DNA from: Candidatus Levybacteria bacterium RIFCSPHIGHO2_01_FULL_40_16
Lineage (GTDB): Bacteria > Patescibacteriota > Microgenomatia > Levybacterales > UBA12049
Assembly (NCBI GenBank): GCA_001783805.1
Contig: MFNS01000007.1
Location: 155,975 to 203,766, forward strand
Direction of reading: 5' to 3'
Length of the DNA stretch: 47,792 nucleotides
Positions 1 through 47,792 of the stretch are shown here, piece after piece. The number at the start of each line of letters is the position of its first letter. Position 1 is the stretch's first letter. The position numbers were made by a program, and so were the translations under genes. Below the pieces are notes generated by a model, which ran no database searches, was not told where the DNA came from, and saw nothing but the letters and a program-made list of their open reading frames with translations.

Positions 1-425
1 TCCATTCCCTTGGCGAGCTCTTCCGTTAAGCCTGCAGCATCATCCAGTGCCGCCTGAACTTTGGCATCAACCACTAATCCCTGATCGATTTGAGAGGAAA
101 TAGTTGCCTCCATCTCGGCGGTTTTACGTCTTAAGTCTGACAAGACATCCGAGGATGAAGTTGGATAAATAAACATTGAGATATTTAAAGAATGATTGAA
201 ATCAATCACCGGGGAAAGCCAGCCCGGGGAAACATAGCGCGGATAGCCGGCAATAAAAAAAGTTTTGTAGAATCTTTCTCCCACCCGGATATAATTAAAA
301 TCAACCTCAGCCGAAGATGGGGCAAGCACATCTGGCAGGGAAACCATGCCATTCTGAATAATTTCCGTAGGAGAGGTTAACCCCTCGGCTTGCTTGATTT
401 CCCCTGTCTTTTTATTTGCAAACAT
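1..425 (-). CDS. VirB4/TraC-family (DUF87-type) T4SS ATPase, N-terminal part; runs off the window start
   Basis: Not in the ORF track. Hand translation from ATG at 425 gives MFANKKTGEIK...VLAPSSAEVDFNYIRVGERFYKTFFIAGYPRYVSPGWLSPVIDF..., typical of CPR VirB4 N-termini. It lies downstream of the PrgI and TraC-like genes. Confidence 0.8.
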   Translation of the reverse strand, partial: MFANKKTGEIKQAEGLTSPTEIIQNGMVSLPDVLAPSSAEVDFNYIRVGERFYKTFFIAGYPRYVSPGWLSPVIDFNHSLNISMFIYPTSSSDVLSDLRRKTAEMEATISSQIDQGLVVDAKVQAALDDAAGLTEELAKGM

Positions 426-426
426 A

Positions 427-1062
427 TTAAGTAATTTGTGCTTTTACAATCGGATATTTAATGTTTTGAGCAATTTTGTCAATTTGTTCAATGTCTCCGT
501 TGTAGATTTCATGAAATAATTTCACCAACTCTTCTTTGGTTAGGGTTTTTGCTGCTAGATTCATGCGGCGGAGCATTGCATGCAGGCTCTCGGCTTTTGT
601 AGCTAGCTTTGCTTTGGCAGACAGAAAGAAATTATCCCCTCTCCCAAGGATGCCGCTTTCCAGTCCCGTATAATGAATTGAGATGTAAAATTTTTTGTCC
701 AAAACGGCATTTACCTTTACCAGCTCCGCAACAAAATCTTTATATAATTTGATTTGGCTTTTTAAGAGCTGATTTTGGCTTTTTTCCACCTCTTCTTCCA
801 AAAGCCTTAAGTAAGAAGAAATATTTATTTTCTTGCTGCGAATAAATACCTGAATAGGAAAAGATAAAGAATTTAAAAGCGCTGAATAGGAGAGGACTTT
901 GACATTTTGCTCCTCTTGGGATAAAAGCGCAAAGTTAGTTGCTTGAACTTCAATTACTAAACAGGCATTTCCGGAGGCAAGTAAAACAACATTATCGATA
1001 ATATCCAAAATCTCAATAAATTTTTGAGTTGTAGCTTTTGTTTTTTGAGCAGATTTATTCAT
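427..1062 (-). CDS. TraC/VirB4-N-like T4SS-associated protein
   Basis: Motifs TQKFIEILDI, NFALLSQEEQ, LNSLSFPIQV and KKFYI; lies between PrgI and VirB4. Confidence 0.7.
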   Translation of the reverse strand: MNKSAQKTKATTQKFIEILDIIDNVVLLASGNACLVIEVQATNFALLSQEEQNVKVLSYSALLNSLSFPIQVFIRSKKINISSYLRLLEEEVEKSQNQLLKSQIKLYKDFVAELVKVNAVLDKKFYISIHYTGLESGILGRGDNFFLSAKAKLATKAESLHAMLRRMNLAAKTLTKEELVKLFHEIYNGDIEQIDKIAQNIKYPIVKAQIT

Positions 1063-1068
1063 AAGAAC

Positions 1069-2127
1069 CTAATTTGTATTAAACAATGATCTTCTCAGCT
1101 CTTCCCGTGTGTCAACAGAGATCGCCTCGATAGGCAAGATAATTTGACCGGCAACATTAATCATCAGTTTCTCAAATCTATTTTGCGCTTTTGGATCTTC
1201 AAACTCGATACCGTATACTCCGTTTATGAGCGGAGTAGCCGAGGCAAATCTGCCAAGTTCATTTGTCTTAAACGCTCTAACTGGATTTCCCTGACTATCT
1301 TTTATTTCAATTAGAATATTAGATAAAGCATTGCCACGGGCATCTTTGGTGATTCCGGTAATTAGATTTGGAAACTCAGGAACATTTGGCGTACCGATAG
1401 ATTTATTGAACCCTTTTAAGGGCATTATATTTTCTGCTTGTCCCGCAAGGGGTGGATGAGGCGGGATAGTCGGCTTTACCGGCAACATGGATGCAAGCGG
1501 AGGGGTAGCTTGTGCATTTACATTAGGCAACGAGACAACTAGCTTTTGTTCGCTTGGGGGTTTTGGCAAATCACTCTGCCTAATTGGATTTAATTGGGGA
1601 CTAGTCTGCAAAACAGTCAGGCTTGGGGCGGGCTGGGAAGCATGGCTTGTTGCCAGACCGGATACAGACATTAAAAAATTGTTTTCGATTTCATCAGCTT
1701 TATTTCTTGGCTTGGCATTCAGAGTCACCAGATAAGCTTTGAGCTGATCTTTTGGGAATGGGCTAAGGTCATTTTTATATTGGCCGATGTTCTTAATGGT
1801 TGTTGCTACAGGCGTTTTGTTGGGAAAATAAATTTGGCCTCCGGTTTTTTCATAAACAAATTGAGTTGGCCTAAATAAGGCCTTAATGTAATTTCCAATC
1901 ATAACATCCATTGGGCGCCCGCTCACAGGAAAATATGCAAGCCCTATGCCCAAACTAGCGGAAAATGCGCAAAGCGGAAATTTTATAAGAATGTTAATGG
2001 GTAGCTGGAACAAGATCCAGGCGAAAACAACACCTGTTGCCAGGTAGGCAAATTGCTTTACCGTCATATTGCCGATTAGCTTAAATTGAAAGCCGGTAAC
2101 ATCTTGAGGAATCGGATGATTATCCAT
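1069..2127 (-). CDS. PrgI-family membrane protein with Pro-rich linker and C-terminal carboxypeptidase-regulatory-like domain
   Basis: HPIPQDVTGFQFKLIGNMTVKQF followed by 2 TM helices; start moved to MDNHP at 2127. Confidence 0.75.
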   Translation of the reverse strand: MDNHPIPQDVTGFQFKLIGNMTVKQFAYLATGVVFAWILFQLPINILIKFPLCAFSASLGIGLAYFPVSGRPMDVMIGNYIKALFRPTQFVYEKTGGQIYFPNKTPVATTIKNIGQYKNDLSPFPKDQLKAYLVTLNAKPRNKADEIENNFLMSVSGLATSHASQPAPSLTVLQTSPQLNPIRQSDLPKPPSEQKLVVSLPNVNAQATPPLASMLPVKPTIPPHPPLAGQAENIMPLKGFNKSIGTPNVPEFPNLITGITKDARGNALSNILIEIKDSQGNPVRAFKTNELGRFASATPLINGVYGIEFEDPKAQNRFEKLMINVAGQIILPIEAISVDTREELRRSLFNTN

Positions 2128-2229
2128 CAAATTTAGCATATAGCGTGAAAAATCACAATGCAAGATTATCAAAATAGGTCAAAAAAATAGAGTTTTAGCC
2201 TCCGGTGTGAAAAATGGTATTATATGTGT

Positions 2230-2904
2230 ATGGCTTATTTTGTTCTTCTGCTTCTGGAAATAGTTATTTTGTTTTTTCTCTCAAGGTCAATGAGTAAAAC
2301 TCTTTCTAAATTCATGTCAATAAATCTAATCTCGTTTCTTCTTTTGCCCGGGATGATTATTCATGAACTAGCCCACCTTTTCATAGCAGTAATTTTATTT
2401 GTTCCCGTAGGAGATATGGAATTTGCCCCAAAGAAAAATGGTAATGGAGTCAAACTCGGAAGTGTTGAAATTGCCAAAACAGACCCGATCCGTAGAAGCA
2501 TCATCGGATTTGCGCCTATTTTTGCGGGATTAGTACTGGTTGTCAGCGCTGTCTATCTTTTTAGCGCGAATATTCTATTTTGGCAAAAACAAAATCTTTA
2601 TCTTTTTACAGCTGTGATTTTAATTCTCATTTACTTACTGTTTGCAATCAGTAATACTATGTTTGCAAGTAAACGCGACATGGAGGGAACAGTGGAAATT
2701 CTGATAACCCTTATTACAATTTTTATTGGCGCCTACATTCTTGGTTTTCGCTTTCCAATGGCATATTTAGATAAAATATTTACCAAAGAATTGCTTGGGG
2801 TAATTCAAAAATCATCCATATTTTTACTCGCGCCGATTACAATAGATGTTTTTATCTTGGGGGCAGTAAAATTATTTACTAACAGCCGAAGCCAAAGGTC
2901 TTAA
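2230..2904 (+). CDS. Membrane zinc metalloprotease-like protein (M50-like)
   Basis: PGMIIHELAH (HExxH) motif, multiple TM segments, IGFAP motif; start taken at ATG 2230. Confidence 0.6.
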   Translation: MAYFVLLLLEIVILFFLSRSMSKTLSKFMSINLISFLLLPGMIIHELAHLFIAVILFVPVGDMEFAPKKNGNGVKLGSVEIAKTDPIRRSIIGFAPIFAGLVLVVSAVYLFSANILFWQKQNLYLFTAVILILIYLLFAISNTMFASKRDMEGTVEILITLITIFIGAYILGFRFPMAYLDKIFTKELLGVIQKSSIFLLAPITIDVFILGAVKLFTNSRSQRS

Positions 2905-3208
2905 TACATGGCACATTCGTAACCGTAGAGATAAGATTGATTAGCAAGAAAGAAAAGATGACAATTGCCAGGCCAATTATTCCGAAAACAAAACTATTTC
3001 TTGCTCCCTCAATCCTTTTGGGATCTCCTCTGGCGTTCATAAATCTAAAACCCCCAATGATAAACATTATCAAAGCTGTCAGTCCTGCGAATACCAGAAG
3101 CGCGCTAAGAAGATTTGCGAAAACAGCAGGAATGCAATCAAGGGTAGCAACCTCACTCTCGCCACCCTGTACGCAACTATTAACAAGGTCATCCCACTCT
3201 TTAAACAT
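2879..3208 (-). CDS. VirB2/TrbC-like pilin
   Basis: Two hydrophobic helices around the GGFRFMNARGDPKRIEGAR motif. Confidence 0.8.
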   Translation of the reverse strand: MFKEWDDLVNSCVQGGESEVATLDCIPAVFANLLSALLVFAGLTALIMFIIGGFRFMNARGDPKRIEGARNSFVFGIIGLAIVIFSFLLINLISTVTNVPCIKTFGFGC

Positions 3209-3272
3209 AATTAGAGAGTAGCAAAGAAAGAATTAAAAAACAAGATGAGGAAAACCTATAATCCAGCGTTAA

Positions 3273-3725
3273 TTACTGGCCAATTACCGGAATTTTAAGG
3301 TCTGTTGCCTTTATTCCAAAAGCTGCAAGGACTACAGATAAGATAAAGACTGCCAGAATAACTACAATCAGTCCGATAATCGCAGCCAGGATGTGATTTC
3401 TAGCCGCTTCAACTTCTGTTTTATCGCCTCTGGAGGTGATCCATTTAATTCCGCCGTAAAGCAAATACAAAAGCGCAATAACAACCGCCAGGATTATGAA
3501 AAACACAACCACACCCTGGATTGTTTTGGCAATATTCCCGCCGCCAAGCTTACAAAGGATTCCGGCGATTCCCGTGGCTTGAACTACGCCACTAGTATCC
3601 ACAGCGCATGGATCTATAGTAATTGGAGTTGGGGTTTGGGCAAAAGCAAGAAGGGGTAAAGATAAATAGGTAAATACGCTGGAAATAGAAATAAATCCAG
3701 CACCTAAAACATTCCTTTTGTGCAT
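3273..3725 (-). CDS. VirB2/TrbC-like pilin with signal peptide
   Basis: YGGIKWITSRGDKTEVEAAR between two TM helices; signal ending AFAQ; start taken at MHKRN. Confidence 0.8.
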   Translation of the reverse strand: MHKRNVLGAGFISISSVFTYLSLPLLAFAQTPTPITIDPCAVDTSGVVQATGIAGILCKLGGGNIAKTIQGVVVFFIILAVVIALLYLLYGGIKWITSRGDKTEVEAARNHILAAIIGLIVVILAVFILSVVLAAFGIKATDLKIPVIGQ

Positions 3726-3806
3726 AGGCGTGATCAATTTAAGAAGGTGCTGGATAAATAATTTCTTCACTAAATTTATCTTAAGCAGGAATTTAAGAAA
3801 TGTCAA

Positions 3807-3907
3807 GCCCCACTTGCGTCGCAAGTGGGGCGCCGACCCCGCCCAAGCGCTCTTCGAGCCGTATTCGAATAGAATTGAAAAGGCGAGAAGTAAGCTGGTG
3901 TGGGGTC
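3807..3907. repeat. Palindromic repeat cluster downstream of nadE
   Basis: Perfect gccccacttgcg-t-cgcaagtggggc (3807-3831), then an imperfect long hairpin gacccc...ggggtc. Confidence 0.7.
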
Positions 3908-4673
3908 AAGGGGTATGTGGTAGGTGATGCTTGAAAGAATTTTTGTTCGCCCAAGCAATTATTTTCTGGGCATTTGAAAAATCTTTATAAACTATTTCGC
4001 CAATAATTTTTTTCTGATCGAAATATAAATGTAAGACATTATCCGCTTCTTCATAGGAGAAACCCAATTCTTTTTCGGCGGTGTGTCCGTTCCATAAGCC
4101 CGGCGATGGCTTTTGCTTAAGAACATTTTTTGGAACGCCCAGATATTCTGCCAGTTGATAAACTTGAGTTTTATATAGATGCCTGATCGGTTCTATGTCC
4201 GATGCTTCATCGCCAAATCTTGTAAAGTAACCTAAAAGAAATTCGGATTTATCTTCTGTTCCCAAGACCAGTGCATTATTTTTCTTTGCAAGATCGTACA
4301 GCATCGTCATGCGAATTCTTGCCATTACATTTCCAAGTCTGATCCTATCTCCGTCCGGTATATTTAATATTTTCTTGAGTTCATCAACAGCGTTCTGGAT
4401 GGAAATGTTAAGGATATTTTTTTCTGGAATATTTAATTTTTGCAAAAGAGGCTTAAGGGAATTGATTTGAGATTCAAAATAATATAAATGCGCGACAAAA
4501 ATATCTTCTTGAGGAATGGATTTTTCAAGGAGAGTTAGACTAACCGCGGAATCTATTCCTCCGGAGAGTCCAATTACCACATTTTTAAACTTTTGTTTTT
4601 TTAAAACGCCTTTAATAAAAGCAGTAATCCTTACCGTTTCGGTAGATGGATTTATCTTAAGCGTATTTCTCAT
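3906..4673 (-). CDS. nadE: NH3-dependent NAD+ synthetase
   Basis: GLSGGIDS PP-loop, GNVMARIRM, LGYFTRFGD, LYKTQV, PSPGLW. Confidence 0.95.
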   Translation of the reverse strand: MRNTLKINPSTETVRITAFIKGVLKKQKFKNVVIGLSGGIDSAVSLTLLEKSIPQEDIFVAHLYYFESQINSLKPLLQKLNIPEKNILNISIQNAVDELKKILNIPDGDRIRLGNVMARIRMTMLYDLAKKNNALVLGTEDKSEFLLGYFTRFGDEASDIEPIRHLYKTQVYQLAEYLGVPKNVLKQKPSPGLWNGHTAEKELGFSYEEADNVLHLYFDQKKIIGEIVYKDFSNAQKIIAWANKNSFKHHLPHTP

Positions 4674-4730
4674 AATTTCAAATTTTCAAACATTTTGATT
4701 TCATTTCAAATTTTAAATTTCAAATTAAAT

Positions 4731-5354
4731 TTATGAGTATAGCTTATTCTCTATTATATAATCTTTTACTCTTTTTGGTACCATGTTTGAAATAGATTTA
4801 TCCAGCACCGAATCGGTGCTGGATTTATTCCTCTTAATTCTCTCACGCGTAAGTTTTGAGGAAACATAAATTGGCGGGAATTTTTTTTGGTCAATTGAGA
4901 TAATGTTCTTTGGAAATAAAACTTGCTTGCTAATTTCTTGAAGTTTTATCTCTGCTTTCTTAAAACCGGTTCTGGGAACAATAATCAGTTTGAAATTATT
5001 AATAATTTTTTTCCACTCTTTCCATTTTGTAAAACTGTCAACCTGATCGGTTCCGATAATCCAGGAAAATTTGTCCTGCGGATGCTTTTTAGCTAATTCT
5101 CTAAGAGTGTCAATAGTGTAGCTAATTGTTTTTTTCCTTATTTCAAGATCAGAAACCTTAGTTGGGCCCTTTTCCAAATATTTGGTCATCTCTAGCCTTT
5201 TGTTGGGATCTGATAAATTTTTATTGAAAGGGTGTTGATAGCAGGGCATCAGCCAGACTGAATTAAAGTGAAATAATCTTATTAATTTATTAGCGATAGC
5301 CACATGTCCCTTGTGAGGAGGATCAAAACTTCCGCCCAGAATTGCAATATTCAT
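4731..5354 (-). CDS. nadD: Nicotinate-nucleotide adenylyltransferase
   Basis: GGSFDPPHKGH (HxGH), SYTIDTL, IIGTD, W..W; start taken at MNIAIL. Confidence 0.95.
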   Translation of the reverse strand: MNIAILGGSFDPPHKGHVAIANKLIRLFHFNSVWLMPCYQHPFNKNLSDPNKRLEMTKYLEKGPTKVSDLEIRKKTISYTIDTLRELAKKHPQDKFSWIIGTDQVDSFTKWKEWKKIINNFKLIIVPRTGFKKAEIKLQEISKQVLFPKNIISIDQKKFPPIYVSSKLTRERIKRNKSSTDSVLDKSISNMVPKRVKDYIIENKLYS

Positions 5355-5477
5355 GCCACTTCGCTTGACCCCTTTTCCTGCATTTGTTTTTATCATATTA
5401 ATTCACCAGCTTACTTGTTCCTCGTTCTTAAGCTTCGGGGCATGACCCTTCCGTAGTTTTAACGAAGGATGGTCATG
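5352..5477. repeat. Doublet of oppositely oriented CTTCG/CGAAG-type hairpins
   Basis: catgccacttcgcttga...ttaagcttcggggcatg (5352-5444) and catgacccttccgtagttttaacgaaggatggtcatg (5441-5477). Confidence 0.7.
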
Positions 5478-5508
5478 TTTTACGGCTTTATTCTAGGTCT
5501 TTTGCGGA

Positions 5509-5862
5509 TTATTTACAAGATGAAAGCGGTTTAAAAACAATACAAAGAAGATCGGTTCCTAGGAAAGCGCTGACTGCGCTGACCATTAAAAAGGATAAGA
5601 AAATCAAAACTAATCCCAAAATTGCATAAGTTACTCTTTGCCGACCCCGGTTAAGTTTGTCTTTTTTCCCTTCGGATTGAATGATGTCAATTCCGCCCTG
5701 GATGATGAAATAAAGAGCGGTTAAAATCGCGATTATCAAAGCAAGGTTAAGAAAAGCCTGTATGATCTTCGAACCTGTTTCCAGCCCGCCGGTTGGCACG
5801 CCCCCGGGTGGGTTTAAGTCGACCTGTCCGTACCCCGGAACATTAATAGATAGATATTTCAT
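5509..5862 (-). CDS. VirB2/TrbC-like pilin
   Basis: QGGIDIIQSEGKKDKLNRGR between two TM helices. Confidence 0.8.
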   Translation of the reverse strand: MKYLSINVPGYGQVDLNPPGGVPTGGLETGSKIIQAFLNLALIIAILTALYFIIQGGIDIIQSEGKKDKLNRGRQRVTYAILGLVLIFLSFLMVSAVSAFLGTDLLCIVFKPLSSCK

Positions 5863-5868
5863 AAATGA

Positions 5869-7014
5869 TTATTCAAAACCCGGAATCTTTAGAATATCAA
5901 CGCCGACGATTTGCAAGATAACAAAAGAAAAAATAATAAACAAAAGGCCGATGACAGCCGAAATCAGCTGTTCGGTTGCACCCTTAACTGCTTCCGGATT
6001 TCCCCGGGAAACCATAAATTTATACCCGGCAATGATAATTAAAATTAAAGCAATCCCTCCGGCCAGCCCCAAAACAATGCTAAAAACAGATTTCACAAAA
6101 CTTGCAGGATCCGTGCTGATAATTCCAAGCGCAGTATCTACGGAGAGACATTTCTTTGTGCTTTCATCAAATTCTTTGCAGGGAGGAGGAACAGCTGGGA
6201 TTTGCTCGTCAGAAGATAGTGATGCATTTTTTGTTTGGTCGCAAGACGTATCACCCTCGGGAGGATTAGTGGTGAAAGATAATGCGATACAGTTTTCTCC
6301 GGTTCTCTCTTGTCCTTCCATGTCCACACAGATCTGCCGTTTTTCCGCTCTTTTAGTTTCTTCACGTGGAACAGTTATTGTTAAATTAGAGCCGGAAGCG
6401 TCAGATCTTCCGATAAATTTGTGATCTGCAAAAAAACCATCGCTTTTCCACCACCAGCGATAATTAGTATCCGGCTGTAATCTGGTAGCTATTAAGATCA
6501 CTTCTTCTCCGATTTGAAATGAACATTTAGATTGAGCAAGCGGATCTATCTTTGGAAGATTTGCGGGAGGCTGTGTTGGGGTTGGCGTTGCGGCTGCGCT
6601 AACCATAATAGAAGTTTTACTTACTATATTGCTTTGGTTTGCGCAGTCAGATAGGTTGGATGCTTTTGAGCAGACCTCAAGGATCCATACTCCGGGATTA
6701 GTTTTTCCGATAGCCCCCTGAAACAAGTTAAGATTGGCAATTAAAGTTTGTGAATTTTGAGGATTTTTTCTGTCTGTGGTGAAATAATTAAGAGATCCGC
6801 CAAGGGCTACGCTTTGGGGGTGTGCAAAAATAACATATCTTACTGATGTTTGGAAGTTGCAGTCGGTGGTAGTTATTGTAACATCCCCGTTGTAATCAGG
6901 AGGGAATGAACTGGGATTGGCGCTAATTGTGCATGCATAGGAAGGTGTGGCTAAAAAGAGAAATATAATTAAAAAGGAAAATGAAATTAAAATATTTAAA
7001 CAAACTTTCCTCAC
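5869..7014 (-). CDS. Large pilin-domain protein (Cys-rich extracellular N-terminus, C-terminal VirB2-like pilin)
   Basis: Signal peptide ending SYA, several Cys, TPTP linker, C-terminal AGYKFMVSRGNPEAVKGATE with 2 TM; start taken at GTG 7014. Confidence 0.75.
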   Translation of the reverse strand: MRKVCLNILISFSFLIIFLFLATPSYACTISANPSSFPPDYNGDVTITTTDCNFQTSVRYVIFAHPQSVALGGSLNYFTTDRKNPQNSQTLIANLNLFQGAIGKTNPGVWILEVCSKASNLSDCANQSNIVSKTSIMVSAAATPTPTQPPANLPKIDPLAQSKCSFQIGEEVILIATRLQPDTNYRWWWKSDGFFADHKFIGRSDASGSNLTITVPREETKRAEKRQICVDMEGQERTGENCIALSFTTNPPEGDTSCDQTKNASLSSDEQIPAVPPPCKEFDESTKKCLSVDTALGIISTDPASFVKSVFSIVLGLAGGIALILIIIAGYKFMVSRGNPEAVKGATEQLISAVIGLLFIIFSFVILQIVGVDILKIPGFE

Positions 7015-7119
7015 CCATTCATCGTAGACAAATTTGGTTATTTTTGCAACAGCGTAAAGCCCTTCAGGCCACATTGCAAGCTAAAATTCAAAAACTCAAA
7101 TATATGCTAAGCTGGCTTT

Positions 7120-7461
7120 ATGGACATGGGCTGGAAAATTATTTACTATATTTCAGCCAGCGGAGAAAATCCTGTCAGGGATTTTTTGGATAATTACCCA
7201 AAAGCCAAACTAAAAGCTTTAAGAATTCTTTCCCATATTGAAGAATTTGGTTTGAGCTATGCAATACCGCACGTTAAAAAATTAGCCGGTACACCTTTTT
7301 GGGAAATCAGAATTTTGGGAAGAGACAGCATCAGAATTCTTTATGTCACAAAACACGAAAAACAAATATTGCTGCTGCACGCATTCATTAAGAAGACCAA
7401 TAAAACACCGAGAAAGGAAATTAATATTGGTCTATCAAGATTATCAGAAATTAGTTCTTGA
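7120..7461 (+). CDS. RelE/HigB-like (Gp49-type) toxin
   Basis: GENPVRDFL, PHVKKL, WEIR, RILY, LLHAFIKKTNKTP. Confidence 0.85.
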   Translation: MDMGWKIIYYISASGENPVRDFLDNYPKAKLKALRILSHIEEFGLSYAIPHVKKLAGTPFWEIRILGRDSIRILYVTKHEKQILLLHAFIKKTNKTPRKEINIGLSRLSEISS

Positions 7462-7486
7462 CAAAATATATTCTAGAAGATATAAT
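7458..7486 (+). promoter_or_regulatory. Consensus sigma70 promoter with internal operator palindrome for the antitoxin
   Basis: TTGACA (7458-63), 17 nt, TATAAT (7481-86); spacer contains a ttctagaa-centred palindrome; ATG 6 nt after the -10. Confidence 0.75.
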
Positions 7487-7492
7487 CTTTGT

Positions 7493-7777
7493 ATGAAAAG
7501 AAATACCTATACTTTGCGGGAACACATACGGGAGAGCTTAAGAAATCCTGAATTTAAAAATGAATGGGAAAAAAGCGAACCGGCCTATCAATTAAGCAGG
7601 GCTTTAATTAAAAAAAGGCTTGTTCATAAAATATCGCAAGTTGGTTTAGCCAAAAAGGCTAATACTACCCAAGCAGTCATCTCAAGGCTGGAGAATATGA
7701 GCGTCAATCCCTCGCTGGAATTGTTACAACGCATAGCGAGAGCTTTAAATGTCGGTCTGAAAATTCAGTTCGAATAA
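7493..7777 (+). CDS. XRE-family HTH antitoxin (HigA-like)
   Basis: SQVGLAKKANTTQAVISRLE...NPSLELLQRIA; lies downstream of the toxin. Confidence 0.85.
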   Translation: MKRNTYTLREHIRESLRNPEFKNEWEKSEPAYQLSRALIKKRLVHKISQVGLAKKANTTQAVISRLENMSVNPSLELLQRIARALNVGLKIQFE

Positions 7778-8032
7778 TTTTTTGATCCTGATTTTTTTGA
7801 CATCTTAAGATCAAAAATTCTACTCCTCAAATATTCAAAGTCGAAGGCGTCGAGAATATCCAACTTCAAGAAATCAAATCCCTACCGTCTAGTTTAAGTC
7901 AGGTTGATTTGTCAAGATTAATCAATTTTCAGAGAGTATTATGCGGACGTCATGAACATGAAAGAAGGAAAACCAATTGATTTGACAAGCGTGCCTCAAA
8001 AACGTATTCTAAATGAAGACGGAGATATTTTT

Positions 8033-11000
8033 ATGGCAGAAAACGGAGAAGGACCACAAGCACCAAAACAGCCAGAAGGAAATAATGCAAAAAACCCTCG
8101 GGAGGAAAAAATAATAACCCCTGAAGAAAAACAAAAAATTAACAACGCATGGCAGACGCATAATTCATTGAGAACATCAGAAGGAGAAAAAATTTCCGTT
8201 GATGAAATGCGAACTCAGGAAATGCTTAAAGAAAAAGGATTTATGCCTCCCCTTACTCAAGAGGCTAAAGACCTTCTTAAAAACGTTGACGAGGGATTGG
8301 GGCCTTCGCAGTTTACCGCTAGACTTGAGCGGATTCTAAGAGAAAATGGAATAAGTCAAGAAGACATTAATAGCAAAAATACTCAAGAACTTTTTAATAT
8401 TTTAAGATCAAGCAGGGTTCCGGAGCAAAATACCGAATCCCAGGGAAAACAAAATCCTGTAAATGAAGGAGAAAATAACCATAAAAAAGAAGCTCCAGAA
8501 GCTAAGGCGCCAGGTGATAAGCCTAAAGAACAAAAAAATATAAATGCCGAAGATGATCTTTTTTCCCAAACCCCAAATATTCCCGATGACGAAGCGGAAT
8601 TAGAAAGAATTGCAAAAAAAGATCTAGAGGCATCAGGGATAACAAAAAGCGCCGCAGAGGGGTCAAAAATTGCACAGGATGTCTTGGAATTAAGAAAGCA
8701 ACAATTGAGGAATACGAGAGATTTTATAAAAGGCGTTGAAATGGAAACACGTGCATTTGGAAAAGGTCCCGCGCAATCTCTCTCGGAAATAATTCAGGGA
8801 GTAAAAACCGGAAGGATTAACGCAATTGATGCGGAACCTTATATACAAAGATATGCCGAAATTGCTGCGAAACAGAAACAAGATATGGGAGAACAGGCAG
8901 GCAGAGAATGGAGAGAAATTATTGGAAATCTTGAATCAAAAACAGGATATGAAAAAACAAAAGCGCTAAAAGACGTAATAAGAAAATTAAATCCCGACAT
9001 GACGATTCCGGACGAATTTTTCGAATTGGTAGCAAAAGACGATGAGGCATCCGAGCAACTTGTTTCAAAGATTGTCTATAAACCTTTTGCGACTCCTGAA
9101 GCGGAATACAGTTTATCCTTCTATGCAAGTATCAACTTCGAAAGTTTTTTAACTGTTGTCGGAAATGTTGAGGAAAATGTTGGAAGTAGAAAATCAAGCG
9201 AAAGACGCCAAAACTATAAAGAGCAGCATGAGATGGCATTACGCTTACACGAAGCCAATAAAGCCATTGTTACTCAGTCGGCAAATATAGACGGACTAAT
9301 GAATATTGCAAGGACGATTACTCCCGAACGACTGCAAACAGGAATTGAGCTGGATGGGGTTGAACAGGCAAGGCAAATATGTGAGCTGGCTTTTGGAAGA
9401 TTATACGCCAATTACGATAGGCTGCAGGCCCAACGATACCAAACGGAAATAGCTGATTGGGCAAAGGAAACCTTTGTAAGCGAGATGCCTAAAGCGGGCA
9501 TAAAAAGTAGGTTTGAAGGACCGGACAAAAAACTGCGCAATCTGGAAGACTGGGAGCTTGAAAGAGCCTTTGGTTTGGGAAGAAATTACCAGGCAACTCT
9601 TTTAAGAGTTCCGGAGTTGGTAAGCTGGGGAAATATTCCGAAACCAAGCGAAGAGTGGCTCAGATCACCGACCTCGGAAACTCTGGCGAGAATAATCGGA
9701 GGATTTAAGATGCTACAGGGAAGATTTAGATCCGGAGTGACGAAGGGAGGACCCACCTATGTACATCTGATTAATCATGATGCAGTAAAAAATTATAAAG
9801 GACTTAGCAGAATTGGAGTACTTGATGTTAAGAAAGAGTTAATTCCTCTTTCTCTATTTAGTGCGGGAGGTTTTGAAAAGGGATGGAGACCTGTCGGATC
9901 ATATTTAAATACCCCGTTTATGAAAATTGATATATCAAGAATTCCTGAGGCGCTCCGGCAAATGAGAAGTGGGGGAGGAGAGCCGGAAAGAATATTTAAA
10001 AAATATTTGGAGGAACAAAAACATAATGACCAATCGTTAATAACTAATCCCGATAAATCTTCGACGGAAGTAAATTTAGGCGAATTCTTAGTTTATAATA
10101 CTGGACTTCTTCAAGAAGAGTTGGGACAAGATATTGAAATCAAAGGAATTAAAATCCCGAAAGAAATAACACAAACCGATTACGGCAAATCAAAACTTCT
10201 TATGGAGGACATGTTTCTTCCTTTGATGGGTTTTACTTTAAAACCGAAAAAAGTCCAAGAATTTAACGCGGAAAGAAGCAGAATAGAAAAATATGAGGCT
10301 AAAGGCCTGTCCGTAAAAGAAGGTGAAAAAGCAAGGAAAGATTTATTTAGTGGGCATTTCGAAAAAAACGAAAAAGGCGAAGACGTATACGAATATGACT
10401 ATTTTAAATATAATCAGAAAGAAGATCAAGTAAACTTTTCTTTAGGTCTTCTTCTCTCAACAGGCGGAGTCAGCAGTAATATTAGAATCCTCATTTGGCA
10501 AAAAGTTGCTGATATAATGCCTTTAAGAATCGCACAGTTTCTGTCAGAAGAGGGCGTAAAAAATTTGCCGGGTTACGAGAAAGTCAAGGGAGAAAAACTG
10601 AGTGATGGAGGAACGAGACTTTTTAAAAAGGATTTTGAAAACAAACTAATCAGGTTGCATATGATTAGGATGCAAGAACAGAAGAAAGTCTTTGAAGTGA
10701 CGAATCAGGGTAGAAGACATGAGGCTCTAAGGCTCTCTGATTATTTTGAAGCTGCTGGTTTGACGCAGGACGAACGGCAATTTGTAAAAAAGTTGCAAAA
10801 ATTAGGTAGGGAAAAAGCTTCGGAATTGGCACAAGTTGATTTTCCTCATGTAGCGTTTCTTGATGATGTTCCTTTCCAAAAATCAGAATACGGCAATCTC
10901 GGTCCGGAAGTTTATGCAAGAAGAATGAATGATGAAAGGGGTTATTCAGAAGCAAGAGATGCTGCAGGAGGGGTTGTTGAGCATATTGGGGGATCATGGG

Positions 11001-11452
11001 GAGAAATAAAAAAGCATTTGAAGGAAATGGAAGGAGCATTGAGTGGTCCGGAAGGATCATTCACTGCCCAGAATGTGGCATACAAACTTATAAAACCATA
11101 TTTTATGATGGCAGAACAATTTGGTAGGGCCAAGATCCCGGGATACAAGCCTATTGCGGAATTTTTAAATATTCCTACCTCCCATCTTCAAAGATTATTT
11201 TCAACAAATGCACCTTCATGGAACGTAAGAGAATTGAGCGTAAATATACGCGATTTGGCTGCTGATGATGGAATCCTCCGAAATGAAAAGATGCCCGGAG
11301 AGAAAAAAAGCCAAGTGAGCCAACTCTTAACGGAGTTTAATGCTCAACCATTTAAAGTCGCATGGAGCGAATTCCTGAATGCTTTAATGATGTGGATGTT
11401 ATTTTCTCTTGCGGCACTTCCATCAAAAATAAAAGACTACGGGAAAAGATAA
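8033..11452 (+). CDS. Large orphan protein (~1140 aa), charged N-terminus and hydrophobic C-terminal helix
   Basis: Long open frame; TTGACA-17-TATTCT (7982-8010) and GGAGA before ATG 8033; no family recognised. Confidence 0.75.
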   Translation: MAENGEGPQAPKQPEGNNAKNPREEKIITPEEKQKINNAWQTHNSLRTSEGEKISVDEMRTQEMLKEKGFMPPLTQEAKDLLKNVDEGLGPSQFTARLERILRENGISQEDINSKNTQELFNILRSSRVPEQNTESQGKQNPVNEGENNHKKEAPEAKAPGDKPKEQKNINAEDDLFSQTPNIPDDEAELERIAKKDLEASGITKSAAEGSKIAQDVLELRKQQLRNTRDFIKGVEMETRAFGKGPAQSLSEIIQGVKTGRINAIDAEPYIQRYAEIAAKQKQDMGEQAGREWREIIGNLESKTGYEKTKALKDVIRKLNPDMTIPDEFFELVAKDDEASEQLVSKIVYKPFATPEAEYSLSFYASINFESFLTVVGNVEENVGSRKSSERRQNYKEQHEMALRLHEANKAIVTQSANIDGLMNIARTITPERLQTGIELDGVEQARQICELAFGRLYANYDRLQAQRYQTEIADWAKETFVSEMPKAGIKSRFEGPDKKLRNLEDWELERAFGLGRNYQATLLRVPELVSWGNIPKPSEEWLRSPTSETLARIIGGFKMLQGRFRSGVTKGGPTYVHLINHDAVKNYKGLSRIGVLDVKKELIPLSLFSAGGFEKGWRPVGSYLNTPFMKIDISRIPEALRQMRSGGGEPERIFKKYLEEQKHNDQSLITNPDKSSTEVNLGEFLVYNTGLLQEELGQDIEIKGIKIPKEITQTDYGKSKLLMEDMFLPLMGFTLKPKKVQEFNAERSRIEKYEAKGLSVKEGEKARKDLFSGHFEKNEKGEDVYEYDYFKYNQKEDQVNFSLGLLLSTGGVSSNIRILIWQKVADIMPLRIAQFLSEEGVKNLPGYEKVKGEKLSDGGTRLFKKDFENKLIRLHMIRMQEQKKVFEVTNQGRRHEALRLSDYFEAAGLTQDERQFVKKLQKLGREKASELAQVDFPHVAFLDDVPFQKSEYGNLGPEVYARRMNDERGYSEARDAAGGVVEHIGGSWGEIKKHLKEMEGALSGPEGSFTAQNVAYKLIKPYFMMAEQFGRAKIPGYKPIAEFLNIPTSHLQRLFSTNAPSWNVRELSVNIRDLAADDGILRNEKMPGEKKSQVSQLLTEFNAQPFKVAWSEFLNALMMWMLFSLAALPSKIKDYGKR

Positions 11453-11455
11453 TTA

Positions 11456-13249
11456 TTATTGAATATTGGGTTCGTTTTCTTTCTTTTTAGTCTCTTTCGC
11501 CGGTATGGCAAATCTACCAATTAACGGCAGTCTTTGTGCTACTTTTTGTCCAGCTAAGAAACTAAAACCAGTCATAACTGGCCCGAATGGGGTAGTAAGT
11601 GTACCCGTGCCCGCGCCGATAGCGGCTCCAATACCAGCTTCGGTCTTGGGAGTTTTGAGGGCGGCTTTGAGGATATTTACGACATTTGGAGTCATTAAAA
11701 TAATTCCAAGACCAATTAGGGATCCAATTAAGCTTGGATTACCGGGATTCCCTATAAGCGGTGGGACAAAATTTTGCGTCCCGGTCGTAGGCGTAGTTCC
11801 AAAGGAGTCCATAAAAACTCTTCCTAGCATAAACATAGCAAGGACTGTCGGAAAAGCCAGTAGATTTGCCCCAATATTCCTGAACCACCCACCAAGACTA
11901 ATCGGACTTCCCGGGACAATTCCGCCAATAATCCAAAATGGCGCTAAGACAACCGCTAACAAAATTTGCACATAAGCCATAAGCAGCGCGAACCAAAGTC
12001 TAAACAAAGCAATCAGAAGCGCAAAGAATATGATTAGATAAACAATAATTATGGGGACAATTTCTCTAAGAAGATATTGAGTAGCAGCAGAAACGACGGC
12101 GCCTGCGCCAAGCGCTCCAATGGTTTTTGCACCAAGAGTAAGAGCGCCTACAAGATCAGATATGAAAGGGGTCCCCCCTTCGGGATTAGGGGTATGCGCA
12201 ATCTTCCAAAACATTGCTGATCCTGCCACCCAGCTTATGAGATCATATATTAAATCGAACGCGTTAAAGCCTACCCCTGTGGTCTTCAAGACGAAGTTAA
12301 AGGGATTAAGCGTTGCATTTAAGCAGTTTAAGGGGCTGTCGCAGTGTTCAACCCCAATAAGATTTTTAAATATATCTGCCACTCCGCGAGATATATTTGC
12401 TGGTATTCCAAAAATTCCTAACGGCGAAATATTGTTAGATGCCGCTAAGGCGTTTTGGCCCTGAATGAGGGATGGATTTAAAGATTGAACATTTACATTG
12501 GGGATTCCGGATATTATTCCATATGACAGGTATATTAAGACCCACATCATGTCGATGAGGAAGCCGGCGATGGCGAAGGAAAAGGTGACTGCCAAAATTC
12601 CGACGATAATTTTGGGAATTTGGTTTTGAATCGTCATGACTGTCCGCGGGTCAATTTTTACCCGCAGCATTATTGCCAGCCCGATGACGACAAAGACGAT
12701 GACTAATAAAAGATAAACAATGTTGCGGAAAGCCGCCCAAATTCCGATGAGGGGCGTCAGGCTTTGGAAGCCTGTTCCGCCTGCGGGTGGCGCGGCAAAA
12801 GCATGTTTGGTAATCCCAAAATTTTGCGCCAGATTTTGGAAATAGTCAGCAGTGTGTAGGGGCGGGGTATAGAGTGTAGCAATCATGTTGCCCATAAAAC
12901 CAATTGCTCCCCCGGTTTGTGGGGAAGGCAGAAAACCGATTTTTCCGGTTGCCTGGTCTGCTCCGAGGCAAGATTGTTTGGGATTGATCGGATCAACTCC
13001 GGCAATCTGGCAGGTTAAAGAGCTCATAACTTCAATCATCACGGTTTGCGTCCAGTTATGCAGATTATTCGGCACGTCGGCATTAGTATTGGATGTGGGA
13101 TGGTTAGTGGTTTGCGTAGCTGTATTTGCATGAGCAGCAGAGGGTAGAAGGTAGAAAATAGAAAGTAGAAAGAGGGAGAAAATTAGAATAATTTGAAATT
13201 TTAGTTTTGATTGAAAATTAAAAATTAAAAATTGAAAATTGGGCAGCAT
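11456..13249 (-). CDS. Polytopic membrane protein, CPR VirB6-like T4SS component
   Basis: WAAFRNIVYLL...IMLRVKIDPRTVMTIQNQIPKII...TFSFAIAGFLID, multiple TMs, GGWFRNI motif. Confidence 0.6.
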   Translation of the reverse strand: MLPNFQFLIFNFQSKLKFQIILIFSLFLLSIFYLLPSAAHANTATQTTNHPTSNTNADVPNNLHNWTQTVMIEVMSSLTCQIAGVDPINPKQSCLGADQATGKIGFLPSPQTGGAIGFMGNMIATLYTPPLHTADYFQNLAQNFGITKHAFAAPPAGGTGFQSLTPLIGIWAAFRNIVYLLLVIVFVVIGLAIMLRVKIDPRTVMTIQNQIPKIIVGILAVTFSFAIAGFLIDMMWVLIYLSYGIISGIPNVNVQSLNPSLIQGQNALAASNNISPLGIFGIPANISRGVADIFKNLIGVEHCDSPLNCLNATLNPFNFVLKTTGVGFNAFDLIYDLISWVAGSAMFWKIAHTPNPEGGTPFISDLVGALTLGAKTIGALGAGAVVSAATQYLLREIVPIIIVYLIIFFALLIALFRLWFALLMAYVQILLAVVLAPFWIIGGIVPGSPISLGGWFRNIGANLLAFPTVLAMFMLGRVFMDSFGTTPTTGTQNFVPPLIGNPGNPSLIGSLIGLGIILMTPNVVNILKAALKTPKTEAGIGAAIGAGTGTLTTPFGPVMTGFSFLAGQKVAQRLPLIGRFAIPAKETKKKENEPNIQ

Positions 13250-13310
13250 GCTCCATATAGTTTGTCTTATTTTGTGTTTTATGTCAAGTTGAAGTAAAAT
13301 ACAAAGGCCT

Positions 13311-13384
13311 GTGCCTGTAGCTTAATGGATACCCGCCGACGCTGAAGCTTTGGCGGGCAGGGAGCATTCAGATTGCCTGGCACG
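13311..13384 (+). pseudogene. tRNA-Arg-like relic with a palindromic insertion in the D-arm
   Basis: gtgcctg-tagcttaatggata, a 30-nt hairpin insert, then gagca; anticodon and T arms missing; ends ggcac. Confidence 0.65.
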
Positions 13385-13388
13385 TTAA

Positions 13389-13461
13389 GTCCTTGTAGCT
13401 TAATGGATAGAGCATTGGGTTGCGAACCCAACGATTGGGAGTTCGAATCTCCCCGAGGACA
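13389..13461 (+). tRNA. tRNA-Arg (anticodon GCG)
   Basis: Acceptor gtccttg/cgaggac, anticodon arm ttggg-ttGCGaa-cccaa, T-loop gttcgaatc. Confidence 0.95.
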
Positions 13462-13496
13462 CATAAAGACTTTTACGTGCCGGAGCTGCGGGCATT

Positions 13497-13581
13497 GGAG
13501 GATTCGCATAGTGGTCAATTGCACGAGTTTCGAAAACTCGAGGGAGCAATCCCTACACAGGTTCGAATCCTGTATCCTCCG
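13497..13581 (+). tRNA. tRNA-Ser (CGA)
   Basis: cgagt-ttCGAaa-actcg, long variable arm, gttcgaatc, G discriminator. Confidence 0.95.
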
Positions 13582-13586
13582 CCCTT

Positions 13587-13662
13587 GTCCTCGTAGTTCA
13601 ACTGGATAGACCTGCCCGCCATCCCGATTTAATCGGGAAGGCAAATGCAGGCGGGGCGTCAG
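13587..13662 (+). pseudogene. 5' half of a tRNA-Arg-like gene interrupted by a nested palindrome
   Basis: gtcctcgtagttcaactggataga, a 45-nt insert (13611-13655), then gcgtcag, abutting the next tRNA. Confidence 0.65.
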
Positions 13663-13736
13663 GTTCTTGTAGCTTAATTGGATAGAGCACTGGGTTCCGA
13701 ACCCAGCGATTGGGAGTTCGAATCTCCCCAAGAACA
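13663..13736 (+). tRNA. tRNA-Arg (CCG)
   Basis: gttcttg/caagaac, ctggg-ttCCGaa-cccag, gttcgaatc. Confidence 0.95.
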
Positions 13737-13756
13737 CATTTGACAATTTAACGTTT

Positions 13757-14173
13757 ATGAAAATTCAATTTTCAGCAGGGGGGATAGTGTTTAAAAGAAT
13801 CGGCGATAAAACAGAAATTCTGGTTTCGCAGCATTCCCAGCACCACGGTTGGGTTTTCCCCAAAGGATTAATTGGAGACCATGTTGAAAAAGAAAACAAA
13901 GAAGAAACGGCGCTAAGGGAAGTAAAAGAAGAAGCAGGAGTAAACGGAAAAATTACACGAGCCTTGAATCCGATTACTTATTGGTTCGTTATGGATAGTG
14001 AAAAAATCAGAAAAACTGTTTATTATTTTCTAATGGAATATGTGAATGGAGATATTTCCAAACATGATCATGAAATGGAAGCAGTTGTTTGGTTGCCGAA
14101 AGAAAAAGTTGAAGAAAGATTGACCTATGAATCTGATAAAACTGTCTGGAAAGAAGCCAAAAATCTAATTTAA
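13757..14173 (+). CDS. NUDIX hydrolase
   Basis: FSAGG, WVFPKG, and Nudix box ETALREVKEEAG. Confidence 0.9.
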   Translation: MKIQFSAGGIVFKRIGDKTEILVSQHSQHHGWVFPKGLIGDHVEKENKEETALREVKEEAGVNGKITRALNPITYWFVMDSEKIRKTVYYFLMEYVNGDISKHDHEMEAVVWLPKEKVEERLTYESDKTVWKEAKNLI

Positions 14174-14177
14174 ACAA

Positions 14178-14267
14178 GGAGGGATCGCATAGTGGTCGAG
14201 TGCGTACGCTTGGAAAGCGTATATGTCCGAAAGGATATCGGGGGTTCGAATCCCCCTCCCTCCGCCA
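14178..14267 (+). tRNA. tRNA-Ser (GGA)
   Basis: tacgc-ttGGAaa-gcgta, long variable arm, encoded CCA. Confidence 0.95.
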
Positions 14268-14273
14268 GTTTTT

Positions 14274-14912
14274 TTAACTTGTAGTTTTTTCCAGAGGGAA
14301 GTTTTTTTCAAGCCAAAGACCTGATTTTTCCATAAAATTTTGTCTGATGACCTCTCTGTAAGGCAGATAGGAGAGAAGAGCGGATTTAATGTGCTCGCGG
14401 TCGATATTACCCAAAGTTAGTGTTAGTTCTCCGGGAATAAACGAATGAGTCCGGATATGGACCACATCAACGCCTTCTTTCTTTTTAAAATAAAAATCAT
14501 ATAATTCCTGCCAGAGAAAAAAATGATCCTCAACTGTCACTCCTTCACTGGAAATTCGATATTTAAAATCAGACGGTGCAATCGAAGCTAGGGCAAAAGC
14601 GACAAAAAGCAGAGATAAAACTACCAGCATGAGCATATATTGGGAAAAAAGAAACAAAATCACTTCAATTAAGAGCATGATTAAGAGACCGGTTAAGTAG
14701 TATTGTTTACTTCTTTTTCGGAAGGGTCTTCCGGGAGCGCTCCATTCCAAAATCGTCTCAACCGTATTCTGATGCGCTTGAGGCTTGTTTAATTCCAAAG
14801 GTTCTTTGGGTAAACCTTGCCTGCCGGCAGGCAGGTCCAGCGGTTCCTTCGGAAGCATTTTTTCTCCCGCCTCAGCGGGATCCCGCATTTGCGGTGATTC
14901 TTGGGTAGCCAT
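14274..14912 (-). CDS. Conserved CPR membrane protein (2 TM plus PH-like C-terminus)
   Basis: LEWSAPGRPF, 2 TM, YRISSEGV..DHFFLWQEL; contains an LPAGRQG palindrome insert. Confidence 0.7.
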   Translation of the reverse strand: MATQESPQMRDPAEAGEKMLPKEPLDLPAGRQGLPKEPLELNKPQAHQNTVETILEWSAPGRPFRKRSKQYYLTGLLIMLLIEVILFLFSQYMLMLVVLSLLFVAFALASIAPSDFKYRISSEGVTVEDHFFLWQELYDFYFKKKEGVDVVHIRTHSFIPGELTLTLGNIDREHIKSALLSYLPYREVIRQNFMEKSGLWLEKNFPLEKTTS

Positions 14913-14956
14913 ATCTTTACTTTATATTAAAAGAAGATGTTAGTCAACGGAGCTAG

Positions 14957-15043
14957 CGGAGAGGGCGAGATTCGAACTCGCGAAGAACTTTCATTCTTAG
15001 ATGTTTTCAAGACATCCGCTCTAGTCCACTAAGCGACCTCTCC
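14957..15043 (-). tRNA. tRNA-Ser (TGA)
   Basis: Minus strand gatgt-ctTGAaa-acatc, long variable arm, gttcgaatc. Confidence 0.95.
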
Positions 15044-15091
15044 AAGGATTGAATTTGAGTATATCAAAATAAGAGGATAACAACAATTTGC

Positions 15092-15595
15092 TTAGACTTT
15101 TAGAAAATAGCCCACAGCAACCCCGATAATCGTCGCGATCGAGCCGATGATAAGCAATTCAATTGCGCTTCGTAAGGGTTTATGTTCTACCAGCTGCCCT
15201 TTAACGTAGCCGATAATAAAAAGGCCCAGAAACGAAAAGACTATTGCTATGTCTCTGGCAATCGGCTGATCAAAAATTACTGTCGGAATAATCGAAAAAG
15301 ATCCGCCAATTAAATATGAAATAAACATGATTAATGCGCCAACATAAAGACTATCGGTATGTTTTCCGTTTTTATCCATTTGATGTACTGCTTTTTCGCT
15401 GGAATATTGTCCGGCAGCCATTGAGGACGCTTCAACCATGACCGCAACTATTGCCGCTAGAACGATAATTTCCTTATTGCTAACTCCTGTAGAAATTCCT
15501 ACCACGACCCCGGTGGTTGAAACAATTCCATCTTGAAGGCCAAACATTAAGGACCGAAGATAATCTTCATGTAGAAATTCTTTGATTTTTTTCAT
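15092..15595 (-). CDS. VIT1/CCC1 family Fe/Mn transporter
   Basis: FGLQDGIVST and EASSMAAGQYSS motifs, 5 TM. Confidence 0.9.
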   Translation of the reverse strand: MKKIKEFLHEDYLRSLMFGLQDGIVSTTGVVVGISTGVSNKEIIVLAAIVAVMVEASSMAAGQYSSEKAVHQMDKNGKHTDSLYVGALIMFISYLIGGSFSIIPTVIFDQPIARDIAIVFSFLGLFIIGYVKGQLVEHKPLRSAIELLIIGSIATIIGVAVGYFLKV

Positions 15596-15611
15596 AAGTA
15601 TTTTTAATGAA

Positions 15612-15848
15612 TCAAATTAAATGTCTTCTTAGGAATGCTCTCCCCGATCCTGATTTTAAATATTTTTCAAATTTAAAAGCCGTATATCTATTTTTAAAAG
15701 CAAAATATCCTATTAAAATCACTGGCAATCTAGATTTAGTTGCAGAGATGTTTCCCTTATTATGTCTAGCCACTCTTTCTTTTAGATCATCCGTGCAACC
15801 AATATAAGTCTTCTTATCTGAACATATTAGCAAATAAACATAGTGCAT
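15612..15848 (-). CDS. Stand-alone GIY-YIG nuclease (78 aa)
   Basis: YVY-x9-YIG, TDDLKERVARHN, ATKSRLP, FEKYLKSGSGR. Confidence 0.92.
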   Translation of the reverse strand: MHYVYLLICSDKKTYIGCTDDLKERVARHNKGNISATKSRLPVILIGYFAFKNRYTAFKFEKYLKSGSGRAFLRRHLI

Positions 15849-15855
15849 ATTTTTA

Positions 15856-15935
15856 GGCGGACTGCGTCTCGCCGTAGCTAAGCCGAATCCCGCCTTCGTT
15901 CTGCAAAGCAGAACTTCGGCGAGGCAAAGGCGGAG
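15856..15935. repeat. Nested CTTCG/CGTAG hairpins linking the tRNA-Ser 3' end to the GIY-YIG gene
   Basis: Inner cccgccttcg-ttctgc-aaa-gcagaa-cttcggcgagg (15889-15924); outer ctcgccgtagc...gcaaaggcggag overlaps the tRNA end. Confidence 0.75.
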
Positions 15936-16018
15936 GAGACAGGATTCGAACCTGCGTGAGCCTTTCGGCTCAGAGCTTTAGCAAAGCTCCGCAATTGACC
16001 GGACTATGCGACTCCTCC
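15931..16018 (-). tRNA. tRNA-Ser (GCT)
   Basis: Minus strand gagct-ttGCTaa-agctc, long variable arm, gttcgaatc. Confidence 0.95.
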
Positions 16019-16065
16019 AGAGCTTCATTATACCTTATTACTGGCTATTTTGCTAAACTGAACTC

Positions 16066-16800
16066 GTGGGATTATTGGATTTTTTCTTTCCCAAACATTG
16101 TGTGAATTGCCGGAAAATAGGGGATTACATTTGCGCCAACTGTTTTTCTTTTATCTCCTTTGATGTTTCCATGATTTGTTTGGTCTGCAACAAGGGTTCA
16201 ATTGACGGGTTAACTCATCCGGGGTGCCGGGGAAAATATACGATTGACGGGGCGTTTGCGGGAGTTAGTTACAAGAGAACTATTAAAAAATTAATTTATA
16301 ATTTTAAATACAAGCCTTACCTCGCCGACTTGAGAAGCGTTTTAACAGACCTTTTTTGCGAATCGCTTATTCAGCAGGAACTTTTTCAAAAAGCTCTCGG
16401 ATTTTCACCGATTCTGGTGCCGATTCCGCTTTACTCAAAAAGATTGCGAAAAAGAGGTTATAATCACGCAAAGCTATTGACAGAAGGCTTATCAAAAAAA
16501 CTTAATCTTAAAATGGTTGAGGTCTTGCAAAGAACCAAAGAAACCAAGTCTCAATTCGGATTAACCCTCAAAGAAAGAAAAGAAAACATCAAGGACGCTT
16601 TTACTCTTGCTCCAAATATCCCCGCCTTCGCCAAGGCTTCCACCTTCGCAAATGCTTCGGCGGACAGGTCGGCGGGCAAGGCCAATATCCTCCTCGTCGA
16701 CGATATCTTAACCACCGGCTCAACTCTTTTGGAAGCGGCCAAAATGCTTAAGAAAAGCGGAGTGAAAAAAGTCTGGGGATTAACTCTGGCAAGAGATTAA
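16066..16800 (+). CDS. comF: ComF-family phosphoribosyltransferase-like competence protein
   Basis: Double Zn-ribbon N-terminus, RGYNHA, ERKENI, LLVDDILTTGSTL; in-frame palindrome insert before the PRT motif. Confidence 0.9.
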   Translation: MGLLDFFFPKHCVNCRKIGDYICANCFSFISFDVSMICLVCNKGSIDGLTHPGCRGKYTIDGAFAGVSYKRTIKKLIYNFKYKPYLADLRSVLTDLFCESLIQQELFQKALGFSPILVPIPLYSKRLRKRGYNHAKLLTEGLSKKLNLKMVEVLQRTKETKSQFGLTLKERKENIKDAFTLAPNIPAFAKASTFANASADRSAGKANILLVDDILTTGSTLLEAAKMLKKSGVKKVWGLTLARD

Positions 16801-16865
16801 TTTATTCGTTGCTAGACCAAGCTTGTAATCGTAAGGCAACTTGCTATAAAATAGGTGGGATCTTT

Positions 16866-17909
16866 ATGGTTTCATATAAATTGCTTTCAAATAGCATTCT
16901 CTTTTTGGATGATTTGGAAAAAGAAATTGAAAGGGCAAAATTAAGTATTGATTTGCAATTTTTTACCTTTGAAGCAGATACGGTTGGCAACCGTGTAGCC
17001 AAAGCCTTGTTTAGAGCAAAACTCCGGGGAGTAAAGATAAGATTTATCATTGATCATTTTATTGACCTTTTCCATAATGATTATTTTATTCATCGGCCAA
17101 GGTTAAATAGGGTCTTGCAGAGAATCATTACCGGCGAATGGAAAAATACAAAAAAGCTGCTTGAATTAATGGGAAAACAAGGCATTGAAATAAAACGCAC
17201 CAATCCCCTGGGCTTTTTACGAAGAAGAGCATTTCACAGAAATCATAAAAAAATTGTGATTATAGACAGGAAAGATCTTAAACAAGCGCTAGCATATATC
17301 GGGGGTTGTAATCTTTCGGAACATAACGCATCCTGGAATGATTTTATGGTAAAAATGAAAGGAGATATGGTTCCTGTTTTGCAAAATGATTTTAATGCGA
17401 CTTGGCGGGATAAAGATATTAATGGCAAAGTTGAATTTAGTGATGGCGTGGTCATGACTGATTCTTCCAAGGGAAAGCATGAAATTATGCCCTACGTCAT
17501 CAATTTAATTAATAATTCTAAAAAACGTATCGTAATAGAATCGCCGTACTTACGCGGCAAACATATTTGGGAAAGCTTGATTGAGGCTTCCCGGCATGGA
17601 GTTGATGCGCGCATCATTGTCCCGCTGCATAATAATCATAAAAGGTTAGGCGCTCCGACCGGCAGGTCTTTGAAAAAACTGATTGAGAATGGCGTCAGGG
17701 TTTACCGGTTTAAGGAAAATGGAGGAATGACGCATGCCAAAGCACTGTTGGTAGATGATATTACGATGTTTGGTTCAAGCAATCTAAGCGAATTCTTAGC
17801 CAAAAGACTTTGCGAAATAAACATTGCGTCCCATAACAAAAGCATGATAAAACAAATGCAAAAAAAACTTGACGAGGATATGAGAATGTCAATACTGCAG
17901 AATAAGTAA
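16866..17909 (+). CDS. Phospholipase D / cardiolipin-synthase-like protein
   Basis: Two HKD motifs (HKKIVIID, HAKALLVD) with GGCN and GSSN. Confidence 0.88.
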   Translation: MVSYKLLSNSILFLDDLEKEIERAKLSIDLQFFTFEADTVGNRVAKALFRAKLRGVKIRFIIDHFIDLFHNDYFIHRPRLNRVLQRIITGEWKNTKKLLELMGKQGIEIKRTNPLGFLRRRAFHRNHKKIVIIDRKDLKQALAYIGGCNLSEHNASWNDFMVKMKGDMVPVLQNDFNATWRDKDINGKVEFSDGVVMTDSSKGKHEIMPYVINLINNSKKRIVIESPYLRGKHIWESLIEASRHGVDARIIVPLHNNHKRLGAPTGRSLKKLIENGVRVYRFKENGGMTHAKALLVDDITMFGSSNLSEFLAKRLCEINIASHNKSMIKQMQKKLDEDMRMSILQNK

Positions 17910-17926
17910 GGCGTGTAACTTCAAAA

Positions 17927-18766
17927 CTATTTCAACGCATTTTTGATTATTTCAGCGCTTTGACAAAGTTTATTTAAATCCGCATTGATCTCCATGGTAA
18001 TTAATCCTTGATAATTTTCTTCTTTTAAAGTTTCGAGGAGCTTGTCTATCGGTAATTCTCCCTCGTTTAAAGAAAGATGCGTGCCATTGGCTAAAAGCAG
18101 TTTTTTATTAAGCCAATGTCTCTTATAATCGCTGATATGGATATTCACAATTTTTTCTTTATTTTTTTTGTAAAACTCACAAATATCTCCCTTTGTTTGC
18201 GCTAAATGTGTCGTATCTAAAGTCATGGAAAGTCCTGCATTATTAACAACGGAAGAAAATTCATTGGTATTGTAAGTATAGGTTTTAAATATTGAGAAAG
18301 GGCTTTTTGGCATATTTTCAATTCCGAACTTAATCCCGTGTTTTTCTTGTAGATTTTTAAGCTCCTGAATAAATTCTTTATCAAATAATTTATTGCCTAT
18401 TGCATCTGAATGGAGAGTTATGATGCCCGCTGGAAAATTATTAGCGATATCGCACAATCTTTGTATCTCCGAAAGTGCAATGTTAAAAACATTATTATTA
18501 GATTGATGGACGCTAAGGATGGACATATTGTGTTCTTTTACGATATTTTTAATCTCCTTAATATCGTTTCCAGAGATAATGTTAGAGACACGTAATTCAA
18601 AACCGTCAACACCGGCTTTTTTAAGCGATTGCAGAATGTGGTCGATGGATTGCGCTTTGTACATCCGGTGTTTTTCATCTGCGATAACTAAATTATTAAG
18701 TTTATCGAGTAGCGTTTCCCTTGCTGGAATTAAGGCCGAAAAAGCAACGTACAAACAAATTTTCAT
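17927..18766 (-). CDS. Xylose-isomerase-like TIM barrel (sugar phosphate isomerase/epimerase)
   Basis: GIENMP, LDTTH, IHISD, GEL, ITMEI metal-binding pattern. Confidence 0.85.
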   Translation of the reverse strand: MKICLYVAFSALIPARETLLDKLNNLVIADEKHRMYKAQSIDHILQSLKKAGVDGFELRVSNIISGNDIKEIKNIVKEHNMSILSVHQSNNNVFNIALSEIQRLCDIANNFPAGIITLHSDAIGNKLFDKEFIQELKNLQEKHGIKFGIENMPKSPFSIFKTYTYNTNEFSSVVNNAGLSMTLDTTHLAQTKGDICEFYKKNKEKIVNIHISDYKRHWLNKKLLLANGTHLSLNEGELPIDKLLETLKEENYQGLITMEINADLNKLCQSAEIIKNALK

Positions 18767-18784
18767 ATCGCATTATTTTACCAC

Positions 18785-18807
18785 AAAAAACCCCGCCTCG
18801 CGGCGGG
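18785..18807 (-). terminator. Intrinsic terminator downstream of ssrA/GIY-YIG
   Basis: Minus strand cccgcc-gcga-ggcgggg followed by tttttt. Confidence 0.7.
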
Positions 18808-18968
18808 ATAGTGTAGAGATTAATGATATTTCTTGGAATCGAATTGAGGAGTATATTTTCAAATGGTCTCCGATATTAAATGGTTCAGCTTTGGCCTCAG
18901 CCTAAGTAAAGTATAGCGGTATCACAAGAGAGTATTGGAACATTATGACTTGATAAGATAACTTCAAA

Positions 18969-19205
18969 TTATATTAATCTTTTATTTCTAAATGCAAAGC
19001 CTGAATTAGTTTTTAGATACTTTTCAAAATGCAAAGCTTTCAGTTTCGAAACAAAAGCTGAGTAGTGTACCAATTTAAGAGGTCTTAAATTTCTTGTTTG
19101 AGAAACTTCCCCCTTTTGATGAGTAGCTACACGTTGTTTCAAATCAGATGAGTAACCAATATATAAAGTTTTATCCCTTAATTGAAGAATATAAACATAA
19201 TACAT
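18969..19205 (-). CDS. Stand-alone GIY-YIG nuclease (78 aa)
   Basis: YVY-x9-YIG, SDLKQRVATHQ, FEKYLKTNSG; start taken at MYYVY, which has TGC-TACAAT 6 nt upstream. Confidence 0.92.
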   Translation of the reverse strand: MYYVYILQLRDKTLYIGYSSDLKQRVATHQKGEVSQTRNLRPLKLVHYSAFVSKLKALHFEKYLKTNSGFAFRNKRLI

Positions 19206-19230
19206 GAGGAAATTGTAGCAGAAATAAAAA

Positions 19231-19369
19231 TGTCCCACTTCGTCCCTCTTCGCTTGCGCTACAATGGGATTACGTTTGGGACACTCTTCTTTTCAGCCAT
19301 AATGTCTTACTAACGAAGTGTGGCTGTGCCACTTCGTAGCTCATAAGTTTACTTATGAGCGAAGAGTGG
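19231..19369. repeat. Doublet of CTTCG/CGTAG hairpins linking the tmRNA 3' end to the GIY-YIG gene
   Basis: tgtcccacttcg-tccc[tcttcgcttgcgctac]..ggga-ttacgtttgggaca (19231-19283) and ccacttcgta-gctcataagt-tt-acttatgagc-gaagagtgg (19329-19369). Confidence 0.8.
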
Positions 19370-19735
19370 AGATGTCGAGCTGTGAGCTCGAGTCCAAGAA
19401 ATTACTATAAAAACTTCTACAAGCTTAGTTGATTATTTTGTGTCGCGCTATTTTTTTCTAATCAACAAGAATTAATAGCGTCAAGGTTGATAAATACAAT
19501 AAGGATAGAAACCAACTGCCCTCACCATCTCTCAACTGTAGTTATGCTTATAAAGTCCCGTTGAGAAAAGACTTCATAAACAGTTCAGCTTGTCTTAAGC
19601 GTATAAATACGCTTGTCGAAAAGCGAACGCTGGCATTTTATTGCTAGCATTTAATTTTTGATCAGTTTTACGACGTTTGATCGTTGTCGGCTTGCTGTTT
19701 TTTAAAGTGCAATCTTGTCGATGCAATGCATCCCC
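19367..19735 (-). ncRNA. ssrA: tmRNA
   Basis: 5' GGGGATG pairs with 3' CATCTCC-A, with a G3.U70 pair; tag ORF ASNKMPAFAFRQAYLYA* (19648-19595); adjacent to smpB. Confidence 0.92.
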
Positions 19736-19787
19736 AAGACTGGTATTATACCTAAATTAATTTGTAAAGTCAAGGTCTAGCCTCAGC

Positions 19788-20234
19788 TTAGCCTTGTTTT
19801 GCCTCTTCCAATTCCTGCTCGACTTCGCGTTGAATATCTTTTTTCTTGATTGATTCTTTTTTGTCATATTGTTTTTTGCCTTTGCCCAAGGCAATTTCGA
19901 CTTTGATAAAACTTTTGGTGGTGTACATTGACAGAGGAACCAAAGTCAGATTTTGACCTTCGGTTTTGGATTTTAGAGCAATAATTTCACTTTTGTGAAG
20001 TAATAATTTTCTAGTGCGCTGTTCGTCATAATTTTCGGGTCTCGCATATTGATAGGGGAAGATCTTGGCATTGATCAAATACGCCTCAGAACCCATAATC
20101 CGCACGTGAGACCCAGTTAAATCCGCATGTCCCAAGCGCACAGCCTTGACCTCGGCCCCATAAAGATTTATTCCGGCCTCAAATTTTTCCAAAATTTGAT
20201 AATCAAAAAACGCCCGCTTATTCGCAATTTTCAT
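19788..20234 (-). CDS. smpB: SsrA-binding protein
   Basis: NKRAFFDY, EAGI.L.G.EVK, RTRKLLLH, GKKQYDKKE. Confidence 0.97.
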   Translation of the reverse strand: MKIANKRAFFDYQILEKFEAGINLYGAEVKAVRLGHADLTGSHVRIMGSEAYLINAKIFPYQYARPENYDEQRTRKLLLHKSEIIALKSKTEGQNLTLVPLSMYTTKSFIKVEIALGKGKKQYDKKESIKKKDIQREVEQELEEAKQG

Positions 20235-20479
20235 TTATATGCTCCTTGTCTGTGTAGAATAGAAACTACAAAAATAGTTTTTTGCTCCGGTTGAATAAGA
20301 TAAAGTATTCTATATGGCCAAGCCCGTAGCGAATAAACCCCTGCAAATCTTCCTTCTAGTTTTTTCCCAAGATGAGGATTTGTTTCGAGTAATTTTAACC
20401 TTTGCTGTACTTTAAACAATTCTTTTTTTGGAAGACGTTTGCAGTGGGAGAGTGCTTTTGGGGTAATAATGATATGCAT
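20231..20479 (-). CDS. RelE/ParE-family toxin
   Basis: GKKLEG, YSLR..YRILY, ILHRQGAYK; its stop overlaps the smpB start (ATGA). Confidence 0.88.
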   Translation of the reverse strand: MHIIITPKALSHCKRLPKKELFKVQQRLKLLETNPHLGKKLEGRFAGVYSLRAWPYRILYLIQPEQKTIFVVSILHRQGAYK

Positions 20480-20484
20480 ACTGC

Positions 20485-20739
20485 TTATTTTAATTCGGAA
20501 AGAGGGATGCCCAAGCCCTTTTTTGCCTCTCTAATCCCAGTCAGAATGTCTTTTTCAGCTCCCGGAATTGCCAATATTTCCGCTGTTTCTTCCAATGATT
20601 CCAGCTCTTCTGCGCTGATTAAAGTTGCTTTTGGCTGGCCTTTGACAGTGATCACCACCCGATCCAGATACTTGTTTACTTTCGAAACGAGATTTGGAAG
20701 ATGTTGTCTCACGTCGGATATTGACATCAAATTAGTCAT
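20485..20739 (-). CDS. Phd/YefM-family antitoxin
   Basis: SISDVRQHL, VVITVKGQPKATLISAEELESLEET; start taken at MTNL. Confidence 0.9.
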   Translation of the reverse strand: MTNLMSISDVRQHLPNLVSKVNKYLDRVVITVKGQPKATLISAEELESLEETAEILAIPGAEKDILTGIREAKKGLGIPLSELK

Positions 20740-20748
20740 ATTAAATGA

Positions 20749-20777
20749 AGTGTACAACAACATGTACACCTTGTCAA
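20749..20777 (-). promoter_or_regulatory. TA promoter with YefM-type operator
   Basis: Minus strand TTGACA-17-TACACT, overlapped by two TGTACA palindromes 12 bp apart (20751, 20763), the arrangement known for yefM-yoeB operators. Confidence 0.75.
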
Positions 20778-20875
20778 TGAGTAAAATGGGCATATATACC
20801 ATGACCTCATGGGCTAAGAAGAGTATGTAGGCAGCTCATGTAGAATTTTTTGTCATAACTTGATACCATCAACTC

Positions 20876-23410
20876 ATGGACGATATTATCTCCCTCAAAG
20901 ATGGCTACATATTAGATAGAGCTACAAATAAACCCGTTGATATTAGAAAACCCGAAGAAGAAGTAAGACAGGAATATGAAAAAACCCTGCGTGAGGATTA
21001 TGACTACGATTATGAACGAATGGATATAGAAGTCTCCATTCAACGAGGAGAAGTCCACAACAAAAAAAATCAGAAAGAAAGAGCTGACATTGTAATTTAT
21101 AAAACCTCTAATAAAGCACAAAGAGACCAAAATAAAGATATTTTAGGAATTGTAGAAACAAAAAAACCGACAAAAAAAGATGGGATAGAACAACTAATGA
21201 GCTACATGTCTGCTACTACTGCTCTTTGGGGAGTGTGGATAAATGGCGAGGAAATAGAATATGTCTATAGAGACATAAAAACAGGAGAACTGAAAGAGGA
21301 TTATATTCATCAAATACCAAGTAGCGGTGAAACTTTTGAAGACATAGAAAGAATAACAAAAGAAGATTTAAAACCTGTTCAAAATCTGAAACCTATTTTT
21401 AGAAGAATGTATTACACTCTTTATTCAAATACCAACATAGCAAGAAAAGAAAAATTAGGAAGCGAAATGACAAGATTGATTTTTTGTAAAATTTATGATG
21501 AGAAATATGATTTAGATAAACCACCAAAATTTAAAATAGGCTTTAATGATAGCCCCGAAGATGTCAAAAAGAATGTAGAAGAATTATGGGAGAAAGTTAA
21601 AAAATACCTTGTTGAAGATGGTATTTTTGAACAGCACGAAAAAATAGTCTTAGACCCTAAATCAATTGTTTATATTGTTAGAGAATTAGAAAAATATAGC
21701 TTGACGAAAACTGACAAAGATGTTATCGGAGACGCTTTTGAAGTTTTTGCAGAAAGACAATTTGTGGGTGATAAAGGGGAGTTTTTCACACCACGCCAAG
21801 TTGTAAAGATGGCAGTAGATATTATCAATCCTCAACCGGAAGAAAGATTATTAGACCCTGCCTGTGGAAGCGGAGGATTTTTAATTTATGCCCTAGAACA
21901 TGTATGGGGCATTATGAACAATAGCCCAAAATATAAAGGAAGTAATCTTGAGGATGAAAAGAAAGAATTTGCCCGCAAATACTTTTATGGTATTGATAAA
22001 GAAATTGATTTAGTAAAAATTTGCAAAGCGTATATGTCTATTATTGGAGATGGAAGAAGCAGTATTGTCAAAGCCGATAGCCTCAAAAGTCCCGACGAAT
22101 GGGAAAACGCTGCGAGAACTATTTTAACCGAAGACGGCAAAGACCAAATGAAGAAATTTGATGTTATCTTAACAAATCCTCCCTTTGGCAGTAAAATAAA
22201 AGTCCATCACGAATATATATTAAAAAATTATGACTTAGGACATAAATGGATATTTAAAGATGAGAAATGGATAATGACAAATGAAACAAAAGAGACAGAA
22301 CCACAAATACTTTTTATTGAATTATGTCTTAATTTATTAAAAGATGGAGGAAGAATGGCGATAGTTCTCCCTGATGGTATTTTTGGAAATCCTACTGATG
22401 GTTATATACGAGAATGGATAAAAGATAAAGCAGAAATTTTGGCAATTATTGATTGCCCGCATAATACATTTATGCCTCATACTCACACAAAAACCTCCCT
22501 ACTTGTTCTTAAAAAATGGGATAAAACAAAGCAAAAAAATTACCCAATAATGATGAGTGTTGTGAATAAATGTGGACATGATACAAGAGGGAATGAAGTT
22601 TATACAAAAAATGAAAATGATAAGGAGATTTTAGATGAAGAGTTTTCCAAAGTTTCCGAGATTTATAAAACATATCAGAATAGAGTTATAAAGGGATTTG
22701 ATAGATTAGGCTTTACTCTTTACGAAGGTGGTTTAATAAATGGTATCTTAATACCAAGATATTATGACCCTGACACAATAAAAGATATTCAGAAATTAGA
22801 AGATACGGGGCGGTATGAAATGAAGTCAATTCAAGACCTTGTTGATGAAAAAGTCTTAGAAATTAAAGGAGCCGGTGGAACTGCACCAAGTAAAGACTAC
22901 AATATCTATGATGAAATCCCATTTTTGAGAACATCCGATATAGGGGCTTGGGAAACCAGAAATTATGCTGTGCAGAATGTGAATGAACTCACTTATCTTA
23001 AATATAAAGACAAGCAGAGTTTAAAAGAGGGAGACATGTTGTTTATAAAGGATGGAACATATAGAATTGGAGAAACTTTAATTCTTACTAAATATGATTT
23101 AAAAATGCTTGTTCAAAGTCATTTTCTAAAAATAAGGTCGCTTGATAAAGATGGTATGGACCCGTATTTGCTTCTATATTTGCTCCATGTTCCTGTAGTT
23201 AGAAAACAGATAGATGAAAAAACTTTTGTCCAAGCAACTTTATCTACAATTGGTGATAGATTAAACGAAATCATAATTCCAATTCCAAAAGACAAAGGAA
23301 TAAGAGAAAAAATAGGAATTGCTATGAGAGAAAAATTAGAAGCAAGAGCTAGGTTAAGAGCAGAAATAAGAGAAGTTTTTAATAAAGGCATAGAAGATGA
23401 AAATTCATAA
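20876..23410 (+). CDS. Fused restriction endonuclease / N6-adenine methyltransferase / TRD (type IIG-like or type I-derived)
   Basis: N-terminal KPEEEVRQ..RADIVIY..IVETKK nuclease motif; GEFFTP, LLDPACGSGGFL, NPPF; C-terminal HsdS-like TRD. Confidence 0.9.
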   Translation: MDDIISLKDGYILDRATNKPVDIRKPEEEVRQEYEKTLREDYDYDYERMDIEVSIQRGEVHNKKNQKERADIVIYKTSNKAQRDQNKDILGIVETKKPTKKDGIEQLMSYMSATTALWGVWINGEEIEYVYRDIKTGELKEDYIHQIPSSGETFEDIERITKEDLKPVQNLKPIFRRMYYTLYSNTNIARKEKLGSEMTRLIFCKIYDEKYDLDKPPKFKIGFNDSPEDVKKNVEELWEKVKKYLVEDGIFEQHEKIVLDPKSIVYIVRELEKYSLTKTDKDVIGDAFEVFAERQFVGDKGEFFTPRQVVKMAVDIINPQPEERLLDPACGSGGFLIYALEHVWGIMNNSPKYKGSNLEDEKKEFARKYFYGIDKEIDLVKICKAYMSIIGDGRSSIVKADSLKSPDEWENAARTILTEDGKDQMKKFDVILTNPPFGSKIKVHHEYILKNYDLGHKWIFKDEKWIMTNETKETEPQILFIELCLNLLKDGGRMAIVLPDGIFGNPTDGYIREWIKDKAEILAIIDCPHNTFMPHTHTKTSLLVLKKWDKTKQKNYPIMMSVVNKCGHDTRGNEVYTKNENDKEILDEEFSKVSEIYKTYQNRVIKGFDRLGFTLYEGGLINGILIPRYYDPDTIKDIQKLEDTGRYEMKSIQDLVDEKVLEIKGAGGTAPSKDYNIYDEIPFLRTSDIGAWETRNYAVQNVNELTYLKYKDKQSLKEGDMLFIKDGTYRIGETLILTKYDLKMLVQSHFLKIRSLDKDGMDPYLLLYLLHVPVVRKQIDEKTFVQATLSTIGDRLNEIIIPIPKDKGIREKIGIAMREKLEARARLRAEIREVFNKGIEDENS

Positions 23411-23561
23411 AAAATTAACATTAAAAGAACTTCAAAAAAGACATGCTAAAAATCCTCAAGATAAAAAGTTGCATGATTTCTTAAAAAAAGGCGGTAGGGA
23501 CAATGCTGAAGAGGATTTTAATACTGTATTGGAGAAAGCTGGGAAGACTTCAAAATCTTAA
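23397..23561 (+). CDS. Small 54-aa ORF inside the IS, overlapping the RM gene end and the transposase 3' end
   Basis: Hand translation MKIHKKLTLKELQKRHAKNPQDKKLHDFLKKGGRDNAEEDFNTVLEKAGKTSKS*; below the ORF-track cutoff. Confidence 0.45.
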   Translation: MKIHKKLTLKELQKRHAKNPQDKKLHDFLKKGGRDNAEEDFNTVLEKAGKTSKS

Positions 23562-24429
23562 CCTCCGCAACTTGCTTTAACAAGCTATCAAATATATTTA
23601 TGTCGTTTCTATGATTGTATCTCCATGAGAACTCATCCGAGTAAGATTGTAGGTATTCTTTGGAGACATGCCTATAAACTCCAGTAATTCCTCTTTTTAA
23701 TTGCGACCAAACACCTTCTATATTTTGAGTATGGATTTCTCCTCTTGTATATTCAGAAGCACTATGATTAACCGAAAAATGGTGATAACCATATTTAGAT
23801 AATTGAGTATATCCTGCATAATTATCAGTCATGATACTTGCGTTTTTATCAACATTCTTCTGAATTTCCTCAAGTAAGGTATATTTTCCTGTATTTGGAA
23901 TATGTTTTGTATGAAGTTTTCCACCTCTTTCAACCATACCCATAATTACTTCTTTTGGTATTTCGCTAAAGTTTGGCTTAAAAGCTCTATTTTTACCTTT
24001 TCCTCCCACAAAAGTTTCGTCTATTTCAACATTTCCGCTTAATAAGTCTCCCTTTGTTTCTGTCATTAAAAGTCTTATTTTCTTAAACATTCTGTGAGCT
24101 GTTTTATATGTGACGCCAAGCTCTCTTTGAAGTTGCTTTGCAGATATGCCTGAACGGGTCTGTGTCATTATGTAGATTGCGTAAAACCAGTATTGAAGTG
24201 GAGTAGTTGTTTTCTCAAAGATAGTTCCCGCTAGAGGAGAGACTTGATGGCTTCCCCCAAATTCACATTCAAAAACGGGACGACCTTTTATTTTATAGAA
24301 TTTAGTGATTTTTTCACATTGTTTACAGAATATTCCATTTGACCAACGGAGGTCTTTAATCTTTTCTAAGCATTTGTCATTATCGGAGTATTTTTTAAGG
24401 AATACTCCAAGGCTAAACTTTTCTATCAT
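23518..24429 (-). CDS. IS1595-family transposase
   Basis: Zn ribbon (CKQC..C..H), GISAKQLQRELGVTYKTA HTH, VEIDET, IMTD, VNHS, TQNIEGVW, DEFSWRYN. Confidence 0.95.
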   Translation of the reverse strand: MIEKFSLGVFLKKYSDNDKCLEKIKDLRWSNGIFCKQCEKITKFYKIKGRPVFECEFGGSHQVSPLAGTIFEKTTTPLQYWFYAIYIMTQTRSGISAKQLQRELGVTYKTAHRMFKKIRLLMTETKGDLLSGNVEIDETFVGGKGKNRAFKPNFSEIPKEVIMGMVERGGKLHTKHIPNTGKYTLLEEIQKNVDKNASIMTDNYAGYTQLSKYGYHHFSVNHSASEYTRGEIHTQNIEGVWSQLKRGITGVYRHVSKEYLQSYSDEFSWRYNHRNDINIFDSLLKQVAEVKILKSSQLSPIQY

Positions 24430-24530
24430 AGCCTCATTATAGCAGGTTATTTACATGATGTCAAGGGATAAGTACCGTAAAATGGGGTAAATTTTGCTAA
24501 AAACGACTATAAGCTGTATAATATCACGAT

Positions 24531-24884
24531 ATGAAATCTATAGAGGTTAAAAGCGAAGGGCAATTAGCTATACAATCAGAACAGCAATTTAAAAAAAGTG
24601 GATTATTGGAGATGATTCTTAATCAGGGCAGACTTGGAAAAGTCCGTGATGGCTTGATTTTCGCGGGTTCAGGAAGAATCGTGGTAAGACCGGCCAGAAA
24701 CAGCGATAAATCCAAAAAGGTAGTAGACATAAAGACTACTCCGGAGGGAACTATAATAATTAGGGGCGGACTATTTGGTTCTACAACTCTTTCTAATCCT
24801 CAATGGGAGGGCGGAAAGGGTTGGGACACGCTGGAAGAAGCTTTAAAGAAAGCATGCAAACACCCCCGCTCGGTAAAAAAATAA
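24531..24884 (+). CDS. Hypothetical protein
   Basis: 117-aa ORF with TATAAT upstream; no family recognised. Confidence 0.55.
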
Positions 24885-24889
24885 TCCTT

Positions 24890-26245
24890 TTATTTTCCAA
24901 TAATTATAACTGCGGAGGGGGAGGAGTCTGGAGATAGATCGGAAGAGGTTGAGGTAATGGTGTAATCTTTGGCGAGATCCTTTTTGAGCAGATCCAGAAA
25001 TTTAGAATTTTCTTTTTTCACTTTGATCGTTACTCCAACATAATTAAAATTATCTGCGTTGCCGGTGGAAACGACATCGTAGCCAAACCCTTTGAGAATA
25101 TTTGCGCCTCTGGCCGCGATACCTTCTTTGCCGCTGCCGTTACGCACCGCAATTGATAGCGTGCTTCTGTCCAGGCCGGATTTGTCAATCGGTGAAACCA
25201 GAGCCAGACCATCGTCCACTTTTTTCAGCAAATCTTGAGTCTGGGCTAATTCCTTGGACTTGACGGGGAATTTAACTTGATTATCCTGAAGGATTTTTTG
25301 TGCAGACAGAAAAGAGTCCCGCGCCAAATTTTTATTCAGATCCACCAGACTTTGCCCTTCATCATATTTTTTTAAGGCTTGAGGGTAAATTTGGGCAAAA
25401 AGAGCTTGAATTTTAGCCTTGTTTTGATTTTGAATTGCCAGAAAAATACTGACTGTCAAAACCACAACTATGACAATTGCGGTTAGTAAAAATATTTTTC
25501 TTGTCAGCGGAATCCTAAGGTTTGGTTTTCTGAATGCTGATTTTAAAAAAGATAAATATTTGTTAAATAATGAGGGTTCCTGAACTTGTACTTCCTGCTT
25601 TATTTCTTCATTTTCTTCAATGCCCTCATCAATTAGTTCTTCCGCTTGAGGGGTCTGAAATTTAATAAAAATTGCAGAAATTTTCCCATTTTCCGCTTTG
25701 TGTATTTTTGGAGCCAAGGCCTCCGAGATTTGAGCTGGATCAGGGTTATTCAGATTGGAGTCAAGCTCATCCTGCGTGACAACTTGTGAAAATGCCTCGG
25801 TTGCCAAAACTATTAAATCTTGCTCCTTGAGAAATCCGGACGAAGCCGCAGCCTTTTCTGCTGTTGCATTTTGTGAGTCAAGCGCCAGCCCAAGAGACCC
25901 GCCCCTTTTGATAAAAACTTTGGCGTTTCCCAAGCCAAACAAGTACAAAATGTTATTCACAAAGGCTCCGGCAGCAAAAGAAATGGCCACTCCTTCTATT
26001 TGATTTTCAAAAGTTGAGGAAACGGCTTTTTTAATTGATTCCAAATTTTTCTCCTCAATTGTAAAAAATTCCTGTTCCAGGCGCTCCAGTAAATTCTTAC
26101 CCGAGATGTTTAAGGATTCCGTTTCGAGATCTTTCGTTTTCTCCAAAGATAAAACAGCAAAAAGCTTGCCGGCATTATAGGCCTGAGACCAGGAATTAAG
26201 GGTCGGGGTTGCGGATATCTTTGAGAAGGAGATATTATTATCCAT
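24890..26245 (-). CDS. Membrane protein with degenerate PP2C-like N-terminus, TM and C-terminal LytR_C domain
   Basis: GNAKVFIKRGG..ASSGFLKEQDLIVLAT, one TM, VRNGSGKEGIAA..TGNADNF. Confidence 0.7.
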   Translation of the reverse strand: MDNNISFSKISATPTLNSWSQAYNAGKLFAVLSLEKTKDLETESLNISGKNLLERLEQEFFTIEEKNLESIKKAVSSTFENQIEGVAISFAAGAFVNNILYLFGLGNAKVFIKRGGSLGLALDSQNATAEKAAASSGFLKEQDLIVLATEAFSQVVTQDELDSNLNNPDPAQISEALAPKIHKAENGKISAIFIKFQTPQAEELIDEGIEENEEIKQEVQVQEPSLFNKYLSFLKSAFRKPNLRIPLTRKIFLLTAIVIVVVLTVSIFLAIQNQNKAKIQALFAQIYPQALKKYDEGQSLVDLNKNLARDSFLSAQKILQDNQVKFPVKSKELAQTQDLLKKVDDGLALVSPIDKSGLDRSTLSIAVRNGSGKEGIAARGANILKGFGYDVVSTGNADNFNYVGVTIKVKKENSKFLDLLKKDLAKDYTITSTSSDLSPDSSPSAVIIIGK

Positions 26246-26248
26246 TTT

Positions 26249-26476
26249 CTAAAGTATAACAATTGCTACTAAAAAAAGCGAAACAGCCAGAAAAATATTA
26301 ATTATGGAAATTGCCTTTAATACCGGTTCGGCATGGGGGAGACGCAGGATTTGAGTCATAACCTTTATTTGGGTAAAAACAACAAATGTAAAGATTGCAT
26401 AAAATCCGATTACAATAAGAGTAACGATTTTGACCCAGAAAACCGGCTGAAAAAAATTAATAAAATCTAAATTCAT
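26249..26476 (-). CDS. Small two-TM CPR membrane protein (DUF5657-like)
   Basis: YAIFTFVVFTQIKVM pattern, 2 TM. Confidence 0.6.
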   Translation of the reverse strand: MNLDFINFFQPVFWVKIVTLIVIGFYAIFTFVVFTQIKVMTQILRLPHAEPVLKAISIINIFLAVSLFLVAIVIL

Positions 26477-27111
26477 TTTGATTTTTTCTCCGTTAAGTCC
26501 CCAATAATATGCGTTGCTTCTCTGGGTTTTGGAACGGAAAAAGCTTCGAAATTTCTTTCGTTTCCTGCTGTTTGAACAAAGAGATTGCCATAATGGAAAA
26601 AAGTTGGAATAAACCCCGACTGTGTGTAATTAACATCTTCAATATGAGAAAGGTCTGTAACGGCAATGTTGTGTACTACAACATCTGAATAATCTATGTC
26701 AACAACGCGTTCCGAAGTAACTATAAATACATTGTAAAACCAATGCAGAAAGTTTACGAATACAAAAGAGAAGACCAGAAGGTAATAAAACAATACGAAA
26801 ACGGCAGTGAAGCGATTCGCAGCGGGAGTAGAAAGAAAATCCAATCCAAAGTTTGAAAGGAAAGTCAAAATTATTACCGGTAATACGATAAGTACGAAAG
26901 ATATTGTAATCCAGGATAAATTTGTTAGGATGTGAGACCGCAGGAATAAAATTATTGATTCTTCGTCTTTTTGTGTCTGAAATGAAACGCCTTTTGGATT
27001 TGGGCAAAAGGAGGACAAAACATTCATGTGGGACTCATCGATTTTTCTGCCAGCCGGAGGATTGATTTTTTTCTTTTCGTCTTGTTTAGATGCTACAAAA
27101 ATATCCTTCAT
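26473..27111 (-). CDS. Bacterial PH-domain membrane protein
   Basis: 2 TM, then WFYNVFIVTSERVVDID..IEDV..FHYGNLFVQTAG. Confidence 0.8.
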   Translation of the reverse strand: MKDIFVASKQDEKKKINPPAGRKIDESHMNVLSSFCPNPKGVSFQTQKDEESIILFLRSHILTNLSWITISFVLIVLPVIILTFLSNFGLDFLSTPAANRFTAVFVLFYYLLVFSFVFVNFLHWFYNVFIVTSERVVDIDYSDVVVHNIAVTDLSHIEDVNYTQSGFIPTFFHYGNLFVQTAGNERNFEAFSVPKPREATHIIGDLTEKKSK

Positions 27112-27113
27112 TT

Positions 27114-28796
27114 TTAGTTCCTTTCTATATCATATAAGGGTCCGACAATTTGTATATTAGCGGGAGCACGCAGATTAAAATAAGTTTTGAAAAAATCTCC
27201 GGAAAGACTTGGATCAGACGAATCTCCGCTGACGTGTACATTGGCCACCCGTCCTACCGACCAATCTACATCCACGTTTATTCCCGAAACGGAATTAAAA
27301 GGCGTAATGCCCCTATTTTGAAGTTCTGCTTTGACTCTTCCCGCATCCCAGGTATCGGTGCCCGCAGGATTTGGATTGGTGTTTTTATCTGTCTGGTAGA
27401 GATGTTCTTTAACGGATTGATCTGTCCGGGCAAGCATAATTACATTGACGATATCCGCAACTTCCTCTGATTTAAGCCAGGCAGTTTTATTATAGTCTCC
27501 TCTTGATCCCCAGTCGCAATAAAACCAAGGAGAATCTTTATCGTAAGCATTATTTTTCAGATCCGAAAAACTGGAAATATTTCCATTGCCGTCTTGTGCA
27601 TTTTTTGTCCAAGGGGTGGCGCTCCAGCCAATATCGCTTGAAGAGTGAATGTATCCGCCGTGAGTAGAAGAAAACCAGGCTTTAACCGGATTTCCGCCCT
27701 GGATCATGACCATTCCGGCAGTATCGTTAACTGCCTGTTCCCAGTTGCCTCCTTTAGGATTGTCTTGAAAAACTTGGCATTGTTCAGTCGTACAAATTGA
27801 GCCCGAGCCATTGTTGGTATAAGCCAAGGCATAAGATCTGGCAGCAATTGTCTGAGCTTTTAAGGCCTCCATTCCTCCCTGATTACCCCATTCATTGGGA
27901 ACTTCGTAGATACGTTTGACATAATCATCCAGAGAATAACCATGATAACCTTCAACATTAATTATTGCGTCTCTTTTTTCAATTGAGTCAAAATTATAAT
28001 ACGCTCTTAAGATTTGTTCGTATCCTTGTCCCGCCCTTGATCTGCCAAATGCTCCGTACTGATTTAAACCGACGCGGTTAGGAACGCCATAAGTGAAGAA
28101 ACCAAAGCCTCCGCCAAATCCCGGATCTTTTCCGATATCGCTGGAACATCTTCCCAGAGAGCTGGCAAAAAGGGGAATACCTAATGCAGATAGCCTTTGG
28201 GCTAAGATTTCTTGCTGTCTGGCGGACAGAACAGCAATCTTGTTTGAGAGATTTGCCTGGTAAGTTTTTGCCTCTATTACTACCTTGTCTAAAGAGGCTT
28301 TGATGACAGCCAATTTTGCCTCTTCACTTTCTAAATCTTTCTTTTTCTGTTCCAAATCGGTAATCGAGAGAGCAATGTTGGTAATAATTACTTTATCTTG
28401 ATCCGCTTTGGCTTTTTGATAGGCAATATTCTGGATGATTTCACTGGCCTGTGAGCTGGAAAGAAAATAGGAAAGCCAATTGGCATTGTAGCTGTCGATG
28501 TAATTTCTGGCAACTGTTTTGTCAAAAACTATCTTCTTTGCTTCCAGATTCTTATATCCATTGTCAATTTCCCGCTTCTTCCTGGCTAGATCAGCTTCTA
28601 TAAAAGCAACTCTTTCTTTTATGTTATTAAGCTGGGCTTCCAGCGGCGCGGTTGCGGCTTTAGATTGATTATATGCGGTTCTTAAATCCTTTAATTGCGT
28701 GTTAATATCGTCCAGCTCATCTCCATAAGTTTTACTAATGCCGGAGAAAACAAAAACAGTAAAGATTAAAATTACAAAATATAGAATTTTTTTCAT
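27114..28796 (-). CDS. SpoIID/LytB-domain cell-wall hydrolase with N-terminal coiled coil
   Basis: Signal peptide, coiled coil, GLNQYGA, EALKAQTIAARSYA, CTTEQCQV; start taken at MKKIL. Confidence 0.85.
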   Translation of the reverse strand: MKKILYFVILIFTVFVFSGISKTYGDELDDINTQLKDLRTAYNQSKAATAPLEAQLNNIKERVAFIEADLARKKREIDNGYKNLEAKKIVFDKTVARNYIDSYNANWLSYFLSSSQASEIIQNIAYQKAKADQDKVIITNIALSITDLEQKKKDLESEEAKLAVIKASLDKVVIEAKTYQANLSNKIAVLSARQQEILAQRLSALGIPLFASSLGRCSSDIGKDPGFGGGFGFFTYGVPNRVGLNQYGAFGRSRAGQGYEQILRAYYNFDSIEKRDAIINVEGYHGYSLDDYVKRIYEVPNEWGNQGGMEALKAQTIAARSYALAYTNNGSGSICTTEQCQVFQDNPKGGNWEQAVNDTAGMVMIQGGNPVKAWFSSTHGGYIHSSSDIGWSATPWTKNAQDGNGNISSFSDLKNNAYDKDSPWFYCDWGSRGDYNKTAWLKSEEVADIVNVIMLARTDQSVKEHLYQTDKNTNPNPAGTDTWDAGRVKAELQNRGITPFNSVSGINVDVDWSVGRVANVHVSGDSSDPSLSGDFFKTYFNLRAPANIQIVGPLYDIERN

Positions 28797-28856
28797 GGCA
28801 GCTTTGCCATTATAGCAAATGTTGCAAATGGACAGAATCAGTGATATAATCGGGGC

Positions 28857-29450
28857 ATGGAAGACAATTCGTTTCAATCGCCGATAAGCCAATTTAATTA
28901 TGCCTCTCCGGAAATACCCAAAAAACCAAAGAAGTTTATTTACCTGATCATTTTTTTGGTTATTTTAGTTGGTTTCTTCCTAATCAAAAATTTATTTTTT
29001 GGATCAAGTGAACAAAAAGAAACGTCTGTTGTGACTCCAACCCCAACCGAATTTCAATTTCCAACTGACACTCCGGCTGCAAGCATTAGTCCAACTTCAG
29101 GACCAAATCAGCCAACTGCAGTTCCAACTGTCAAGCCGATAAATCCTATCGATCAGTCAACAGGCCTGGACAGAAGTACCCTTTCAATTAAGGTTCAAAA
29201 TGGCTCTGGCGAAACAGGCGTTGCGGCCAAAGGCGCAGACGTGCTGAAAAGTTTTGGCTATAAAATTACCTCAACCGGTAATGCCGATAATTATAATTAT
29301 GAAAACGTAACTATTCAAGTAAAAAGCACAAAAAGCAATTTCCTGGCGCTTTTGAAAAAAGATTTAGGCTTTAGCTACACTGTCGGAAGTGCTTCGGCAG
29401 ATTTATCTTCGGATTCCACCTCCGATGCTCTGGTAATTATTGGGAAATAA
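28857..29450 (+). CDS. Membrane-anchored LytR C-terminal domain protein
   Basis: TM, PT-rich linker, VQNGSGETGVAA..TGNADNY. Confidence 0.85.
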   Translation: MEDNSFQSPISQFNYASPEIPKKPKKFIYLIIFLVILVGFFLIKNLFFGSSEQKETSVVTPTPTEFQFPTDTPAASISPTSGPNQPTAVPTVKPINPIDQSTGLDRSTLSIKVQNGSGETGVAAKGADVLKSFGYKITSTGNADNYNYENVTIQVKSTKSNFLALLKKDLGFSYTVGSASADLSSDSTSDALVIIGK

Positions 29451-29490
29451 AATTTATAATTGTTATAATAATTATAAATCTTATATACCT

Positions 29491-30156
29491 ATGGAAATAA
29501 TCCCCGGAATTTTGGAAAAGGATTGGACGAAAATTAAAAAAAAATTGGAAATTGTCAAACCTTTTGCAAAATCGGCTCACATAGATATTCTGGACGGAAA
29601 ATTTGCCCCCAACACCACTTTTTTAGACCCAACCCCGTTTGTTAAATATAGTCATTCTTCGACAGGCTCAGGATTGTTTTTGGAGCTGCACATGATGGTT
29701 GAAGAGCCAATTCAATATTTGAAACCTTTTTCGGATGTAGGATTTAAAAGATTTATCGGGCATGTTGAATGCCTCCGCCAGCCGGCGGATCAGGCTGAAT
29801 TTGTCACTAAAGCACGTGAATTGGGAGAAGTCGGGTTAGCAATTGACGGACAGACACCACTAACAAATCTTAAAGTTTCTTTAACCGATTTAGATTGCGT
29901 TTTGATAATGACCATCAAAGCCGGATTTTCCGGACAAAAATTTAATCCGGAGTATTTGAAAAAAGTTGAGATTCTTCGCTCCGCTCGGGATGACATCAAT
30001 ATAGAAGTGGATGGAGGAATTAATGATAAAACAATTACTCAGGCAATTCAGGCCGGCGCGGATAGATTTGTTGCAAACAGCTTTATCTTTAATTCACCAA
30101 ATCCTCAAGAACAATTTGATATATTAAAGAATATTGCCGAAACCCGCCTTCGTTAA
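29491..30156 (+). CDS. rpe: Ribulose-phosphate 3-epimerase
   Basis: HIDILDGKF, ELHMMV, IMTIKAGFSGQ, EVDGGI, GAD; start taken at MEIIP. Confidence 0.92.
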   Translation: MEIIPGILEKDWTKIKKKLEIVKPFAKSAHIDILDGKFAPNTTFLDPTPFVKYSHSSTGSGLFLELHMMVEEPIQYLKPFSDVGFKRFIGHVECLRQPADQAEFVTKARELGEVGLAIDGQTPLTNLKVSLTDLDCVLIMTIKAGFSGQKFNPEYLKKVEILRSARDDINIEVDGGINDKTITQAIQAGADRFVANSFIFNSPNPQEQFDILKNIAETRLR

Positions 30157-30177
30157 AACTTCGGCGGGCGAGGGGAG

Positions 30178-30381
30178 GTGAAGAAAATGGCGGAGGAAAA
30201 AATGATGTGCGCAGGACATGCGGGCAAAAAATACATGCTTTTCGGAGTCTTGGCAATAGTCTATGGAGTTATAAATTACATGATCAGTGTTATGGGCTGG
30301 CAGCCATACATGGCTTGGATTGCAGGAGGAGTTATTTTGCTTTTAGTTGCCTGGACAAAGGGGTCAATGAACAAAGCTTAA
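30178..30381 (+). CDS. Small two-TM hypothetical protein
   Basis: Two hydrophobic helices; GGAGG upstream, adjoining the repeat element (alternative ATG at 30187). Confidence 0.65.
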   Translation: MKKMAEEKMMCAGHAGKKYMLFGVLAIVYGVINYMISVMGWQPYMAWIAGGVILLLVAWTKGSMNKA

Positions 30382-30399
30382 AGTTAATTTTTAATTTAT

Positions 30400-32586
30400 T
30401 TATTGATTAACCGGTGTCGGTGAGGGGTGCGGACAAGTGACGCAATACGTCTGATTTGTGGCATCGGTGACGACCAGTTCGTCTTTTTCTTCAACATTAT
30501 CTGTTTGATTTGGAGCCGCTAAGTCTTGTGTGGTTTTATCTACCCTTACCTTTTGCAGCCCAGGGTCAACTCTCCAAGGATCAGTTCCTACAATGAAATA
30601 TTCAAATCTGGTTTCACAGCGATTAGACGTTCCGTCCGGAGACGGAATCAATCCGGATAAAGAACAAACTTTTTTCTGAATTATGCCGGGCGGACGGGAA
30701 ATCGGATGGGGGCTTTTATCTTTGAGAAGATAAGTCATAATCTCATGCCAGATGGGAGCTGCTCCGGTAATGCCTGAAGCAATATTGTTCATTGGGGTAT
30801 TATCATTATTTCCTACCCAGCTGGCTACTACATACTCGGGGGTGTAACCAAATGTCCAGTTATCGCGGAAATCATTGGTGGTTCCTGTTTTAACAGAAAC
30901 TGTTTGATTTGCTATTTTTAAGGATGAGCTGGGTCCGAACTCCAAAAGTCTGGCATTGTTATCAGCCAAAATGTCGGAAATTATAAAAGAAACTCCTTCC
31001 GGTAAAACCTTTTTGCCGAAAATCGGAGAAGGCGGAGGATTGTATTCCTCTATAACTTTGCCGTGATTGTCCATAATTTTAAGAATGGGGTGAAGATTAA
31101 TTCTGTACCCGTTGTTGGCAAAAACTCCGTAGGCGGTAACCATTTCCAGCATCGTCACTTCTCCTCCGCCCAAAGTTAGCGATAAACCATATCTTTCAGG
31201 CTCCGAAAAACTTGTGATTCCCATTGCCGATGCGGTGGCAATCATGGCGTCAACGCCATTAAGCTTGAGCATTTTAACCGCCGGAATATTTATAGAATTA
31301 CCCAGAGCATAACGCATTTGCAGTATTCCGTGCCACTTACCGTCGTAATTAACCGGACAATATTGCTTGTCCTCAACGGTTGGAAAACAAATCGGCACAT
31401 CTGCAAAAGCGGTCGCACCGGTATATCCCTTAATTAGCCCCACGGCATAATTAATGGGTTTTATAGAAGAGCCGGGCTGTCTTAAGGCAAGCGTGATATT
31501 GACGTTGCCGTCAATTTTTTCATCAAAATAATCTTTGCTGCCAACCATTGCCAGAATTTCTCCGGTTGCAGGATTGGTGACCAGAGCGGATCCGTTAGTG
31601 ACATGGTATCCCCGGAGCCTATCGATATTTTCTGTCACGACATTTTGGGCCTCTTCCTGAATTTTAGAATCAAGAGAGGTAACAACCTGCAATCCTCCTT
31701 CTTCAACCATTTTTTCTCCATACTTTTTGATCAGAAGATCCTTAACATACAAAACGAAATGGGGAGCGGAAATATTGTTGAAAAACTTTTGAAATTTTAG
31801 GGTTTCTTTGATTGCGGAATCCTTTTGTTTAAGCGTAATGTATTTTTGCTCAAACATTTTGTTAAGTATTTCCTCCTGGCGTTTTTTGGCAAATTCCGGG
31901 TGAGAGCCGAACGGGGAATTGGTAGTTGGAGCTTCAGGCAGGCCGGCTAACAAAGCCGACTCTGCCAAAGTTAAATCGCGGGCCTTTTTACCAAAAAAAA
32001 TCTGGGAAGCTGCTTCAACTCCGTAAGTTGTTCCTCCGTAGGGAATTTGATTAAGATACATTTCCAGAATTTTATCTTTTGGATAAATCGCCTCGGTTGC
32101 AAAAGCCAGAATTACCTCTTTAATTTTCCTCAAGATTGTCTGCTCGGGAGTTAAGAGACTATTTTTTACCAGCTGTTGGGTGAGAGTTGATCCTCCCTGG
32201 AGCTCTTTGCGAATAATAATTGAAACCAAAGATCTAAAAATTCCTCTAAAGTCCACTGCTCCATGGTTATAAAAATCTTTGTCTTCAATCGCAATTGTTG
32301 CCTCCTGCATCTGTTTGGGAATAGCGGAAAGAGGAATAAAAGTTTGATTCTTATTGGAATAAATAGAATAAAGCAGTTTTTGGTCGCGATCAAAAATTTG
32401 AGTTGCCTGGGGAGTAGTTGAGCTATTTAATCTCGTCGGCAGAGGAAGGTCTTTGAGTATAAAAAAATAGGTTGTACCAATAAAACCGACTATCAGAAGA
32501 ACAATAAACAGCAAAAACCAGGCGTGTTTCTTTCTAAACTTTTTCAACTTTTTTAATTTAGGTCTTAAAATGCTTGAAACTTTCAT
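30400..32586 (-). CDS. Class A penicillin-binding protein (PBP1A family)
   Basis: EDKDFYNHG, GGSTLTQQLVKN, RKIKE, SSIK, SIN, KTG; start taken at MKVSS (32586). Confidence 0.95.
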   Translation of the reverse strand: MKVSSILRPKLKKLKKFRKKHAWFLLFIVLLIVGFIGTTYFFILKDLPLPTRLNSSTTPQATQIFDRDQKLLYSIYSNKNQTFIPLSAIPKQMQEATIAIEDKDFYNHGAVDFRGIFRSLVSIIIRKELQGGSTLTQQLVKNSLLTPEQTILRKIKEVILAFATEAIYPKDKILEMYLNQIPYGGTTYGVEAASQIFFGKKARDLTLAESALLAGLPEAPTTNSPFGSHPEFAKKRQEEILNKMFEQKYITLKQKDSAIKETLKFQKFFNNISAPHFVLYVKDLLIKKYGEKMVEEGGLQVVTSLDSKIQEEAQNVVTENIDRLRGYHVTNGSALVTNPATGEILAMVGSKDYFDEKIDGNVNITLALRQPGSSIKPINYAVGLIKGYTGATAFADVPICFPTVEDKQYCPVNYDGKWHGILQMRYALGNSINIPAVKMLKLNGVDAMIATASAMGITSFSEPERYGLSLTLGGGEVTMLEMVTAYGVFANNGYRINLHPILKIMDNHGKVIEEYNPPPSPIFGKKVLPEGVSFIISDILADNNARLLEFGPSSSLKIANQTVSVKTGTTNDFRDNWTFGYTPEYVVASWVGNNDNTPMNNIASGITGAAPIWHEIMTYLLKDKSPHPISRPPGIIQKKVCSLSGLIPSPDGTSNRCETRFEYFIVGTDPWRVDPGLQKVRVDKTTQDLAAPNQTDNVEEKDELVVTDATNQTYCVTCPHPSPTPVNQ

Positions 32587-32614
32587 TTCTGTATAATAAC
32601 ATGATAATGCTGAT

Positions 32615-33721
32615 ATGTTAAGCTTTAATTTCTTAAAAGATGCAGGTGTCAGCGGGAAAAAGGTTTTTTTGAGAGCAGACCTTGACGTTCCGCTTGCAAA
32701 TGGGGGAATCGAGGATGATACCAGATTGCTGTCTGCGATTCCTACACTTGAATATCTTTTAAGCCAGGGTGCCAAAATTATTCTTGCCGGGCATTTGGGT
32801 AGGCCGGAAGGGATTAATAAGAGTTTGAGTTTGGAACCGATAGCCAAGTGGTTTGCGAAACAATTAACAATTAACAATTTACAATTAACAAAAATCGGAG
32901 AGTTTGAGGGGTGGGAAATTGGGCCAAATATTTTTCTTTTGGAAAATCTGCGTTTTTTTGCCGGAGAAGAAAAAAATGATCCGGGATTTGCCAAGCAATT
33001 AGCTAATCTGGCAGATATTTATGTCAATGAAGCGTTTGCAGATTCCCACAGAAATCATGCATCAATTACCGGTGTGCCAAAATATCTACCAGGTTTTGCC
33101 GGACTGCATTTACAGCAAGAGATAGAAGTTTTATCAAAAGTTTTAGAGAAACCTAAACGTCCTTTGGTTGTGGTGATTGGCGGGGCAAAATTGGAAACAA
33201 AACTTCCTTTGGTTGAAAAAATGCATCATCTCGCAGATTACGTTTTGGTGGGCGGAAAAATTGCTAGAGATGTGAAAACTTTATTAAAAATACAGCATGA
33301 GAAAATTGAAGGAAGAAAGTCAGCACTTTTAATTGCAGATTTAAATCTGGATGAAACAGATGTCACGCCAAAAAGCATCGAGAATTTTCTGCAGATTATT
33401 GATCTGGCAAGAACTGTTGTTTGGAACGGCCCTTTGGGAAAAATTTCAGATAACAAAATGGAAATGGCAAAAAGCGAGGATGGAAGCAGAAAATTGGCGG
33501 AAGGACTGGTTAAGAGTAGTGCCTATACGATTGTCGGGGGAGGAGATACGGTTGGATTTTTGGAAAAAGCCTGTCTTTTGGATAAATTCGCCTGTCTGCC
33601 CAAAAACAGATGTTTTCTTTCAACCGGCGGCGGCGCCATGCTTAGTTTTCTCTCCGGTGAAAAACTCCCCGGCCTGGAGGCTTTAAAAGCCCGCCCGACT
33701 TCGCCTGCGACACTGGCTTAA
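32615..33721 (+). CDS. pgk: Phosphoglycerate kinase
   Basis: RADLDVP, HLGRP, LLENLRF, SHRNHAS, GGAK, WNGP, GGGDT, STGGGA. Confidence 0.95.
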   Translation: MLSFNFLKDAGVSGKKVFLRADLDVPLANGGIEDDTRLLSAIPTLEYLLSQGAKIILAGHLGRPEGINKSLSLEPIAKWFAKQLTINNLQLTKIGEFEGWEIGPNIFLLENLRFFAGEEKNDPGFAKQLANLADIYVNEAFADSHRNHASITGVPKYLPGFAGLHLQQEIEVLSKVLEKPKRPLVVVIGGAKLETKLPLVEKMHHLADYVLVGGKIARDVKTLLKIQHEKIEGRKSALLIADLNLDETDVTPKSIENFLQIIDLARTVVWNGPLGKISDNKMEMAKSEDGSRKLAEGLVKSSAYTIVGGGDTVGFLEKACLLDKFACLPKNRCFLSTGGGAMLSFLSGEKLPGLEALKARPTSPATLA

Positions 33722-33794
33722 TGACAACCTAAACTGGTTAGGCAAAGTCGGGCGGGCTTGACTTTCATTCCAACGTGTGGTATACATTAGACAT

Positions 33795-34037
33795 ATGATA
33801 CGGACACAAATATATTTGCCTCAACAACTCTATCAAGCAATTGATCTGGTGGCAAAAAAAGAGAAAAAAGCTAAGGCTCAAGTTATTCGTGAGGCTTTGG
33901 AGAAAGATATGGAGAGGAAACAAGGTAATGCCGGAGAAACATTGCTAAAACTTGCAGCGATGGCAAAAAAATATAATTGGAAAGGGCCAAAAGATTTGTC
34001 TGTGAATCACGACAAATATCTCTACGAAAAAACATGA
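33795..34037 (+). CDS. Ribbon-helix-helix antitoxin (VapB/CopG-like)
   Basis: MIRTQIYLP..AQVIREAL..PKDLSVNHDKYLY. Confidence 0.85.
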   Translation: MIRTQIYLPQQLYQAIDLVAKKEKKAKAQVIREALEKDMERKQGNAGETLLKLAAMAKKYNWKGPKDLSVNHDKYLYEKT

Positions 34038-34453
34038 ATACGCCCCTGATTATAGATACCAGCGCTTTTATTTCTTTAGGAAGCATTACAGATAGCAACT
34101 ACAAGAAAGCGCAATTCATAAGCAGTCGGATCAAAAAGGAGAATAGGAAAATCATTGTTCCAGGAGATATTTTTACAGAAACTATGAATGTGATAGGTAG
34201 ACAAATAGGCCATAAAGGGGCAATCATACAGGCAAAGAACATTTTTCTGGATAGAAGCTTATCGATTGCCGAAATGACTTCTCAAATCCGTCAAAGAGCT
34301 CTGGATAAATTTAAAAAACAGTCCGAGTCTGTAAGTTTTACGGATTGCATAGTCATGGCTTTTGCCGATGAATATGGGACAAGAGAAATTTTTGGATTTG
34401 ATGAAGCATTTCGCAAGAACGGATATATAAGAATGGGGATAGACAAGAAGTAA
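34034..34453 (+). CDS. PIN-domain toxin (VapC-like)
   Basis: IIDTSAFI, E, SFTDC, FGFDEAF; ATGA overlap with the antitoxin. Confidence 0.9.
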   Translation: MNTPLIIDTSAFISLGSITDSNYKKAQFISSRIKKENRKIIVPGDIFTETMNVIGRQIGHKGAIIQAKNIFLDRSLSIAEMTSQIRQRALDKFKKQSESVSFTDCIVMAFADEYGTREIFGFDEAFRKNGYIRMGIDKK

Positions 34454-34491
34454 TTCTTTGGTGAAAAACTCCCCGGCTTAGAAGCGCTGAC

Positions 34492-34806
34492 CTAATGTTT
34501 CTTTGGACCGCCACTTGATTTTAATGCACCTAAAGTTCTTAATTTCCTTTGTAATTCAAACATCGTATCACGAGCTTCCATTCTATTGGAAACTCTTTCT
34601 TCAAGATCGTCATCAATTTTTAGAGCAATACACATCTTTGTAATACTACGTATTTGTTTATCTGTTGGTGGGAGCTTATGCCAAGCATTCTTTTCGGCTA
34701 ATGATTTTTTGGGTTTGTCAACGGTTGTCATTCCTTCCCCTGATTTTGTAGAAGCAAATTCTCCCCCAAGCCTTAGCTGTGTTGGCTTGATCCCGACGGT
34801 TTCCAT
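34492..34806 (-). CDS. Hypothetical protein
   Basis: 104-aa ORF filling the gap, with a PPTDKQI motif; no family assigned. Confidence 0.55.
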   Translation of the reverse strand: METVGIKPTQLRLGGEFASTKSGEGMTTVDKPKKSLAEKNAWHKLPPTDKQIRSITKMCIALKIDDDLEERVSNRMEARDTMFELQRKLRTLGALKSSGGPKKH

Positions 34807-34904
34807 AAGAAAAATATAACAGATTGTTTTACTTGAGTCAAACTATGGGGCACGAGCTTATAAATCCTCTTGATGGATTTTCCGAAAACCTTTATACTGA
34901 TTGT

Positions 34905-35972
34905 ATGATTCGAGTTGCAATTAACGGATACGGCCGGATTGGCAGGGTAGCGCACCGGGTAATTTTGGAAAAACACGCTTCAGAAATTGAAGTTGTAGCA
35001 ATTAATGCTGGGAGCTCAACGGATATAAAAGGTTGGATGTACCTGCTAAAGTATGATACGACGTATCATACTTTAAGTTCAAAGTTCAAAGTTCAAAGTT
35101 CAAAGTTAAGCGACGGAGAAAACGTAGGAACGTTAAAAGATTGCATAGGATATTTAATTATTAATAACCAAGAAATTCCGGTGTTCTCGCAGAAAGATCC
35201 CAGCCTTTTACCCTGGAAAGATTTAAATGTTGATGTTGTAATTGAGTCAACCGGCTGGTTTCTGACTCAAGAAAAATTGCAAGCTCATTTAACCGCCGGA
35301 GCCAAAAAAGTAGTCTTGTCAGCACCTTCCAGGGGAGGAGAGATTCCCACATACGTTTTATCGGTTAATGACCAAAACTATAAAAGTGAAGATTTAATCA
35401 ACAATGCTTCCTGCACAACCAATTCTATAGCTCCGGTTGCCAGAATTATGGTGGATAAATTCGGAGTAGAAAAAGCCATGATGACGACAATTCACGGTTA
35501 TACTCAAGATCAAAGATTGCAGGATGGCGGACACAAAGATTACAGACGGGCCAGGGCGGCTGCGGAAAATATAATTCCAACTTCAACCGGCGCAACGATT
35601 GCAGCTGCAGAAGCAATACCGGAGCTTTCGGGAATATTTAACGGGTTGGCGATCAGAGTTCCGATTGCAGTCGGATCGTTGTCTGATTTTACCTTTTTAT
35701 TAAAAAAACCAACAACTAAAGAAAAAGTCAACGAAGTTTTTAAAAAGGCAGCAGAAGATTCAAGATTTAAGGGGATATTGGAAGTGACTGAAGATCCAAT
35801 TGTATCAAGCGATATTATTGGTAACTCTTGCTCTGCGATTGTTGATTTATCTCTTACTCAAGTGGTTGGCGGAAATATGGTCAAAATTATTGCTTGGTAT
35901 GACAATGAATTCGGTTACGCCAATAGGCTGGTTGAAGAAGTCATTTTAATTGGCGGAGGCATTTCAAAATGA
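34905..35972 (+). CDS. gap: Type I glyceraldehyde-3-phosphate dehydrogenase
   Basis: INGYGRIGR, ASCTTN, NIIPTSTGA, WYDNEFGY; start taken at MIRVA. Confidence 0.97.
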   Translation: MIRVAINGYGRIGRVAHRVILEKHASEIEVVAINAGSSTDIKGWMYLLKYDTTYHTLSSKFKVQSSKLSDGENVGTLKDCIGYLIINNQEIPVFSQKDPSLLPWKDLNVDVVIESTGWFLTQEKLQAHLTAGAKKVVLSAPSRGGEIPTYVLSVNDQNYKSEDLINNASCTTNSIAPVARIMVDKFGVEKAMMTTIHGYTQDQRLQDGGHKDYRRARAAAENIIPTSTGATIAAAEAIPELSGIFNGLAIRVPIAVGSLSDFTFLLKKPTTKEKVNEVFKKAAEDSRFKGILEVTEDPIVSSDIIGNSCSAIVDLSLTQVVGGNMVKIIAWYDNEFGYANRLVEEVILIGGGISK

Positions 35973-36559
35973 AGAAAGAGCCGGTTAAATTGCCCAATAT
36001 CCGCATGATTACTGTTTCCGGCCGGATTGCTTCAGGTTCTACAACTTTAGGTCATAAGCTTGCCGGGATTTTGGGTTGGCGTCATGTTGAAGGAGGAGAG
36101 GTTTTTTGGGAAGCAGTTCGTACGAAAATGGGACTTTTGGAGAAAGATACAAATTTGCGTCCCGACAAGGAAGATGAAGATTTCGATAAATCCTTGAAGC
36201 AAATACTAACCGGTGGAAAAAATCTAATTTTGGAAACGAAACTGTCCGGATTTAATGCGCAGAAAATTCCCGGAGTTTTCAAAATTGCAGTTATCTGTGA
36301 GGATGAAATGGGGCATGACAAAGTGGACATCCGGATTGACAGGCTGATAAATCGGGAAAAAATTTCAATAGAGCGGGCAAAAGAAGAGGTAATCGAGCGG
36401 GAAAAAAATGACTTGGAAAAGTGGAGGAGGATTTATGCGGAAGGGGATAAGAATTGGGTTTATTGGGATAAAAAATATTATGACTTGGTAATCAATACCT
36501 ACTCACACAATCAAGACGAAACCCTAGAATACGCTCTTCAGAGATTAGGCTACAGCTAA
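35969..36559 (+). CDS. Cytidylate-kinase-like P-loop kinase
   Basis: ITVSGRIASGSTT P-loop variant, R...RE, YYDLVINT. Confidence 0.75.
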   Translation: MKKEPVKLPNIRMITVSGRIASGSTTLGHKLAGILGWRHVEGGEVFWEAVRTKMGLLEKDTNLRPDKEDEDFDKSLKQILTGGKNLILETKLSGFNAQKIPGVFKIAVICEDEMGHDKVDIRIDRLINREKISIERAKEEVIEREKNDLEKWRRIYAEGDKNWVYWDKKYYDLVINTYSHNQDETLEYALQRLGYS

Positions 36560-36627
36560 AAATATATAGCAAGTACTCTGGATATAGTTTTAATGTAAGA
36601 CTTATAGTGTGATATAATTCACCGAAT

Positions 36628-37467
36628 ATGAACAAAGAGAAATCAAGTCGGCAAAAAACAATCGGATTTGAAGCAGTTGATCAAGCTAGAGATCCCCTAG
36701 CGTTTACACATTATTTAAACAAAGTAAATTCATTGGAGGCAATAAGGAATTACAAGAGTAAAGTGCATGCGCTTTTAGAAGTTCGGGATGGAGATTCAAT
36801 TCTTGATATTGGCTGCGGTGTAGGTATTGATACTGAAGAAATCGCCGAATTATTTGGGCCGAATATAAAAATTACAGGAATTGACAATAGCGAAAAGATG
36901 ATTAAAGCTGCCAATTCCTCCTTAACCAATAAGAAAAACCATACTCAAATTAGATATGTAGTTGGAGATGCCTGCTCCCTTGATTTTAAGGACAATGAGT
37001 TTGATATAGTCAGAGCAGATAGAACATTTCAGCATTTGATAGACCCAAAGCGTGCGCTGAGAGAAATGGTTCGCGTTACCAAGCCGGGCGGAAAAATCCT
37101 GGTAATTGATGCGAATTGGAAATCATTGGAGATAAAAGGAATATCTAGGGAAAATTCAGAATTAATTAAGAAAACTTACGGAGCAATTATTCAGAACCCA
37201 AACATTGCAATTAAATTAAAGAAGTTAATGATTGAAGCAGGCATAAAGGAGGATCAAATCTATTTTGAAAAAACTCAACTCGTATTTTCTAATTTATCAA
37301 GCATCGAGGACGTTCTATGGATAGAAGATTCGTTAAATGAAGCGGAAAAAATGGGAACAATCACGCAAGAAGATAAGCTAAAATGCATGAGAGACGTTAA
37401 AAGGGCGGATTCGGATTATGTTCAGGCTACAATAGAACTTTATATTGTTAAGGGAATAAAAGCTTAA
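36628..37467 (+). CDS. Class I SAM-dependent methyltransferase
   Basis: ILDIGCGVG, GDA..L.F....FD, LREMVRVTKPGG. Confidence 0.9.
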   Translation: MNKEKSSRQKTIGFEAVDQARDPLAFTHYLNKVNSLEAIRNYKSKVHALLEVRDGDSILDIGCGVGIDTEEIAELFGPNIKITGIDNSEKMIKAANSSLTNKKNHTQIRYVVGDACSLDFKDNEFDIVRADRTFQHLIDPKRALREMVRVTKPGGKILVIDANWKSLEIKGISRENSELIKKTYGAIIQNPNIAIKLKKLMIEAGIKEDQIYFEKTQLVFSNLSSIEDVLWIEDSLNEAEKMGTITQEDKLKCMRDVKRADSDYVQATIELYIVKGIKA

Positions 37468-37624
37468 TTTGTAATTCGGCTTACATTTTATAGGATAAAT
37501 TTTTGTTAAAATTCCCTATCTCTTTTAGAGATATTTTTTTGACAATCTTAAAGAGATGTAATATAATACTTCGACCTTTGGAAGAAGTTAGTTTTTTTTT
37601 GGCGCGTGAAAGATAAATAAAACT

Positions 37625-38377
37625 ATGGTAAAACAAGAGGTTAACGGTAAGGAAAAATTAACAATTGCTGAAAGAGCAAAAATCGTAAGAATAAGAGGCA
37701 TTCAGAATAACGATCTTCCGCTTATCGCTAGGTGGGTTGCCGATTCTGAAACGCATGGGAAATTGGATTTTGCTCCGGAGCCTCCTAAAGACTGGAGAAA
37801 TAGAACTGAAGTTCAGGCATACATAAGTCAATTTGAAGACTATTATAGAAATAAAAATAAGGATGAAGATAAAAATAAAGATGAAGATCCTAAAAAGATT
37901 ACTCCTTTAGTTGCGGTTAATTCTATGCTGGAACCGGCAAGCGTATTAACTATAAGATGGCGGGGAGATCCTTATGTGCCAAAAGACAAAAGGATTGCAT
38001 CTATTGAAGCTTTTATGACTGATCCGGAATTAAGGCATAAAGGCATTGGCAAACAAACTCTTTCCGCGGCGCTGGATGTAATATTTTATGAATATAAAGG
38101 ATACAGCGGCGAAGCCGCCAGGGAAGCAAGGCTTTGGATATTCACGGATGCAAGGGCCGGGGACTATAGCAGCAACATTAATTTTTTCCGCCAATACGGC
38201 TTTGAGAATTTGGCAGGGAATTGGAAAGAGTACGTCGCCAAAAGGGAAATTGAAAATGTAGGAGATAGAGACGCCATGTGGTTTAAATTAACTAAAGAAA
38301 AATGGGAAGAAATTAAGCTGGGAAATTCAAAAATAGCCGAACATGCTCCGATTGATCTACTTAACCTGAGAATATAA
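37625..38377 (+). CDS. GNAT-family acetyltransferase
   Basis: DPELRHKGIGK motif A, FFRQYGF. Confidence 0.75.
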   Translation: MVKQEVNGKEKLTIAERAKIVRIRGIQNNDLPLIARWVADSETHGKLDFAPEPPKDWRNRTEVQAYISQFEDYYRNKNKDEDKNKDEDPKKITPLVAVNSMLEPASVLTIRWRGDPYVPKDKRIASIEAFMTDPELRHKGIGKQTLSAALDVIFYEYKGYSGEAAREARLWIFTDARAGDYSSNINFFRQYGFENLAGNWKEYVAKREIENVGDRDAMWFKLTKEKWEEIKLGNSKIAEHAPIDLLNLRI

Positions 38378-38449
38378 GTTAAATTTCTAATCTTCTAATC
38401 TAAGTAGTTGCTTTTTTTATCCGCTATAGTATATGATACGTGTAATTTT

Positions 38450-39709
38450 ATGAAAGTTTCAGCAATAATGCATCGTTCTGTGATTACGGTTACGGAGGAT
38501 GTATCCCTTAAAGAGGTGGGTAGATTAATTTTTACTCTTGGTATTGCAGGAATTCCGGTTGTCAGGGGCAAAAAACTGATTGGAATTGTTACGGAAGAAG
38601 ATATTCTCTCCAAGATGCATCCCACGATGCAAGATTTAATAGATGATTATGTTCATGCAAAAGATTTTGACACCATGGCAAAAAATATCCACAGCGTTTT
38701 AGATGTCTCAGCCGGAGAAGCAATGAATCCGCGTGTCATTTCCATAACTCCAGACACTCTCTTAATGGAAGCTCATTCGATAATGCAAATGAATGAGTTT
38801 AGCCGTCTGCCGGTTGTAAATGCTAAGAACGAGCTAATAGGAATTATTTCTCAAGGAGACGTTTTTAGGGCTATTCTTAAAGACGAAATTCCCCAATTGG
38901 AAAAAGAAAGATATGCCGGATTTATATCTCAATATTATGATCAAATGGTGAATTGGGACAAGCGTTTTGATGAAGAATTTCCAGCACTTTTTAAAATATT
39001 TGAAAAGGAAAATGTAAAAAAAATATTAGATGTGGGAGTTTGGACCGGAGAATATACCGTAGGACTTGTAAAAAGAAGCAATTATTTTGTTTTGGGATTG
39101 GATAACAATCCGGTTATGATCAAAACATCAAATGAAAAAAAAGCAAAATTGCCCGGAAGCGCTCGCAGAAGATTAAATTTTTCCCTCACTGATTACGCAG
39201 ACCTAGACTCGTTAGCTAAAGATAAGTTTGATGCTGCAATCTGCATGGGTAACTCACTTCCCTATATTCCGGTAAATCCAAATGAGCTTTTTAAAAATTT
39301 GTCCAAAGTTATTTCGGATAAAGGTCTAATTATAATTCAACTTCTTAACTTCGAAAAGATTTTAAAATCAAAAAATAGATTGCTTAATTTTGCCATACAT
39401 AAGGTAGATGGAGGAAGAGAGCAATTGTCCATAGAGTTTTTTGACAACAAAGACAAATCAAGTCTTTTTCACAATACAATTATATTTGATTATGATGGGA
39501 TTAACTGGATTTATAAGGGTATAACAACCATAGGAGTGGAATATATAAAAAAAGAAGATTTAGAAAGCGCTTTTAGAAAAGCCGGATTTAAAAAGATTTC
39601 CTGCTTTGGAAATAACGGTGAATATCAAGGTGATTATGGAGAACTGTCTTTTGAATTACCCTTTAACCCCTTGAAAAGTGATTGGCTTAACGTTATAGCT
39701 AAAAAATAG
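38450..39709 (+). CDS. CBS-pair plus class I methyltransferase fusion
   Basis: Two CBS repeats (IPVV..LIGIVTEED; RLPVV..LIGIISQGD), then ILDVGVWTGE and FDAAICMGNSL. Confidence 0.85.
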   Translation: MKVSAIMHRSVITVTEDVSLKEVGRLIFTLGIAGIPVVRGKKLIGIVTEEDILSKMHPTMQDLIDDYVHAKDFDTMAKNIHSVLDVSAGEAMNPRVISITPDTLLMEAHSIMQMNEFSRLPVVNAKNELIGIISQGDVFRAILKDEIPQLEKERYAGFISQYYDQMVNWDKRFDEEFPALFKIFEKENVKKILDVGVWTGEYTVGLVKRSNYFVLGLDNNPVMIKTSNEKKAKLPGSARRRLNFSLTDYADLDSLAKDKFDAAICMGNSLPYIPVNPNELFKNLSKVISDKGLIIIQLLNFEKILKSKNRLLNFAIHKVDGGREQLSIEFFDNKDKSSLFHNTIIFDYDGINWIYKGITTIGVEYIKKEDLESAFRKAGFKKISCFGNNGEYQGDYGELSFELPFNPLKSDWLNVIAKK

Positions 39710-39723
39710 AGACAGAAGGCAAT

Positions 39724-40269
39724 ATGAGAAAGGTTTGGGTGTTGGTATTTTTTCTTTTGATCTTCTTGCCGAACTTTAATATTTCTTTTGCCAAGTCAGA
39801 CTCGGCTTTTGCTCAAACAGCCTCTTCAAGCTCTAAGCCTGAAATAAATTACGAATTGCCATATCCCGGACTTTTGCCGGATAGTCCTTTGTATTTCTTA
39901 AAAGCTATCAGAGATAAAACTGTCAGCTTTCTGATTTCGGATTTTTTTAAAAAAGCAGAATTTGATCTTCTTCAAGCCGACAAAAGACTTAATGCCGGCA
40001 TCTACCTTTTTAAAAAAGGAAAAACCTCCCTGGCCATATCAACAGTTTCAAAAGCCGAGAATTATTTTGAAGAGGCTTTAAACAGGATGGGGGAGGCAAA
40101 AATGCAGGGAAGAAATATAAAAGAAATGGAAGAAAAGTTAAGGAATGCCTTGAAAAAACATCAGCAGGAATTGGGATATTTTGTTGAAAAAGTAAATGCC
40201 AATCTTACAGTTGGTTTCCAAAAAGAACAAAAAAGACTGGAAGGTTTTGATAGGCGGCTAAATCAATAA
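39724..40269 (+). CDS. Secreted CPR protein (DUF5667-like)
   Basis: Signal peptide, YELPYPGLLPDSPLYFLK, ADKRL. Confidence 0.75.
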   Translation: MRKVWVLVFFLLIFLPNFNISFAKSDSAFAQTASSSSKPEINYELPYPGLLPDSPLYFLKAIRDKTVSFLISDFFKKAEFDLLQADKRLNAGIYLFKKGKTSLAISTVSKAENYFEEALNRMGEAKMQGRNIKEMEEKLRNALKKHQQELGYFVEKVNANLTVGFQKEQKRLEGFDRRLNQ

Positions 40270-40407
40270 TATTAAAAACATAGAGCAAGACTCTTTTATT
40301 GAAGACATTTTCCCTTCAACTAATTGCCCTAATTTTTTCTTTGGAGGTAAATTGGCCAAATTGAAGCTAAAAAAAGACCTGACCCCCTTTGATACAGAAA
40401 TTTCTAG

Positions 40408-40460
40408 TTGACACAACAGATTTAGCGTTCTATATTGGGTATTGACACTAGTAGTAGTGT
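40408..40460 (+). promoter_or_regulatory. sigma70 promoter with two NrdR boxes
   Basis: TTGACA (40408), 17 nt, TATATT (40431); 16-mers acaacagatttagcgt (40413, 11/16 to consensus) and acactagtagtagtgt (40445, 12/16), 32 bp apart. Confidence 0.7.
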
Positions 40461-40464
40461 TTTT

Positions 40465-40914
40465 ATGAAGTGTCCATATTGCGGATCAATAGATTCAGAA
40501 GTAGTTGAGACCAGAGCTTCGGAAGATGTGGACACTATCAGAAGAAGAAGAGAATGTTTAAAGTGCGGGAAAAGATTTACTACTTACGAAAGAATTGAAA
40601 ATGTCAACTTGGTGGTTATAAAAAAAGACGGAAAAAGAGAACAGTTTGACCGGGACAAATTAAAAAGCGGAATAATCAGAAGCTGTGAGAAAACAACTGT
40701 GTCAATGGAGGCAATCGAAAAAATAGTCACAGAGATAGAACGTGAGTTAAGAGGAGCGGACAGTGTTGAAGTTGAAAGTAAAAAAATAGGACAGATGGTT
40801 GCAGCCAGACTTAAAAAAATCGACAAAGTTGCTTATATTCGGTTCTCAAGCGTTTTCAAAAGATTTGTGGATGTAGAAGACTTCGAAGAGGAAGTGCGAC
40901 GACTAATAAAATAG
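40465..40914 (+). CDS. nrdR: Transcriptional repressor NrdR
   Basis: MKCPYC, IRRRRECLKCGKRFTTYE, ATP cone, VAYIRFSSV. Confidence 0.97.
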   Translation: MKCPYCGSIDSEVVETRASEDVDTIRRRRECLKCGKRFTTYERIENVNLVVIKKDGKREQFDRDKLKSGIIRSCEKTTVSMEAIEKIVTEIERELRGADSVEVESKKIGQMVAARLKKIDKVAYIRFSSVFKRFVDVEDFEEEVRRLIK

Positions 40915-40974
40915 CATTCAGACTACGGCTTACAGACTACAGTAGTCTGTAGACTGAAAGCGGAAAGCATAGTT

Positions 40975-43431
40975 ATGAAATTGGATGGAGTAAGGGAAAA
41001 AGTATTTAAAGACAGGTATGCCCTTAAAGGTAAAAATGGTGAGCTTTTGGAACACAAACCGGAAGAGATGTGGAAAAGAGTTGCAAGAGGCATCGCACGG
41101 AACGAAAAGCCAAGCAAAAGAAAATATTGGGCCAAAAAATTCTATGACGTTATGACCGACTTCAAATTTGTCCCCGGAGGAAGAATTTTGTCGGGTGCCG
41201 GAACAAAATATCAGGTTACCTACTTTAACTGCTTTGTTATCCCGTCTCCAAAAGACTCTCGCGGCGGAATCGTAGATTCCCTAAAGCAATTAATTGAAAT
41301 CCAGTCCCGCTCCGGCGGAGTAGGGCTTAATCTTTCATCTCTGCGCCCGAGAGGTGCCAGGGTGAAAAAAGTTAACGGAACATCTTCAGGTCCGGTTACC
41401 TGGGCCGGACTTTTCTCTTATGCCACTCATGACGTAGTCCAGCAAGGCGGAACCCGCAGGGGGGCAACCATGCTCATGCTTTGGGATTGGCATCCGGATA
41501 TCGAAGAATTTATCACAGTTAAGCAGGACCTCTCAAAAATTAACGGAGCAAATCTATCTGTTTGCGTTTCGGATGCTTTTATGGAAGCAGTCAAGAAAGA
41601 CAAAAAGTGGGATTTGGTTTATCCGGATTTGGATGATTCCCGCTATGATGCAAAATGGGATGGAGATCTGGCGCAGTGGCGCAAAATAAAAGGGAAAGTA
41701 AAAGTTTATAAAACCGTAAAAGCAAAATATCTTTGGGATTTAATTTGTACTGCGGCCTGGCGTTCTGCCGAACCGGGGCTGCACTTCCTGGAGAGGTCCA
41801 ACAAAAGATCCAATACTCATTATTTCGAAACATTAATTGCGACAAATCCTTGCGGGGAGCAGCCATTAGGCGCTTGGGCGGTTTGTAATTTAGGAGCAAT
41901 GAATTTGGCTGCTTATGTAAAAAACGGCAAATTCGATTATACGAATTTTGGCCTCGATGTGCGGGTCGCGATGCGGTTATTGGACAATGTTATTGATCAG
42001 ACATATTATTTCTTTAAAGAGAACGAAAAGTGTGCAAAAGACATCCGCCGGACGGGACTCGGGATAATGGGAATCGGAGATGCACTGATTAAAATGAAAA
42101 TCCGTTACGGGTCCAAAGAATCAATGCCAATAATCAAAAAAATCTTTGAGACACTACGCAATAATGCCTATGATGAATCCTGTAATCTGGCAAAAGAAAA
42201 AGGAGCATTTCCAAAATTCAACAGGAAGAAATATCTTAAAGGTTATCATATCAAAAATCTTCCGGCAGATCTTCGAAAGAAAATCGCCAAGCAGGGAATT
42301 AGAAATGCGGTTTTGTTAACTATTGCTCCAACCGGAACAACCAGTTTAATTTCGGGTGTCAGCTCCGGAATTGAACCGGTTTATGAATTTGTTTTTAAAA
42401 GAAAAGACAGGACCGGCGAGCACATGATGTATCATCCGCTGTATGAGGAGTGGAAAAAACAAAATCCCCCTTCGTCCATTTCAGGGCAAGCTCCGGAAAA
42501 ACCCGCCTATTTTGTCTCGGCAAATGACTTAAGTCCTTTAGAACATGCCCAAGTGCAGGCAGCTGCCCAGGAATTTATTGATTCGTCGATTTCCAAAACA
42601 GTGAACGCTCCAAGTTTCCATACGGTTGAAGATGTTAAAGCTCTTTACATGTCAGCCTATGATTTGGGTCTGAAAGGGCTCGCCTATATGAGAGACGGAT
42701 CCCGAGAGGGGGTATTGGAAAGAATTGTCCCGACGGTTACCTCAGCTCAAACCAAGGCTTCTTCTTCGCCAAAACCGGTTGTTCCCCGTCCAATGTCCCT
42801 TTCGGGAGTGACTTATAAAATTGAAACGCCTGTCGGACACACCTATATAACCCTTAATCATAACGATCAGGGAGAGCCTTTTGAAGTGTTTATGACAATT
42901 GGTAAAGTGGGCTCTGATGTTGCAGCTATGGCTGATGCATTGGGTCGCATGATTTCCCTGAATCTGCGTTTGACTGACGGGCTTTCACCGCGGGAAAGAA
43001 TTAAGCAGGTAGTTGCCCAGCTAATCGGAATTGGGGGAGCAAGAAGTGTTGGCTTTGGTAAGGACCGGGTCAGGTCCTTACCGGACGCGATAGCCAAAGT
43101 CTTGTCAATGCATTATGGGTTTGCTCTGAACGGAAAAGTGGAGGACAAGCCTTTGACAAACGGTTTGACAAATGGCCTGCCCGACATTGCCAAGTCATGG
43201 CAGGCGGGACACGCCAACGGAAGTCTTACGAATGGGCAGATTGAGCCTGAAGTTGTCGAAAATACAGAAATTGTTAAAATGCAGCAATTGGCAATCGACG
43301 GAGGGGCGGCTGCCGCCTTATCGGACACGTCAACCAGTCTTTATGATCTTTGCCCGGAGTGCGGCGGAGGAAGTTTGGCTTATGAAGAAGGCTGTAAAAA
43401 GTGCTATGCCTGCGGATATTCGGAATGTTGA
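40975..43431 (+). CDS. nrdJ: Adenosylcobalamin-dependent class II ribonucleotide reductase with TSCPD and Zn-ribbon C-terminus
   Basis: PGGRIL, NCFV, TNPCGEQPL, CNLG, IAPTGT, SISKTVN, SLPDAIA, CPECG..EGCKKC..CGYSEC. Confidence 0.93.
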   Translation: MKLDGVREKVFKDRYALKGKNGELLEHKPEEMWKRVARGIARNEKPSKRKYWAKKFYDVMTDFKFVPGGRILSGAGTKYQVTYFNCFVIPSPKDSRGGIVDSLKQLIEIQSRSGGVGLNLSSLRPRGARVKKVNGTSSGPVTWAGLFSYATHDVVQQGGTRRGATMLMLWDWHPDIEEFITVKQDLSKINGANLSVCVSDAFMEAVKKDKKWDLVYPDLDDSRYDAKWDGDLAQWRKIKGKVKVYKTVKAKYLWDLICTAAWRSAEPGLHFLERSNKRSNTHYFETLIATNPCGEQPLGAWAVCNLGAMNLAAYVKNGKFDYTNFGLDVRVAMRLLDNVIDQTYYFFKENEKCAKDIRRTGLGIMGIGDALIKMKIRYGSKESMPIIKKIFETLRNNAYDESCNLAKEKGAFPKFNRKKYLKGYHIKNLPADLRKKIAKQGIRNAVLLTIAPTGTTSLISGVSSGIEPVYEFVFKRKDRTGEHMMYHPLYEEWKKQNPPSSISGQAPEKPAYFVSANDLSPLEHAQVQAAAQEFIDSSISKTVNAPSFHTVEDVKALYMSAYDLGLKGLAYMRDGSREGVLERIVPTVTSAQTKASSSPKPVVPRPMSLSGVTYKIETPVGHTYITLNHNDQGEPFEVFMTIGKVGSDVAAMADALGRMISLNLRLTDGLSPRERIKQVVAQLIGIGGARSVGFGKDRVRSLPDAIAKVLSMHYGFALNGKVEDKPLTNGLTNGLPDIAKSWQAGHANGSLTNGQIEPEVVENTEIVKMQQLAIDGGAAAALSDTSTSLYDLCPECGGGSLAYEEGCKKCYACGYSEC

Positions 43432-43486
43432 ATGCGAATTTATACGGATTGTTAATACGAATAAATTCGAATTTAATATTTAGATT

Positions 43487-43597
43487 TAAAGTTAGGTAAT
43501 CATGGTGTAAATCCATGACTGTGCCGCAACTGTTAAAGTCAGAAAACTAACTTTATTTAAATTCCCGAGCAGGATCTTTTCATTGTCCTTCTCGGGA
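43487..43597 (+). promoter_or_regulatory. Compact cobalamin riboswitch with downstream expression hairpin
   Basis: Closing stem taaagttag/ctaacttta, T-loop hairpin catgg-tgtaaat-ccatg, ctgtgccgcaactgt, B12-box-like aagtcaga; hairpin 43563-97 before the adenosyltransferase start. Confidence 0.8.
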
Positions 43598-43611
43598 GAG
43601 AAGGATTTTTT

Positions 43612-44211
43612 ATGCCAATTTATACGCGGACAGGAGACAAAGGGAAAACAACTCTTTTTAACGGACAAAGAGTATCAAAGGGAGATTTAAGAATTGATAC
43701 TTTGGGGACAATTGACGAGCTAAATTCAGCGATCGGAGTTGTACTTGCGGAAACTCAAAACTCAAAACTCAAAACTCAAAACTACAACTCAAAATTAAAA
43801 AGTGAGCTAATTAAAATCCAAAATGATTTATTAAGCATTGGCTCGGCGCTGGCAAATCCGAAAGTTAGCAGTAAGAGGTTAACAGTTAGTAGTTTATCAA
43901 AAAGGGTTAAGGAATTCGAAGATTTTATTGACAAAATGATGAAAAACTTACCACCCCTTTCCAGCTTTATCCTTCCCGGAGGAGGAAAGACAGGCGCCAC
44001 TCTTCATTTGGCCAGAGCAATTTGCCGGCGGGCGGAAAGAAGAATTGTAGAATTAAATTCTAAAGAAAAAACCCTTCGGCTTCGCTCAGGGCAAGTTGAT
44101 AACAGCATCATTATTTACTTCAATCGGCTTTCGGATTTGCTTTTTACCCTGGCCCGTTTTGCGAATTTCAAAGAAAAGAAAAAAGAGATAGTTTGGTCTA
44201 AGAGACATTAA
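43612..44211 (+). CDS. Cob(I)alamin adenosyltransferase (PduO-type)
   Basis: IYTRTGDKGKT, GTIDELNS, FILPGG, ARAICRRAER, NRLSDLLF. Confidence 0.95.
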   Translation: MPIYTRTGDKGKTTLFNGQRVSKGDLRIDTLGTIDELNSAIGVVLAETQNSKLKTQNYNSKLKSELIKIQNDLLSIGSALANPKVSSKRLTVSSLSKRVKEFEDFIDKMMKNLPPLSSFILPGGGKTGATLHLARAICRRAERRIVELNSKEKTLRLRSGQVDNSIIIYFNRLSDLLFTLARFANFKEKKKEIVWSKRH

Positions 44212-44215
44212 TATT

Positions 44216-45214
44216 ATGGCTAGAGTAGAATTATTACAATATGATGTAAGACATGACTACGGAGAAAAAGATAAAACTTTTATTGCCACGCAATTAAAAA
44301 CACATTTAGGAGAAAGATTTAATGTGCTTTTATCAATAATTGAATATGGAATTAAAAATGGGCATTTGGTTAGGTCTGGTAAAGAGGAGCCATTTATTCA
44401 ATCAATTATCAGAGGAAGAGATGCAATTCAAGCGCTTGATCCAAGAGAAGTAGATTTTGCCAGAGAAAATGCTGAAATTATAGGTTTTCAAAAAATAGAC
44501 CCATTTTTATCTGATCCTGAAACTCCCATTGATAGTAAAATGCTATCAATTTCTCCGGAAGGTGAGCAGGGATCAAAATATCAGCATAATTTTTATGATA
44601 TTTTTACGCTTAAAGAAGTTCGGGGGCAAAGATATGTTGAGTTAACCAGATATAGTTCCGGATTATCAAGACGAGATTATGCTAGACGATTAAATCTTGG
44701 CATGCAAGACCCAAAAGCAGAAGATTTTCTTGCTAACCCAATTAAAGCGCCGCAAAATTTAAGTCCCGAGGAAATAAGTAAATTGCTACATATAGAGCAC
44801 GAGTGCATGGATTCTTTGGAGTTTGAAAAAATTATAAAATCTGCCTATGTTCAATATTGTATGGAAAGATATGGGGAAAATCCTACTCCCAAAGCGTTTA
44901 AAGCAGTTTTAAATGCGGCAGATGAAATAATTTACGGTAATAAATTTAGAGATTATTCAACTTATATTCCAACAAATGCAGATTTAAGATATTTGGAAGA
45001 TAAAAAGGTCCGTCAGGCGGGCGGACAATGTCCGGGAAAATCAGGAGCAGATCTTGATAATTCACCATTTTCAGTTTCAGAATTCGGATTTTCTGATGAT
45101 AAGTTCGGTTCGCGTGAATTTGAGTGTCCGGAATGCGGAAAGACAAATATCAGACCTAAAGATGAGCTTCTTAAAAACTGCCAGCACTGCGGAAGCAACA
45201 AAGTAAGTTGTTAG
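44216..45214 (+). CDS. Hypothetical protein with C-terminal double Zn ribbon
   Basis: DDKFGSREFECPECG..N.RP..LLKNCQHCG. Confidence 0.7.
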   Translation: MARVELLQYDVRHDYGEKDKTFIATQLKTHLGERFNVLLSIIEYGIKNGHLVRSGKEEPFIQSIIRGRDAIQALDPREVDFARENAEIIGFQKIDPFLSDPETPIDSKMLSISPEGEQGSKYQHNFYDIFTLKEVRGQRYVELTRYSSGLSRRDYARRLNLGMQDPKAEDFLANPIKAPQNLSPEEISKLLHIEHECMDSLEFEKIIKSAYVQYCMERYGENPTPKAFKAVLNAADEIIYGNKFRDYSTYIPTNADLRYLEDKKVRQAGGQCPGKSGADLDNSPFSVSEFGFSDDKFGSREFECPECGKTNIRPKDELLKNCQHCGSNKVSC

Positions 45215-45285
45215 CCTTGTAAGGCTCGCCTTGCGAGGCTAGATTGATTGGGTTATTTGCATATTTGAGAATTTGTTTATTTCCG

Positions 45286-47792
45286 TTATGGGGCGATTTC
45301 TTGCCAGGTTCTGGTGGTTTGCTGGACCATGGCAGGATAATTAAGAATAAAATCAGGCCTCTCAACAAAACTAACTGATGGGTAAGAATTATTATCTCCG
45401 CAAAGCGTCCGATTATTGACAAAAGTTCCCCCGGCTCTTCCCGCATTGGCAAAAGCAGAACCTGCGATATTCAGTCTTAAATCTGCACCAATAGCGCAGT
45501 TGTTGTTGCCATCAGCTATGAAATTGTTATCTGCAGAATAAAGTCCTTCGATGGTTGTGGCAGTGGAGGAGACTGTCTCTCCAAGGGCACTATTAACCCC
45601 GATGTCTCCGGATGCTGAAAATATCGCGGTTGACCCAACCGGAACTTTAATTCTTCGATTAATATTCAGATTTCCATTAACCAGAATGATAAAATTCCCC
45701 GCACCAAAAGTATAGTCTGCTCCGGCGAGATTAAGGTCGCCTTCTACTTTGTATATTCCATGAGTCGTAATATCAGCAAGGGATACAATAGGAATTGGCG
45801 TAATTCCTGATTTCTGCGCGGTTCCCAGGAGAAATCCATAAGAAGTTGGAATCAGACTATGAGTATCTGTAAAAACTTCAGGATATGTAGGACTTCCAGC
45901 TTGCCAGTTAAACGGATTGCTAGAGGCTTGTCCGTTTCCAAAGGAAGGGGTGCTTGCTCCGGAGAAAATTATTCCGGGCATTCCGCCGCTTCCGGGAATT
46001 GAGGCGTAGATATTTGAGGAAGGAAGAAAATTATTAAATCCGCTATCCCAGCGCATATCCGCTCCCGTAGATTGGAACCAGGCAGGCGCGCCGCTGGTTA
46101 CACCTGCATTAAGATTAGAAATATTTCCTCCCGAACAGATCCCTTCGCTGGTTATCGGAACAGAGCAGCTTGCCCCAACGTTGACAATTAAAGAATTTCC
46201 CGGAGTTGTTGGATACGTGAAGGAATATCCGGGAGATATCCCCGAGAAGGTGACGGTATATTGCCCGGCAGAAAAATTGGTAAACGAATATACCCCTCCG
46301 GGAGGATTGCTGATGAAGGGAACAGGCGCTTGATATAAGGCGGTAATTTCCGCCTGCGACAACGCCCGATTGTAAATGCGGACATCATCAATGAGACCGT
46401 TGAAATAATCTCCACTATACCAAGAAGCTTTGCCGATAGTTGGAGCGGTAGTATCCTGAGAAAGTGTCGAAGCACTTCCAGTTCCCCTTAAAATACCATT
46501 AACGTAAATCTGGACAATCGAACCACCCCATACACCAACAATGTGAGACCAGCTCCCAGTTGGAATTGATACTGAACTCGAAGCTCCCGGACATGTTGAA
46601 GGAGTGCAAATATTAAATACTGCATATCCAGTATTATTAATGATTAACTTATAGCCTACAAAATTTCCTCCATATTTTGTAAAAATCGCACAGTTAGTAT
46701 CTGTACCAGCACAAGTAAAACTATTTGGATTGACCCATGTAGAAACAGTAATTGCTGTTGTTGGTTTTAAAGCTGCGCCATCACTTAGACCCACATAATC
46801 ATCCGTCCCGTCAAAACTGTAGGCCTGCCCGAATTTGCCCGGAATTGGAATTGCGCCATTAACCGTTCCGTTATTTCCATTGTCGGAGCTGTCCGTGGCA
46901 TCACCGTCAAATTTCCACCAGCCCATCAGGTTTGGATCAGCGCCTGGGTTAGCAGTTATATTTACAGTGCCGGTGTAATTGGAATCTCCAACACTTTTCC
47001 CGTCCCCATTAGCATCAATAAAAATCTTTCCGCTGATAGAGAAGGAAGGAGACAGGGTTGGGGTGGGAGACAGGGTTGGGGTGGGGGTGACAGGCGGAGT
47101 ATATTTGAAGAAAATATCCGCATAATTGCCGGCAACCGGCAAAGAAACGGTTGTAGAATTGCCTGCAGTGTAAGTTACGTGATTAGTGCAATTAATACAG
47201 GAAGAGAAAGATGTCGTATATCCGGCAATATTATCAGCAGTTACGGTATATGTGTTAGGGGATAGGGTATTGAAAAACCAAGTTGGAGTAGAGGTGGTTG
47301 ATCCTACGCCGCTGACTGTTACCCTTTGCCCAACTAAAACTAAAGTATTCCCGTCTTGATCTACGTGACGTCCCTGAATTGTCACCGTACCCGGAATGGG
47401 CGTGGGGGTAATGGTTGGCGTGGGAGTAATGGTTGGAGTTGGAGTTGGGGTTGGCGTTGGAGTGGGAGTAATGCAAGCAATATCGGTATCCGTAGCTCCG
47501 GTAGTTTGACAATACCTGTCAATAGTTCCATCACCATTATCATCCACGTCCGCGGTTCCCCAGGCAGCGGTGTTGCCGCCCAGAATGCAGGTAGCGGTGG
47601 TGTAATATCTGGAGACCGGATCGGAAGTCGGATTAACAGTGGCTATGGAGGTATTGTAAGAGCCAAAACGCACTTGCTTTACTTTTGACAATGGTGCTCC
47701 GTAGACATCAACTTCAATCAGTCCTCCCGGTCCGCCCACAGTCAGATTGTGAGCGCTGGGAAAAGTCGTTACACTGCACGGCACCCCCGTAG
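45286..47792 (-). CDS. Large surface protein (LamG domain, SdrD/Cna-B-like domain, TP-rich linkers); 5' end outside the window
   Basis: WKFDG..DSSDNGNNG..FDGTDDYV..WSHIVGV..FNGLIDDVRIYNRAL, TPTP repeats, C-terminal WQEIAP. Confidence 0.8.
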   Translation of the reverse strand, partial: TGVPCSVTTFPSAHNLTVGGPGGLIEVDVYGAPLSKVKQVRFGSYNTSIATVNPTSDPVSRYYTTATCILGGNTAAWGTADVDDNGDGTIDRYCQTTGATDTDIACITPTPTPTPTPTPTITPTPTITPTPIPGTVTIQGRHVDQDGNTLVLVGQRVTVSGVGSTTSTPTWFFNTLSPNTYTVTADNIAGYTTSFSSCINCTNHVTYTAGNSTTVSLPVAGNYADIFFKYTPPVTPTPTLSPTPTLSPSFSISGKIFIDANGDGKSVGDSNYTGTVNITANPGADPNLMGWWKFDGDATDSSDNGNNGTVNGAIPIPGKFGQAYSFDGTDDYVGLSDGAALKPTTAITVSTWVNPNSFTCAGTDTNCAIFTKYGGNFVGYKLIINNTGYAVFNICTPSTCPGASSSVSIPTGSWSHIVGVWGGSIVQIYVNGILRGTGSASTLSQDTTAPTIGKASWYSGDYFNGLIDDVRIYNRALSQAEITALYQAPVPFISNPPGGVYSFTNFSAGQYTVTFSGISPGYSFTYPTTPGNSLIVNVGASCSVPITSEGICSGGNISNLNAGVTSGAPAWFQSTGADMRWDSGFNNFLPSSNIYASIPGSGGMPGIIFSGASTPSFGNGQASSNPFNWQAGSPTYPEVFTDTHSLIPTSYGFLLGTAQKSGITPIPIVSLADITTHGIYKVEGDLNLAGADYTFGAGNFIILVNGNLNINRRIKVPVGSTAIFSASGDIGVNSALGETVSSTATTIEGLYSADNNFIADGNNNCAIGADLRLNIAGSAFANAGRAGGTFVNNRTLCGDNNSYPSVSFVERPDFILNYPAMVQQTTRTWQEIAP
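47048..47083. repeat. 18-bp tandem repeat in a TP linker
   Basis: ggagacagggttggggtg x2; further hexamer TP repeats at about 47395-47470. Confidence 0.8.

Follow-up and report, generated by a model that had tools for sequence, protein, structure and literature searches.

Hairpins and nuclease genes in the window

The window, a stretch of 47,792 nucleotides from Candidatus Levybacteria bacterium RIFCSPHIGHO2_01_FULL_40_16, contains two genes for small GIY-YIG nucleases, each accompanied by hairpins and located next to a tRNA or tmRNA gene, as well as solo hairpins, which lie between or within other genes. A first-pass annotation had listed most of these hairpin sites and had proposed that the hairpins scattered over the window derive, as non-autonomous copies, from the element found beside the nucleases. 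The features are given below. R1 is a model trained on 37 copies from this genome; its E-values are rough, and its scores for the window sites were obtained with filters off.

5438..5477, minus strand: solo 30-nt hairpin with extended outer stem (R1 31.0 bits, E 4.6e-5; fold)
13327..13366, plus strand: solo copy in the D-loop of a duplicated tRNA-Arg 5' fragment (R1 36.6 bits)
15596..15928, minus strand: GIY1-type cassette, consisting of hairpin, spacer and 78-aa GIY-YIG ORF (333 nt absent in G001)
15612..15848, minus strand: GIY1, 78-aa GIY-YIG nuclease, UPF0213/Slx1-like (PF01541 52.6 bits; alignment A2)
15889..15924, plus strand: hairpin of the cassette, immediately following the 3' end of tRNA-Ser (R1 21.4 bits, E 0.0074; fold z = -3.3)
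15929..16018, minus strand: tRNA-Ser(gct); the cassette begins at its 3' end
16621..16680, plus strand: two nested 30-nt copies, in frame in a ComF-like ORF (16066-16800; R1 match 16634-16673, 38.0 bits)
18969..19205, minus strand: GIY2, second 78-aa GIY-YIG gene, same clade as GIY1 (149 bits with the clade profile)
19231..19283, minus strand: H2 of the GIY2-type leader, family-type hairpin with inserted inner part (fold z = -5.35)
19329..19369, minus strand: H1 of the GIY2-type leader, with variable, covarying apical stem; begins at the tmRNA CCA end
19364..19735, minus strand: tmRNA gene, at whose 3' end the GIY2-type cassette starts (Rfam RF00023, 108 bits)
29654..29675, plus strand: decayed short-form copy in the Rpe ORF (15-nt insert, this genome only)
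29968..29995, plus strand: decayed short-form copy in Rpe (orthologue alignment)
30138..30177, plus strand: solo copy at the rpe end (R1 47.1 bits)
42468..42490, plus strand: short-form copy in frame in a ribonucleotide reductase ORF (21-nt insert, absent in G006 and G001)
44072..44095, plus strand: short-form copy in a PduO-type adenosyltransferase (exact 24-nt in-frame insert, absent in G004 and G006)

Eleven of the twelve hairpin sites of the first-pass annotation are members or relatives of one family, which confirms the dispersed family as real. The exception is 5352-5444: this region spans the start of a nadD-like ORF and is covered by no model match. The adjoining copy at 5438-5477 is intergenic, with the nadD-like ORF (4731-5396) on one side and a pilin-like ORF (5509-5862) on the other. 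The tRNA-Arg fragment (approximately 13311-13388) immediately precedes the intact tRNA-Arg(gcg) gene (13389-13462). At 16621-16680, the reported nesting was found: each copy is 30 nt long, the inner one lies within the 3' half of the outer one, and both together translate as PAFAKASTFANASADRSAGK. The loop of the copy at 30138-30177 provides a TAA stop codon (30154-30156), and its tail enters the ribosome-binding site of the next ORF. The sites assigned to a short subfamily likewise belong here: the five genome copies of the strict short-form pattern include those at 42468 and 44072, those at 42468, 44072 and 29654 are inserts which orthologues lack, and the one at 29968 is a decayed copy.

Hairpin family and covariation

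A strict one-strand descriptor of stem and loop found only 12 sites in the genome, since most copies were missed because of mismatches; it was replaced by a sequence profile and a covariance model. The nhmmer profile, built from 26 copies, gave 41 matches in the 0.9-Mb genome (E ≤ 0.05), 15 of which were new. In 20 shuffled genomes, the same search gave no match in 18 cases and one match in each of the other two; thus, motif counts exceed the shuffled controls. The strict short-form pattern CCCTTCG..CTCAGGGCAAG occurs five times in the genome and not at all in 20 dinucleotide shuffles. For the loosest pattern of the first-pass annotation, CTTCG..TCRGG, there were 40 matches, compared with 20.6 on average and at most 32 in shuffles. 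An ill-fitting pattern for a second hairpin type (CCTGCCCGC...) gave three matches, compared with 0-2 in shuffles.

The consensus of the 30-nt full form is CCCRCCTTCGCYAARGCTWCGGCGGGCAAG; a 24-nt short form is also present. Each form consists of a covarying outer stem of 6 bp, an inner stem of 2 bp with a small loop, and the tail CAAG, which is read CTTG on the opposite strand (alignment A1). The 3x3 internal loop is conserved and reads TTC/TTC on one strand, that is GAA/GAA on the opposite one; conservation is 65-100% at the loop positions TTC.G and CT. When the covariation of the outer stem was tested, pairing was observed in 90.5% of 296 cells, compared with 31-52% when the partner was slid. 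Both sides had changed in 31 cells; the shuffles gave 10.9 ± 3.2, and none of 500 reached the observed score. The compensatory changes expected of a conserved stem are thus present. The asymmetry of wobbles (14 A.C-type versus 9 G.U-type cells) does not single out one RNA strand. Tandem or nested copies keep the same orientation, all others are single, and inverted doublets are not the arrangement. Orientation agrees with GC skew in 31 of the 41 copies, an effect inseparable from that of the gene strand; for intergenic copies, the agreement is 10 of 16.

One might suspect that the matches result from chance similarity or from a shared low-complexity peptide motif, and the loosest pattern, at merely about twice the shuffle level, would fit this. 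We consider this scarcely credible: the 41 profile matches contrast with at most one in shuffles, the strict pattern with none, the covariation score was reached in 0 of 500 shuffles, and identical DNA occurs intergenically, on either strand, and in three different reading frames. Chance similarity is thereby refuted for the whole family.

Insertion of hairpins into genes

Twenty of the 41 copies are located well inside long ORFs (17 ORFs), 17 of these 20 on the sense strand. Pfam families were found in 13 of 15 scanned host ORFs; the host genes include Rho, NusA, PheT, RecR, DprA, and Fmt. Presence/absence polymorphisms in RecR, the PduO-type adenosyltransferase, ribonucleotide reductase, Rpe, and ComF indicate that the dispersed copies are insertions. 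In RecR, three of six congeneric genomes possess an exact 30-nt in-frame insert, and the other three have a clean empty site. This empty site already holds both flanks, and therefore no target duplication has occurred; the same holds for the PduO site. A scan for target duplications revealed A-rich direct repeats flanking some copies. These were rejected as target duplications, since the RecR empty site demonstrates that the repeats pre-exist the insertion. At the ComF site, G004 and G006 carry no insert, and other, differing inserts are found in G001, G003, and G005. A few flanking bases were replaced at the ComF and PduO sites.

The inserts comprise 30, 24, 21, or 15 nt; these sizes are multiples of three, the frame of the host is kept, and the orthologues lack the inserts. 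The one at 44072-44095 encodes TLRLRSGQ. Copies are translated in all three frames; they also occur on both strands and between genes, within fragments of tRNA genes, and within one another. Older copies decay, for example in NusA and Rpe. The element at 29968-29995 is present in all five genomes compared and intact in G001, G004, and G006. In NusA, all six genomes contain the insert, hence there is no empty site. The in-frame inserts are most likely translated, because their sizes are multiples of three, the used frame is free of stop codons, and they decay as coding sequence does. In four sequencing runs (contigs of the same strain), no indel was found at the elements. Metagenome assemblies break at element borders.

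GIY-YIG cassettes at tRNA and tmRNA genes

The two nucleases score 52.6 and 51.3 bits with PF01541 (cut-off 22.6). Among PDB entries, the GIY-YIG protein is similar to the UPF0213 structures 1zg2 (E 9e-14) and 1ywl (E 2e-8) and to SLX1 7cq2 (E 0.009); PHROGs gave no match for GIY1 or GIY2. In alignment A2, residues Y3, Y5, Y15, R25, H29, and E61 do not vary, and the Tyr, Arg, His, and Glu positions are those which we take to form the catalytic core of GIY-YIG enzymes.

Cassettes sit directly after tRNA-Ser or after the CCA ends of tmRNA or tRNA genes and contain one 78-aa nuclease each; tRNA-Ser precedes seven of the eight GIY1-type genes. At the tRNA-Ser(gct)/VIT junction, G000 carries the 333-nt cassette, including its hairpin, and the sister genome G001 does not; this is the single case of a clean empty site for a cassette. 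The cassette hairpin at 15889-15924 (R1 match 15884-15933) was outside the R1 training set. Read on the minus (cassette) strand, it consists of tail, stem, CGAAG, inner stem-loop, CGAAG, and stem. This design after tRNA-Ser recurs in seven further genomes. In the cassettes of this nuclease clade, the hairpin is proximal to the tRNA, in reverse orientation, with a CTTG or TTTG tail kept.

For the whole clade, which comprises 16 loci in 14 genomes, R1 matches (E ≤ 1) were found within about 110 nt upstream at 10 loci, nine of them oriented opposite to the GIY-YIG gene. Inspection by eye identified the hairpin design just upstream at all 16. The link is confined to one clade of nucleases and does not extend to GIY-YIG genes generally, since a hairpin was found at only 3 of 14 non-clade GIY-YIG loci. 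A shared hairpin design need not imply shared mobility.

Upstream of GIY2, the sites 19231-19283 and 19329-19369 had also been counted as family members. They are indeed hairpins (H2 and H1) of a GIY-YIG leader conserved in eight genomes, but R1 does not score them. H2 has G.U pairs on the gene strand, is conserved in eight genomes, and looks like an intrinsic terminator, because a T-run follows it on this strand. With its G.U pairs and the resulting U-run, the cassette hairpin may act as a regulatory RNA.

This observation is pertinent to the proposal that the hairpins were not inserted but are conserved by selection as functional signals in RNA or DNA, for example as terminators or as sites of processing or protein binding. 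In addition to the terminator-like H2 upstream of GIY2-type genes, the copy at 30138, which contributes a stop codon and adjoins a ribosome-binding site, and the avoidance of the GAA/GAA-loop strand in mRNA (17 of 20 ORF copies) are in line with it. However, signals of this kind would not be expected to be polymorphic inside conserved ORFs of congeneric genomes, to be read in all three frames, or to decay with age as in NusA and Rpe; moreover, solo copies are as a rule followed by CAAG and varied sequence instead of a T-run. We judge this proposal to be very improbable; as the sole explanation it is contradicted, and individual copies may have been co-opted.

Distribution and co-occurrence

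Among 150 other genomes sampled across the phylum, 59 contain the hairpin family, with best matches of E 1e-7 to 1e-8 in distant families. The hairpin is present in 17 of 18 genomes bearing a member of the nuclease clade, compared with 42 of 132 others. Because the cassette's own hairpin adds to the match count, the comparison was also made for at least three copies, which were found in 14 of 18 clade-bearing genomes and 17 of 132 others. The odds ratio is about 24-36, calculated by statistics which ignore phylogeny. In the order-level sample, none of 11 hairpin-free genomes has a clade member, and all 16 clade-bearing genomes have at least two matches. Four of the 10 phylum genomes with at least 10 copies (G083, G110, G121, G171) are without a clade member at E ≤ 1e-27.

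At order level, copy number correlates to a similar degree with Y1 genes (Spearman 0.46) and with all GIY-YIG genes (0.50); discrimination was achieved later by the clade profile. The hairpins could be REP-like elements which are moved by a RAYT-like Y1 (HUH) enzyme via single-strand transposition, the GIY-YIG neighbourhood being incidental. The genome contains two PF01797 genes, one of which weakly matches NCBIfam REP_Tyr_transpos (35.7 bits, cut-off 80) and has an identical palindrome on both sides; a Y1 gene is present in all 14 order-level genomes with at least 10 copies. Insertion in IS200/IS605 and REP/RAYT systems is hairpin-dependent and proceeds without duplication, so that the lack of target duplication suits this enzyme family. 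Nevertheless, none of 25 Y1 loci of the genus has an R1 match within 800 nt, the palindrome beside the RAYT-like gene belongs to a different family of about seven loci, and the hairpins lack a GTAG or CGTC tag. Y1 co-occurrence in the phylum is weak (hairpin in 34 of 70 versus 25 of 80, p 0.04), and two copy-rich genomes, G083 (17 copies) and G110 (22 copies), have no Y1 match. We therefore regard mobilization by a Y1 enzyme as unlikely.

A similarly low likelihood is assigned to the possibility that there is no dedicated mobiliser at all and that host repair copies hairpins into chance breaks by templated, fold-back-primed insertion. Copies would then accumulate as short, in-frame, nearly neutral inserts, and the cassettes would be one more lodging place. 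The partial insert sizes (15, 21, 24, and 30 nt), the replaced flanking bases at ComF and PduO, and the tandem nesting agree with such a process, as does the persistence of copies where both candidate enzymes are missing (18 of the 59 R1-positive genomes). On the other hand, the strong conservation of loop and tail across the phylum suggests recognition by a conserved factor, the position and orientation of the hairpin are fixed at cassette ends, and the association with the nuclease clade is pronounced, as given by the above odds ratio.

Insertions, the shared upstream design, and co-occurrence thus support the proposal that the element beside the nucleases gave rise to the dispersed hairpins as non-autonomous copies. 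We conclude that the sites probably represent one family of miniature GC-rich palindromic insertion elements, with GIY-YIG cassettes as autonomous partners and solo hairpins as non-autonomous derivatives.

Comparison with known elements

REP/REPIN sequences with their RAYT enzymes resemble the elements most in general design: both are short (20-40 nt), GC-rich, imperfect palindromes with many copies and a conserved end tag; both are non-autonomous, and a single-domain enzyme gene has the same hairpin beside it. However, REPs are extragenic, whereas 20 of the 41 copies described here lie well inside ORFs and in frame. REPINs are inverted doublets, whereas the hairpins occur singly or as nested copies of like orientation. 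REP copies flank the RAYT gene; here, 0 of 25 Y1 loci are flanked, and the carrier gene encodes a GIY-YIG nuclease. According to PMC3733652, the REP tags are GTAG or CGTC, unlike the tag CAAG of the hairpins.

Rickettsia palindromic elements (RPEs) are likewise palindromic in-frame inserts for which target duplication is not evident. RPEs are about 100-150 nt long, and we know of no partner gene; the elements described here comprise 24-30 nt, occur phylum-wide, and are linked with a nuclease cassette. Mitochondrial GC clusters and other fungal hairpin elements (including byp) are also hairpins rich in GC which spread through a reduced, AT-rich genome, and the GC clusters occur in coding regions and beside free-standing endonuclease ORFs. 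These fungal elements reside in organelles, and ribosomes bypass some of them, whereas the inserts studied here are most likely translated.

The Seg GIY-YIG endonucleases of phage T4 are small mobile genes among tRNA genes with presence/absence differences between relatives, as are the cassette nucleases; SegB lies in a tRNA gene cluster according to PMC13096335. Seg proteins possess DNA-binding domains and home by gene conversion, whereas the proteins described here consist of the UPF0213/Slx1-like catalytic domain alone (78 aa) and have a structured hairpin leader which also exists as solo copies. MITEs are short and non-autonomous and derive from the end of a larger element, as the solo hairpins would. 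Unlike MITEs, the hairpins have no terminal inverted repeats around unrelated DNA and no target-site duplication at RecR or PduO. Intrinsic terminators, finally, require a stem and a T-run; solo copies are without the latter, and H2 alone has one. A search of openly accessible full-text literature found no description of these hairpins, of in-frame palindromic inserts in this phylum, or of an element combining GIY-YIG nuclease and hairpin.

Discussion

Judged from sequence comparison, the nuclease cassettes are most likely the mobilisers of the hairpin. As autonomous partners, they would give rise to solo hairpins as non-autonomous derivatives. The nuclease would recognise the hairpin, as extruded or single-stranded DNA, via the conserved loop and tail, and the breaks it introduces elsewhere would be repaired with the hairpin copied in. 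Surviving copies would be those located in frame in tolerant linkers, and for most of them the mRNA would contain the strand that folds less strongly. We know of no earlier case in which a GIY-YIG nuclease carried a 30-nt hairpin into unrelated sites.

It is possible, if short of probable, that an undescribed bacterial mobile element exists, whose autonomous form is a cassette with a 78-residue Slx1/UPF0213-type GIY-YIG nuclease at tRNA-Ser or tmRNA 3' ends and whose non-autonomous form is a hairpin of 24-30 nt, inserted in frame into essential genes phylum-wide. It would be a nuclease-driven counterpart of REP/RAYT, reshaping proteins as well as intergenic DNA. Stand-alone UPF0213-type GIY-YIG proteins are widespread, and we know of no function assigned to them; if the association is causal, they would gain a role as mobilisers of miniature hairpins and constitute a third enzyme class behind bacterial miniature repeats, beside DDE and HUH transposases. 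A causal link would also account for the recurrent inserts of 8-10 residues, rich in Ala, Ser, Gly, and Lys, in Rho, NusA, PheT, RecR, and ribonucleotide reductase. Such inserts in core proteins have consequences for how these lineages with reduced genomes are annotated, aligned, and placed phylogenetically, and the elements are usable as markers of strain-level history.

Sequence and structure of the hairpin family

The hairpin unit, as read from the sites listed by the first-pass annotation and from the genome, is 30 nt long and has the consensus CCCRCCTTCGCYAARGCTWCGGCGGGCAAG. An nhmmer-type profile, built from 26 copies each differing by at most eight substitutions from one genomic seed, detected 41 sites in the genome at E ≤ 0.05; among 20 dinucleotide-shuffled genomes, 18 gave zero matches and two gave one. 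For the structural analysis, 37 of the 41 copies were aligned (the four left out are half-copies of nested pairs), and a 6-bp outer stem, a 3x3 loop and a 2-bp inner stem were scored. Pairing was found in 90.5% of 296 cells, compared with 31-52% when the partner was slid. In 31 cells the pair was kept despite changes on both sides (10.9 ± 3.2 in shuffles), a value that none of 500 shuffles matched; the chief covarying pairs are CG 19/UA 11/UG 6 and GC 13/UA 8/CG 4.

The first-pass annotation had described a varying stem around a kept loop motif. The 37-copy alignment agrees, its loop and inner-stem letters being near-invariant and its stem variable, and both the excess over shuffled sequence and the compensatory changes uphold the family. 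A covariance model trained on these copies (R1) reports 49 sites in the genome at E ≤ 1 and five in the window at E < 0.01. The proposed CTTCG..TC(A/G)GG subfamily stands in its strict short form, a 24-nt variant CCCTTCG-N9-10-CTCAGGGCAAG with five genomic copies and none across 20 shuffles, but the loosest pattern is merely twice background. The assignment of site 5352-5444 to the family found no support.

Copies as insertions

Comparison with congeneric genomes exposes individual insertions. In RecR, the element lies between the Toprim and C-terminal domains in this genome (G000), G005 and G006, whereas exactly 30 nt are missing at this point from G001, G003 and G004; the insertion left no duplication, because the empty sites already have the two A-rich flanks in direct contact. 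The PduO-type adenosyltransferase carries an exact 24-nt insert (44072-44095), which is absent from G004 and G006, and ribonucleotide reductase one of 21 nt (42468-42490). Rpe contains a 15-nt insert at 29654, unique to this genome, and at 29968 an old short-form element, decayed here and intact in three relatives; a further copy at 30138 provides the rpe stop codon. The ComF linker site (16621-16680) is empty in two congeneric genomes and filled in four of six (this one and three others) with GC-rich, differing inserts; it is a hot spot for insertion or else undergoes repeated replacement. For NusA, an insert is present in all six genomes, one having two copies.

Altogether, 17 long ORFs hold 20 of the 41 copies, well away from the ORF ends, and Pfam families were assigned in 13 of the 15 host ORFs scanned. 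The hosts include PheT, Rho, a class I aminoacyl-tRNA synthetase, RecR, DprA, Fmt, NusA and several glycosyltransferases; the inserts often fall between domains and use all three reading frames. Other copies are located in a tRNA-Arg gene fragment, inside one another or between genes. The TTCG strand is the sense strand in 17 of the 20 ORF copies. Stop codons do not fully account for this bias, since the opposite orientation can be read through in two or more frames. Its cause may be a strand-specific mechanism, or counter-selection of messages that would carry the stronger GAA/GAA hairpin. With high confidence we regard the family as a miniature palindromic insertion element.

GIY-YIG genes and their cassettes

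The genome (0.9 Mb, 38% G+C, 7 contigs, completeness 98.9%), of which the window is part, encodes 11 small GIY-YIG genes and one longer gene of the kind, probably uvrC, whose open frame spans 431 aa. Eight of the 11 small genes are immediate same-strand neighbours of tRNA or tmRNA genes. The window has six tRNA genes, one tmRNA gene and one AdoCbl riboswitch, as well as genes for T4SS-type pilins and DUF5657, DUF5667 and LytR_C proteins; these protein genes are typical of Patescibacteria (CPR). The riboswitch (AdoCbl-II, 57.5 bits, 43478-43557) lies between the genes of the B12-dependent ribonucleotide reductase and the PduO-type adenosyltransferase. Genes of mobile or defence type at 7120-7777, 20231-20802 and 20876-24429 are a Gp49/HTH pair, a ParE/Phd toxin-antitoxin pair adjoining smpB, a fused HSDR_N/N6-methylase gene and an IS1595-family transposase.

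Hairpin and nuclease features of the window
13327-13366: solo copy, in the D-loop of a duplicated tRNA-Arg fragment
15612-15848: small GIY-YIG ORF (GIY1), directly downstream of tRNA-Ser(gct)
15889-15924: GIY1-type cassette hairpin, part of the two-type design
18969-19238: small GIY-YIG ORF (GIY2), directly downstream of tmRNA
19231-19283: hairpin H2 of the GIY2-type leader, also seen in alignment A3
19329-19369: hairpin H1 of the GIY2-type leader

GIY1 and GIY2 belong to a 78-aa clade with the C-terminal end FEKYLKSGSG.AF, which is UPF0213-like and only weakly similar to SLX1; in the order-level sample its profile gives members at least 113 bits and other GIY-YIG genes at most 92. Of 16 clade loci (14 genomes), 10 have R1 matches no more than about 110 nt upstream of the nuclease gene, nine of these ten being oriented opposite to it; for non-clade GIY-YIG loci the figure is 3 of 14. 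By eye, the hairpin design is visible at all 16 clade loci, in two types. The GIY1 type begins at the tRNA-Ser 3' end in seven of eight loci and runs tail, stem, CGAAG, loop, CGAAG, stem. The GIY2 type begins at a tmRNA or tRNA CCA end. Three structures precede its ORF: H1, whose apical stem covaries, a mini-hairpin that is invariant, and H2, a hairpin of the family type. On the gene strand, H2 contains G.U pairs and is followed by a U-run immediately ahead of the nuclease ORF. H2 looks like a terminator or attenuator, which would hold the nuclease silent unless read through.

The first-pass annotation had taken the dispersed hairpins for non-autonomous copies of the element beside the nucleases, and the following observations favour this. 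Read on the opposite strand, the solo 30-mer is in essence the hairpin that GIY1-type cassettes have next to the tRNA gene, and the likeness extends to the tail. The tRNA-Ser(gct)/VIT junction measures 5 nt in G001, compared with 333 nt of hairpin plus gene here; since the G001 junction has neither, the hairpin travels with the gene and is not a pre-existing target in this one clean case. In the phylum sample, R1 matches occur in 17 of 18 clade-bearing genomes (15 families) versus 42 of 132 clade-free ones, and at least three matches, a cut-off set to discount the cassette's own hairpin, in 14 of 18 versus 17 of 132 (phylogeny ignored in both cases). We therefore lean towards regarding the family as a non-autonomous relative of the cassette end.

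Candidate mobilisers

From these sequence relationships we infer that the GIY-YIG nuclease would mobilise the hairpin. Several points weigh against this role: clade-free genomes also have matches, four genomes rich in copies show no clade member at the threshold used, and the cassette hairpin may serve chiefly as an RNA signal; moreover, we know of no mechanism. Two rival explanations are that repair templates the insertion with no dedicated enzyme involved, and that the hairpin is a functional one fixed in place.

Movement by Y1 (HUH) transposases of the REP-associated kind (RAYTs) is a further rival, and the genome does carry two Y1 genes. However, its RAYT-like gene is flanked on both sides by a palindrome of another family (about 7 loci), and none of 25 Y1 loci across the genus has an R1 match within 800 nt. 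In the phylum sample, any R1 match was found in 34 of 70 Y1-bearing versus 25 of 80 Y1-free genomes, phylogeny being ignored.

Features of locus L038 (G000:C4:15000-21500)
595-1167 and 4256-5290: L10 and L1 genes with apparent inserts of a second hairpin type
3450-3480 and 4216-4246: two identical copies of a 29-nt perfect palindrome, bracketing a 234-aa RAYT-like Y1 gene

Relatives have up to 9 such Y1 genes, which is unusual for RAYTs; the abstract of bioRxiv 10.1101/119735 describes these as typically single-copy.

Other palindromes and tRNA fragments

A second, longer GC-rich hairpin type of about 45 nt (CCTGCCCGCC...GCAGGCGGGG) occurs at window positions 13586-13662, after a duplicated tRNA 5' fragment and just upstream of tRNA-Arg(ccg); the ARAGORN call of tRNA-Ser(cga) stops just short of it, and a near-identical copy lies near G000:C1 404397. 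Judged by translation, such hairpins are apparently in frame in ribosomal proteins L10 (ARPPANSSAGEVGQAK) and L1 (GLPATPSQDSGLRGGRGK). The perfect 20-nt GC palindrome CCTGCCTGCCGGCAGGCAGG (14815-14835, inside ORF 14274-14912) recurs near G000:C3 2202 and G000:C5 38881.

Duplicated tRNA fragments flank other GIY-YIG genes (G000:C7:98900-99400, G000:C1:250400-250800): tRNA-Asn D-arm pieces, each split by the same 40-nt hairpin, lie on both sides of the gene in one case, and a duplicated tRNA-Val 3' half is also present. These fragments suggest repeated breakage and repair inside tRNA genes. Genome-wide, ARAGORN reported 45 tRNAs. Anticodon CAT appears in a single one of them, and there is also a tRNA-Ile(tat); a tRNA-Met, either initiator or elongator, may have escaped detection, possibly through interruption of its gene. 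A tRNA-like sequence with a hairpin in the T-loop is found near G000:C1:407290.

Distribution and comparison with known elements

Counting this genome, R1 matches occur in 50 of 61 genomes of the order-level sample and in 60 of 151 drawn evenly from the phylum; within the genus there are 2-42 copies per genome, and the best matches in distant families equal the own-genome ones in quality. In contigs of four public runs with this strain, depth is several-fold up in most element-holding bins, to which tRNA and tmRNA genes in some bins contribute, and contigs break or diverge at element borders; the hairpin unit is therefore common in those communities.

The family resembles REPs in that it is a palindrome of similar size, has an end tag and shares its hairpin with an enzyme gene. 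It departs from them in three respects: its copies are not confined to extragenic DNA, they do not flank RAYT genes, and they have no GTAG/CGTC tag. It shares in-frame inserts with Rickettsia palindromic elements and, unlike MITEs, has no target duplication. At the level of abstracts, we found no description of the family in the literature, and it may have been described elsewhere. Together, hairpin and nuclease could constitute a new nuclease-based element system, a reading that we put forward tentatively.

Follow-up and report, generated by a model that had tools for sequence, protein, structure and literature searches.

Probable remnants of native tRNA-Arg genes, split by hairpin-ended DNA and replaced by substitute tRNA genes, in a Levybacteria genome

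Two broken tRNA-Arg genes (relics 1 and 2) each lie just upstream of an intact tRNA-Arg gene in the 47,792-nucleotide stretch of DNA analyzed here (the window), and it is probable that they are the remains of the native tRNA-Arg(GCG) and tRNA-Arg(CCG) genes, broken up by mobile DNA with hairpin ends and superseded by substitutes in a process that operates throughout the Levybacteria lineage. The mobility of these elements is something that we infer from sequence comparisons. The source genome (G000; other G numbers, and L017, denote genomes of relatives) is that of a 0.9-Mb member of the Levybacteria (CPR), metagenome-assembled in seven contigs and 98.9% complete. It encodes a tmRNA gene, on which basis we take the organism to be a bacterium. 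Neither ARAGORN nor Infernal found, genome-wide, the second and third tRNA-Met expected in a bacterium. All five Arg tRNAs (TCG, TCT, CCT, GCG and CCG) are encoded (ARAGORN, genome-wide), including the TCT, CCT and TCG genes that the preliminary description had suggested looking for elsewhere, and the relics are therefore redundant.

In a word index, 14 DNA runs from 14 studies contain at least half of the window's sampled words, four of them possibly derived from the source sample, and RNA runs contain less than 0.12 of its words. Contigs in three of the four runs compared (X11, X12 and X14) cover relic 1 without a difference, and none of the contigs listed from the four runs spans the whole window. 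Contigs of relatives in run X10 carry relic-less alleles, with joins 13288->13395 and 13583->13668 (8 other letters between); these come from other organisms, with 85% likeness, and add little beyond the comparison within the genus. A search for related loci with the 1166-aa ORF at 7952-11449 returned no relative.

The two partial tRNA-Arg genes described earlier are present in the sequence, as 5′ parts at 13311-13383 and 13587-13662 (Table 1). A GC-rich hairpin splits each of them in the D loop or stem, at points 2 nt apart (..GGATA^ and ..GGATAGA^), tRNA sequence resumes past the hairpin (GAGCATTCAGATTGC in relic 1, GCGTCAG at 13656-13662 in relic 2), and an intact tRNA-Arg lies just downstream, all as first described; the two intact genes are Arg(GCG) and Arg(CCG), respectively. 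The further statement that a normal 3′ half is lacking holds in that most of the 3′ sequence is gone, but relic 1 keeps a remnant.

Table 1. Features of the window discussed in the text, with positions counted from its first nucleotide.
Feature	Position	Strand	Basis or remark
Relic 1, first piece of native (outer) tRNA-Arg(GCG), GTGCCTGTAGCTTAATGGATA	13311..13331	+	Acceptor 5′ strand and D arm to position 21
Insert 1, 30-nt hairpin of the CCTG+CCCGCC..GGCGGG family	13332..13361	- (element orientation)	Folding; shared 11-nt end
Relic 1, second piece, GAGCATTCAGATTGC	13362..13376	+	D-stem 3′ strand, anticodon stem 5′ strand, loop to C35
Left arm/leader of new-tRNA element, CTGGCACGTTAA	13377..13388	+	Inverted repeat I4
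Intact (inner, probably incoming) tRNA-Arg(GCG)	13389..13462	+	ARAGORN; Rfam 71.1 bits; identical string in G003
Trailer and right arm (TTACGTGCC at 13473-13481)	13463..13481	+	Repeat I4
3′ remnant of native Arg(GCG), GGAGCTG + CGGGCAT	13482..13495	+	Variable loop and T arm deleted
tRNA-Ser(CGA), intact, between the two Arg nests	13496..13584	+	ARAGORN, Rfam
Relic 2, first piece of native tRNA-Arg(CCG), GTCCTCGTAGTTCAACTGGATAGA	13587..13610	+	Positions 1-24, to TAGA in D stem
Insert 2, 45-nt hairpin (CCTGCCCGCC...GCAGGCGGG)	13611..13655	+	Family pattern match
Relic 2, second piece, GCGTCAGGTTC	13656..13666	+	Native Arg(CCG) positions 25-35
Intact (probably incoming) tRNA-Arg(CCG)	13663..13737	+	ARAGORN; Rfam 70.7 bits
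Predicted small GIY-YIG nuclease gene, 78 aa	15612..15848	-	PF01541, 52.6 bits
Further hairpin-family member(s), in tandem	16621..16680	-	Pattern matches C7:172595-172642, 172595-172654
Predicted small GIY-YIG nuclease gene	18969..19205	-	PF01541 match C7:174973-175179; 153 nt downstream of tmRNA gene
33-nt in-frame hairpin-family member in nrdJ	43176..43208	+	Hypervariable C-terminal linker

The order Arg(GCG)-Ser(CGA)-Arg(CCG)-Ser(GGA) is conserved in five relatives of the genus, and it is these that identify the relics. G002 and G004 have no relics; an uninterrupted Arg(GCG) gene of the relic-1 type starts directly after the conserved promoter, at the same distance as relic 1. Over its three aligned parts relic 1 matches the G002 gene at 19/19, 14/14 and 6/6 positions: the first 19 nt of the first piece (which also matches G004 at 20/21), the second piece against positions 22-35, where the new gene matches at only 12/14, and the CGGGCA of the 3′ remnant against positions 66-71, as it also does in G004 and G005. 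The Arg(CCG) gene of G004 is likewise of the relic-2 type, with 22/24 matches to the first piece, compared to 19/24 for the new gene, and 10/11 to the second piece at positions 25-35. In G109 a counterpart of relic 2 follows Ser(CGA), consisting of an old Arg 5′ part that ends in ...GGATAGA and is followed by CCTGCCCGCCAT. Because relatives carry uninterrupted relic-type genes at these loci, we regard the relics as the native Arg(GCG) and Arg(CCG) genes and the intact genes as newcomers, and these uninterrupted orthologs lead us to abandon the earlier suggestion that the relics are duplicated halves produced by the mobility mechanism.

Both relics thus match intact genes of relatives in sequence and in locus, as expected of tRNA-derived pseudogenes. 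ARAGORN calls neither of them, and the Rfam tRNA model (RF00005) reports neither at E<=10 on positions 13270-13760 (491 bases) or at E<=1 genome-wide. The similarity to tRNA is thus not one that a covariance model scores, an outcome that the preliminary description had named as counting against it, and it is by orthology with relatives that the tRNA origin is held.

The substitute at the first locus is framed by inverted arms, GGCACGTTAA and TTTACGTGCC, of which the left is also found in G003; 13379-13388 pairs with 13472-13481 (inverted repeat I4; 10 nt, 90% complementary). In G000 and likewise in G006, the left arm is complementary to the acceptor 5′ strand of the old gene. At the site of the 3′ remnant G003 has GGATCTGA, which corresponds by eye to positions 36-43 of the G002 gene, and when read by eye against it the GGAGCTG of G000 appears to be native positions 36-42. 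The new Arg(GCG) sits within the anticodon loop of the native gene. Insert 1 folds at -8.0 kcal/mol as DNA (z -1.9 against shuffles) and at -16.4 as RNA (z -3.1), and G003 retains its hairpin with the inner pair compensated from GCT/AGC to GCC/GGC (by eye). Another reading was rejected in both its parts: CTGGCAC (13377-13383) is not the 3′ acceptor strand of relic 1 but the left arm of the cargo element, as comparison with G002 and G003 shows, and relic 1 is not a conserved minihelix with compensatory changes, the true 3′ acceptor remnant being CGGGCAT at 13489-13495.

At the second locus insert 2 folds at -13.4 kcal/mol as DNA (z -3.5 against shuffles; z -3.5 also as RNA). The whole 45-nt insert has a second copy at C1:404388-404432 (91%), and a 39-nt relative at C4:19947 has both ends in common with it and a different center; that insert 2 is itself nested is plausible. 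Relic 2 and the new Arg(CCG) overlap by 4 nt, GTTC, at the end of the former and the start of the latter. The new Arg(CCG) is a close paralogue of the new Arg(GCG), with 92% identity over the last 61 nt (repeat D1).

The inserts belong to a family with a common plan, a 4-nt CCTG tag, a GC stem CCCGCC/GGCGGG and a variable center, and inserts 1 and 2 share an 11-nt end in inverted orientation (TGGCGGGCAGG / CCTGCCCGCCA, 100% complementary). The family pattern has 26 matches in the genome, six of them in tRNA-derived DNA, to which the copy in relic 1 is to be added; taking tRNA-derived DNA as 0.5% of the genome, P(>=6 of 26) = 4e-9, which supports the proposal that tRNA genes are preferred targets of these repeats. 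The sequence CCTGCCCG occurs 43 times in the genome, where 5.4 occurrences are expected. The repeats recur at one place on the D-loop/D-stem border, at TAGA^ in relic 2 and in the older Pro, Val(TAC) and Leu(CAG) genes, and at GG^TAGA in Asn. Many copies are in frame in proteins, and family lengths are mostly multiples of 3, as in the copies in nrdJ and the L1 gene. The nrdJ insert (pattern match C7:199150-199182), whose termini are those of the relic inserts, as first described for insert 2, is missing from the nrdJ alignment in the closest relative, L017.

As short imperfect palindromes with stable folds and many copies, the CCTG family members resemble REPs, but the unpaired tag is CCTG and the flanks have no constant GTAG/CGTC, the tag by which REPs are described in the available text of PMC3733652. 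G000 has a RAYT-like gene at C4:18486-19190 (PF01797, 44 bits; NCBIfam REP_Tyr_transpos, 35.7 bits, below the cut-off of 80), flanked by AGCTTCGCAAGGCC.GGCCTTGCGAAGCT; this is another palindrome family, whereas in a REPtron the same repeats would flank the RAYT gene. A second RAYT-like gene, on C2, has no flanking hairpins.

At least 12 of the 45 intact tRNA genes of G000 have pieces of an older copy beside them, and four are enclosed in a complete older gene whose anticodon is the same as theirs, between arms that carry the termini of the repeat. When the inserts are removed in silico, all four outer genes (Val CAC, Val TAC, Pro TGG and Leu CAG) become tRNAs recognized by ARAGORN, with the anticodon of the inner gene. 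Empty sites are also found: G002 and G004 have an uninterrupted gene of the outer type at the Val(CAC) locus, from which it follows that the G000 insertion is exactly 112 nt at 37/38, and since the G005 Val(TAC) gene is uninterrupted and of the outer type, the insertion there is 110 nt at TAGA^GC; no target duplication is seen at either site. Every partial tRNA piece in G000 with E<1 has an intact tRNA of the same strand fewer than 100 nt away, and seven of eight T arms outside tRNAs are near an intact tRNA.

Similar arrangements extend across the order. Of 151 genomes in the order, 18 contain the junction TAGACCTGCCCG, with 26 matches compared to 6 for the reversed control. At least 10 of these are nests, at Val, Ala, Leu, Arg or Ile genes, the counterpart of relic 2 in G109 being one of them, and TAGA followed by CCTGCCCG thus marks nests in at least 10 other genomes. 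The termini CCTGCCCG.../...CAGGCGGG enclose different cargo tRNAs, and the unit occupies one and the same position in the D stem across many genera, from both of the order's families. When GGTAGACCTGCCCG was sought in all species genomes, two of the 80 loci listed had a tRNA, both being Thr(CGT) nests, and there were many chance matches in high-GC genomes.

The older copies are in various states. At the Val(TAC) nest the 3′ part of the outer gene is gone from G001 and from G002, whose outer 5′ part is degenerate, and in G006 it is the outer 5′ part that is gone; overall, outer parts are lost or degenerate in G001, G002, G006, G049, G133 and G088. The concern that relatives might keep the same structures, as a functional noncoding RNA would require, is partly justified, as G003 retains relic 1 and G006 has an altered form of it, but the older copies at other loci decay differently, and this species-specific decay argues against a conserved ncRNA. 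Two observations count against our reading of the outer genes as dead relics: relic 1 persists in three species, although a genome of 0.9 Mb might well lose dead DNA sooner, and many outer genes are still perfect cloverleaves, not only in G000 but also in G029, G064 (which retains G3:U70) and G005. Between G000 and G029, three compensated pairs distinguish the acceptor stems of the outer Val(TAC) genes, and this fits independent invasions of diverged native genes or, equally, selection on a functional outer tRNA.

Could the same structures have arisen without any cargo element or homing, through tandem duplication or gene conversion and pseudogene decay, with unrelated REP/MITE-like hairpins later settling in the dead copies as among the few neutral sites of a compact genome? 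We think this unlikely, even though cargo-less hairpins in tRNA genes are confined to redundant copies, hairpins are also found in tolerant protein sequences such as the C-terminal linker of nrdJ, the RAYT-like gene with its own flanking palindromes shows REP-type mobility in G000, the mosaic tRNA genes of G005 and G006 show that copies have undergone gene conversion, and the new Arg(CCG), which has no arms, joins the old through a 4-nt overlap. In sequence type, however, inner copies are distinct from outer ones and the two are not recent duplicates, and duplication does not readily provide for exact unit boundaries, for conserved termini around different cargo at the same D-stem position across genera, or for empty sites that are exact.

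An intron-like arrangement, in which the hairpins and the arm-flanked inner tRNAs are cut from a transcript and the outer halves joined or used as a split tRNA, so that the outer genes and perhaps relic 1 are functional, is in our view quite improbable. RNase P and RNase Z would free the inner tRNA, and the arms would hold the outer halves together. Every insert is in a tRNA loop or at a loop/stem border, including the canonical intron site 37/38 of Val(CAC), all four complete outer genes are perfect after removal of the insert, those of G029, G064 (with G3:U70 kept) and G005 are well formed, outer acceptor stems covary between lineages, and G003 keeps relic 1 and a hairpin with a compensated inner pair; moreover, CPR rRNA genes are described as carrying short non-intron insertions at the top or base of stem-loops (PMC11270868). 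Nonetheless, both Arg relics lack most of the 3′ half and therefore cannot yield a tRNA, outer parts are lost or degenerate in the six genomes named above, and the TAGA^GC site is inside the D stem. Neither the splicing endonuclease (EndA; PF01974, 0 matches) nor the RtcB ligase (PF01139, 0 matches) that an archaeal-type BHB intron would call for was found in this 98.9% complete genome, in which the controls responded. Single excision of 214 GC-rich hairpins exposed no tRNA species that is found only in interrupted form, and as to group I introns, no intron family reaches its gathering score in the window and the inserts are only 30-112 nt. Although tRNA genes are classic integration sites at which integration leaves partial tRNA repeats, and although the genome was assembled from a metagenome in seven contigs, integrase scars (att-site duplications) and assembly artifacts are both very improbable, as relic and intact gene are 5 to ~110 nt apart with no ORF in this 'island', the repeat is a 5′ half or a complete gene of a different sequence type where an identical 3′ segment would be expected, 14 DNA runs contain half or more of the window's sampled words, contigs in X11, X12 and X14 cover relic 1 without a difference, and equivalent nests are present in many independent MAGs.

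A candidate for the enzyme acting on native tRNA genes is offered by small ORFs with a GIY-YIG domain (PF01541, 40-66 bits), of which G000 has 11, all open and 78-128 aa long; at this size a separate DNA-binding domain, of the kind that known homing enzymes have, is unlikely. Eight of the 11 are within 200 nt of a tRNA or the tmRNA gene (P = 1.3e-10), as are 15 of the 29 best GIY-YIG loci in relatives; for the other three G000 genes and the other 14 loci no tRNA is that near, which counts against a role for the nuclease. The 15612-15848 gene lies 81 nt downstream of tRNA-Ser(GCT) with GC-rich hairpins between, and the nearest solved relatives of its product are the UPF0213 proteins 1zg2 and 1ywl. 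It is also the nearest such gene to the two Arg nests, ~1.9 kb off, and neither nest has one inside, which likewise tells against such a role. At three loci (Asn and Ile(GAT) in G000, Val(CAC) in G003) an old tRNA 5′ part extending to the D-loop GG is followed by a hairpin, a GIY-YIG gene and an intact tRNA, and the Ile and Val copies share 74% protein identity and the upstream hairpin. As would be expected of SegB-like genes, they are present or absent at homologous loci near their presumed target: the Val(CAC) copy lies inside the broken tRNA in G003 and is missing in G002, G004, G005 and G006, and two copies lie in the orthologous Arg/Ser cluster of G027, compared with none in that of G000. 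Around the best GIY-YIG locus in 29 other genomes, by contrast, partial tRNA pieces are rare, with one clear case (G013), a further point against the nuclease.

If the relics are native genes that were split and replaced, the events can be outlined as follows. The native Arg(GCG) gene would have received a cargo-less hairpin in its D loop and an arm-flanked substitute tRNA-Arg(GCG) in its anticodon loop after C35, and the native Arg(CCG) gene a cargo-less hairpin at TAGA^GC, with a substitute overwriting it from the anticodon loop onward and joined by the 4-nt overlap. The cell would survive because the insert brings, or precedes, a working tRNA of the same identity, and the broken native gene would then decay by deletion and further hairpin insertions. 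The elements may spread by homing, with homologous recombination through the halves of the native gene following a break, and this would explain the constant match of cargo to target; from their sequences and their positions beside tRNA genes, the minimal GIY-YIG nucleases are putative agents of the break. The cargo-less hairpins could be derivatives of the same elements or be mobilized in trans.

More tentatively, Levybacteria and at least two other CPR MAGs may harbor undescribed hairpin-ended selfish cassettes of ~110 nt, which carry a substitute tRNA as cargo, home into a gene of the same identity after a GIY-YIG break and give rise to miniature derivatives; this we consider quite possible without calling it probable. 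Such a cassette would enter the D loop or anticodon loop of a resident tRNA gene to form a 'tRNA-in-tRNA' nest, and the spare copy, not self-splicing, would solve the problem of sitting inside an essential gene. In a bolder form, the force behind the turnover of tRNA alleles would be an arms race against toxins that cleave tRNA or against phage nucleases. Were this so, the essential tRNA genes of streamlined CPR genomes would be under steady invasion by tiny cassettes that carry the replacement, a strategy unlike that of self-splicing introns, inteins, or integrative elements that restore only the end of a gene. It would account for the mosaic tRNA genes of these genomes and for their tRNA pseudo-fragments, offer a testable role for the abundant orphan GIY-YIG proteins of the UPF0213 type, and tie the in-frame palindromic repeats of proteins to a tRNA-centered life cycle. 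Full-text searches of the literature returned no description of bacterial tRNA nests, and we note for annotation that ARAGORN and Infernal miss the outer genes and the relics, and that nested genes could pass for tRNA introns.

Among known systems, integrative elements at tRNA genes carry a copy of the segment that they displace, and they resemble the present case in that a tRNA gene is disrupted, its function is restored by the incoming sequence and a native relic is left behind; the element here, however, is ~110 nt, has no integrase, brings a complete gene and not a 3′ segment, and enters the D or anticodon loop. Palindromic repeats that protein genes tolerate in frame are also known from Rickettsia, as the Rickettsia palindromic elements (RPE) to which PMC3733652 refers. 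RPEs are longer than the repeats here, and we know of none with tRNA cargo or targeting of tRNA loops. REPs and REPtrons (PMC3733652) share with the present family short (30-48 nt) imperfect GC-rich palindromes with a 4-nt end tag in tens of copies, some of them intragenic, and a palindrome-flanked RAYT-like gene is present in G000 as well. They differ in the tag (GTAG/CGTC in that description, CCTG here) and in that a different palindrome family flanks the RAYT-like gene here, many copies lie within tRNA-derived DNA and, in frame, within proteins, and some hold a whole tRNA gene in the hairpin loop, an arrangement not described in the available text of PMC3733652.

The tRNA introns of archaea, for which canonical and non-canonical sites, transposing introns and split tRNAs have been reported, are also short structured inserts in the D, anticodon and T loops, with several per gene that are related in sequence and apparently mobile (PMC4033280, PMC3293823, PMC10714607). 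Here, by contrast, the host is a bacterium in whose genome EndA and RtcB were not found, the interrupted genes decay with an intact copy alongside, and one 'intron' holds a whole tRNA. Insertions in CPR rRNA genes come from the same radiation and are likewise short, uncharacterized inserts at stem-loop tips, and some of the non-intron ones encode GIY-YIG proteins (PMC11270868); they concern rRNA, carry no replacement copy as described there, and the main text of that paper does not use the word tRNA. The nearest parallel to the proposed nuclease is SegB of phage T4, a GIY-YIG homing endonuclease encoded in a tRNA cluster that recognizes a T-loop motif of tRNA genes (PMC2330249). The SegB site is 27 bp (PMC2330249), and the proteins here, of 78-128 aa and the UPF0213 type, are mostly catalytic domain with a putative activity; SegB is found in a phage and these genes in a cellular CPR genome, and the available text of PMC2330249 mentions neither nested, broken recipient genes nor hairpin arms. 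The likeness in the reading proposed here is nonetheless in the plan as a whole, a GIY-YIG gene among tRNA genes with a conserved tRNA-gene motif as its target, and a spread together with neighboring tRNAs such as that by which SegB propagates its own gene and the adjacent tRNA genes at the expense of the recipient's tRNA markers (PMC2330249).

Each of the two intact tRNA-Arg genes in the window is preceded by a broken tRNA-Arg piece, as the preliminary description reported: relic 1 (GTGCCTGTAGCTTAATGGATA, a 30-nt hairpin and GAGCATTCAGATTGC) lies upstream of Arg(GCG), and relic 2 (GTCCTCGTAGTTCAACTGGATAGA, a 45-nt hairpin and GCGTCAG) upstream of Arg(CCG), with the two breaks, described there as within 2 nt of the same position, 2 nt apart. 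The hairpins have a common 11-nt end in inverted orientation and fold as DNA at -8.0 kcal/mol (z -1.9; RNA z -3.1) and -13.4 kcal/mol (z -3.5; RNA z -3.5), respectively. The Rfam tRNA model matches neither relic at E<=10 locally or E<=1 genome-wide, but the tRNA likeness is upheld by matching genes in relatives.

The gene order Arg(GCG)-Ser(CGA)-Arg(CCG)-Ser(GGA) is kept in five genus relatives. Conservation of the broken structures, which the preliminary description held would count against its reading, is partial: relic 1 is present in G003 (83% identical overall, its inner hairpin bearing a compensated change) and an analogous relic in G006 has another small hairpin in the same D-loop place, but G002 and G004 are without relics and their Arg(GCG) starts just past a conserved promoter, where relic 1 starts in the genome under study. 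Relic 1 agrees with G002 Arg(GCG) at 19/19, 14/14 and 6/6 aligned positions, versus only 19/21 and 12/14 with the new gene; relic 2 agrees with G004 Arg(CCG) at 22/24 and 10/11, versus 19/24 and 5/11. Because uninterrupted genes of the relic type occupy the same locus in relatives, the relics are the native Arg genes and the intact genes newcomers; the relics are not duplicated tRNA halves left over from mobility, as had been proposed. Over 61 nt the newcomers are 92% identical to each other. An ARAGORN search for other Arg genes finds all five Arg isoacceptors encoded here or elsewhere in the genome, so the Arg relics are redundant. The 45 tRNAs (ARAGORN, Infernal) include a single tRNA-Met(CAT) as well as a tRNA-Ile(TAT); either the assembly lacks an initiator or elongator tRNA-Met, or that tRNA is too unusual for detection.

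Positions of the features discussed (window coordinates unless a contig is named; C2 and C4 lie outside the window)
Feature	Position	Strand	Detection or domain
Relic 1 hairpin	13332-13361		
Left cargo arm	13377-13383		
tRNA-Arg(GCG), intact	13389-13462		ARAGORN, Rfam
tRNA-Ser(CGA), intact	13496-13584		ARAGORN, Rfam
Relic 2 hairpin	13611-13655		
tRNA-Arg(CCG), intact	13663-13737		ARAGORN, Rfam
Ser(GCT)/GIY-YIG spacer	15849-15928	-	
Small GIY-YIG gene	18969-19205	-	
tmRNA gene	19364-19735	-	
AdoCbl-II riboswitch	43478-43557	+	57.5 bits
ORF beyond riboswitch	43612-44211		
RAYT-like transposase gene	C4:18486-19190		PF01797, HUH motif
L1-like ORF	C4:19255-20289		ORF translation
Second Y1_Tnp-like ORF	C2:41789-42922		

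Read against the genes of the relatives, relic 1 is a nest, in which a new tRNA gene lies inside an older one of the same anticodon. Native Arg(GCG) positions 1-35, with the hairpin within the D loop, are followed by a left arm (CTGGCACGTTAA), the new tRNA-Arg(GCG), a trailer and a right arm (TTACGTGCC), both arms coming from a repeat search, and then by GGAGCTG and CGGGCAT, which are what is left of native positions 36-42 and 66-72; G003 keeps GGATCTGA there. Both relics are truncated as first described, but relic 1 is not wholly lacking in 3' sequence. Relic 2 extends into the native anticodon loop (GCGTCAGGTTC), its last four bases being the start of the new Arg(CCG) gene. The left cargo arm (CTGGCAC; TTGGCGC in G006, locus L015) is complementary to bases 1-5 of the 5' strand of the old acceptor stem (GTGCC; GCGCC), and the arms may be derived from acceptor stems.

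The window corresponds to C7:155975-203766 of an 897,674-bp assembly (7 contigs, contig G+C 37-44%). Across this assembly, partial tRNAs are found by BLAST, a T-arm scan and an nhmmer tRNA profile almost only beside intact tRNAs on the same strand, and remnants of older copies, counted by eye and from BLAST and profile searches, accompany at least 12 of the 45 intact tRNAs. Val(CAC), Val(TAC), Pro(TGG) and Leu(CAG) each lie within a full-length older gene that has their anticodon, and once the inserts are deleted in silico ARAGORN recognises all four outer genes as tRNAs and gives them the anticodon of the inner gene. Insertions fall in the D stem (TAGA^; Val(TAC), Leu, the Pro hairpin and relic 2), the D loop (GG^TAGA; Asn), the anticodon loop (Val(CAC) 37/38, Pro 36/37, Arg(GCG) 35/36, and Asp and Ala within the anticodon) and the T loop (Leu).

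Filled and empty sites can be compared directly. The outer-type Val(CAC) gene is uninterrupted at the orthologous locus in G002 and G004, which defines an insertion of exactly 112 nt in the genome under study; no target duplication was found in this comparison. G005 has uninterrupted outer-type Val(TAC) and Leu(CAG) genes at the orthologous place, the former being an empty site for a 110-nt insertion. The Val(TAC) nest is common to G000 (the genome under study), G001, G002 and G006, with differing decay: loss of the outer 3' part, loss of the outer 5' part, or degeneration. Of 151 genomes in the order, 18 contain the junction TAGACCTGCCCG (26 matches, versus 6 for a reversed control), and at least 10 of its contexts are nests (Val(TAC), Val(GAC), Ala(CGC), Ala(GGC), Leu(TAG), Ile(GAT), Arg(CCG)), spanning several genera and both families. 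In G109 an old Arg 5' part, CCTGCCCGCCAT and an intact Arg(CCG) follow Ser(CGA), forming a counterpart of relic 2, and at least two further nests, both Thr(CGT), are in MAGs with records labelled Saccharibacteria. Acceptor stems of outer genes are lineage-specific; arms and inner genes are similar between lineages. Val(CAC) of G005 and G006 is a mosaic with outer-type acceptor and D arm and inner-type anticodon and T arms, and their Arg(GCG) is mixed too (L014, L015, L109, L111), which suggests that gene conversion has mixed the outer with the inner copies.

The best-supported explanation is that hairpin-ended elements, with a substitute tRNA as cargo, invade native genes of matching identity, whose halves would then decay; the Arg relics would be two advanced cases. 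Plain tRNA duplication followed by an unrelated REP insertion is improbable, as it leaves exact, conserved, cargo-bearing units unexplained. We give still less credence to intron-like inserts in functional outer genes: many outer genes are indeed still perfect, but the two Arg relics are truncated, relatives have lost outer genes, EndA and RtcB were not found in this genome, and neither was any tRNA species known only in interrupted form. An assembly artefact is unlikely, since at least half of the stretch's sampled words recur in 14 DNA runs from 14 studies, contigs in three of four compared runs cover relic 1 without difference, and equivalent nests occur in many independent MAGs.

The hairpins belong to a family with a 4-nt CCTG tag and a CCCGCC/GGCGGG stem. 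The pattern CCTGCCCGC(N12-45)GCAGGCGGG, with at most one mismatch per arm, has 26 matches in the genome, two with one common end and most with lengths that are multiples of three; CCTGCCCG occurs 43 times versus 5.4 expected. The family's termini are carried by the arms bounding the Val, Pro and Leu inner tRNAs, for example CCTGCCCGACTTTGTGAAT [tRNA] ACAAAGTCCAGTCAGGCGGG. The proposal that tRNA genes are preferred targets holds up: six of the 26 matches (old Pro D stem, Gly(TCC) edge, old Leu T loop, two at Asn, and relic 2) lie in tRNA-derived DNA (P(>=6 of 26) = 4e-9, taking such DNA as 0.5% of the genome), and relic 1's hairpin is a seventh copy beyond the pattern matches. Another member is in frame in a hypervariable linker of nrdJ, and is missing from the closest relative. 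The nrdJ relatives are Candidatus Levybacteria/Levyibacteriota MAGs of the CPR/Patescibacteria, the best of them 82% identical in protein. A related MAG's nrdJ (L049) has a long insertion starting CLTGDTLV, with further blocks, that looks like an intein. An AdoCbl-II riboswitch lies just downstream of nrdJ and precedes the ORF at 43612-44211; it is not upstream of this B12-dependent reductase itself. The ribosomal protein L1 gene on contig C4, an L1-like ORF, has two in-frame family hairpins and a long N-terminal extension. On the same contig, a 234-aa RAYT-like tyrosine transposase (best NCBIfam model REP-associated tyrosine transposase, score below cut-off) has on either side the perfect palindrome AGCTTCGCAAGGCC.GGCCTTGCGAAGCT, of a different family with ~9 genome copies; the arrangement resembles a REPtron, here in a CPR genome. 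No hairpins were found flanking a second, 377-aa Y1_Tnp-like ORF.

Apart from a 431-aa open frame taken to be UvrC, 11 small open ORFs of the genome (78-128 aa) are of the GIY-YIG type, and 8 of the 11 have a tRNA or tmRNA within 200 nt (P = 1.3e-10). Their nearest solved relatives are UPF0213 proteins. Of the window's two, one adjoins Ser(GCT) and the other the tmRNA gene, so these genes adjoin tRNA-like genes generally; a 153-nt spacer with two hairpins separates the latter from the tmRNA gene upstream. The Ser(GCT)/GIY-YIG spacer (tttgCCTCGCCGAAGTTCTGCTTTGCAGAACGAAGGCGGG...) recurs nearly unchanged in G006 (L015) directly past Ser(CGA), in the Ser(CGA)-Arg(CCG) spacer, and its hairpin seems tied to tRNA-Ser 3' ends. 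All 41 genomes searched have 2-13 GIY-YIG matches, 15 of 29 best loci (one per genome) have a tRNA within 200 nt, and the orthologous Arg/Ser cluster of G027 contains two such genes. At three loci (Asn and Ile(GAT) here, Val(CAC) in G003) an old tRNA 5' part up to the D-loop GG is followed by a hairpin, a GIY-YIG ORF and an intact tRNA. At Asn the hairpin and 12 nt of the D arm are repeated on both sides; the Ile(GAT) and Val(CAC) proteins are 74% identical and have a common upstream hairpin in spite of the different tRNA genes.

The invading elements would spread by homing through the halves of the native gene, which would account for the match between cargo and target, the constant insertion site of each tRNA type and the lineage-specific outer sequences. 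Full-text literature searches returned no paper on nested tRNA genes in bacteria or on GIY-YIG genes linked to tRNAs in CPR. Sources compared include one on REP elements (PMC3733652) and, for tRNA introns, a meeting report (PMC10714607); a study of CPR rRNA gene insertions places GIY-YIG in non-intron inserts and leaves tRNA unmentioned in its main text (PMC11270868). For the DNA break itself the GIY-YIG nucleases are the obvious candidates by analogy, SegB of phage T4 being the GIY-YIG counterpart as described in PMC2330249.

Follow-up and report, generated by a model that had tools for sequence, protein, structure and literature searches.

Stand-alone GIY-YIG nuclease genes with cognate hairpin leaders as apparently mobile cassettes in stable-RNA genes of CPR bacteria

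A stretch of 47,792 nt from Candidatus Levybacteria bacterium RIFCSPHIGHO2_01_FULL_40_16 (contig MFNS01000007.1; hereafter the window) carries two small nuclease genes, g1 and g2, which belong to a phylum-wide and apparently mobile family of CPR cassettes in stable-RNA genes. A cassette consists of an ORF for a ~78-90-aa GIY-YIG protein of the UPF0213/Slx1 type and a cognate leader of 80-160 nt, which is composed of REP-like hairpins with G-N-A/G-N-A internal loops. The cassettes lodge co-directionally in stable-RNA units, g1 behind tRNA-Ser and g2 behind tmRNA, while others are located between or ahead of tRNAs and occasionally inside rRNA. On balance, we favor the view that g1 and g2 are selfish, homing-endonuclease-like cassettes, which target stable-RNA genes and use their transcription.

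The features of this locus described in the preceding sequence-only reading are real, but all of them are on the minus strand, which corrects their orientation. Genes g1 (15612..15848; Pfam PF01541, E 6e-14) and g2 (18969..19205; PF01541, E 1e-13) are intact ORFs, each encoding a stand-alone GIY-YIG nuclease of 78 aa of the UPF0213/bacterial Slx1-like type, and both Pfam matches exceed the cut-off. The proteins are 50% identical across all 78 residues and have the motifs YVY..YIG and FEKYLK..SG.AF..LI in common, confirming the proposed paralogy. Gene g1 starts 80 nt downstream of tRNA-Ser(GCT) (15929..16018), which was detected by ARAGORN and by Rfam (RF00005, 50 bits). Gene g2 follows the tmRNA gene ssrA (19364..19735) at a distance of 158 nt; this tmRNA was missed by ARAGORN and recovered in full length by Rfam (RF00023, 108 bits at a cut-off of 47 bits). 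Hence, each gene is indeed co-oriented behind a tRNA-like 3' end. The smpB gene (19788-20234, minus strand; SmpB Pfam E 3e-50) is located just upstream of the tmRNA gene. The ATG at position 19205 agrees with the start of g2 in the family, and a longer ORF with a GTG start begins at 19238, within the last hairpin of the leader.

Searches with a profile of the family matched the structures 1zg2 (E 2e-16) and 1ywl (E 5e-14) as well as Slx1 (E 4e-6). Residues Y5, Y15, G17 and R25 are invariant, and H29 and E61 vary hardly or not at all, suggesting from sequence that the proteins retain the catalytic Tyr, Tyr, Arg, His and Glu; E61 is presumably the catalytic Glu, as judged from the alignment to 1zg2 and from the catalytic Glu of UvrC and I-TevI. 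Both sequence and catalytic residues place the proteins in the UPF0213/Slx1-like branch of the GIY-YIG superfamily, and g1 and g2 carry this catalytic domain rather than a HUH/Y1 domain. Family, size and the single catalytic domain are the same as in BH0048 (1zg2) and EF2693 (1ywl) of UPF0213, a family with members known by names such as YhbQ and YazA and to which, to our knowledge, no function has been assigned. The GIY-YIG domain covers residues 1-69 of these 78-91-aa proteins, and no separate DNA-binding domain was found in them. Seg proteins and I-TevI, which comprise ~200-250 aa, possess a C-terminal DNA-binding domain, and we know of no characterized GIY-YIG homing endonuclease lacking such a domain. 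The number of family copies per genome varies from 0 to 12, with 11 divergent paralogs in the 0.9-Mb genome that contains the window. No match to the family (E 1e-10) was obtained in 81 of 201 genomes of the phylum, and only 2 matches were found among 2.9 million viral contigs. In a FastTree phylogeny 50 of 114 branches are open, reflecting the weak resolution provided by a protein of ~80 residues. Across families, ORFs of one clade (clade C) retain 84-87% DNA identity, as compared to 61-64% for the tmRNAs and ~50% for the spacers, and the ORFs are, as judged from such comparisons, under strong constraint.

Folding of the spacers was better than that of shuffled sequences in both cases (z -2.9 for g1, -4.6 for g2). 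The 80-nt leader of g1 (15849..15928, minus strand) comprises hairpin A (15889-15923), in which a GAA/GAA internal loop separates the inner stem-loop from an outer helix carrying a single bulged U, and hairpin B (15856-15873) directly ahead of the start codon. Both helices are kept in 10 homologous leaders, with compensatory changes in 6 of 15 pairs. The 158-nt leader of g2 (19206..19363, minus strand) begins with a hairpin overlapping the 3' end of the tmRNA (19329-19369), followed by a small hairpin (19320-19332), the 3' strand of a long-range helix (19282-19289) and a last hairpin with a GUA/GAA internal loop (19232-19282), which precedes a U-run. Homologs of this leader are present in three relatives and at 13 phylum-level loci. 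The g2-type leader is made up of two hairpins of opposite orientation and the long-range helix joining them. Among the 12 leaders that were anchored correctly, this helix forms 8-9 of its 9 pairs and occurs in 9 covarying variants; the pairing score was 3.65 of 4 with the own partner versus 2.07 with a foreign partner. At every site found, the module starts with the bases (T)CCAC(T/A)CTTCGCC. The signature common to both leaders, a helix interrupted by a 3x3 internal loop of G-N-A / G-N-A, is kept in homologous leaders of other genomes. This agrees with the sequence-only reading, which had recognized the internal-loop hairpins in both spacers and regarded nuclease gene and hairpin leader as one module. 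Its view of the first hairpins holds for the signature, but their orientation relative to the gene is opposite, reading CGAAG..CGAAG in the sense of g1 and CUUCG..CUACG in that of g2. Use of the RNA 3' terminus as left arm of the first hairpin applies to tmRNA (CCAC..GUGG), as supported by the covarying long-range helix, whereas tRNA-Ser offers only a weak pairing of 3 bp. The presumed similarity of the tails turned out to be a modest likeness between two different small hairpins. When the window spacers were compared to Rfam 15, no match reached the gathering score and only chance-level matches appeared at E up to 10.

Enrichment of homologs near tRNA and tmRNA genes, a check proposed along with the initial reading, was indeed found. 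Of the 11 paralogs in this 0.9-Mb genome, 8 are located at most 200 nt from a tRNA or tmRNA gene as compared to 59 of 931 ORFs (Fisher p 2e-8), i.e. roughly tenfold above the base rate. ARAGORN places a tRNA next to 54 of the 106 copies in 20 relatives belonging to the same order, and the neighboring tRNA is on the same strand in 75 of 76 cases. Rfam, run on 39 of the 49 loci with unlinked copies, added 5 tmRNA and 3 tRNA neighbors, raising the count to at least 62 of 106 copies in these phylogenetically non-independent genomes. In a phylum-wide sample, 24 of 31 g1/g2-like copies (29 loci) adjoin tRNA or tmRNA, always on the same strand, 10 of them behind tRNA-Ser and 4 behind tmRNA; these two positions are conserved across the phylum. 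A further copy resides inside the 16S gene of a relative (L135). The earlier idea that the module docks at tRNA 3' ends suits some clades, as tRNA-Ser precedes 6/6 members of the g1 clade and the g2 type follows tmRNA here and tRNA-Ala in another genome. It does not describe the family in general, since 38 copies lie upstream and 38 downstream of the tRNA. Moreover, two or three clades within the order are without tRNA link, and in one large clade of the family only 1 of 80 copies has it.

Leader and ORF move together between loci as one cassette. The g2-type leader and ORF occupy four different sites in four genomes, namely behind tmRNA in the window, behind tRNA-Ala (L119), behind a protein gene (L102) and within smpB (L103). 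In the latter case, the 3' end of smpB harbors the inserted cassette in the opposite strand orientation; SmpB has a new C-terminus, and the former C-terminal codons persist as a remnant. At the orthologous tmRNA flank, genomes of the same genus carry a different cassette of clade C in place of the g2 type, and in the genome compared (G005) the downstream terminator and gene are unchanged. The clade-C type is also found behind tRNA-Arg (L110). Likewise, a cassette follows tRNA-Ser(tga) in three genomes (G001, G003, G017) but not in the window. Related genomes thus differ at orthologous sites by replacement or by presence and absence. In the short contigs compared, however, a single population with both an empty and a filled allele was not seen. 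Copies that precede a tRNA have a pseudo 5' part of the same tRNA ahead of the ORF, in most cases interrupted within the D-loop by a hairpin rich in GC. Such remnants, in which the duplicated 5' part has a variable length of 13-40 nt, were seen at 15 of 19 inspected loci and were detected by BLAST in 11 of 112 upstream regions versus 1 of 1000 random windows. Some family copies are broken, giving split or partial matches, as would be expected if the genes were selfish.

According to the reading we favor, the nuclease would cut conserved tRNA-type genes or the DNA close to them, and repair would then copy in the cassette. The host tRNA would escape damage in one of two ways: the cassette may end at the tRNA boundary, or the disrupted remnant may be accompanied by an intact copy of the tRNA. 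Read-through transcripts that start at the promoter of the tRNA or tmRNA gene might include the ORF, which would be released by tRNA 3' processing, and expression might be held low by the hairpins of the leader, among them the last one of g2, which resembles a terminator. A close precedent is SegB of phage T4, a free-standing GIY-YIG homing endonuclease whose gene is described as lying between tRNA genes of the phage tRNA cluster and as being passed on together with flanking DNA through cleavage and repair, the mechanism proposed here (PMC2330249). The cassettes differ from phage Seg genes by their bacterial chromosomal location, by proteins of only 78-90 aa, by the structured leader and by the pseudo-tRNA remnants. 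With integrative elements at tRNA/tmRNA att sites they have in common the site preference and a partial tRNA duplicate at one end; however, they have no integrase, measure ~0.35-0.45 kb and duplicate a 5' part of 13-40 nt instead of a fixed 3' core. GIY-YIG ORFs have also been reported from CPR rRNA genes, in insertions other than introns, where they were held to be sparse and outside homing (J Bacteriol 2024, PMC11270868). These insertions concur with the cassettes in phylum, protein superfamily and residence in stable-RNA genes, as exemplified by the 16S copy, whereas tRNA/tmRNA association and leaders are absent from that account, the main text of which does not contain the word 'tRNA'. In the literature we found no description of a multi-copy expansion of UPF0213, of cognate hairpin leaders or of residence in tRNA/tmRNA operons. 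Speaking against selfishness, a 78-aa protein devoid of a DNA-binding domain leaves site specificity unaccounted for. ORF constraint and the conserved positions at tRNA-Ser and tmRNA would be as compatible with a function for the host as with a selfish lineage of long standing.

The sequence-only reading had proposed a GIY-YIG analogue of the REP-RAYT system, in which the nuclease would recognize the hairpin. In such a system, the G-N-A-loop hairpin would be recognized in the form of folded single-stranded DNA and REPIN-like elements would be mobilized through the genome, the leader hairpins marking the nuclease genes. Similarities to REP/REPIN and their Y1 HUH nuclease RAYT comprise dispersed short GC-rich palindromes, a nuclease beside cognate hairpins and the pairing of hairpins in inverted orientation, and the g2-type leader is an opposite pair of exactly the dispersed compact type. 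The genome contains 25 matches to the hairpin pattern as compared to 0-9 (mean ~3.6) in 20 shuffles, and 13 compact copies were counted; only ~3 of the pattern matches are near a GIY-YIG gene and several are in frame inside ORFs. One solo hairpin of this kind (helix, CGAAGC-loop-GCGAAG, helix), detected by pattern scan at 16638..16665 (minus strand), is in frame within a comF-like ORF (16066-16800, plus strand), and the ComF homolog of G001 differs at this place when the two translations are compared by eye. Across 200 genomes of the phylum, hairpin excess, taken relative to a control pattern, is correlated with the number of GIY-YIG copies (Spearman rho 0.41; 0.06 for the control pattern), and 25 of 69 genomes with at least two copies are hairpin-rich as compared to 9 of 131 others, although these statistics rely on one crude pattern, ignore kinship and include one unpublished genome (G174). 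GIY-YIG genes are present in 32 of the 34 hairpin-rich genomes, 8 of which have no Y1 transposase. Hairpin abundance accordingly tracks the nuclease, as had been expected, but it tracks Y1 as well (rho 0.26; 26 of 79 genomes with Y1 hairpin-rich versus 8 of 121 without), and both genes are themselves correlated (rho 0.29). In addition, the genome possesses a canonical RAYT-like Y1 gene flanked on both sides by an identical palindrome containing the words CTTCGC/GCGAAG, i.e. a genuine RAYT with its own REPs, and Y1 genes occur in 15 of 21 relatives. In view of these kindred palindromes and of the correlation with Y1, the comparison does not single out GIY-YIG as the hairpin mobilizer. The cassettes further deviate in having a GIY-YIG rather than a HUH fold, in their divergent multiple copies (2-12 per genome) as opposed to a single domesticated RAYT, in hairpins of the dispersed type adjoining the ORF in the 5' leader only, and in clades without tRNA link. 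Taken together, the data support such an analogue in part, and we consider it unlikely.

Distinctly unlikely in our view is a host function in tRNA/tmRNA metabolism, with nucleases that act on RNA or on intermediates of tRNA-gene transcription or replication, are co-expressed with tRNA operons and have leaders for cis-regulation or processing. The positions behind tRNA-Ser and tmRNA, the strong ORF conservation and the structured, covarying leaders starting at the tRNA 3' end would suit such a role. COG4123 proteins are now annotated as the tRNA m6A37 methyltransferase TrmN6. Bacterial Slx1-like GIY-YIG domains are fused to, or in operons with, COG4123 methyltransferases, and one is fused to a TrmH-like tRNA methyltransferase, for which reason a role in RNA metabolism was suggested (Dunin-Horkawicz et al. 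2006, PMC1564403). However, a housekeeping enzyme is hard to reconcile with cassette swaps at one site, the insertion in smpB, pseudo-tRNA scars, broken copies and a copy number that ranges from none in many genomes (81 of 201) to the eleven divergent paralogs that this genome accommodates in 0.9 Mb and twelve elsewhere. Passive hitch-hiking, i.e. drift of small genes to the vicinity of tRNAs in a compact genome with hairpins being ordinary terminators, is disfavored and appears very improbable. The genome is compact and the last g2 hairpin with its U-run resembles an intrinsic terminator, but neither the enrichment near tRNAs, nor the common strand, nor leaders that are clade-specific and kept across the phylum are explained thereby.

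A more far-reaching proposal, which we regard as possible yet doubtful, is that a minimal GIY-YIG protein and a folded leader constitute a new self-complementing mobile element of stable-RNA genes, which would invade tRNA-type genes at the DNA level, recognize the hairpin pair of its leader, represent a counterpart of REPIN-RAYT and be the source of the G-N-A hairpins of CPR genomes, including those in coding genes. The host would then survive without splicing as for introns or protein excision as for inteins, because the element stops precisely at the boundary of the tRNA, or because an intact tRNA copy is brought along or restored.

Proteins of the UPF0213/bacterial Slx1-like type are very widespread, and the phylum-wide link to tRNA, tmRNA and rRNA together with the cognate leaders provides concrete candidate substrates for them, namely tRNA-gene DNA and G-N-A-loop hairpins. 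The leader itself is a well-defined structured element absent from Rfam. Annotation of tRNAs in CPR genomes is affected, as ARAGORN misses interrupted tRNA copies in addition to the tmRNA of the window. If mobile, cassettes of ~0.4 kb would rank with the smallest known autonomous nuclease elements and would help to explain the tRNA fragments, nested tRNAs and palindromes that litter the tRNA loci of CPR bacteria.

On the minus strand of the window, smpB (19788-20234) comes first and is followed by the tmRNA gene (19364-19735; 108 bits in Rfam), a spacer of 158 nt and the 78-aa GIY-YIG ORF g2 (18969-19205). About 3 kb beyond g2, tRNA-Ser(GCT) (15929-16018) is followed on the same strand by a spacer of 80 nt and a second 78-aa ORF, g1 (15612-15848). 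The structured spacers are subsequently designated leaders, and leader plus ORF a cassette. Both proteins score above the cut-off of the Pfam GIY-YIG model and share 50% identity in an ungapped alignment, while no NCBIfam model names either of them. A profile of the paralogs from the same genome matched the UPF0213-annotated structural-genomics proteins 1zg2 (E 2e-16) and 1ywl (E 5e-14) and, more weakly, eukaryotic Slx1, and the residues of the GIY-YIG site, i.e. two Tyr, Arg, His and Glu, are kept in the family alignment. The tmRNA of this genome and those of several relatives were missed by ARAGORN and detected by Rfam; ARAGORN-based calls of tmRNA absence are unreliable in this lineage. Elsewhere, the window contains a match to the AdoCbl-II riboswitch (43478-43557; 57.5 bits in Rfam), a pair of small overlapping ORFs resembling a toxin-antitoxin module (20231-20802) and a long ORF with the appearance of a restriction-modification methylase/specificity fusion (20876-23410).

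The genome (898 kb in 7 contigs) carries 11 copies of the small GIY-YIG gene, eight of which have a tRNA or tmRNA gene within 200 nt on the same strand, as compared to 59 of 931 among all ORFs (Fisher p 2e-8). Within the same order, each of the 21 genomes gave 2-11 matches. From these relatives 98 loci were retrieved, spanning 108 listed matches and yielding 106 full-length copies. ARAGORN detected a tRNA within 200 nt of 54 of these copies (21 upstream only, 21 downstream only and 12 on both sides), and 75 of the 76 adjacent tRNAs in the relatives and the own genome lie on the same strand as the GIY-YIG gene. Rfam searches of 39 of the 49 loci with unlinked copies added five copies located 106-161 nt behind tmRNA and three beside tRNAs missed by ARAGORN, which raised the RNA-linked total to 62 of 106. 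Two further copies (loci L132 and L136) reside behind 3' halves of tRNA-Ser truncated at contig ends. Across the phylum sample, 120 of 201 genomes matched at E 1e-10, and as many as 12 copies were present in a single genome. The best 29 foreign loci contain 31 copies, 24 of which are no more than 200 nt away from a tRNA or tmRNA, on the same strand in every case; ten of the 24 are located behind tRNA-Ser and four behind tmRNA. The sequence-only reading had described g1 and g2 as genes docked behind tRNA-like 3' ends. This adjacency is borne out and holds generally, in the own genome, its order and the phylum, and by the phylum counts the positions behind tRNA-Ser and tmRNA are the commonest two for this clade.

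RNA neighbors are not common to the whole family. In the clade of L007, the one paralog from the own genome without tRNA link, an adjacent tRNA was found in just 1 of 80 loci, which were retrieved with a 4-row alignment of the paralogs that brought back only this clade. Two or three FastTree clades within the order likewise have no RNA neighbor. The L007 clade (L007:330-700, L011-L090) extends at 58-82% identity across Omnitrophota, Planctomycetota, Desulfobacteraceae, Clostridia and CPR, judged from record titles. An exact inverted repeat of at least 10 nt brackets the gene in 15 of 79 loci, versus 2 of 79 in the control, and frequently contains the word CCCGTTAGAGA. Individual family members were also observed within a 16S rRNA gene (L135:695-1852, where positions 1-860 of the Rfam model are stretched over 1158 nt) and, at a distance of 165 nt, beside a group I intron (L117:801-1398). 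A phage origin is unsupported, as viral contigs yield 2 relatives only.

Both spacers in the window fold better than shuffled sequences (z -2.9 for g1, z -4.6 for g2), and no Rfam family matches the leaders. The g1-type leader is kept from the order up to the phylum. Its first helix carries a bulged U and encloses a 3x3 internal loop of the type G-N-A/G-N-A as well as a variable stem-loop, while a small, near-invariant hairpin is located just 5' of the start codon; compensatory changes were detected in 6 of the 15 predicted pairs. The g2-type leader occurs behind tmRNA and many different tRNAs and is composed of four parts. A compact hairpin, helix/CUUCGC-loop-GCU(U/A)CG/helix, starts 0-5 nt past the RNA 3' end and is followed by a small GGC..GCC hairpin, by the 3' strand of a long-range helix, of which the leader's first bases form the 5' strand, and by a terminal hairpin in inverse orientation with a G-N-A/G-N-A loop, after which a U-run is present in the window. 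The long-range helix forms 8-9 of 9 pairs in the 12 correctly anchored leaders, involving nine different covarying tetramers. All nine pairs are formed in 6 of 17 leaders versus 0.4% of shuffles, the 17 including five leaders wrongly anchored at the 3' end of the tRNA itself, whose scores are not meaningful and in which the helix was seen by eye. The 5' strand fits its own partner with 3.65 of 4 positions, as compared to 2.07 for the partners of other leaders. This covariation indicates that the leader acts as a folded single strand, with RNA (the transcript) or DNA alike being compatible. Reading the internal loop as a K-turn was dropped upon sequence inspection, since neither strand carries a 3-nt bulge with tandem G.A after it.

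FastTree analysis of 117 copies gave a tree that is, as proteins of ~80 residues would lead one to expect, weakly resolved, and in which the grouping of copies follows genomic context. All six members of the g1 clade are located directly behind tRNA-Ser (GCT in three cases, TGA in three). The four members of the g2 clade possess homologous leaders starting with (T)CCAC(T/A)CTTCGCC and occupy four different sites: behind tmRNA in the window, behind a tRNA-Ala confirmed by Rfam (L119), directly adjoining the stop codon of a protein-coding gene (L102), and between smpB and tmRNA on the opposite strand (L103). SmpB of L103 is 89% identical to SmpB of the window up to residue ~134 and divergent beyond, and the original C-terminal codons (..EQEMEEANQG*) are displaced and still adjoin tmRNA. 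The cassette in L103 has thus been inserted into smpB at its 3' end. The 3' flank of tmRNA is occupied by a cassette of another clade, clade C, with a different leader in three relatives from the same genus and one from another family, and by yet another cassette in a fifth relative. In the compared genome G005, the terminator and the gene downstream of the tmRNA-flank cassette match those of the window. The clade-C leader type was also found behind tRNA-Arg (L110). Between families, clade-C ORFs retain 84-87% DNA identity as compared to 61-64% for the tmRNAs and ~50% for the clade-C spacers, which means that the protein is strongly constrained, and not that the unit was recently transferred as a whole.

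Copies in front of a tRNA mostly have their stop codon -6 to ~25 nt from it. Upstream of such an ORF lies a duplicated 5' portion of the same tRNA, reaching from position 1 to ~13-40. One or two GC-rich hairpins usually interrupt this 5' copy within the D-loop, and the ORF starts directly after it. The 5' copy was present in 15 of 19 loci inspected and, by a BLAST criterion, in 11 of 112 upstream regions versus 1 of 1000 random windows. In the own genome, complete tRNAs also lie within interrupted ones that have the same anticodon, and tRNA copies broken by hairpins stand beside intact ones. The tRNA genes of this lineage evidently represent a hot spot for insertions, which are tolerated since an intact copy adjoins. 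A reading of the interrupted tRNAs as intron-containing was dropped, as every case inspected has an uninterrupted counterpart of the same kind alongside. At two places on contig C1 (148940-149120, i.e. L009:241-421, and 250640-250830, i.e. L003:641-831) a complete tRNA-Val is nested in an interrupted tRNA-Val of the same anticodon, with the break in the anticodon loop in one pair and in the D-loop in the other; an imperfect inverted repeat of the CCTGCCCG.. type stands on either side of the inner tRNA-Val. In the window, a tRNA-Arg pseudo 5' fragment with a GC-rich palindrome in the D-loop (13314-13361) lies just upstream of an intact tRNA-Arg(gcg), and a second D-arm fragment with palindrome (13596-13656) separates tRNA-Ser(cga) from tRNA-Arg(ccg).

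Compact hairpins also occur away from cassettes, as solo copies. Scanning loosely for the structure helix/G-N-A/helix gave 116 hits as compared to 65-85 in shuffles, and because of this low specificity a sequence pattern was used instead. It gave 25 matches in the own genome versus 0-9 in 20 shuffles; 13 have a very uniform 30-nt form, ~3 are near GIY-YIG genes and several are in frame within ORFs. Palindromes besides the compact G-N-A hairpin are one of the CCTGCCCGC type and one that flanks the gene of a RAYT-like Y1 transposase. Identical perfect copies of the latter lie on both sides of the Y1 gene of the own genome and have the words CTTCGC/GCGAAG in common with the compact hairpin. This Y1 ORF of 237 aa, which together with its palindromes is at C4:18449-19245, is located outside the window, and its 29-nt palindrome has ~7 genomic copies. 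In the window, GC-rich palindromic mini-elements are present in frame at 16638-16665, a solo copy of the compact hairpin within a comF-like ORF (16066-16800), and at 14815-14838, within another ORF (14274-14912); contig depth of the comF segment is 2- to 15-fold above its neighbors in four metagenome runs, as for a repeat.

The proposal that g1 and g2 belong to a GIY-YIG analog of REP-RAYT, in which the nuclease recognizes the folded hairpins, implies that hairpin abundance follows the nuclease. Across 200 other genomes of the phylum, the hairpin excess over a reversed control correlates with GIY-YIG copy number (rho 0.41; control alone 0.06). These counts and the ones for Y1 below rely on one crude pattern, ignore phylogeny and include the unpublished genome G174 as one row. 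Hairpin abundance is hence not independent of the nuclease clade. However, GIY-YIG is not singled out, as Y1 is also predictive: 26 of 79 genomes with Y1 are hairpin-rich versus 8 of 121 without, and of the 34 hairpin-rich genomes 32 carry GIY-YIG and 26 carry Y1. A Y1 gene was detected in 15 of the 21 relatives and in 80 of the 201 genomes sampled from the phylum, and Y1 correlates with GIY-YIG at rho 0.29. The observation behind the sequence-only reading is confirmed and generalized; its REP-RAYT-type interpretation is only partly supported.

The multiple copies, the target preference clade by clade, the swaps, the smpB insertion, the scars at tRNAs and occasional broken copies are most compatible with a selfish, homing-type nuclease cassette. 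Such elements typically reside in conserved stable-RNA genes. Two points do not fit, namely that the proteins lack any DNA-binding domain and that ORF and position show strong long-term conservation, and for these reasons both recognition of folded hairpins by the nuclease and a host role in tRNA/tmRNA metabolism are kept alive. The latter had been hinted at by Dunin-Horkawicz et al. 2006 (PMC1564403), based on fusions to RNA methyltransferases. Precedents for the homing-type cassette exist in T4 SegB, a GIY-YIG homing enzyme within a tRNA cluster (PMC2330249), and in published GIY-YIG ORFs of rRNA insertions in CPR (PMC11270868). In the main texts of openly searchable articles, we found no report that places UPF0213/GIY-YIG genes in operons with tRNA or tmRNA, and none that describes the leaders. 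Taken together, we rate the cassettes as probably of a known kind, i.e. free-standing mobile GIY-YIG nuclease genes, whose structured leader and way of living in tRNA genes would be the undescribed part.

What the first reader, a model, noticed from the sequence alone, without database searches (positions are those of the whole stretch)
16615..16690. Nested in-frame palindrome insertion in comF
Seen: the outer element cccgccttcgccaaggcttc|ggcgggcaag is split by a 30-nt sister copy, caccttcgcaaatgcttcggcggacaggtc (16641-70), with a TC duplication. The whole block lies between aatatcc direct repeats 69 nt (23 codons) apart and adds PAFAKASTFANASADRSAGK just before the LLVDD motif. Inference: two successive frame-preserving insertions, with the element targeting itself. 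This is comparable to Rickettsia palindromic elements in coding sequences.
Basis: partly seen in the sequence, partly recalled or inferred. Interest (0 to 1): 0.7.

Follow-up and report, generated by a model that had tools for sequence, protein, structure and literature searches.

The report
Nested hairpin repeats inside comF
Two copies of a 30-base hairpin repeat, one sitting inside the other, lie in frame in a surface loop of the DNA-uptake gene comF of a tiny groundwater bacterium; the same repeat sits inside many of its housekeeping genes and occurs almost unchanged in many bacterial phyla.

Summary
Window 16621-16680 is 60 GC-rich bases (20 codons) in ComF, just before the LLVDD motif. 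It parses as one 30-nt unit (16639-16668) inside another (16621-16638 plus 16669-16680).

The unit is a dispersed repeat with 37 loci in this 0.9-Mb Levybacteria genome. Nineteen of them lie inside long ORFs, including valS, nusA, dnaK, rho, pheT, recR, fmt, dprA and rplD.

An exact 26-nt pattern of it occurs in at least 122 places in genomes labelled as about ten phyla. Its 6-bp stem covaries.

Relatives show every comF state: empty (a heptamer microsatellite), outer copy only (P0003), double, and decayed double. In nusA, one relative carries a 30-nt copy inside the loop of an element that is single in this genome, so nesting does happen in place.

The AATATCC "direct repeats" are older microsatellite units, not duplications made by insertion. 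No target duplication is the rule, and GCT precedes the element about ten times more often than expected. GCT occurs in its own loop.

No mobilising gene was found: 0 of 20 RAYT-like loci carry the element nearby.

This is a REP/RPE-like element of a type I could not find in print. Earlier notes of this scan saw the same 30-base family on other DNA.

The parts
16066..16800 (+). ComF (ComFC-type phosphoribosyltransferase-fold) gene, 244 aa, host of the insert
   Evidence: ORF. Pfam Pribosyltran 29.8 bits (cut-off 26.3) and DZR_2 26.4 bits (just under its cut-off of 27). AF2 model with mean pLDDT 86. Best Foldseek match is 7p0h_A, H. pylori ComF, E 7.7e-8.
16615..16621 (+). Left AATATCC unit: a remnant unit of a heptamer microsatellite, not a target duplication
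   Evidence: repeat D2. Empty alleles of G004 and G006 carry four tandem AATACTN units here.
16621..16638 (+). Outer element, 5' part: 6-nt stem arm and most of the loop, ending in GCT
   Evidence: (nhmmer hit C7:172596-172614).
16639..16668 (+). Inner 30-nt element, complete: stem arm, 14-nt loop, stem arm, 4-nt tail CAGG. The joint can be shifted by up to 2 nt.
   Evidence: nhmmer E 2e-6. Aligned with 33 other copies. Fuzzy matches to other loci.
16669..16680 (+). Outer element, 3' part: last 2 loop bases, 6-nt stem arm complementary to 16621-16626, and tail CAAG
   Evidence: 12-mer found exactly at 5 other places in the genome.
16684..16690 (+). Right AATATCC unit of the same heptamer microsatellite
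13332..13361 (+). Another copy of the same family in the window, inside a truncated tRNA-like 5' fragment
   Evidence: nhmmer E 3.3e-5 (C7:169306-169335). Sequence. tRNA-Arg(gcg) starts at 13389.
30143..30172 (+). Another copy of the same family in the window, directly before a Shine-Dalgarno-like GGGAGG and a start codon
   Evidence: nhmmer E 6.8e-7 (C7:186117-186146). Context.

Best explanation
The 60 bases are two copies of a 30-nt, non-coding-by-origin, REP-like hairpin element. Each copy has a 6-bp stem, a conserved 14-nt loop and an unpaired 4-nt tail CAAG. One copy sits inside the loop of the other.

The element is a selfish repeat that spreads copy-from-copy. It most likely moves as single-stranded DNA handled by an enzyme acting in trans (inferred). 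It inserts without duplicating its target and prefers the position just 3' of GCT or a similar trinucleotide. Its own loop contains GCT twice, so resident copies are themselves targets, which gives nested doubles.

Because the unit is 30 nt (10 codons) and reads without stops in the sense frames, copies that land in tolerant surface loops of proteins survive.

In comF the landing place was a heptamer microsatellite coding the loop just before the PRPP-motif strand (LLVDD). The 20 extra residues form a disordered loop and are probably neutral.

Shown: the family, its distribution, the empty, single and double alleles, nesting in place in nusA, the lack of target duplication, the loop position.

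Inferred: the ssDNA mechanism, the enzyme, the order of events in comF, neutrality.

The confidence of 0.75 is for 'nested copies of a dispersed REP-like mobile element in a tolerant loop'. For the sub-claim that comF took two successive hits I would give about 0.55.
For: Family:
- nhmmer gives 40 hits at E<=0.1, which are 37 loci in the 897,674-base genome.
- The alignment of 34 copies gives a stem, fixed loop, stem, CAAG layout.
- 19 of 37 loci lie inside ORFs of 150 aa or more, away from their ends. 18 of those 19 are in the sense orientation.

Distribution:
The first 80 titles name Patescibacteria, Bradyrhizobium isolates, Verrucomicrobia, Planctomycetes, Bacteroidota, Acidobacteria, Chloroflexi, Elusimicrobia, Armatimonadetes, Gamma- and Deltaproteobacteria and Bdellovibrio. 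Flanks are unrelated.
- My own estimate of chance matches is about 0.02.
- 56 of 301 evenly drawn genomes of the phylum have a 21-nt pattern match, with 0 control matches. 25 of 41 relatives have the 16-nt pattern.

Hairpin:
- 93.4% of cells are paired. Two stem pairs change on both sides (pair 1-26: UA 23, CG 22 of 53 distinct rows). 0 of 500 shuffles reach the covariation score. Slid controls give 30-50% paired.

Alleles in comF:
- Empty in G004 and G006. A related 48-nt version in G005. Other repeat families at the same spot in G001 and G003.
- Among 120 homologues, the loop is 12-13 aa in 84 of 109 parsed. P0003 has the outer copy only, P0002 has another double.

Turnover elsewhere:
- recR filled in 3 of 6 genus genomes.
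- fmt filled in 2 of the 4 where it was found.
- pheT filled in 1 of 6.
- dprA filled in 2 of 4.
- The valS internal double is present only in G000.

Nesting in place:
- nusA of G001 equals the G000/G003 element plus a 30-nt copy after TTCGCT.
- There are 4 after-loop and 2 mid-loop nested cases among 122 cross-phylum loci.

Target:
- GCT precedes 22 of 121 copies (1.9 expected). NCT precedes 32 (6.1 expected).

No duplication:
- 90 of 121 copies have no flanking repeat of 4 nt or more.

Loop position:
- pLDDT is below 50 at residues 189-204, coil between strands 179-181 and 207-215.
Against: - No mobilising enzyme is identified. The genome's RAYT-like gene (C4) is flanked by a different 29-nt palindrome. 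0 of 20 RAYT-like loci in five same-genus genomes have the element within about 600 nt.
- Six of 25 relatives with the element have no Y1_Tnp match.
- The hairpin is not more stable than shuffled sequence.
- About 10 of the 22 GCT-flanked copies are Bradyrhizobium loci with like flanks, which may be one inherited site, and 4 are the nested cases themselves. The target preference therefore rests on fewer independent sites.
- On a ComF tree with the loop masked, filled alleles are not one clade. P0002 pairs with the empty P0007 (support 0.97) and P0001 with the empty P0014 (0.94). The history needs repeated gain, repeated clean loss or allele exchange.
- Metagenome contigs show no allele lacking the insert in four runs, though contigs drop rare variants.
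- Many genome labels are MAG bins and can be wrong.
Confidence: 0.75

Rival explanations
1. One event, not two. A ready-made 60-nt double (an element already carrying a nested copy) moved into comF as a unit. The single-copy allele arose later by loss of the inner copy.
For: - Three doubles in this genome share the same joint and the same kind of inner copy.
- Contigs from other contexts in four metagenome runs match 56-60 nt of the comF double with only 4-5 differences and then run on unlike it.
- No genus genome shows the outer copy alone at the DNA level. G005 looks like a decayed double.
Against: - nusA shows a nested copy added to a resident single element in place.
- The comF and valS doubles differ at 10 of 60 positions by my count of the two sequences printed, which is no closer than random singles.
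- P0003 carries exactly the outer copy with the same junctions.
Confidence: 0.25
2. The hairpin has a host function in comF or its mRNA, or as a single-strand DNA signal. For example it could be a site for the small GIY-YIG (Ssn-like) nucleases that abound here, one of which lies 218 nt upstream of comF. That would follow the NTS-SsnA pair that modulates transformation in Neisseria.
For: - A 78-aa GIY-YIG gene lies at window 15612-15848, and there are 12 GIY-YIG matches in the genome.
- GIY-YIG matches lie within about 1.3 kb of comF in at least 7 of 41 relatives among the rows listed.
- Chenal et al. 2025 (PMC11893778; outline with abstract and sections 6, 7 and 10 read) show that roughly 30-nt hairpin repeats are cut as ssDNA by SsnA.
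- The stem covaries.
Against: - Most ComF orthologues lack the insert.
- No perfect GC-rich hairpin shared among the flanks of the 11 small GIY-YIG genes, and none with this element's stem-loop, was found within 300 nt; the one family copy near such a gene lies 155 nt from C1:407475.
- GIY-YIG counts (2-13 per genome) do not follow element counts. For example G009 has 11 genes and 0 elements, and G034 has 11 and 0.
- The motif differs from the NTS/SRM consensus given in that paper.
Confidence: 0.07
3. Local origin: the block arose in place by slippage or duplication of GC-rich sequence in a variable loop, like the neighbouring heptamer microsatellite, and is not mobile DNA.
For: - The loop is a microsatellite in the empty alleles.
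- Earlier notes of this scan read the heptamer runs of this genome as slippage products.
Against: - The same 30-mer with sharp ends and unrelated flanks is at 37 loci here and in many phyla.
- An A-A'-B'-B order cannot come from tandem duplication.
- The inner copy carries its own tail before the outer stem arm.
Confidence: 0.03

Closest known systems
REP / REPIN elements with RAYT (TnpA-REP) tyrosine transposases, including intragenic GTAG- and CGTC-tagged REPs (Di Nocera, De Gregorio and Rocco 2013, PMC3733652; outline with abstract and sections 5, 6, 8 and 15 read)
   Same: - A 20-40-nt GC-rich imperfect palindrome.
- Non-complementary trinucleotides between the stem and a small GC-flanked loop (described there for GTAG-3).
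- An unpaired conserved 4-nt end.
- Sub-families with complementary stem changes.
- Singles, inverted pairs and grouped copies, and some copies inside genes coding 10-30 residues.
   Different: - The tail is CAAG (CTTG on the other strand), not GTAG or CGTC.
- The stem lacks the A/T first pairs of the CGTC families.
- No RAYT gene is bracketed by it (0 of 21 loci).
- Half of the copies are intragenic in this genome.
- It forms direct-orientation nested doubles.
- The sequence is nearly the same across about ten phyla.
- The figures with the family consensus sequences are not held, so identity with one of the 28 published families (for instance the large GCGG/CCGC 'loops' of Bradyrhizobium GTAG-14) cannot be excluded.
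Rickettsia palindromic elements (RPE; Ogata et al. 2000, recalled, not read here; named in PMC3733652 sections 6 and 15)
   Same: Palindromic repeats inserted in frame in housekeeping genes, tolerated as extra surface peptide segments.
   Different: RPE-1 is roughly 100-150 nt (recalled) and confined to Rickettsia. This unit is 30 nt and crosses phyla. According to PMC3733652, RPE-4 and RPE-6 are CGTC REPs, a different tag.
NTS / SRM hairpin repeats cut by SsnA GIY-YIG ssDNA nucleases (Chenal et al. 2025, PMC11893778; outline with abstract and sections 6, 7 and 10 read)
   Same: An oriented hairpin repeat of about 30 nt, present in many phyla, in genomes rich in small GIY-YIG genes. There is a link to natural transformation there, and a comF host gene here.
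   Different: The consensus differs (theirs begins CGTC and has an ATTCCC-type stem). No flanking of GIY-YIG genes by this element was found, and there is no count correlation.
IS200/IS605-family transposition (recalled from general knowledge; background in PMC6006769, passages read)
   Same: Hairpin-bearing ends, insertion 3' of a short specific sequence, no target duplication, clean excision. This is what the anatomy here suggests.
   Different: This is a single 30-nt hairpin without a gene. No TnpA is linked to it. The mechanism is an inference only.

Membership tests
REP (RAYT-associated, REPtron sense) | Short (20-40 nt) GC-rich imperfect palindrome present in many dispersed copies | tested here: met
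   30 nt, 37 loci. Stem covariation with 0 of 500 shuffles reaching the score.
REP (RAYT-associated, REPtron sense) | Conserved unpaired GTAG (or CGTC) tetranucleotide at one end | tested here: not met
   The end is CAAG. It was fixed in the 122 pattern-selected copies, and is CAAG or CAGG in most of the 34 own-genome copies, which were not selected for it.
REP (RAYT-associated, REPtron sense) | A RAYT gene flanked by copies of the same REP | tested here: not met
   The own RAYT-like gene is flanked by another 29-nt palindrome. 0 of 20 RAYT-like loci in G001 and G003-G006 have the element nearby.
REP (RAYT-associated, REPtron sense) | Predominantly extragenic location | tested here: not met
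   19 of 37 loci are inside ORFs of 150 aa or more.
Rickettsia palindromic elements | In-frame insertion in protein-coding genes with the reading frame kept | tested here: met
Rickettsia palindromic elements | Sequence family and size of RPE-1 to RPE-10 | not tested
   No RPE sequences were compared. The size of 30 nt differs from the recalled 100-150 nt of RPE-1.
MITE (transposase-derived, with terminal inverted repeats) | Target-site duplication flanking each copy | tested here: not met
   90 of 121 copies have no flanking repeat of 4 nt or more. 9 have one of 6 nt or more, against 1.15 in shuffles. In comF the flanking repeat pre-exists.
NTS / SRM (Ssn-related motif) | Consensus beginning CGTC with an ATTCCC-type stem, and flanking of ssnA homologues | tested here: not met
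   The consensus differs. The flanks of 11 small GIY-YIG genes lack the element.
ComF / ComFC (host gene) | N-terminal zinc ribbon plus a type-I PRTase fold with the PRPP motif | tested here: met
   Pfam matches (PRTase over its cut-off, DZR_2 0.6 bit under it). LLVDDILTTGST is conserved. Foldseek top hit is 7p0h_A.

The most novel reading that the evidence does not exclude
The unit belongs to an undescribed super-family of CAAG-tailed 30-nt single-strand hairpin elements. It is shared almost letter for letter by about ten bacterial phyla. It is moved in trans by an enzyme that is neither a neighbouring RAYT nor a flanking GIY-YIG nuclease. It integrates just 3' of GCT, including the GCT of its own loop and the loops of other REPs (as in Bradyrhizobium). 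Its 10-codon length and stop-free sense frames would make it a general, ongoing source of new loop segments in essential proteins of small-genome bacteria.
Probability: 0.3. Interest if true: 0.75.

Novelty: new variant of a known kind. Interest (0 to 1): 0.55.

Why it matters
Short hairpin repeats are usually treated as intergenic. Here one family writes 10- or 20-residue segments into loops of essential proteins of a minimal-genome bacterium: ValRS, NusA, DnaK, Rho, PheT, RecR, Fmt, DprA and ComF. The empty, single and double states are still visible among close relatives, so gain, nesting and decay can be followed step by step.

The same 30-mer in distant phyla with no linked transposase poses a concrete question: what moves it, and how does it stay constant? 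That question can be addressed by phylogenetic profiling and by simple ssDNA binding and cleavage assays.

For annotation, such inserts explain many odd low-complexity segments (FAKASxxK, LRQGFGGQA, SLKLRRAS) in metagenome proteins.

Tried and rejected
- **Rfam.** No family matched at E<=1 on 16400-16900.
- **Folding energy.** Not better than shuffles, so energy was dropped as evidence.
- **Target duplication.** Rejected.
- **RAYT as neighbour.** Rejected. Co-occurrence of Y1_Tnp and the element in 41 relatives is weak (both 19, element only 6, Y1 only 7, neither 9), and the relatives are not independent.
- **GIY-YIG link.** No flank link and no count link.
- **Literature.** No paper held the 14-15-mers of the element. 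No paper joined 'palindromic element', 'Candidate Phyla Radiation' and 'coding'. One unrelated paper joined 'repetitive extragenic palindromic' and 'Patescibacteria'. The 10 listed of 510 papers were not on this. The four held supplementary files of PMC3733652 hold none of six DNA or peptide strings; its figures are not held.
- **Sequencing runs.** No RNA holder was listed. Only contigs were available, and no joint or deletion at the insert was seen in four runs.
- **DNA of the single-insert allele P0003.** Not found in metagenome contigs.
- **Trees.** A treekit tree gave no answer. The FastTree of a 220-aa protein is too weak to order events.
- **Orientation against replication.** 28 of 37 copies agree with the sign of the local GC skew. 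This is carried by the intragenic copies (17 of 19) and is not separable from the sense bias; intergenic copies agree in 11 of 18 (my tally).
- **Cross-phylum sense bias.** It is weaker: in low-GC loci, 14 sense-only against 6 antisense-only through-ORFs.
- **Complex prediction.** Not used, as no partner is proposed.

Full report
**What is there**

The window is G000:C7:155975-203766 of a 897,674-base, 7-contig genome with 37-44% GC. Source names attached to close ComF homologues and earlier notes of this scan place it in Candidatus Levybacteria (Patescibacteria/CPR).

The ORF 16066-16800 (+, 244 aa) is a ComF/ComFC-type protein:
- Pfam Pribosyltran (over its cut-off) and DZR_2 (0.6 bit under its cut-off) match.
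- The AF2 model has mean pLDDT 86.
- The best solved match is H. pylori ComF, 7p0h_A, E 7.7e-8.

Bases 16621-16680 are GC-rich (0.62-0.67 in 60-nt windows, against 0.3-0.45 in most of the gene). They are exactly codons 186-205, PAFAKASTFANASADRSAGK, followed by AN-ILLVDD. One search confirms the two adjacent 18-mers (83% alike), the two 10-mers 12 nt apart, and the AATATCC repeats 69 nt apart.

The simplest parse is a complete 30-nt unit at 16639-16668 lying inside another unit at 16621-16638 plus 16669-16680.

**The unit is a dispersed family**

A fuzzy search and two rounds of nhmmer over the whole genome give 40 hits at E<=0.1, which are 37 loci.

The alignment of the 34 best copies shows this layout:
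- a 6-nt arm (T or C, C, C, N, C, C);
- a 14-nt loop that hardly varies;
- the complementary arm;
- a tail, CAAG.

Nineteen of the 37 loci lie inside ORFs of 150 aa or more, away from their ends. By their sequences these are valS (twice), nusA, dnaK, rho, pheT, recR, fmt, dprA, rplD, comF, several glycosyltransferases and others. I named these genes from the translations printed and did not run them through a family library.

Eighteen of the 19 are in the sense orientation. Eleven are read as ..FAKAS..K, four as ..LRQGFGGQA, and three as ..SLKLRRAS or ..SPRLR...

Two more nested doubles with the same joint occur, in valS (C7:141447-141494) and at C1:391473-391517. A double-like copy sits at the valS C-terminus.

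**Distribution**

The 16-nt core pattern occurs in 25 of 41 relatives. Counts are G000 17, G005 13, G006 11, G003 9 and G015 8. The control pattern gives one match in one genome.

A 21-nt pattern occurs in 56 of 301 evenly drawn genomes of the phylum, with no control match.

The 80 titles shown name:
- many Patescibacteria lineages;
- about ten Bradyrhizobium isolates and other Alphaproteobacteria;
- Gamma- and Deltaproteobacteria, and Bdellovibrio;
- Verrucomicrobia/Kiritimatiellia, Planctomycetes, Bacteroidota, Acidobacteria, Chloroflexi, Elusimicrobia and Armatimonadetes.

Flank GC runs from 0.33 to 0.75, and the flanks are unrelated right up to the element's ends. With 46 bits in the pattern and about 1.2e12 positions, I expect about 0.02 chance matches (my own arithmetic).

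Eight viral contigs hold it. MAG labels can be wrong, but the isolates and the GC range show that the spread is real. I tested and confirm that here.

**Is it a hairpin?**

Energy says little: z-scores against shuffles are +0.35 to -0.64.

Covariation says yes. On the 122 copies (53 distinct rows), 93.4% of cells pair, against 30-50% when partners are slid. Pair 1-26 is UA in 23 rows and CG in 22. Pair 4-23 takes four pair types but is unpaired in 19 rows. None of 500 shuffles reaches the covariation score.

The left arm was not part of the search pattern, so its match to the right arm is not built in. Related copies can inflate such scores, as the tool warns.

**Relatives: empty, single, double and decayed alleles in comF**

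In 19 aligned genome orthologues, only G000 and G005 carry this element. At the DNA level:
- G004 and G006 have, at this spot, four tandem heptamers of the form AATACTN and nothing else.
- G001 and G003 have other GC-rich inserts between the second and third heptamer. Both belong to other dispersed repeat families: 13 matches and 4 matches in the five genus genomes, controls 0.
- G005 has a 48-nt version with the same flanks. It aligns to the G000 double if 6 and 9 nt are missing (my reading).

Among 120 database homologues:
- The loop is 12-13 residues in 84 of 109 that could be parsed.
- P0005, P0006 and P0007 (74-75% identical) are empty.
- P0003 (76%) reads PNV-PAFAKASAGE-AN-ILLVDD, which is the outer copy alone.
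- P0002 (78%) has another double.
- P0004 is the G005 type.

**The flanking repeats are not made by insertion**

The AATATCC units of G000 correspond to units of the pre-existing heptamer microsatellite.

The same holds at other sites. Empty recR, dprA and valS-internal alleles are heptamer arrays, and in the filled alleles the element sits between units.

Across phyla, only 9 of 121 copies have a flanking repeat of 6 nt or more. Shuffled pairs give a mean of 1.15 and a maximum of 6. Ninety copies have none of 4 nt or more.

The element therefore inserts without duplication. Microsatellite loops are either preferred or simply tolerant. This comF loop is a general landing place: among 80 metagenome ComF loci it holds at least eight different palindromic inserts. 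These include a CGTC-type pair, and a 21-nt hairpin that in L271 carries another element inside it while L270 has it plain.

**Nesting happens in place**

In nusA, G000 and G003 have one element. G001 has the same element with a further complete 30-nt copy inserted in its loop after TTCGCT. G004 keeps only the right halves of a double. G005 and G006 have decayed remnants.

Among 122 cross-phylum loci, 4 are nested at the same point as in comF (after the GCT of the loop) and 2 are nested in mid-loop. Six have an inverted partner nearby.

The three bases before the element are GCT in 22 of 121 copies (1.9 expected) and NCT in 32 (6.1 expected). TCG follows in 23 (2.2 expected).

There is a caveat. 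About ten of these are Bradyrhizobium loci with like flanks, where the element sits between two other palindromic sequences, and four are the nested cases themselves.

In the genus comparisons, the base triplet before the element is ACT or GCT in six of nine sites that I read. The loop contains GCT twice, which explains self-targeting without any special mechanism.

**What moves it is unknown**

The genome has two Y1_Tnp matches.
- One is a 234-aa RAYT-like protein with the motifs HIYNRG and PNHFH. Its NCBIfam REP_Tyr_transpos score is 35.8 bits, below the cut-off of 80. It is bracketed on both sides by a different, perfect 29-nt palindrome with about 8 copies.
- None of 20 RAYT-like loci fetched from five genus genomes has the 30-nt element within about 600 nt.

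Small GIY-YIG genes are abundant, with 12 matches here and 2-13 in each of 41 relatives. Their flanks lack the element and their numbers do not follow it.

The anatomy is a hairpin with an unpaired end, a short sequence-specific target and no duplication, and alleles look cleanly empty. It resembles IS200/IS605-type single-strand transposition and REP/RAYT systems. That is an inference from likeness, not a test.

**History in comF**

On a FastTree of 30 ComF proteins with the loop masked, the filled alleles are not one clade. P0002 pairs with the empty P0007 at 0.97 support (90% identity), and P0001 with the empty P0014 at 0.94.

The protein is short and the tree is weak. If the tree is right, the site has been hit or cleared more than once, or alleles have been exchanged.

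Four metagenome runs (contigs only) gave one contig identical over 16537-16868 and no contig lacking the insert. Several contigs of other contexts match 56-60 nt of the double with 4-5 differences. Doubles close to this one therefore exist elsewhere, and a one-step arrival of a ready-made double cannot be excluded.

**Effect on the protein**

The insert is modelled as a coil with pLDDT below 50 (residues 189-204), between strand 179-181 and the LLVDD strand 207-215. The rest of the protein is confident. Together with the length variation of this loop in relatives, this points to a tolerated surface loop. No functional test was possible.

**Comparison and verdict**

In behaviour it matches intragenic REPs and Rickettsia palindromic elements. 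It fails three defining features of RAYT-type REPs: the GTAG/CGTC tag, a RAYT bracketed by it, and extragenic location. It also fails the target duplication of MITEs.

I could not find the sequence in print, but the consensus figures of PMC3733652 are not held. I file it as a new variant of a known kind.

The scan has met this family and this behaviour before on other DNA. The comF case adds a complete allele series and an in-place nesting event.

Noticed in passing
window 13307-13388: A copy of the 30-nt element (13332-13361) sits in what looks like the D-arm of a truncated tRNA-like 5' fragment. The fragment repeats the start of the tRNA-Arg(gcg) gene that follows at 13389-13462. ARAGORN does not call the fragment.
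   Followed up: partly
window 30143-30190; also G000 C1:316763-316792 and C5:19527-19552: Three intergenic copies end a few bases before a Shine-Dalgarno-like GGAGG or GGTGG and a start codon, so the hairpin would lie in the 5' leader of the downstream gene. Their tails read CGAG or TGAA instead of CAAG.
   Followed up: no
window 15612-15848 (-) and 18999-19205 (-): Two small GIY-YIG nuclease genes flank comF (Pfam GIY-YIG E 5.9e-14 for the first). The genome has 12 GIY-YIG matches. In at least 7 of 41 relatives a GIY-YIG match lies within about 1.3 kb of comF (G000, G001, G005, G014, G016, G025, G028, from the rows listed). Given the SsnA work on transformation, this neighbourhood may deserve its own look.
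   Followed up: partly
L143 (G000:C4:17214-20483), 1237-1265 and 2003-2031: The RAYT-like gene (234 aa) is bracketed by two identical perfect 29-nt palindromes of another repeat family with about 8 copies, mostly on contig C4. Its arm shares an 11-12-nt stretch with the loop of the 30-nt element, differing by one indel.
   Followed up: partly
L270 and L271 (metagenome ComF loci), loop before LLVDD: L270 carries a 21-nt hairpin in the ComF loop. L271 carries the same hairpin with a second, different GC-rich element inside its loop. This is nesting between different repeat families.
   Followed up: no
L034, L036, L045, L055, L058, L071, L077, L078, L080, L090, L100, L137: In Bradyrhizobium and other Alphaproteobacteria, the 30-nt element lies between a roughly 40-nt palindrome and a sequence ending ..CGCTCGCAATGACG (a CGTC-type end on the other strand). 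It is thus inside a composite of other REPs. The flanks are alike between species.
   Followed up: no
G000, all 37 loci of the family: 18 of 19 intragenic copies are sense to their gene, although two or three antisense frames are open too. 28 of 37 copies have their CC-rich arm first on the strand whose local GC skew is positive. The two effects cannot be separated here.
   Followed up: partly
G000 whole genome: Among 338 other perfect GC-rich hairpins (stem of 6 or more), 13 are followed by CAAG or CAGG (about 2.6 expected). The G001 comF insert family also ends ..GGGCAAG. A CAAG-type tail may unite several hairpin families.
   Followed up: partly
G002:C34:613-993: In the one same-genus genome without any match to the element pattern or to Y1_Tnp, the comF match is in pieces with in-frame stops (1 TGA, 1 TAG, 1 TAA).
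   Followed up: no
L145 (G000:C7:141045-143240), valS: valS carries two inserts of the family. One is a nested double at residues about 583-602, present in none of four genus orthologues, which have heptamer arrays there. The other is a double-like copy at the C-terminus that shares 33 identical bases with the first, where G005 has a single copy and G001 and G003 have none.
   Followed up: yes
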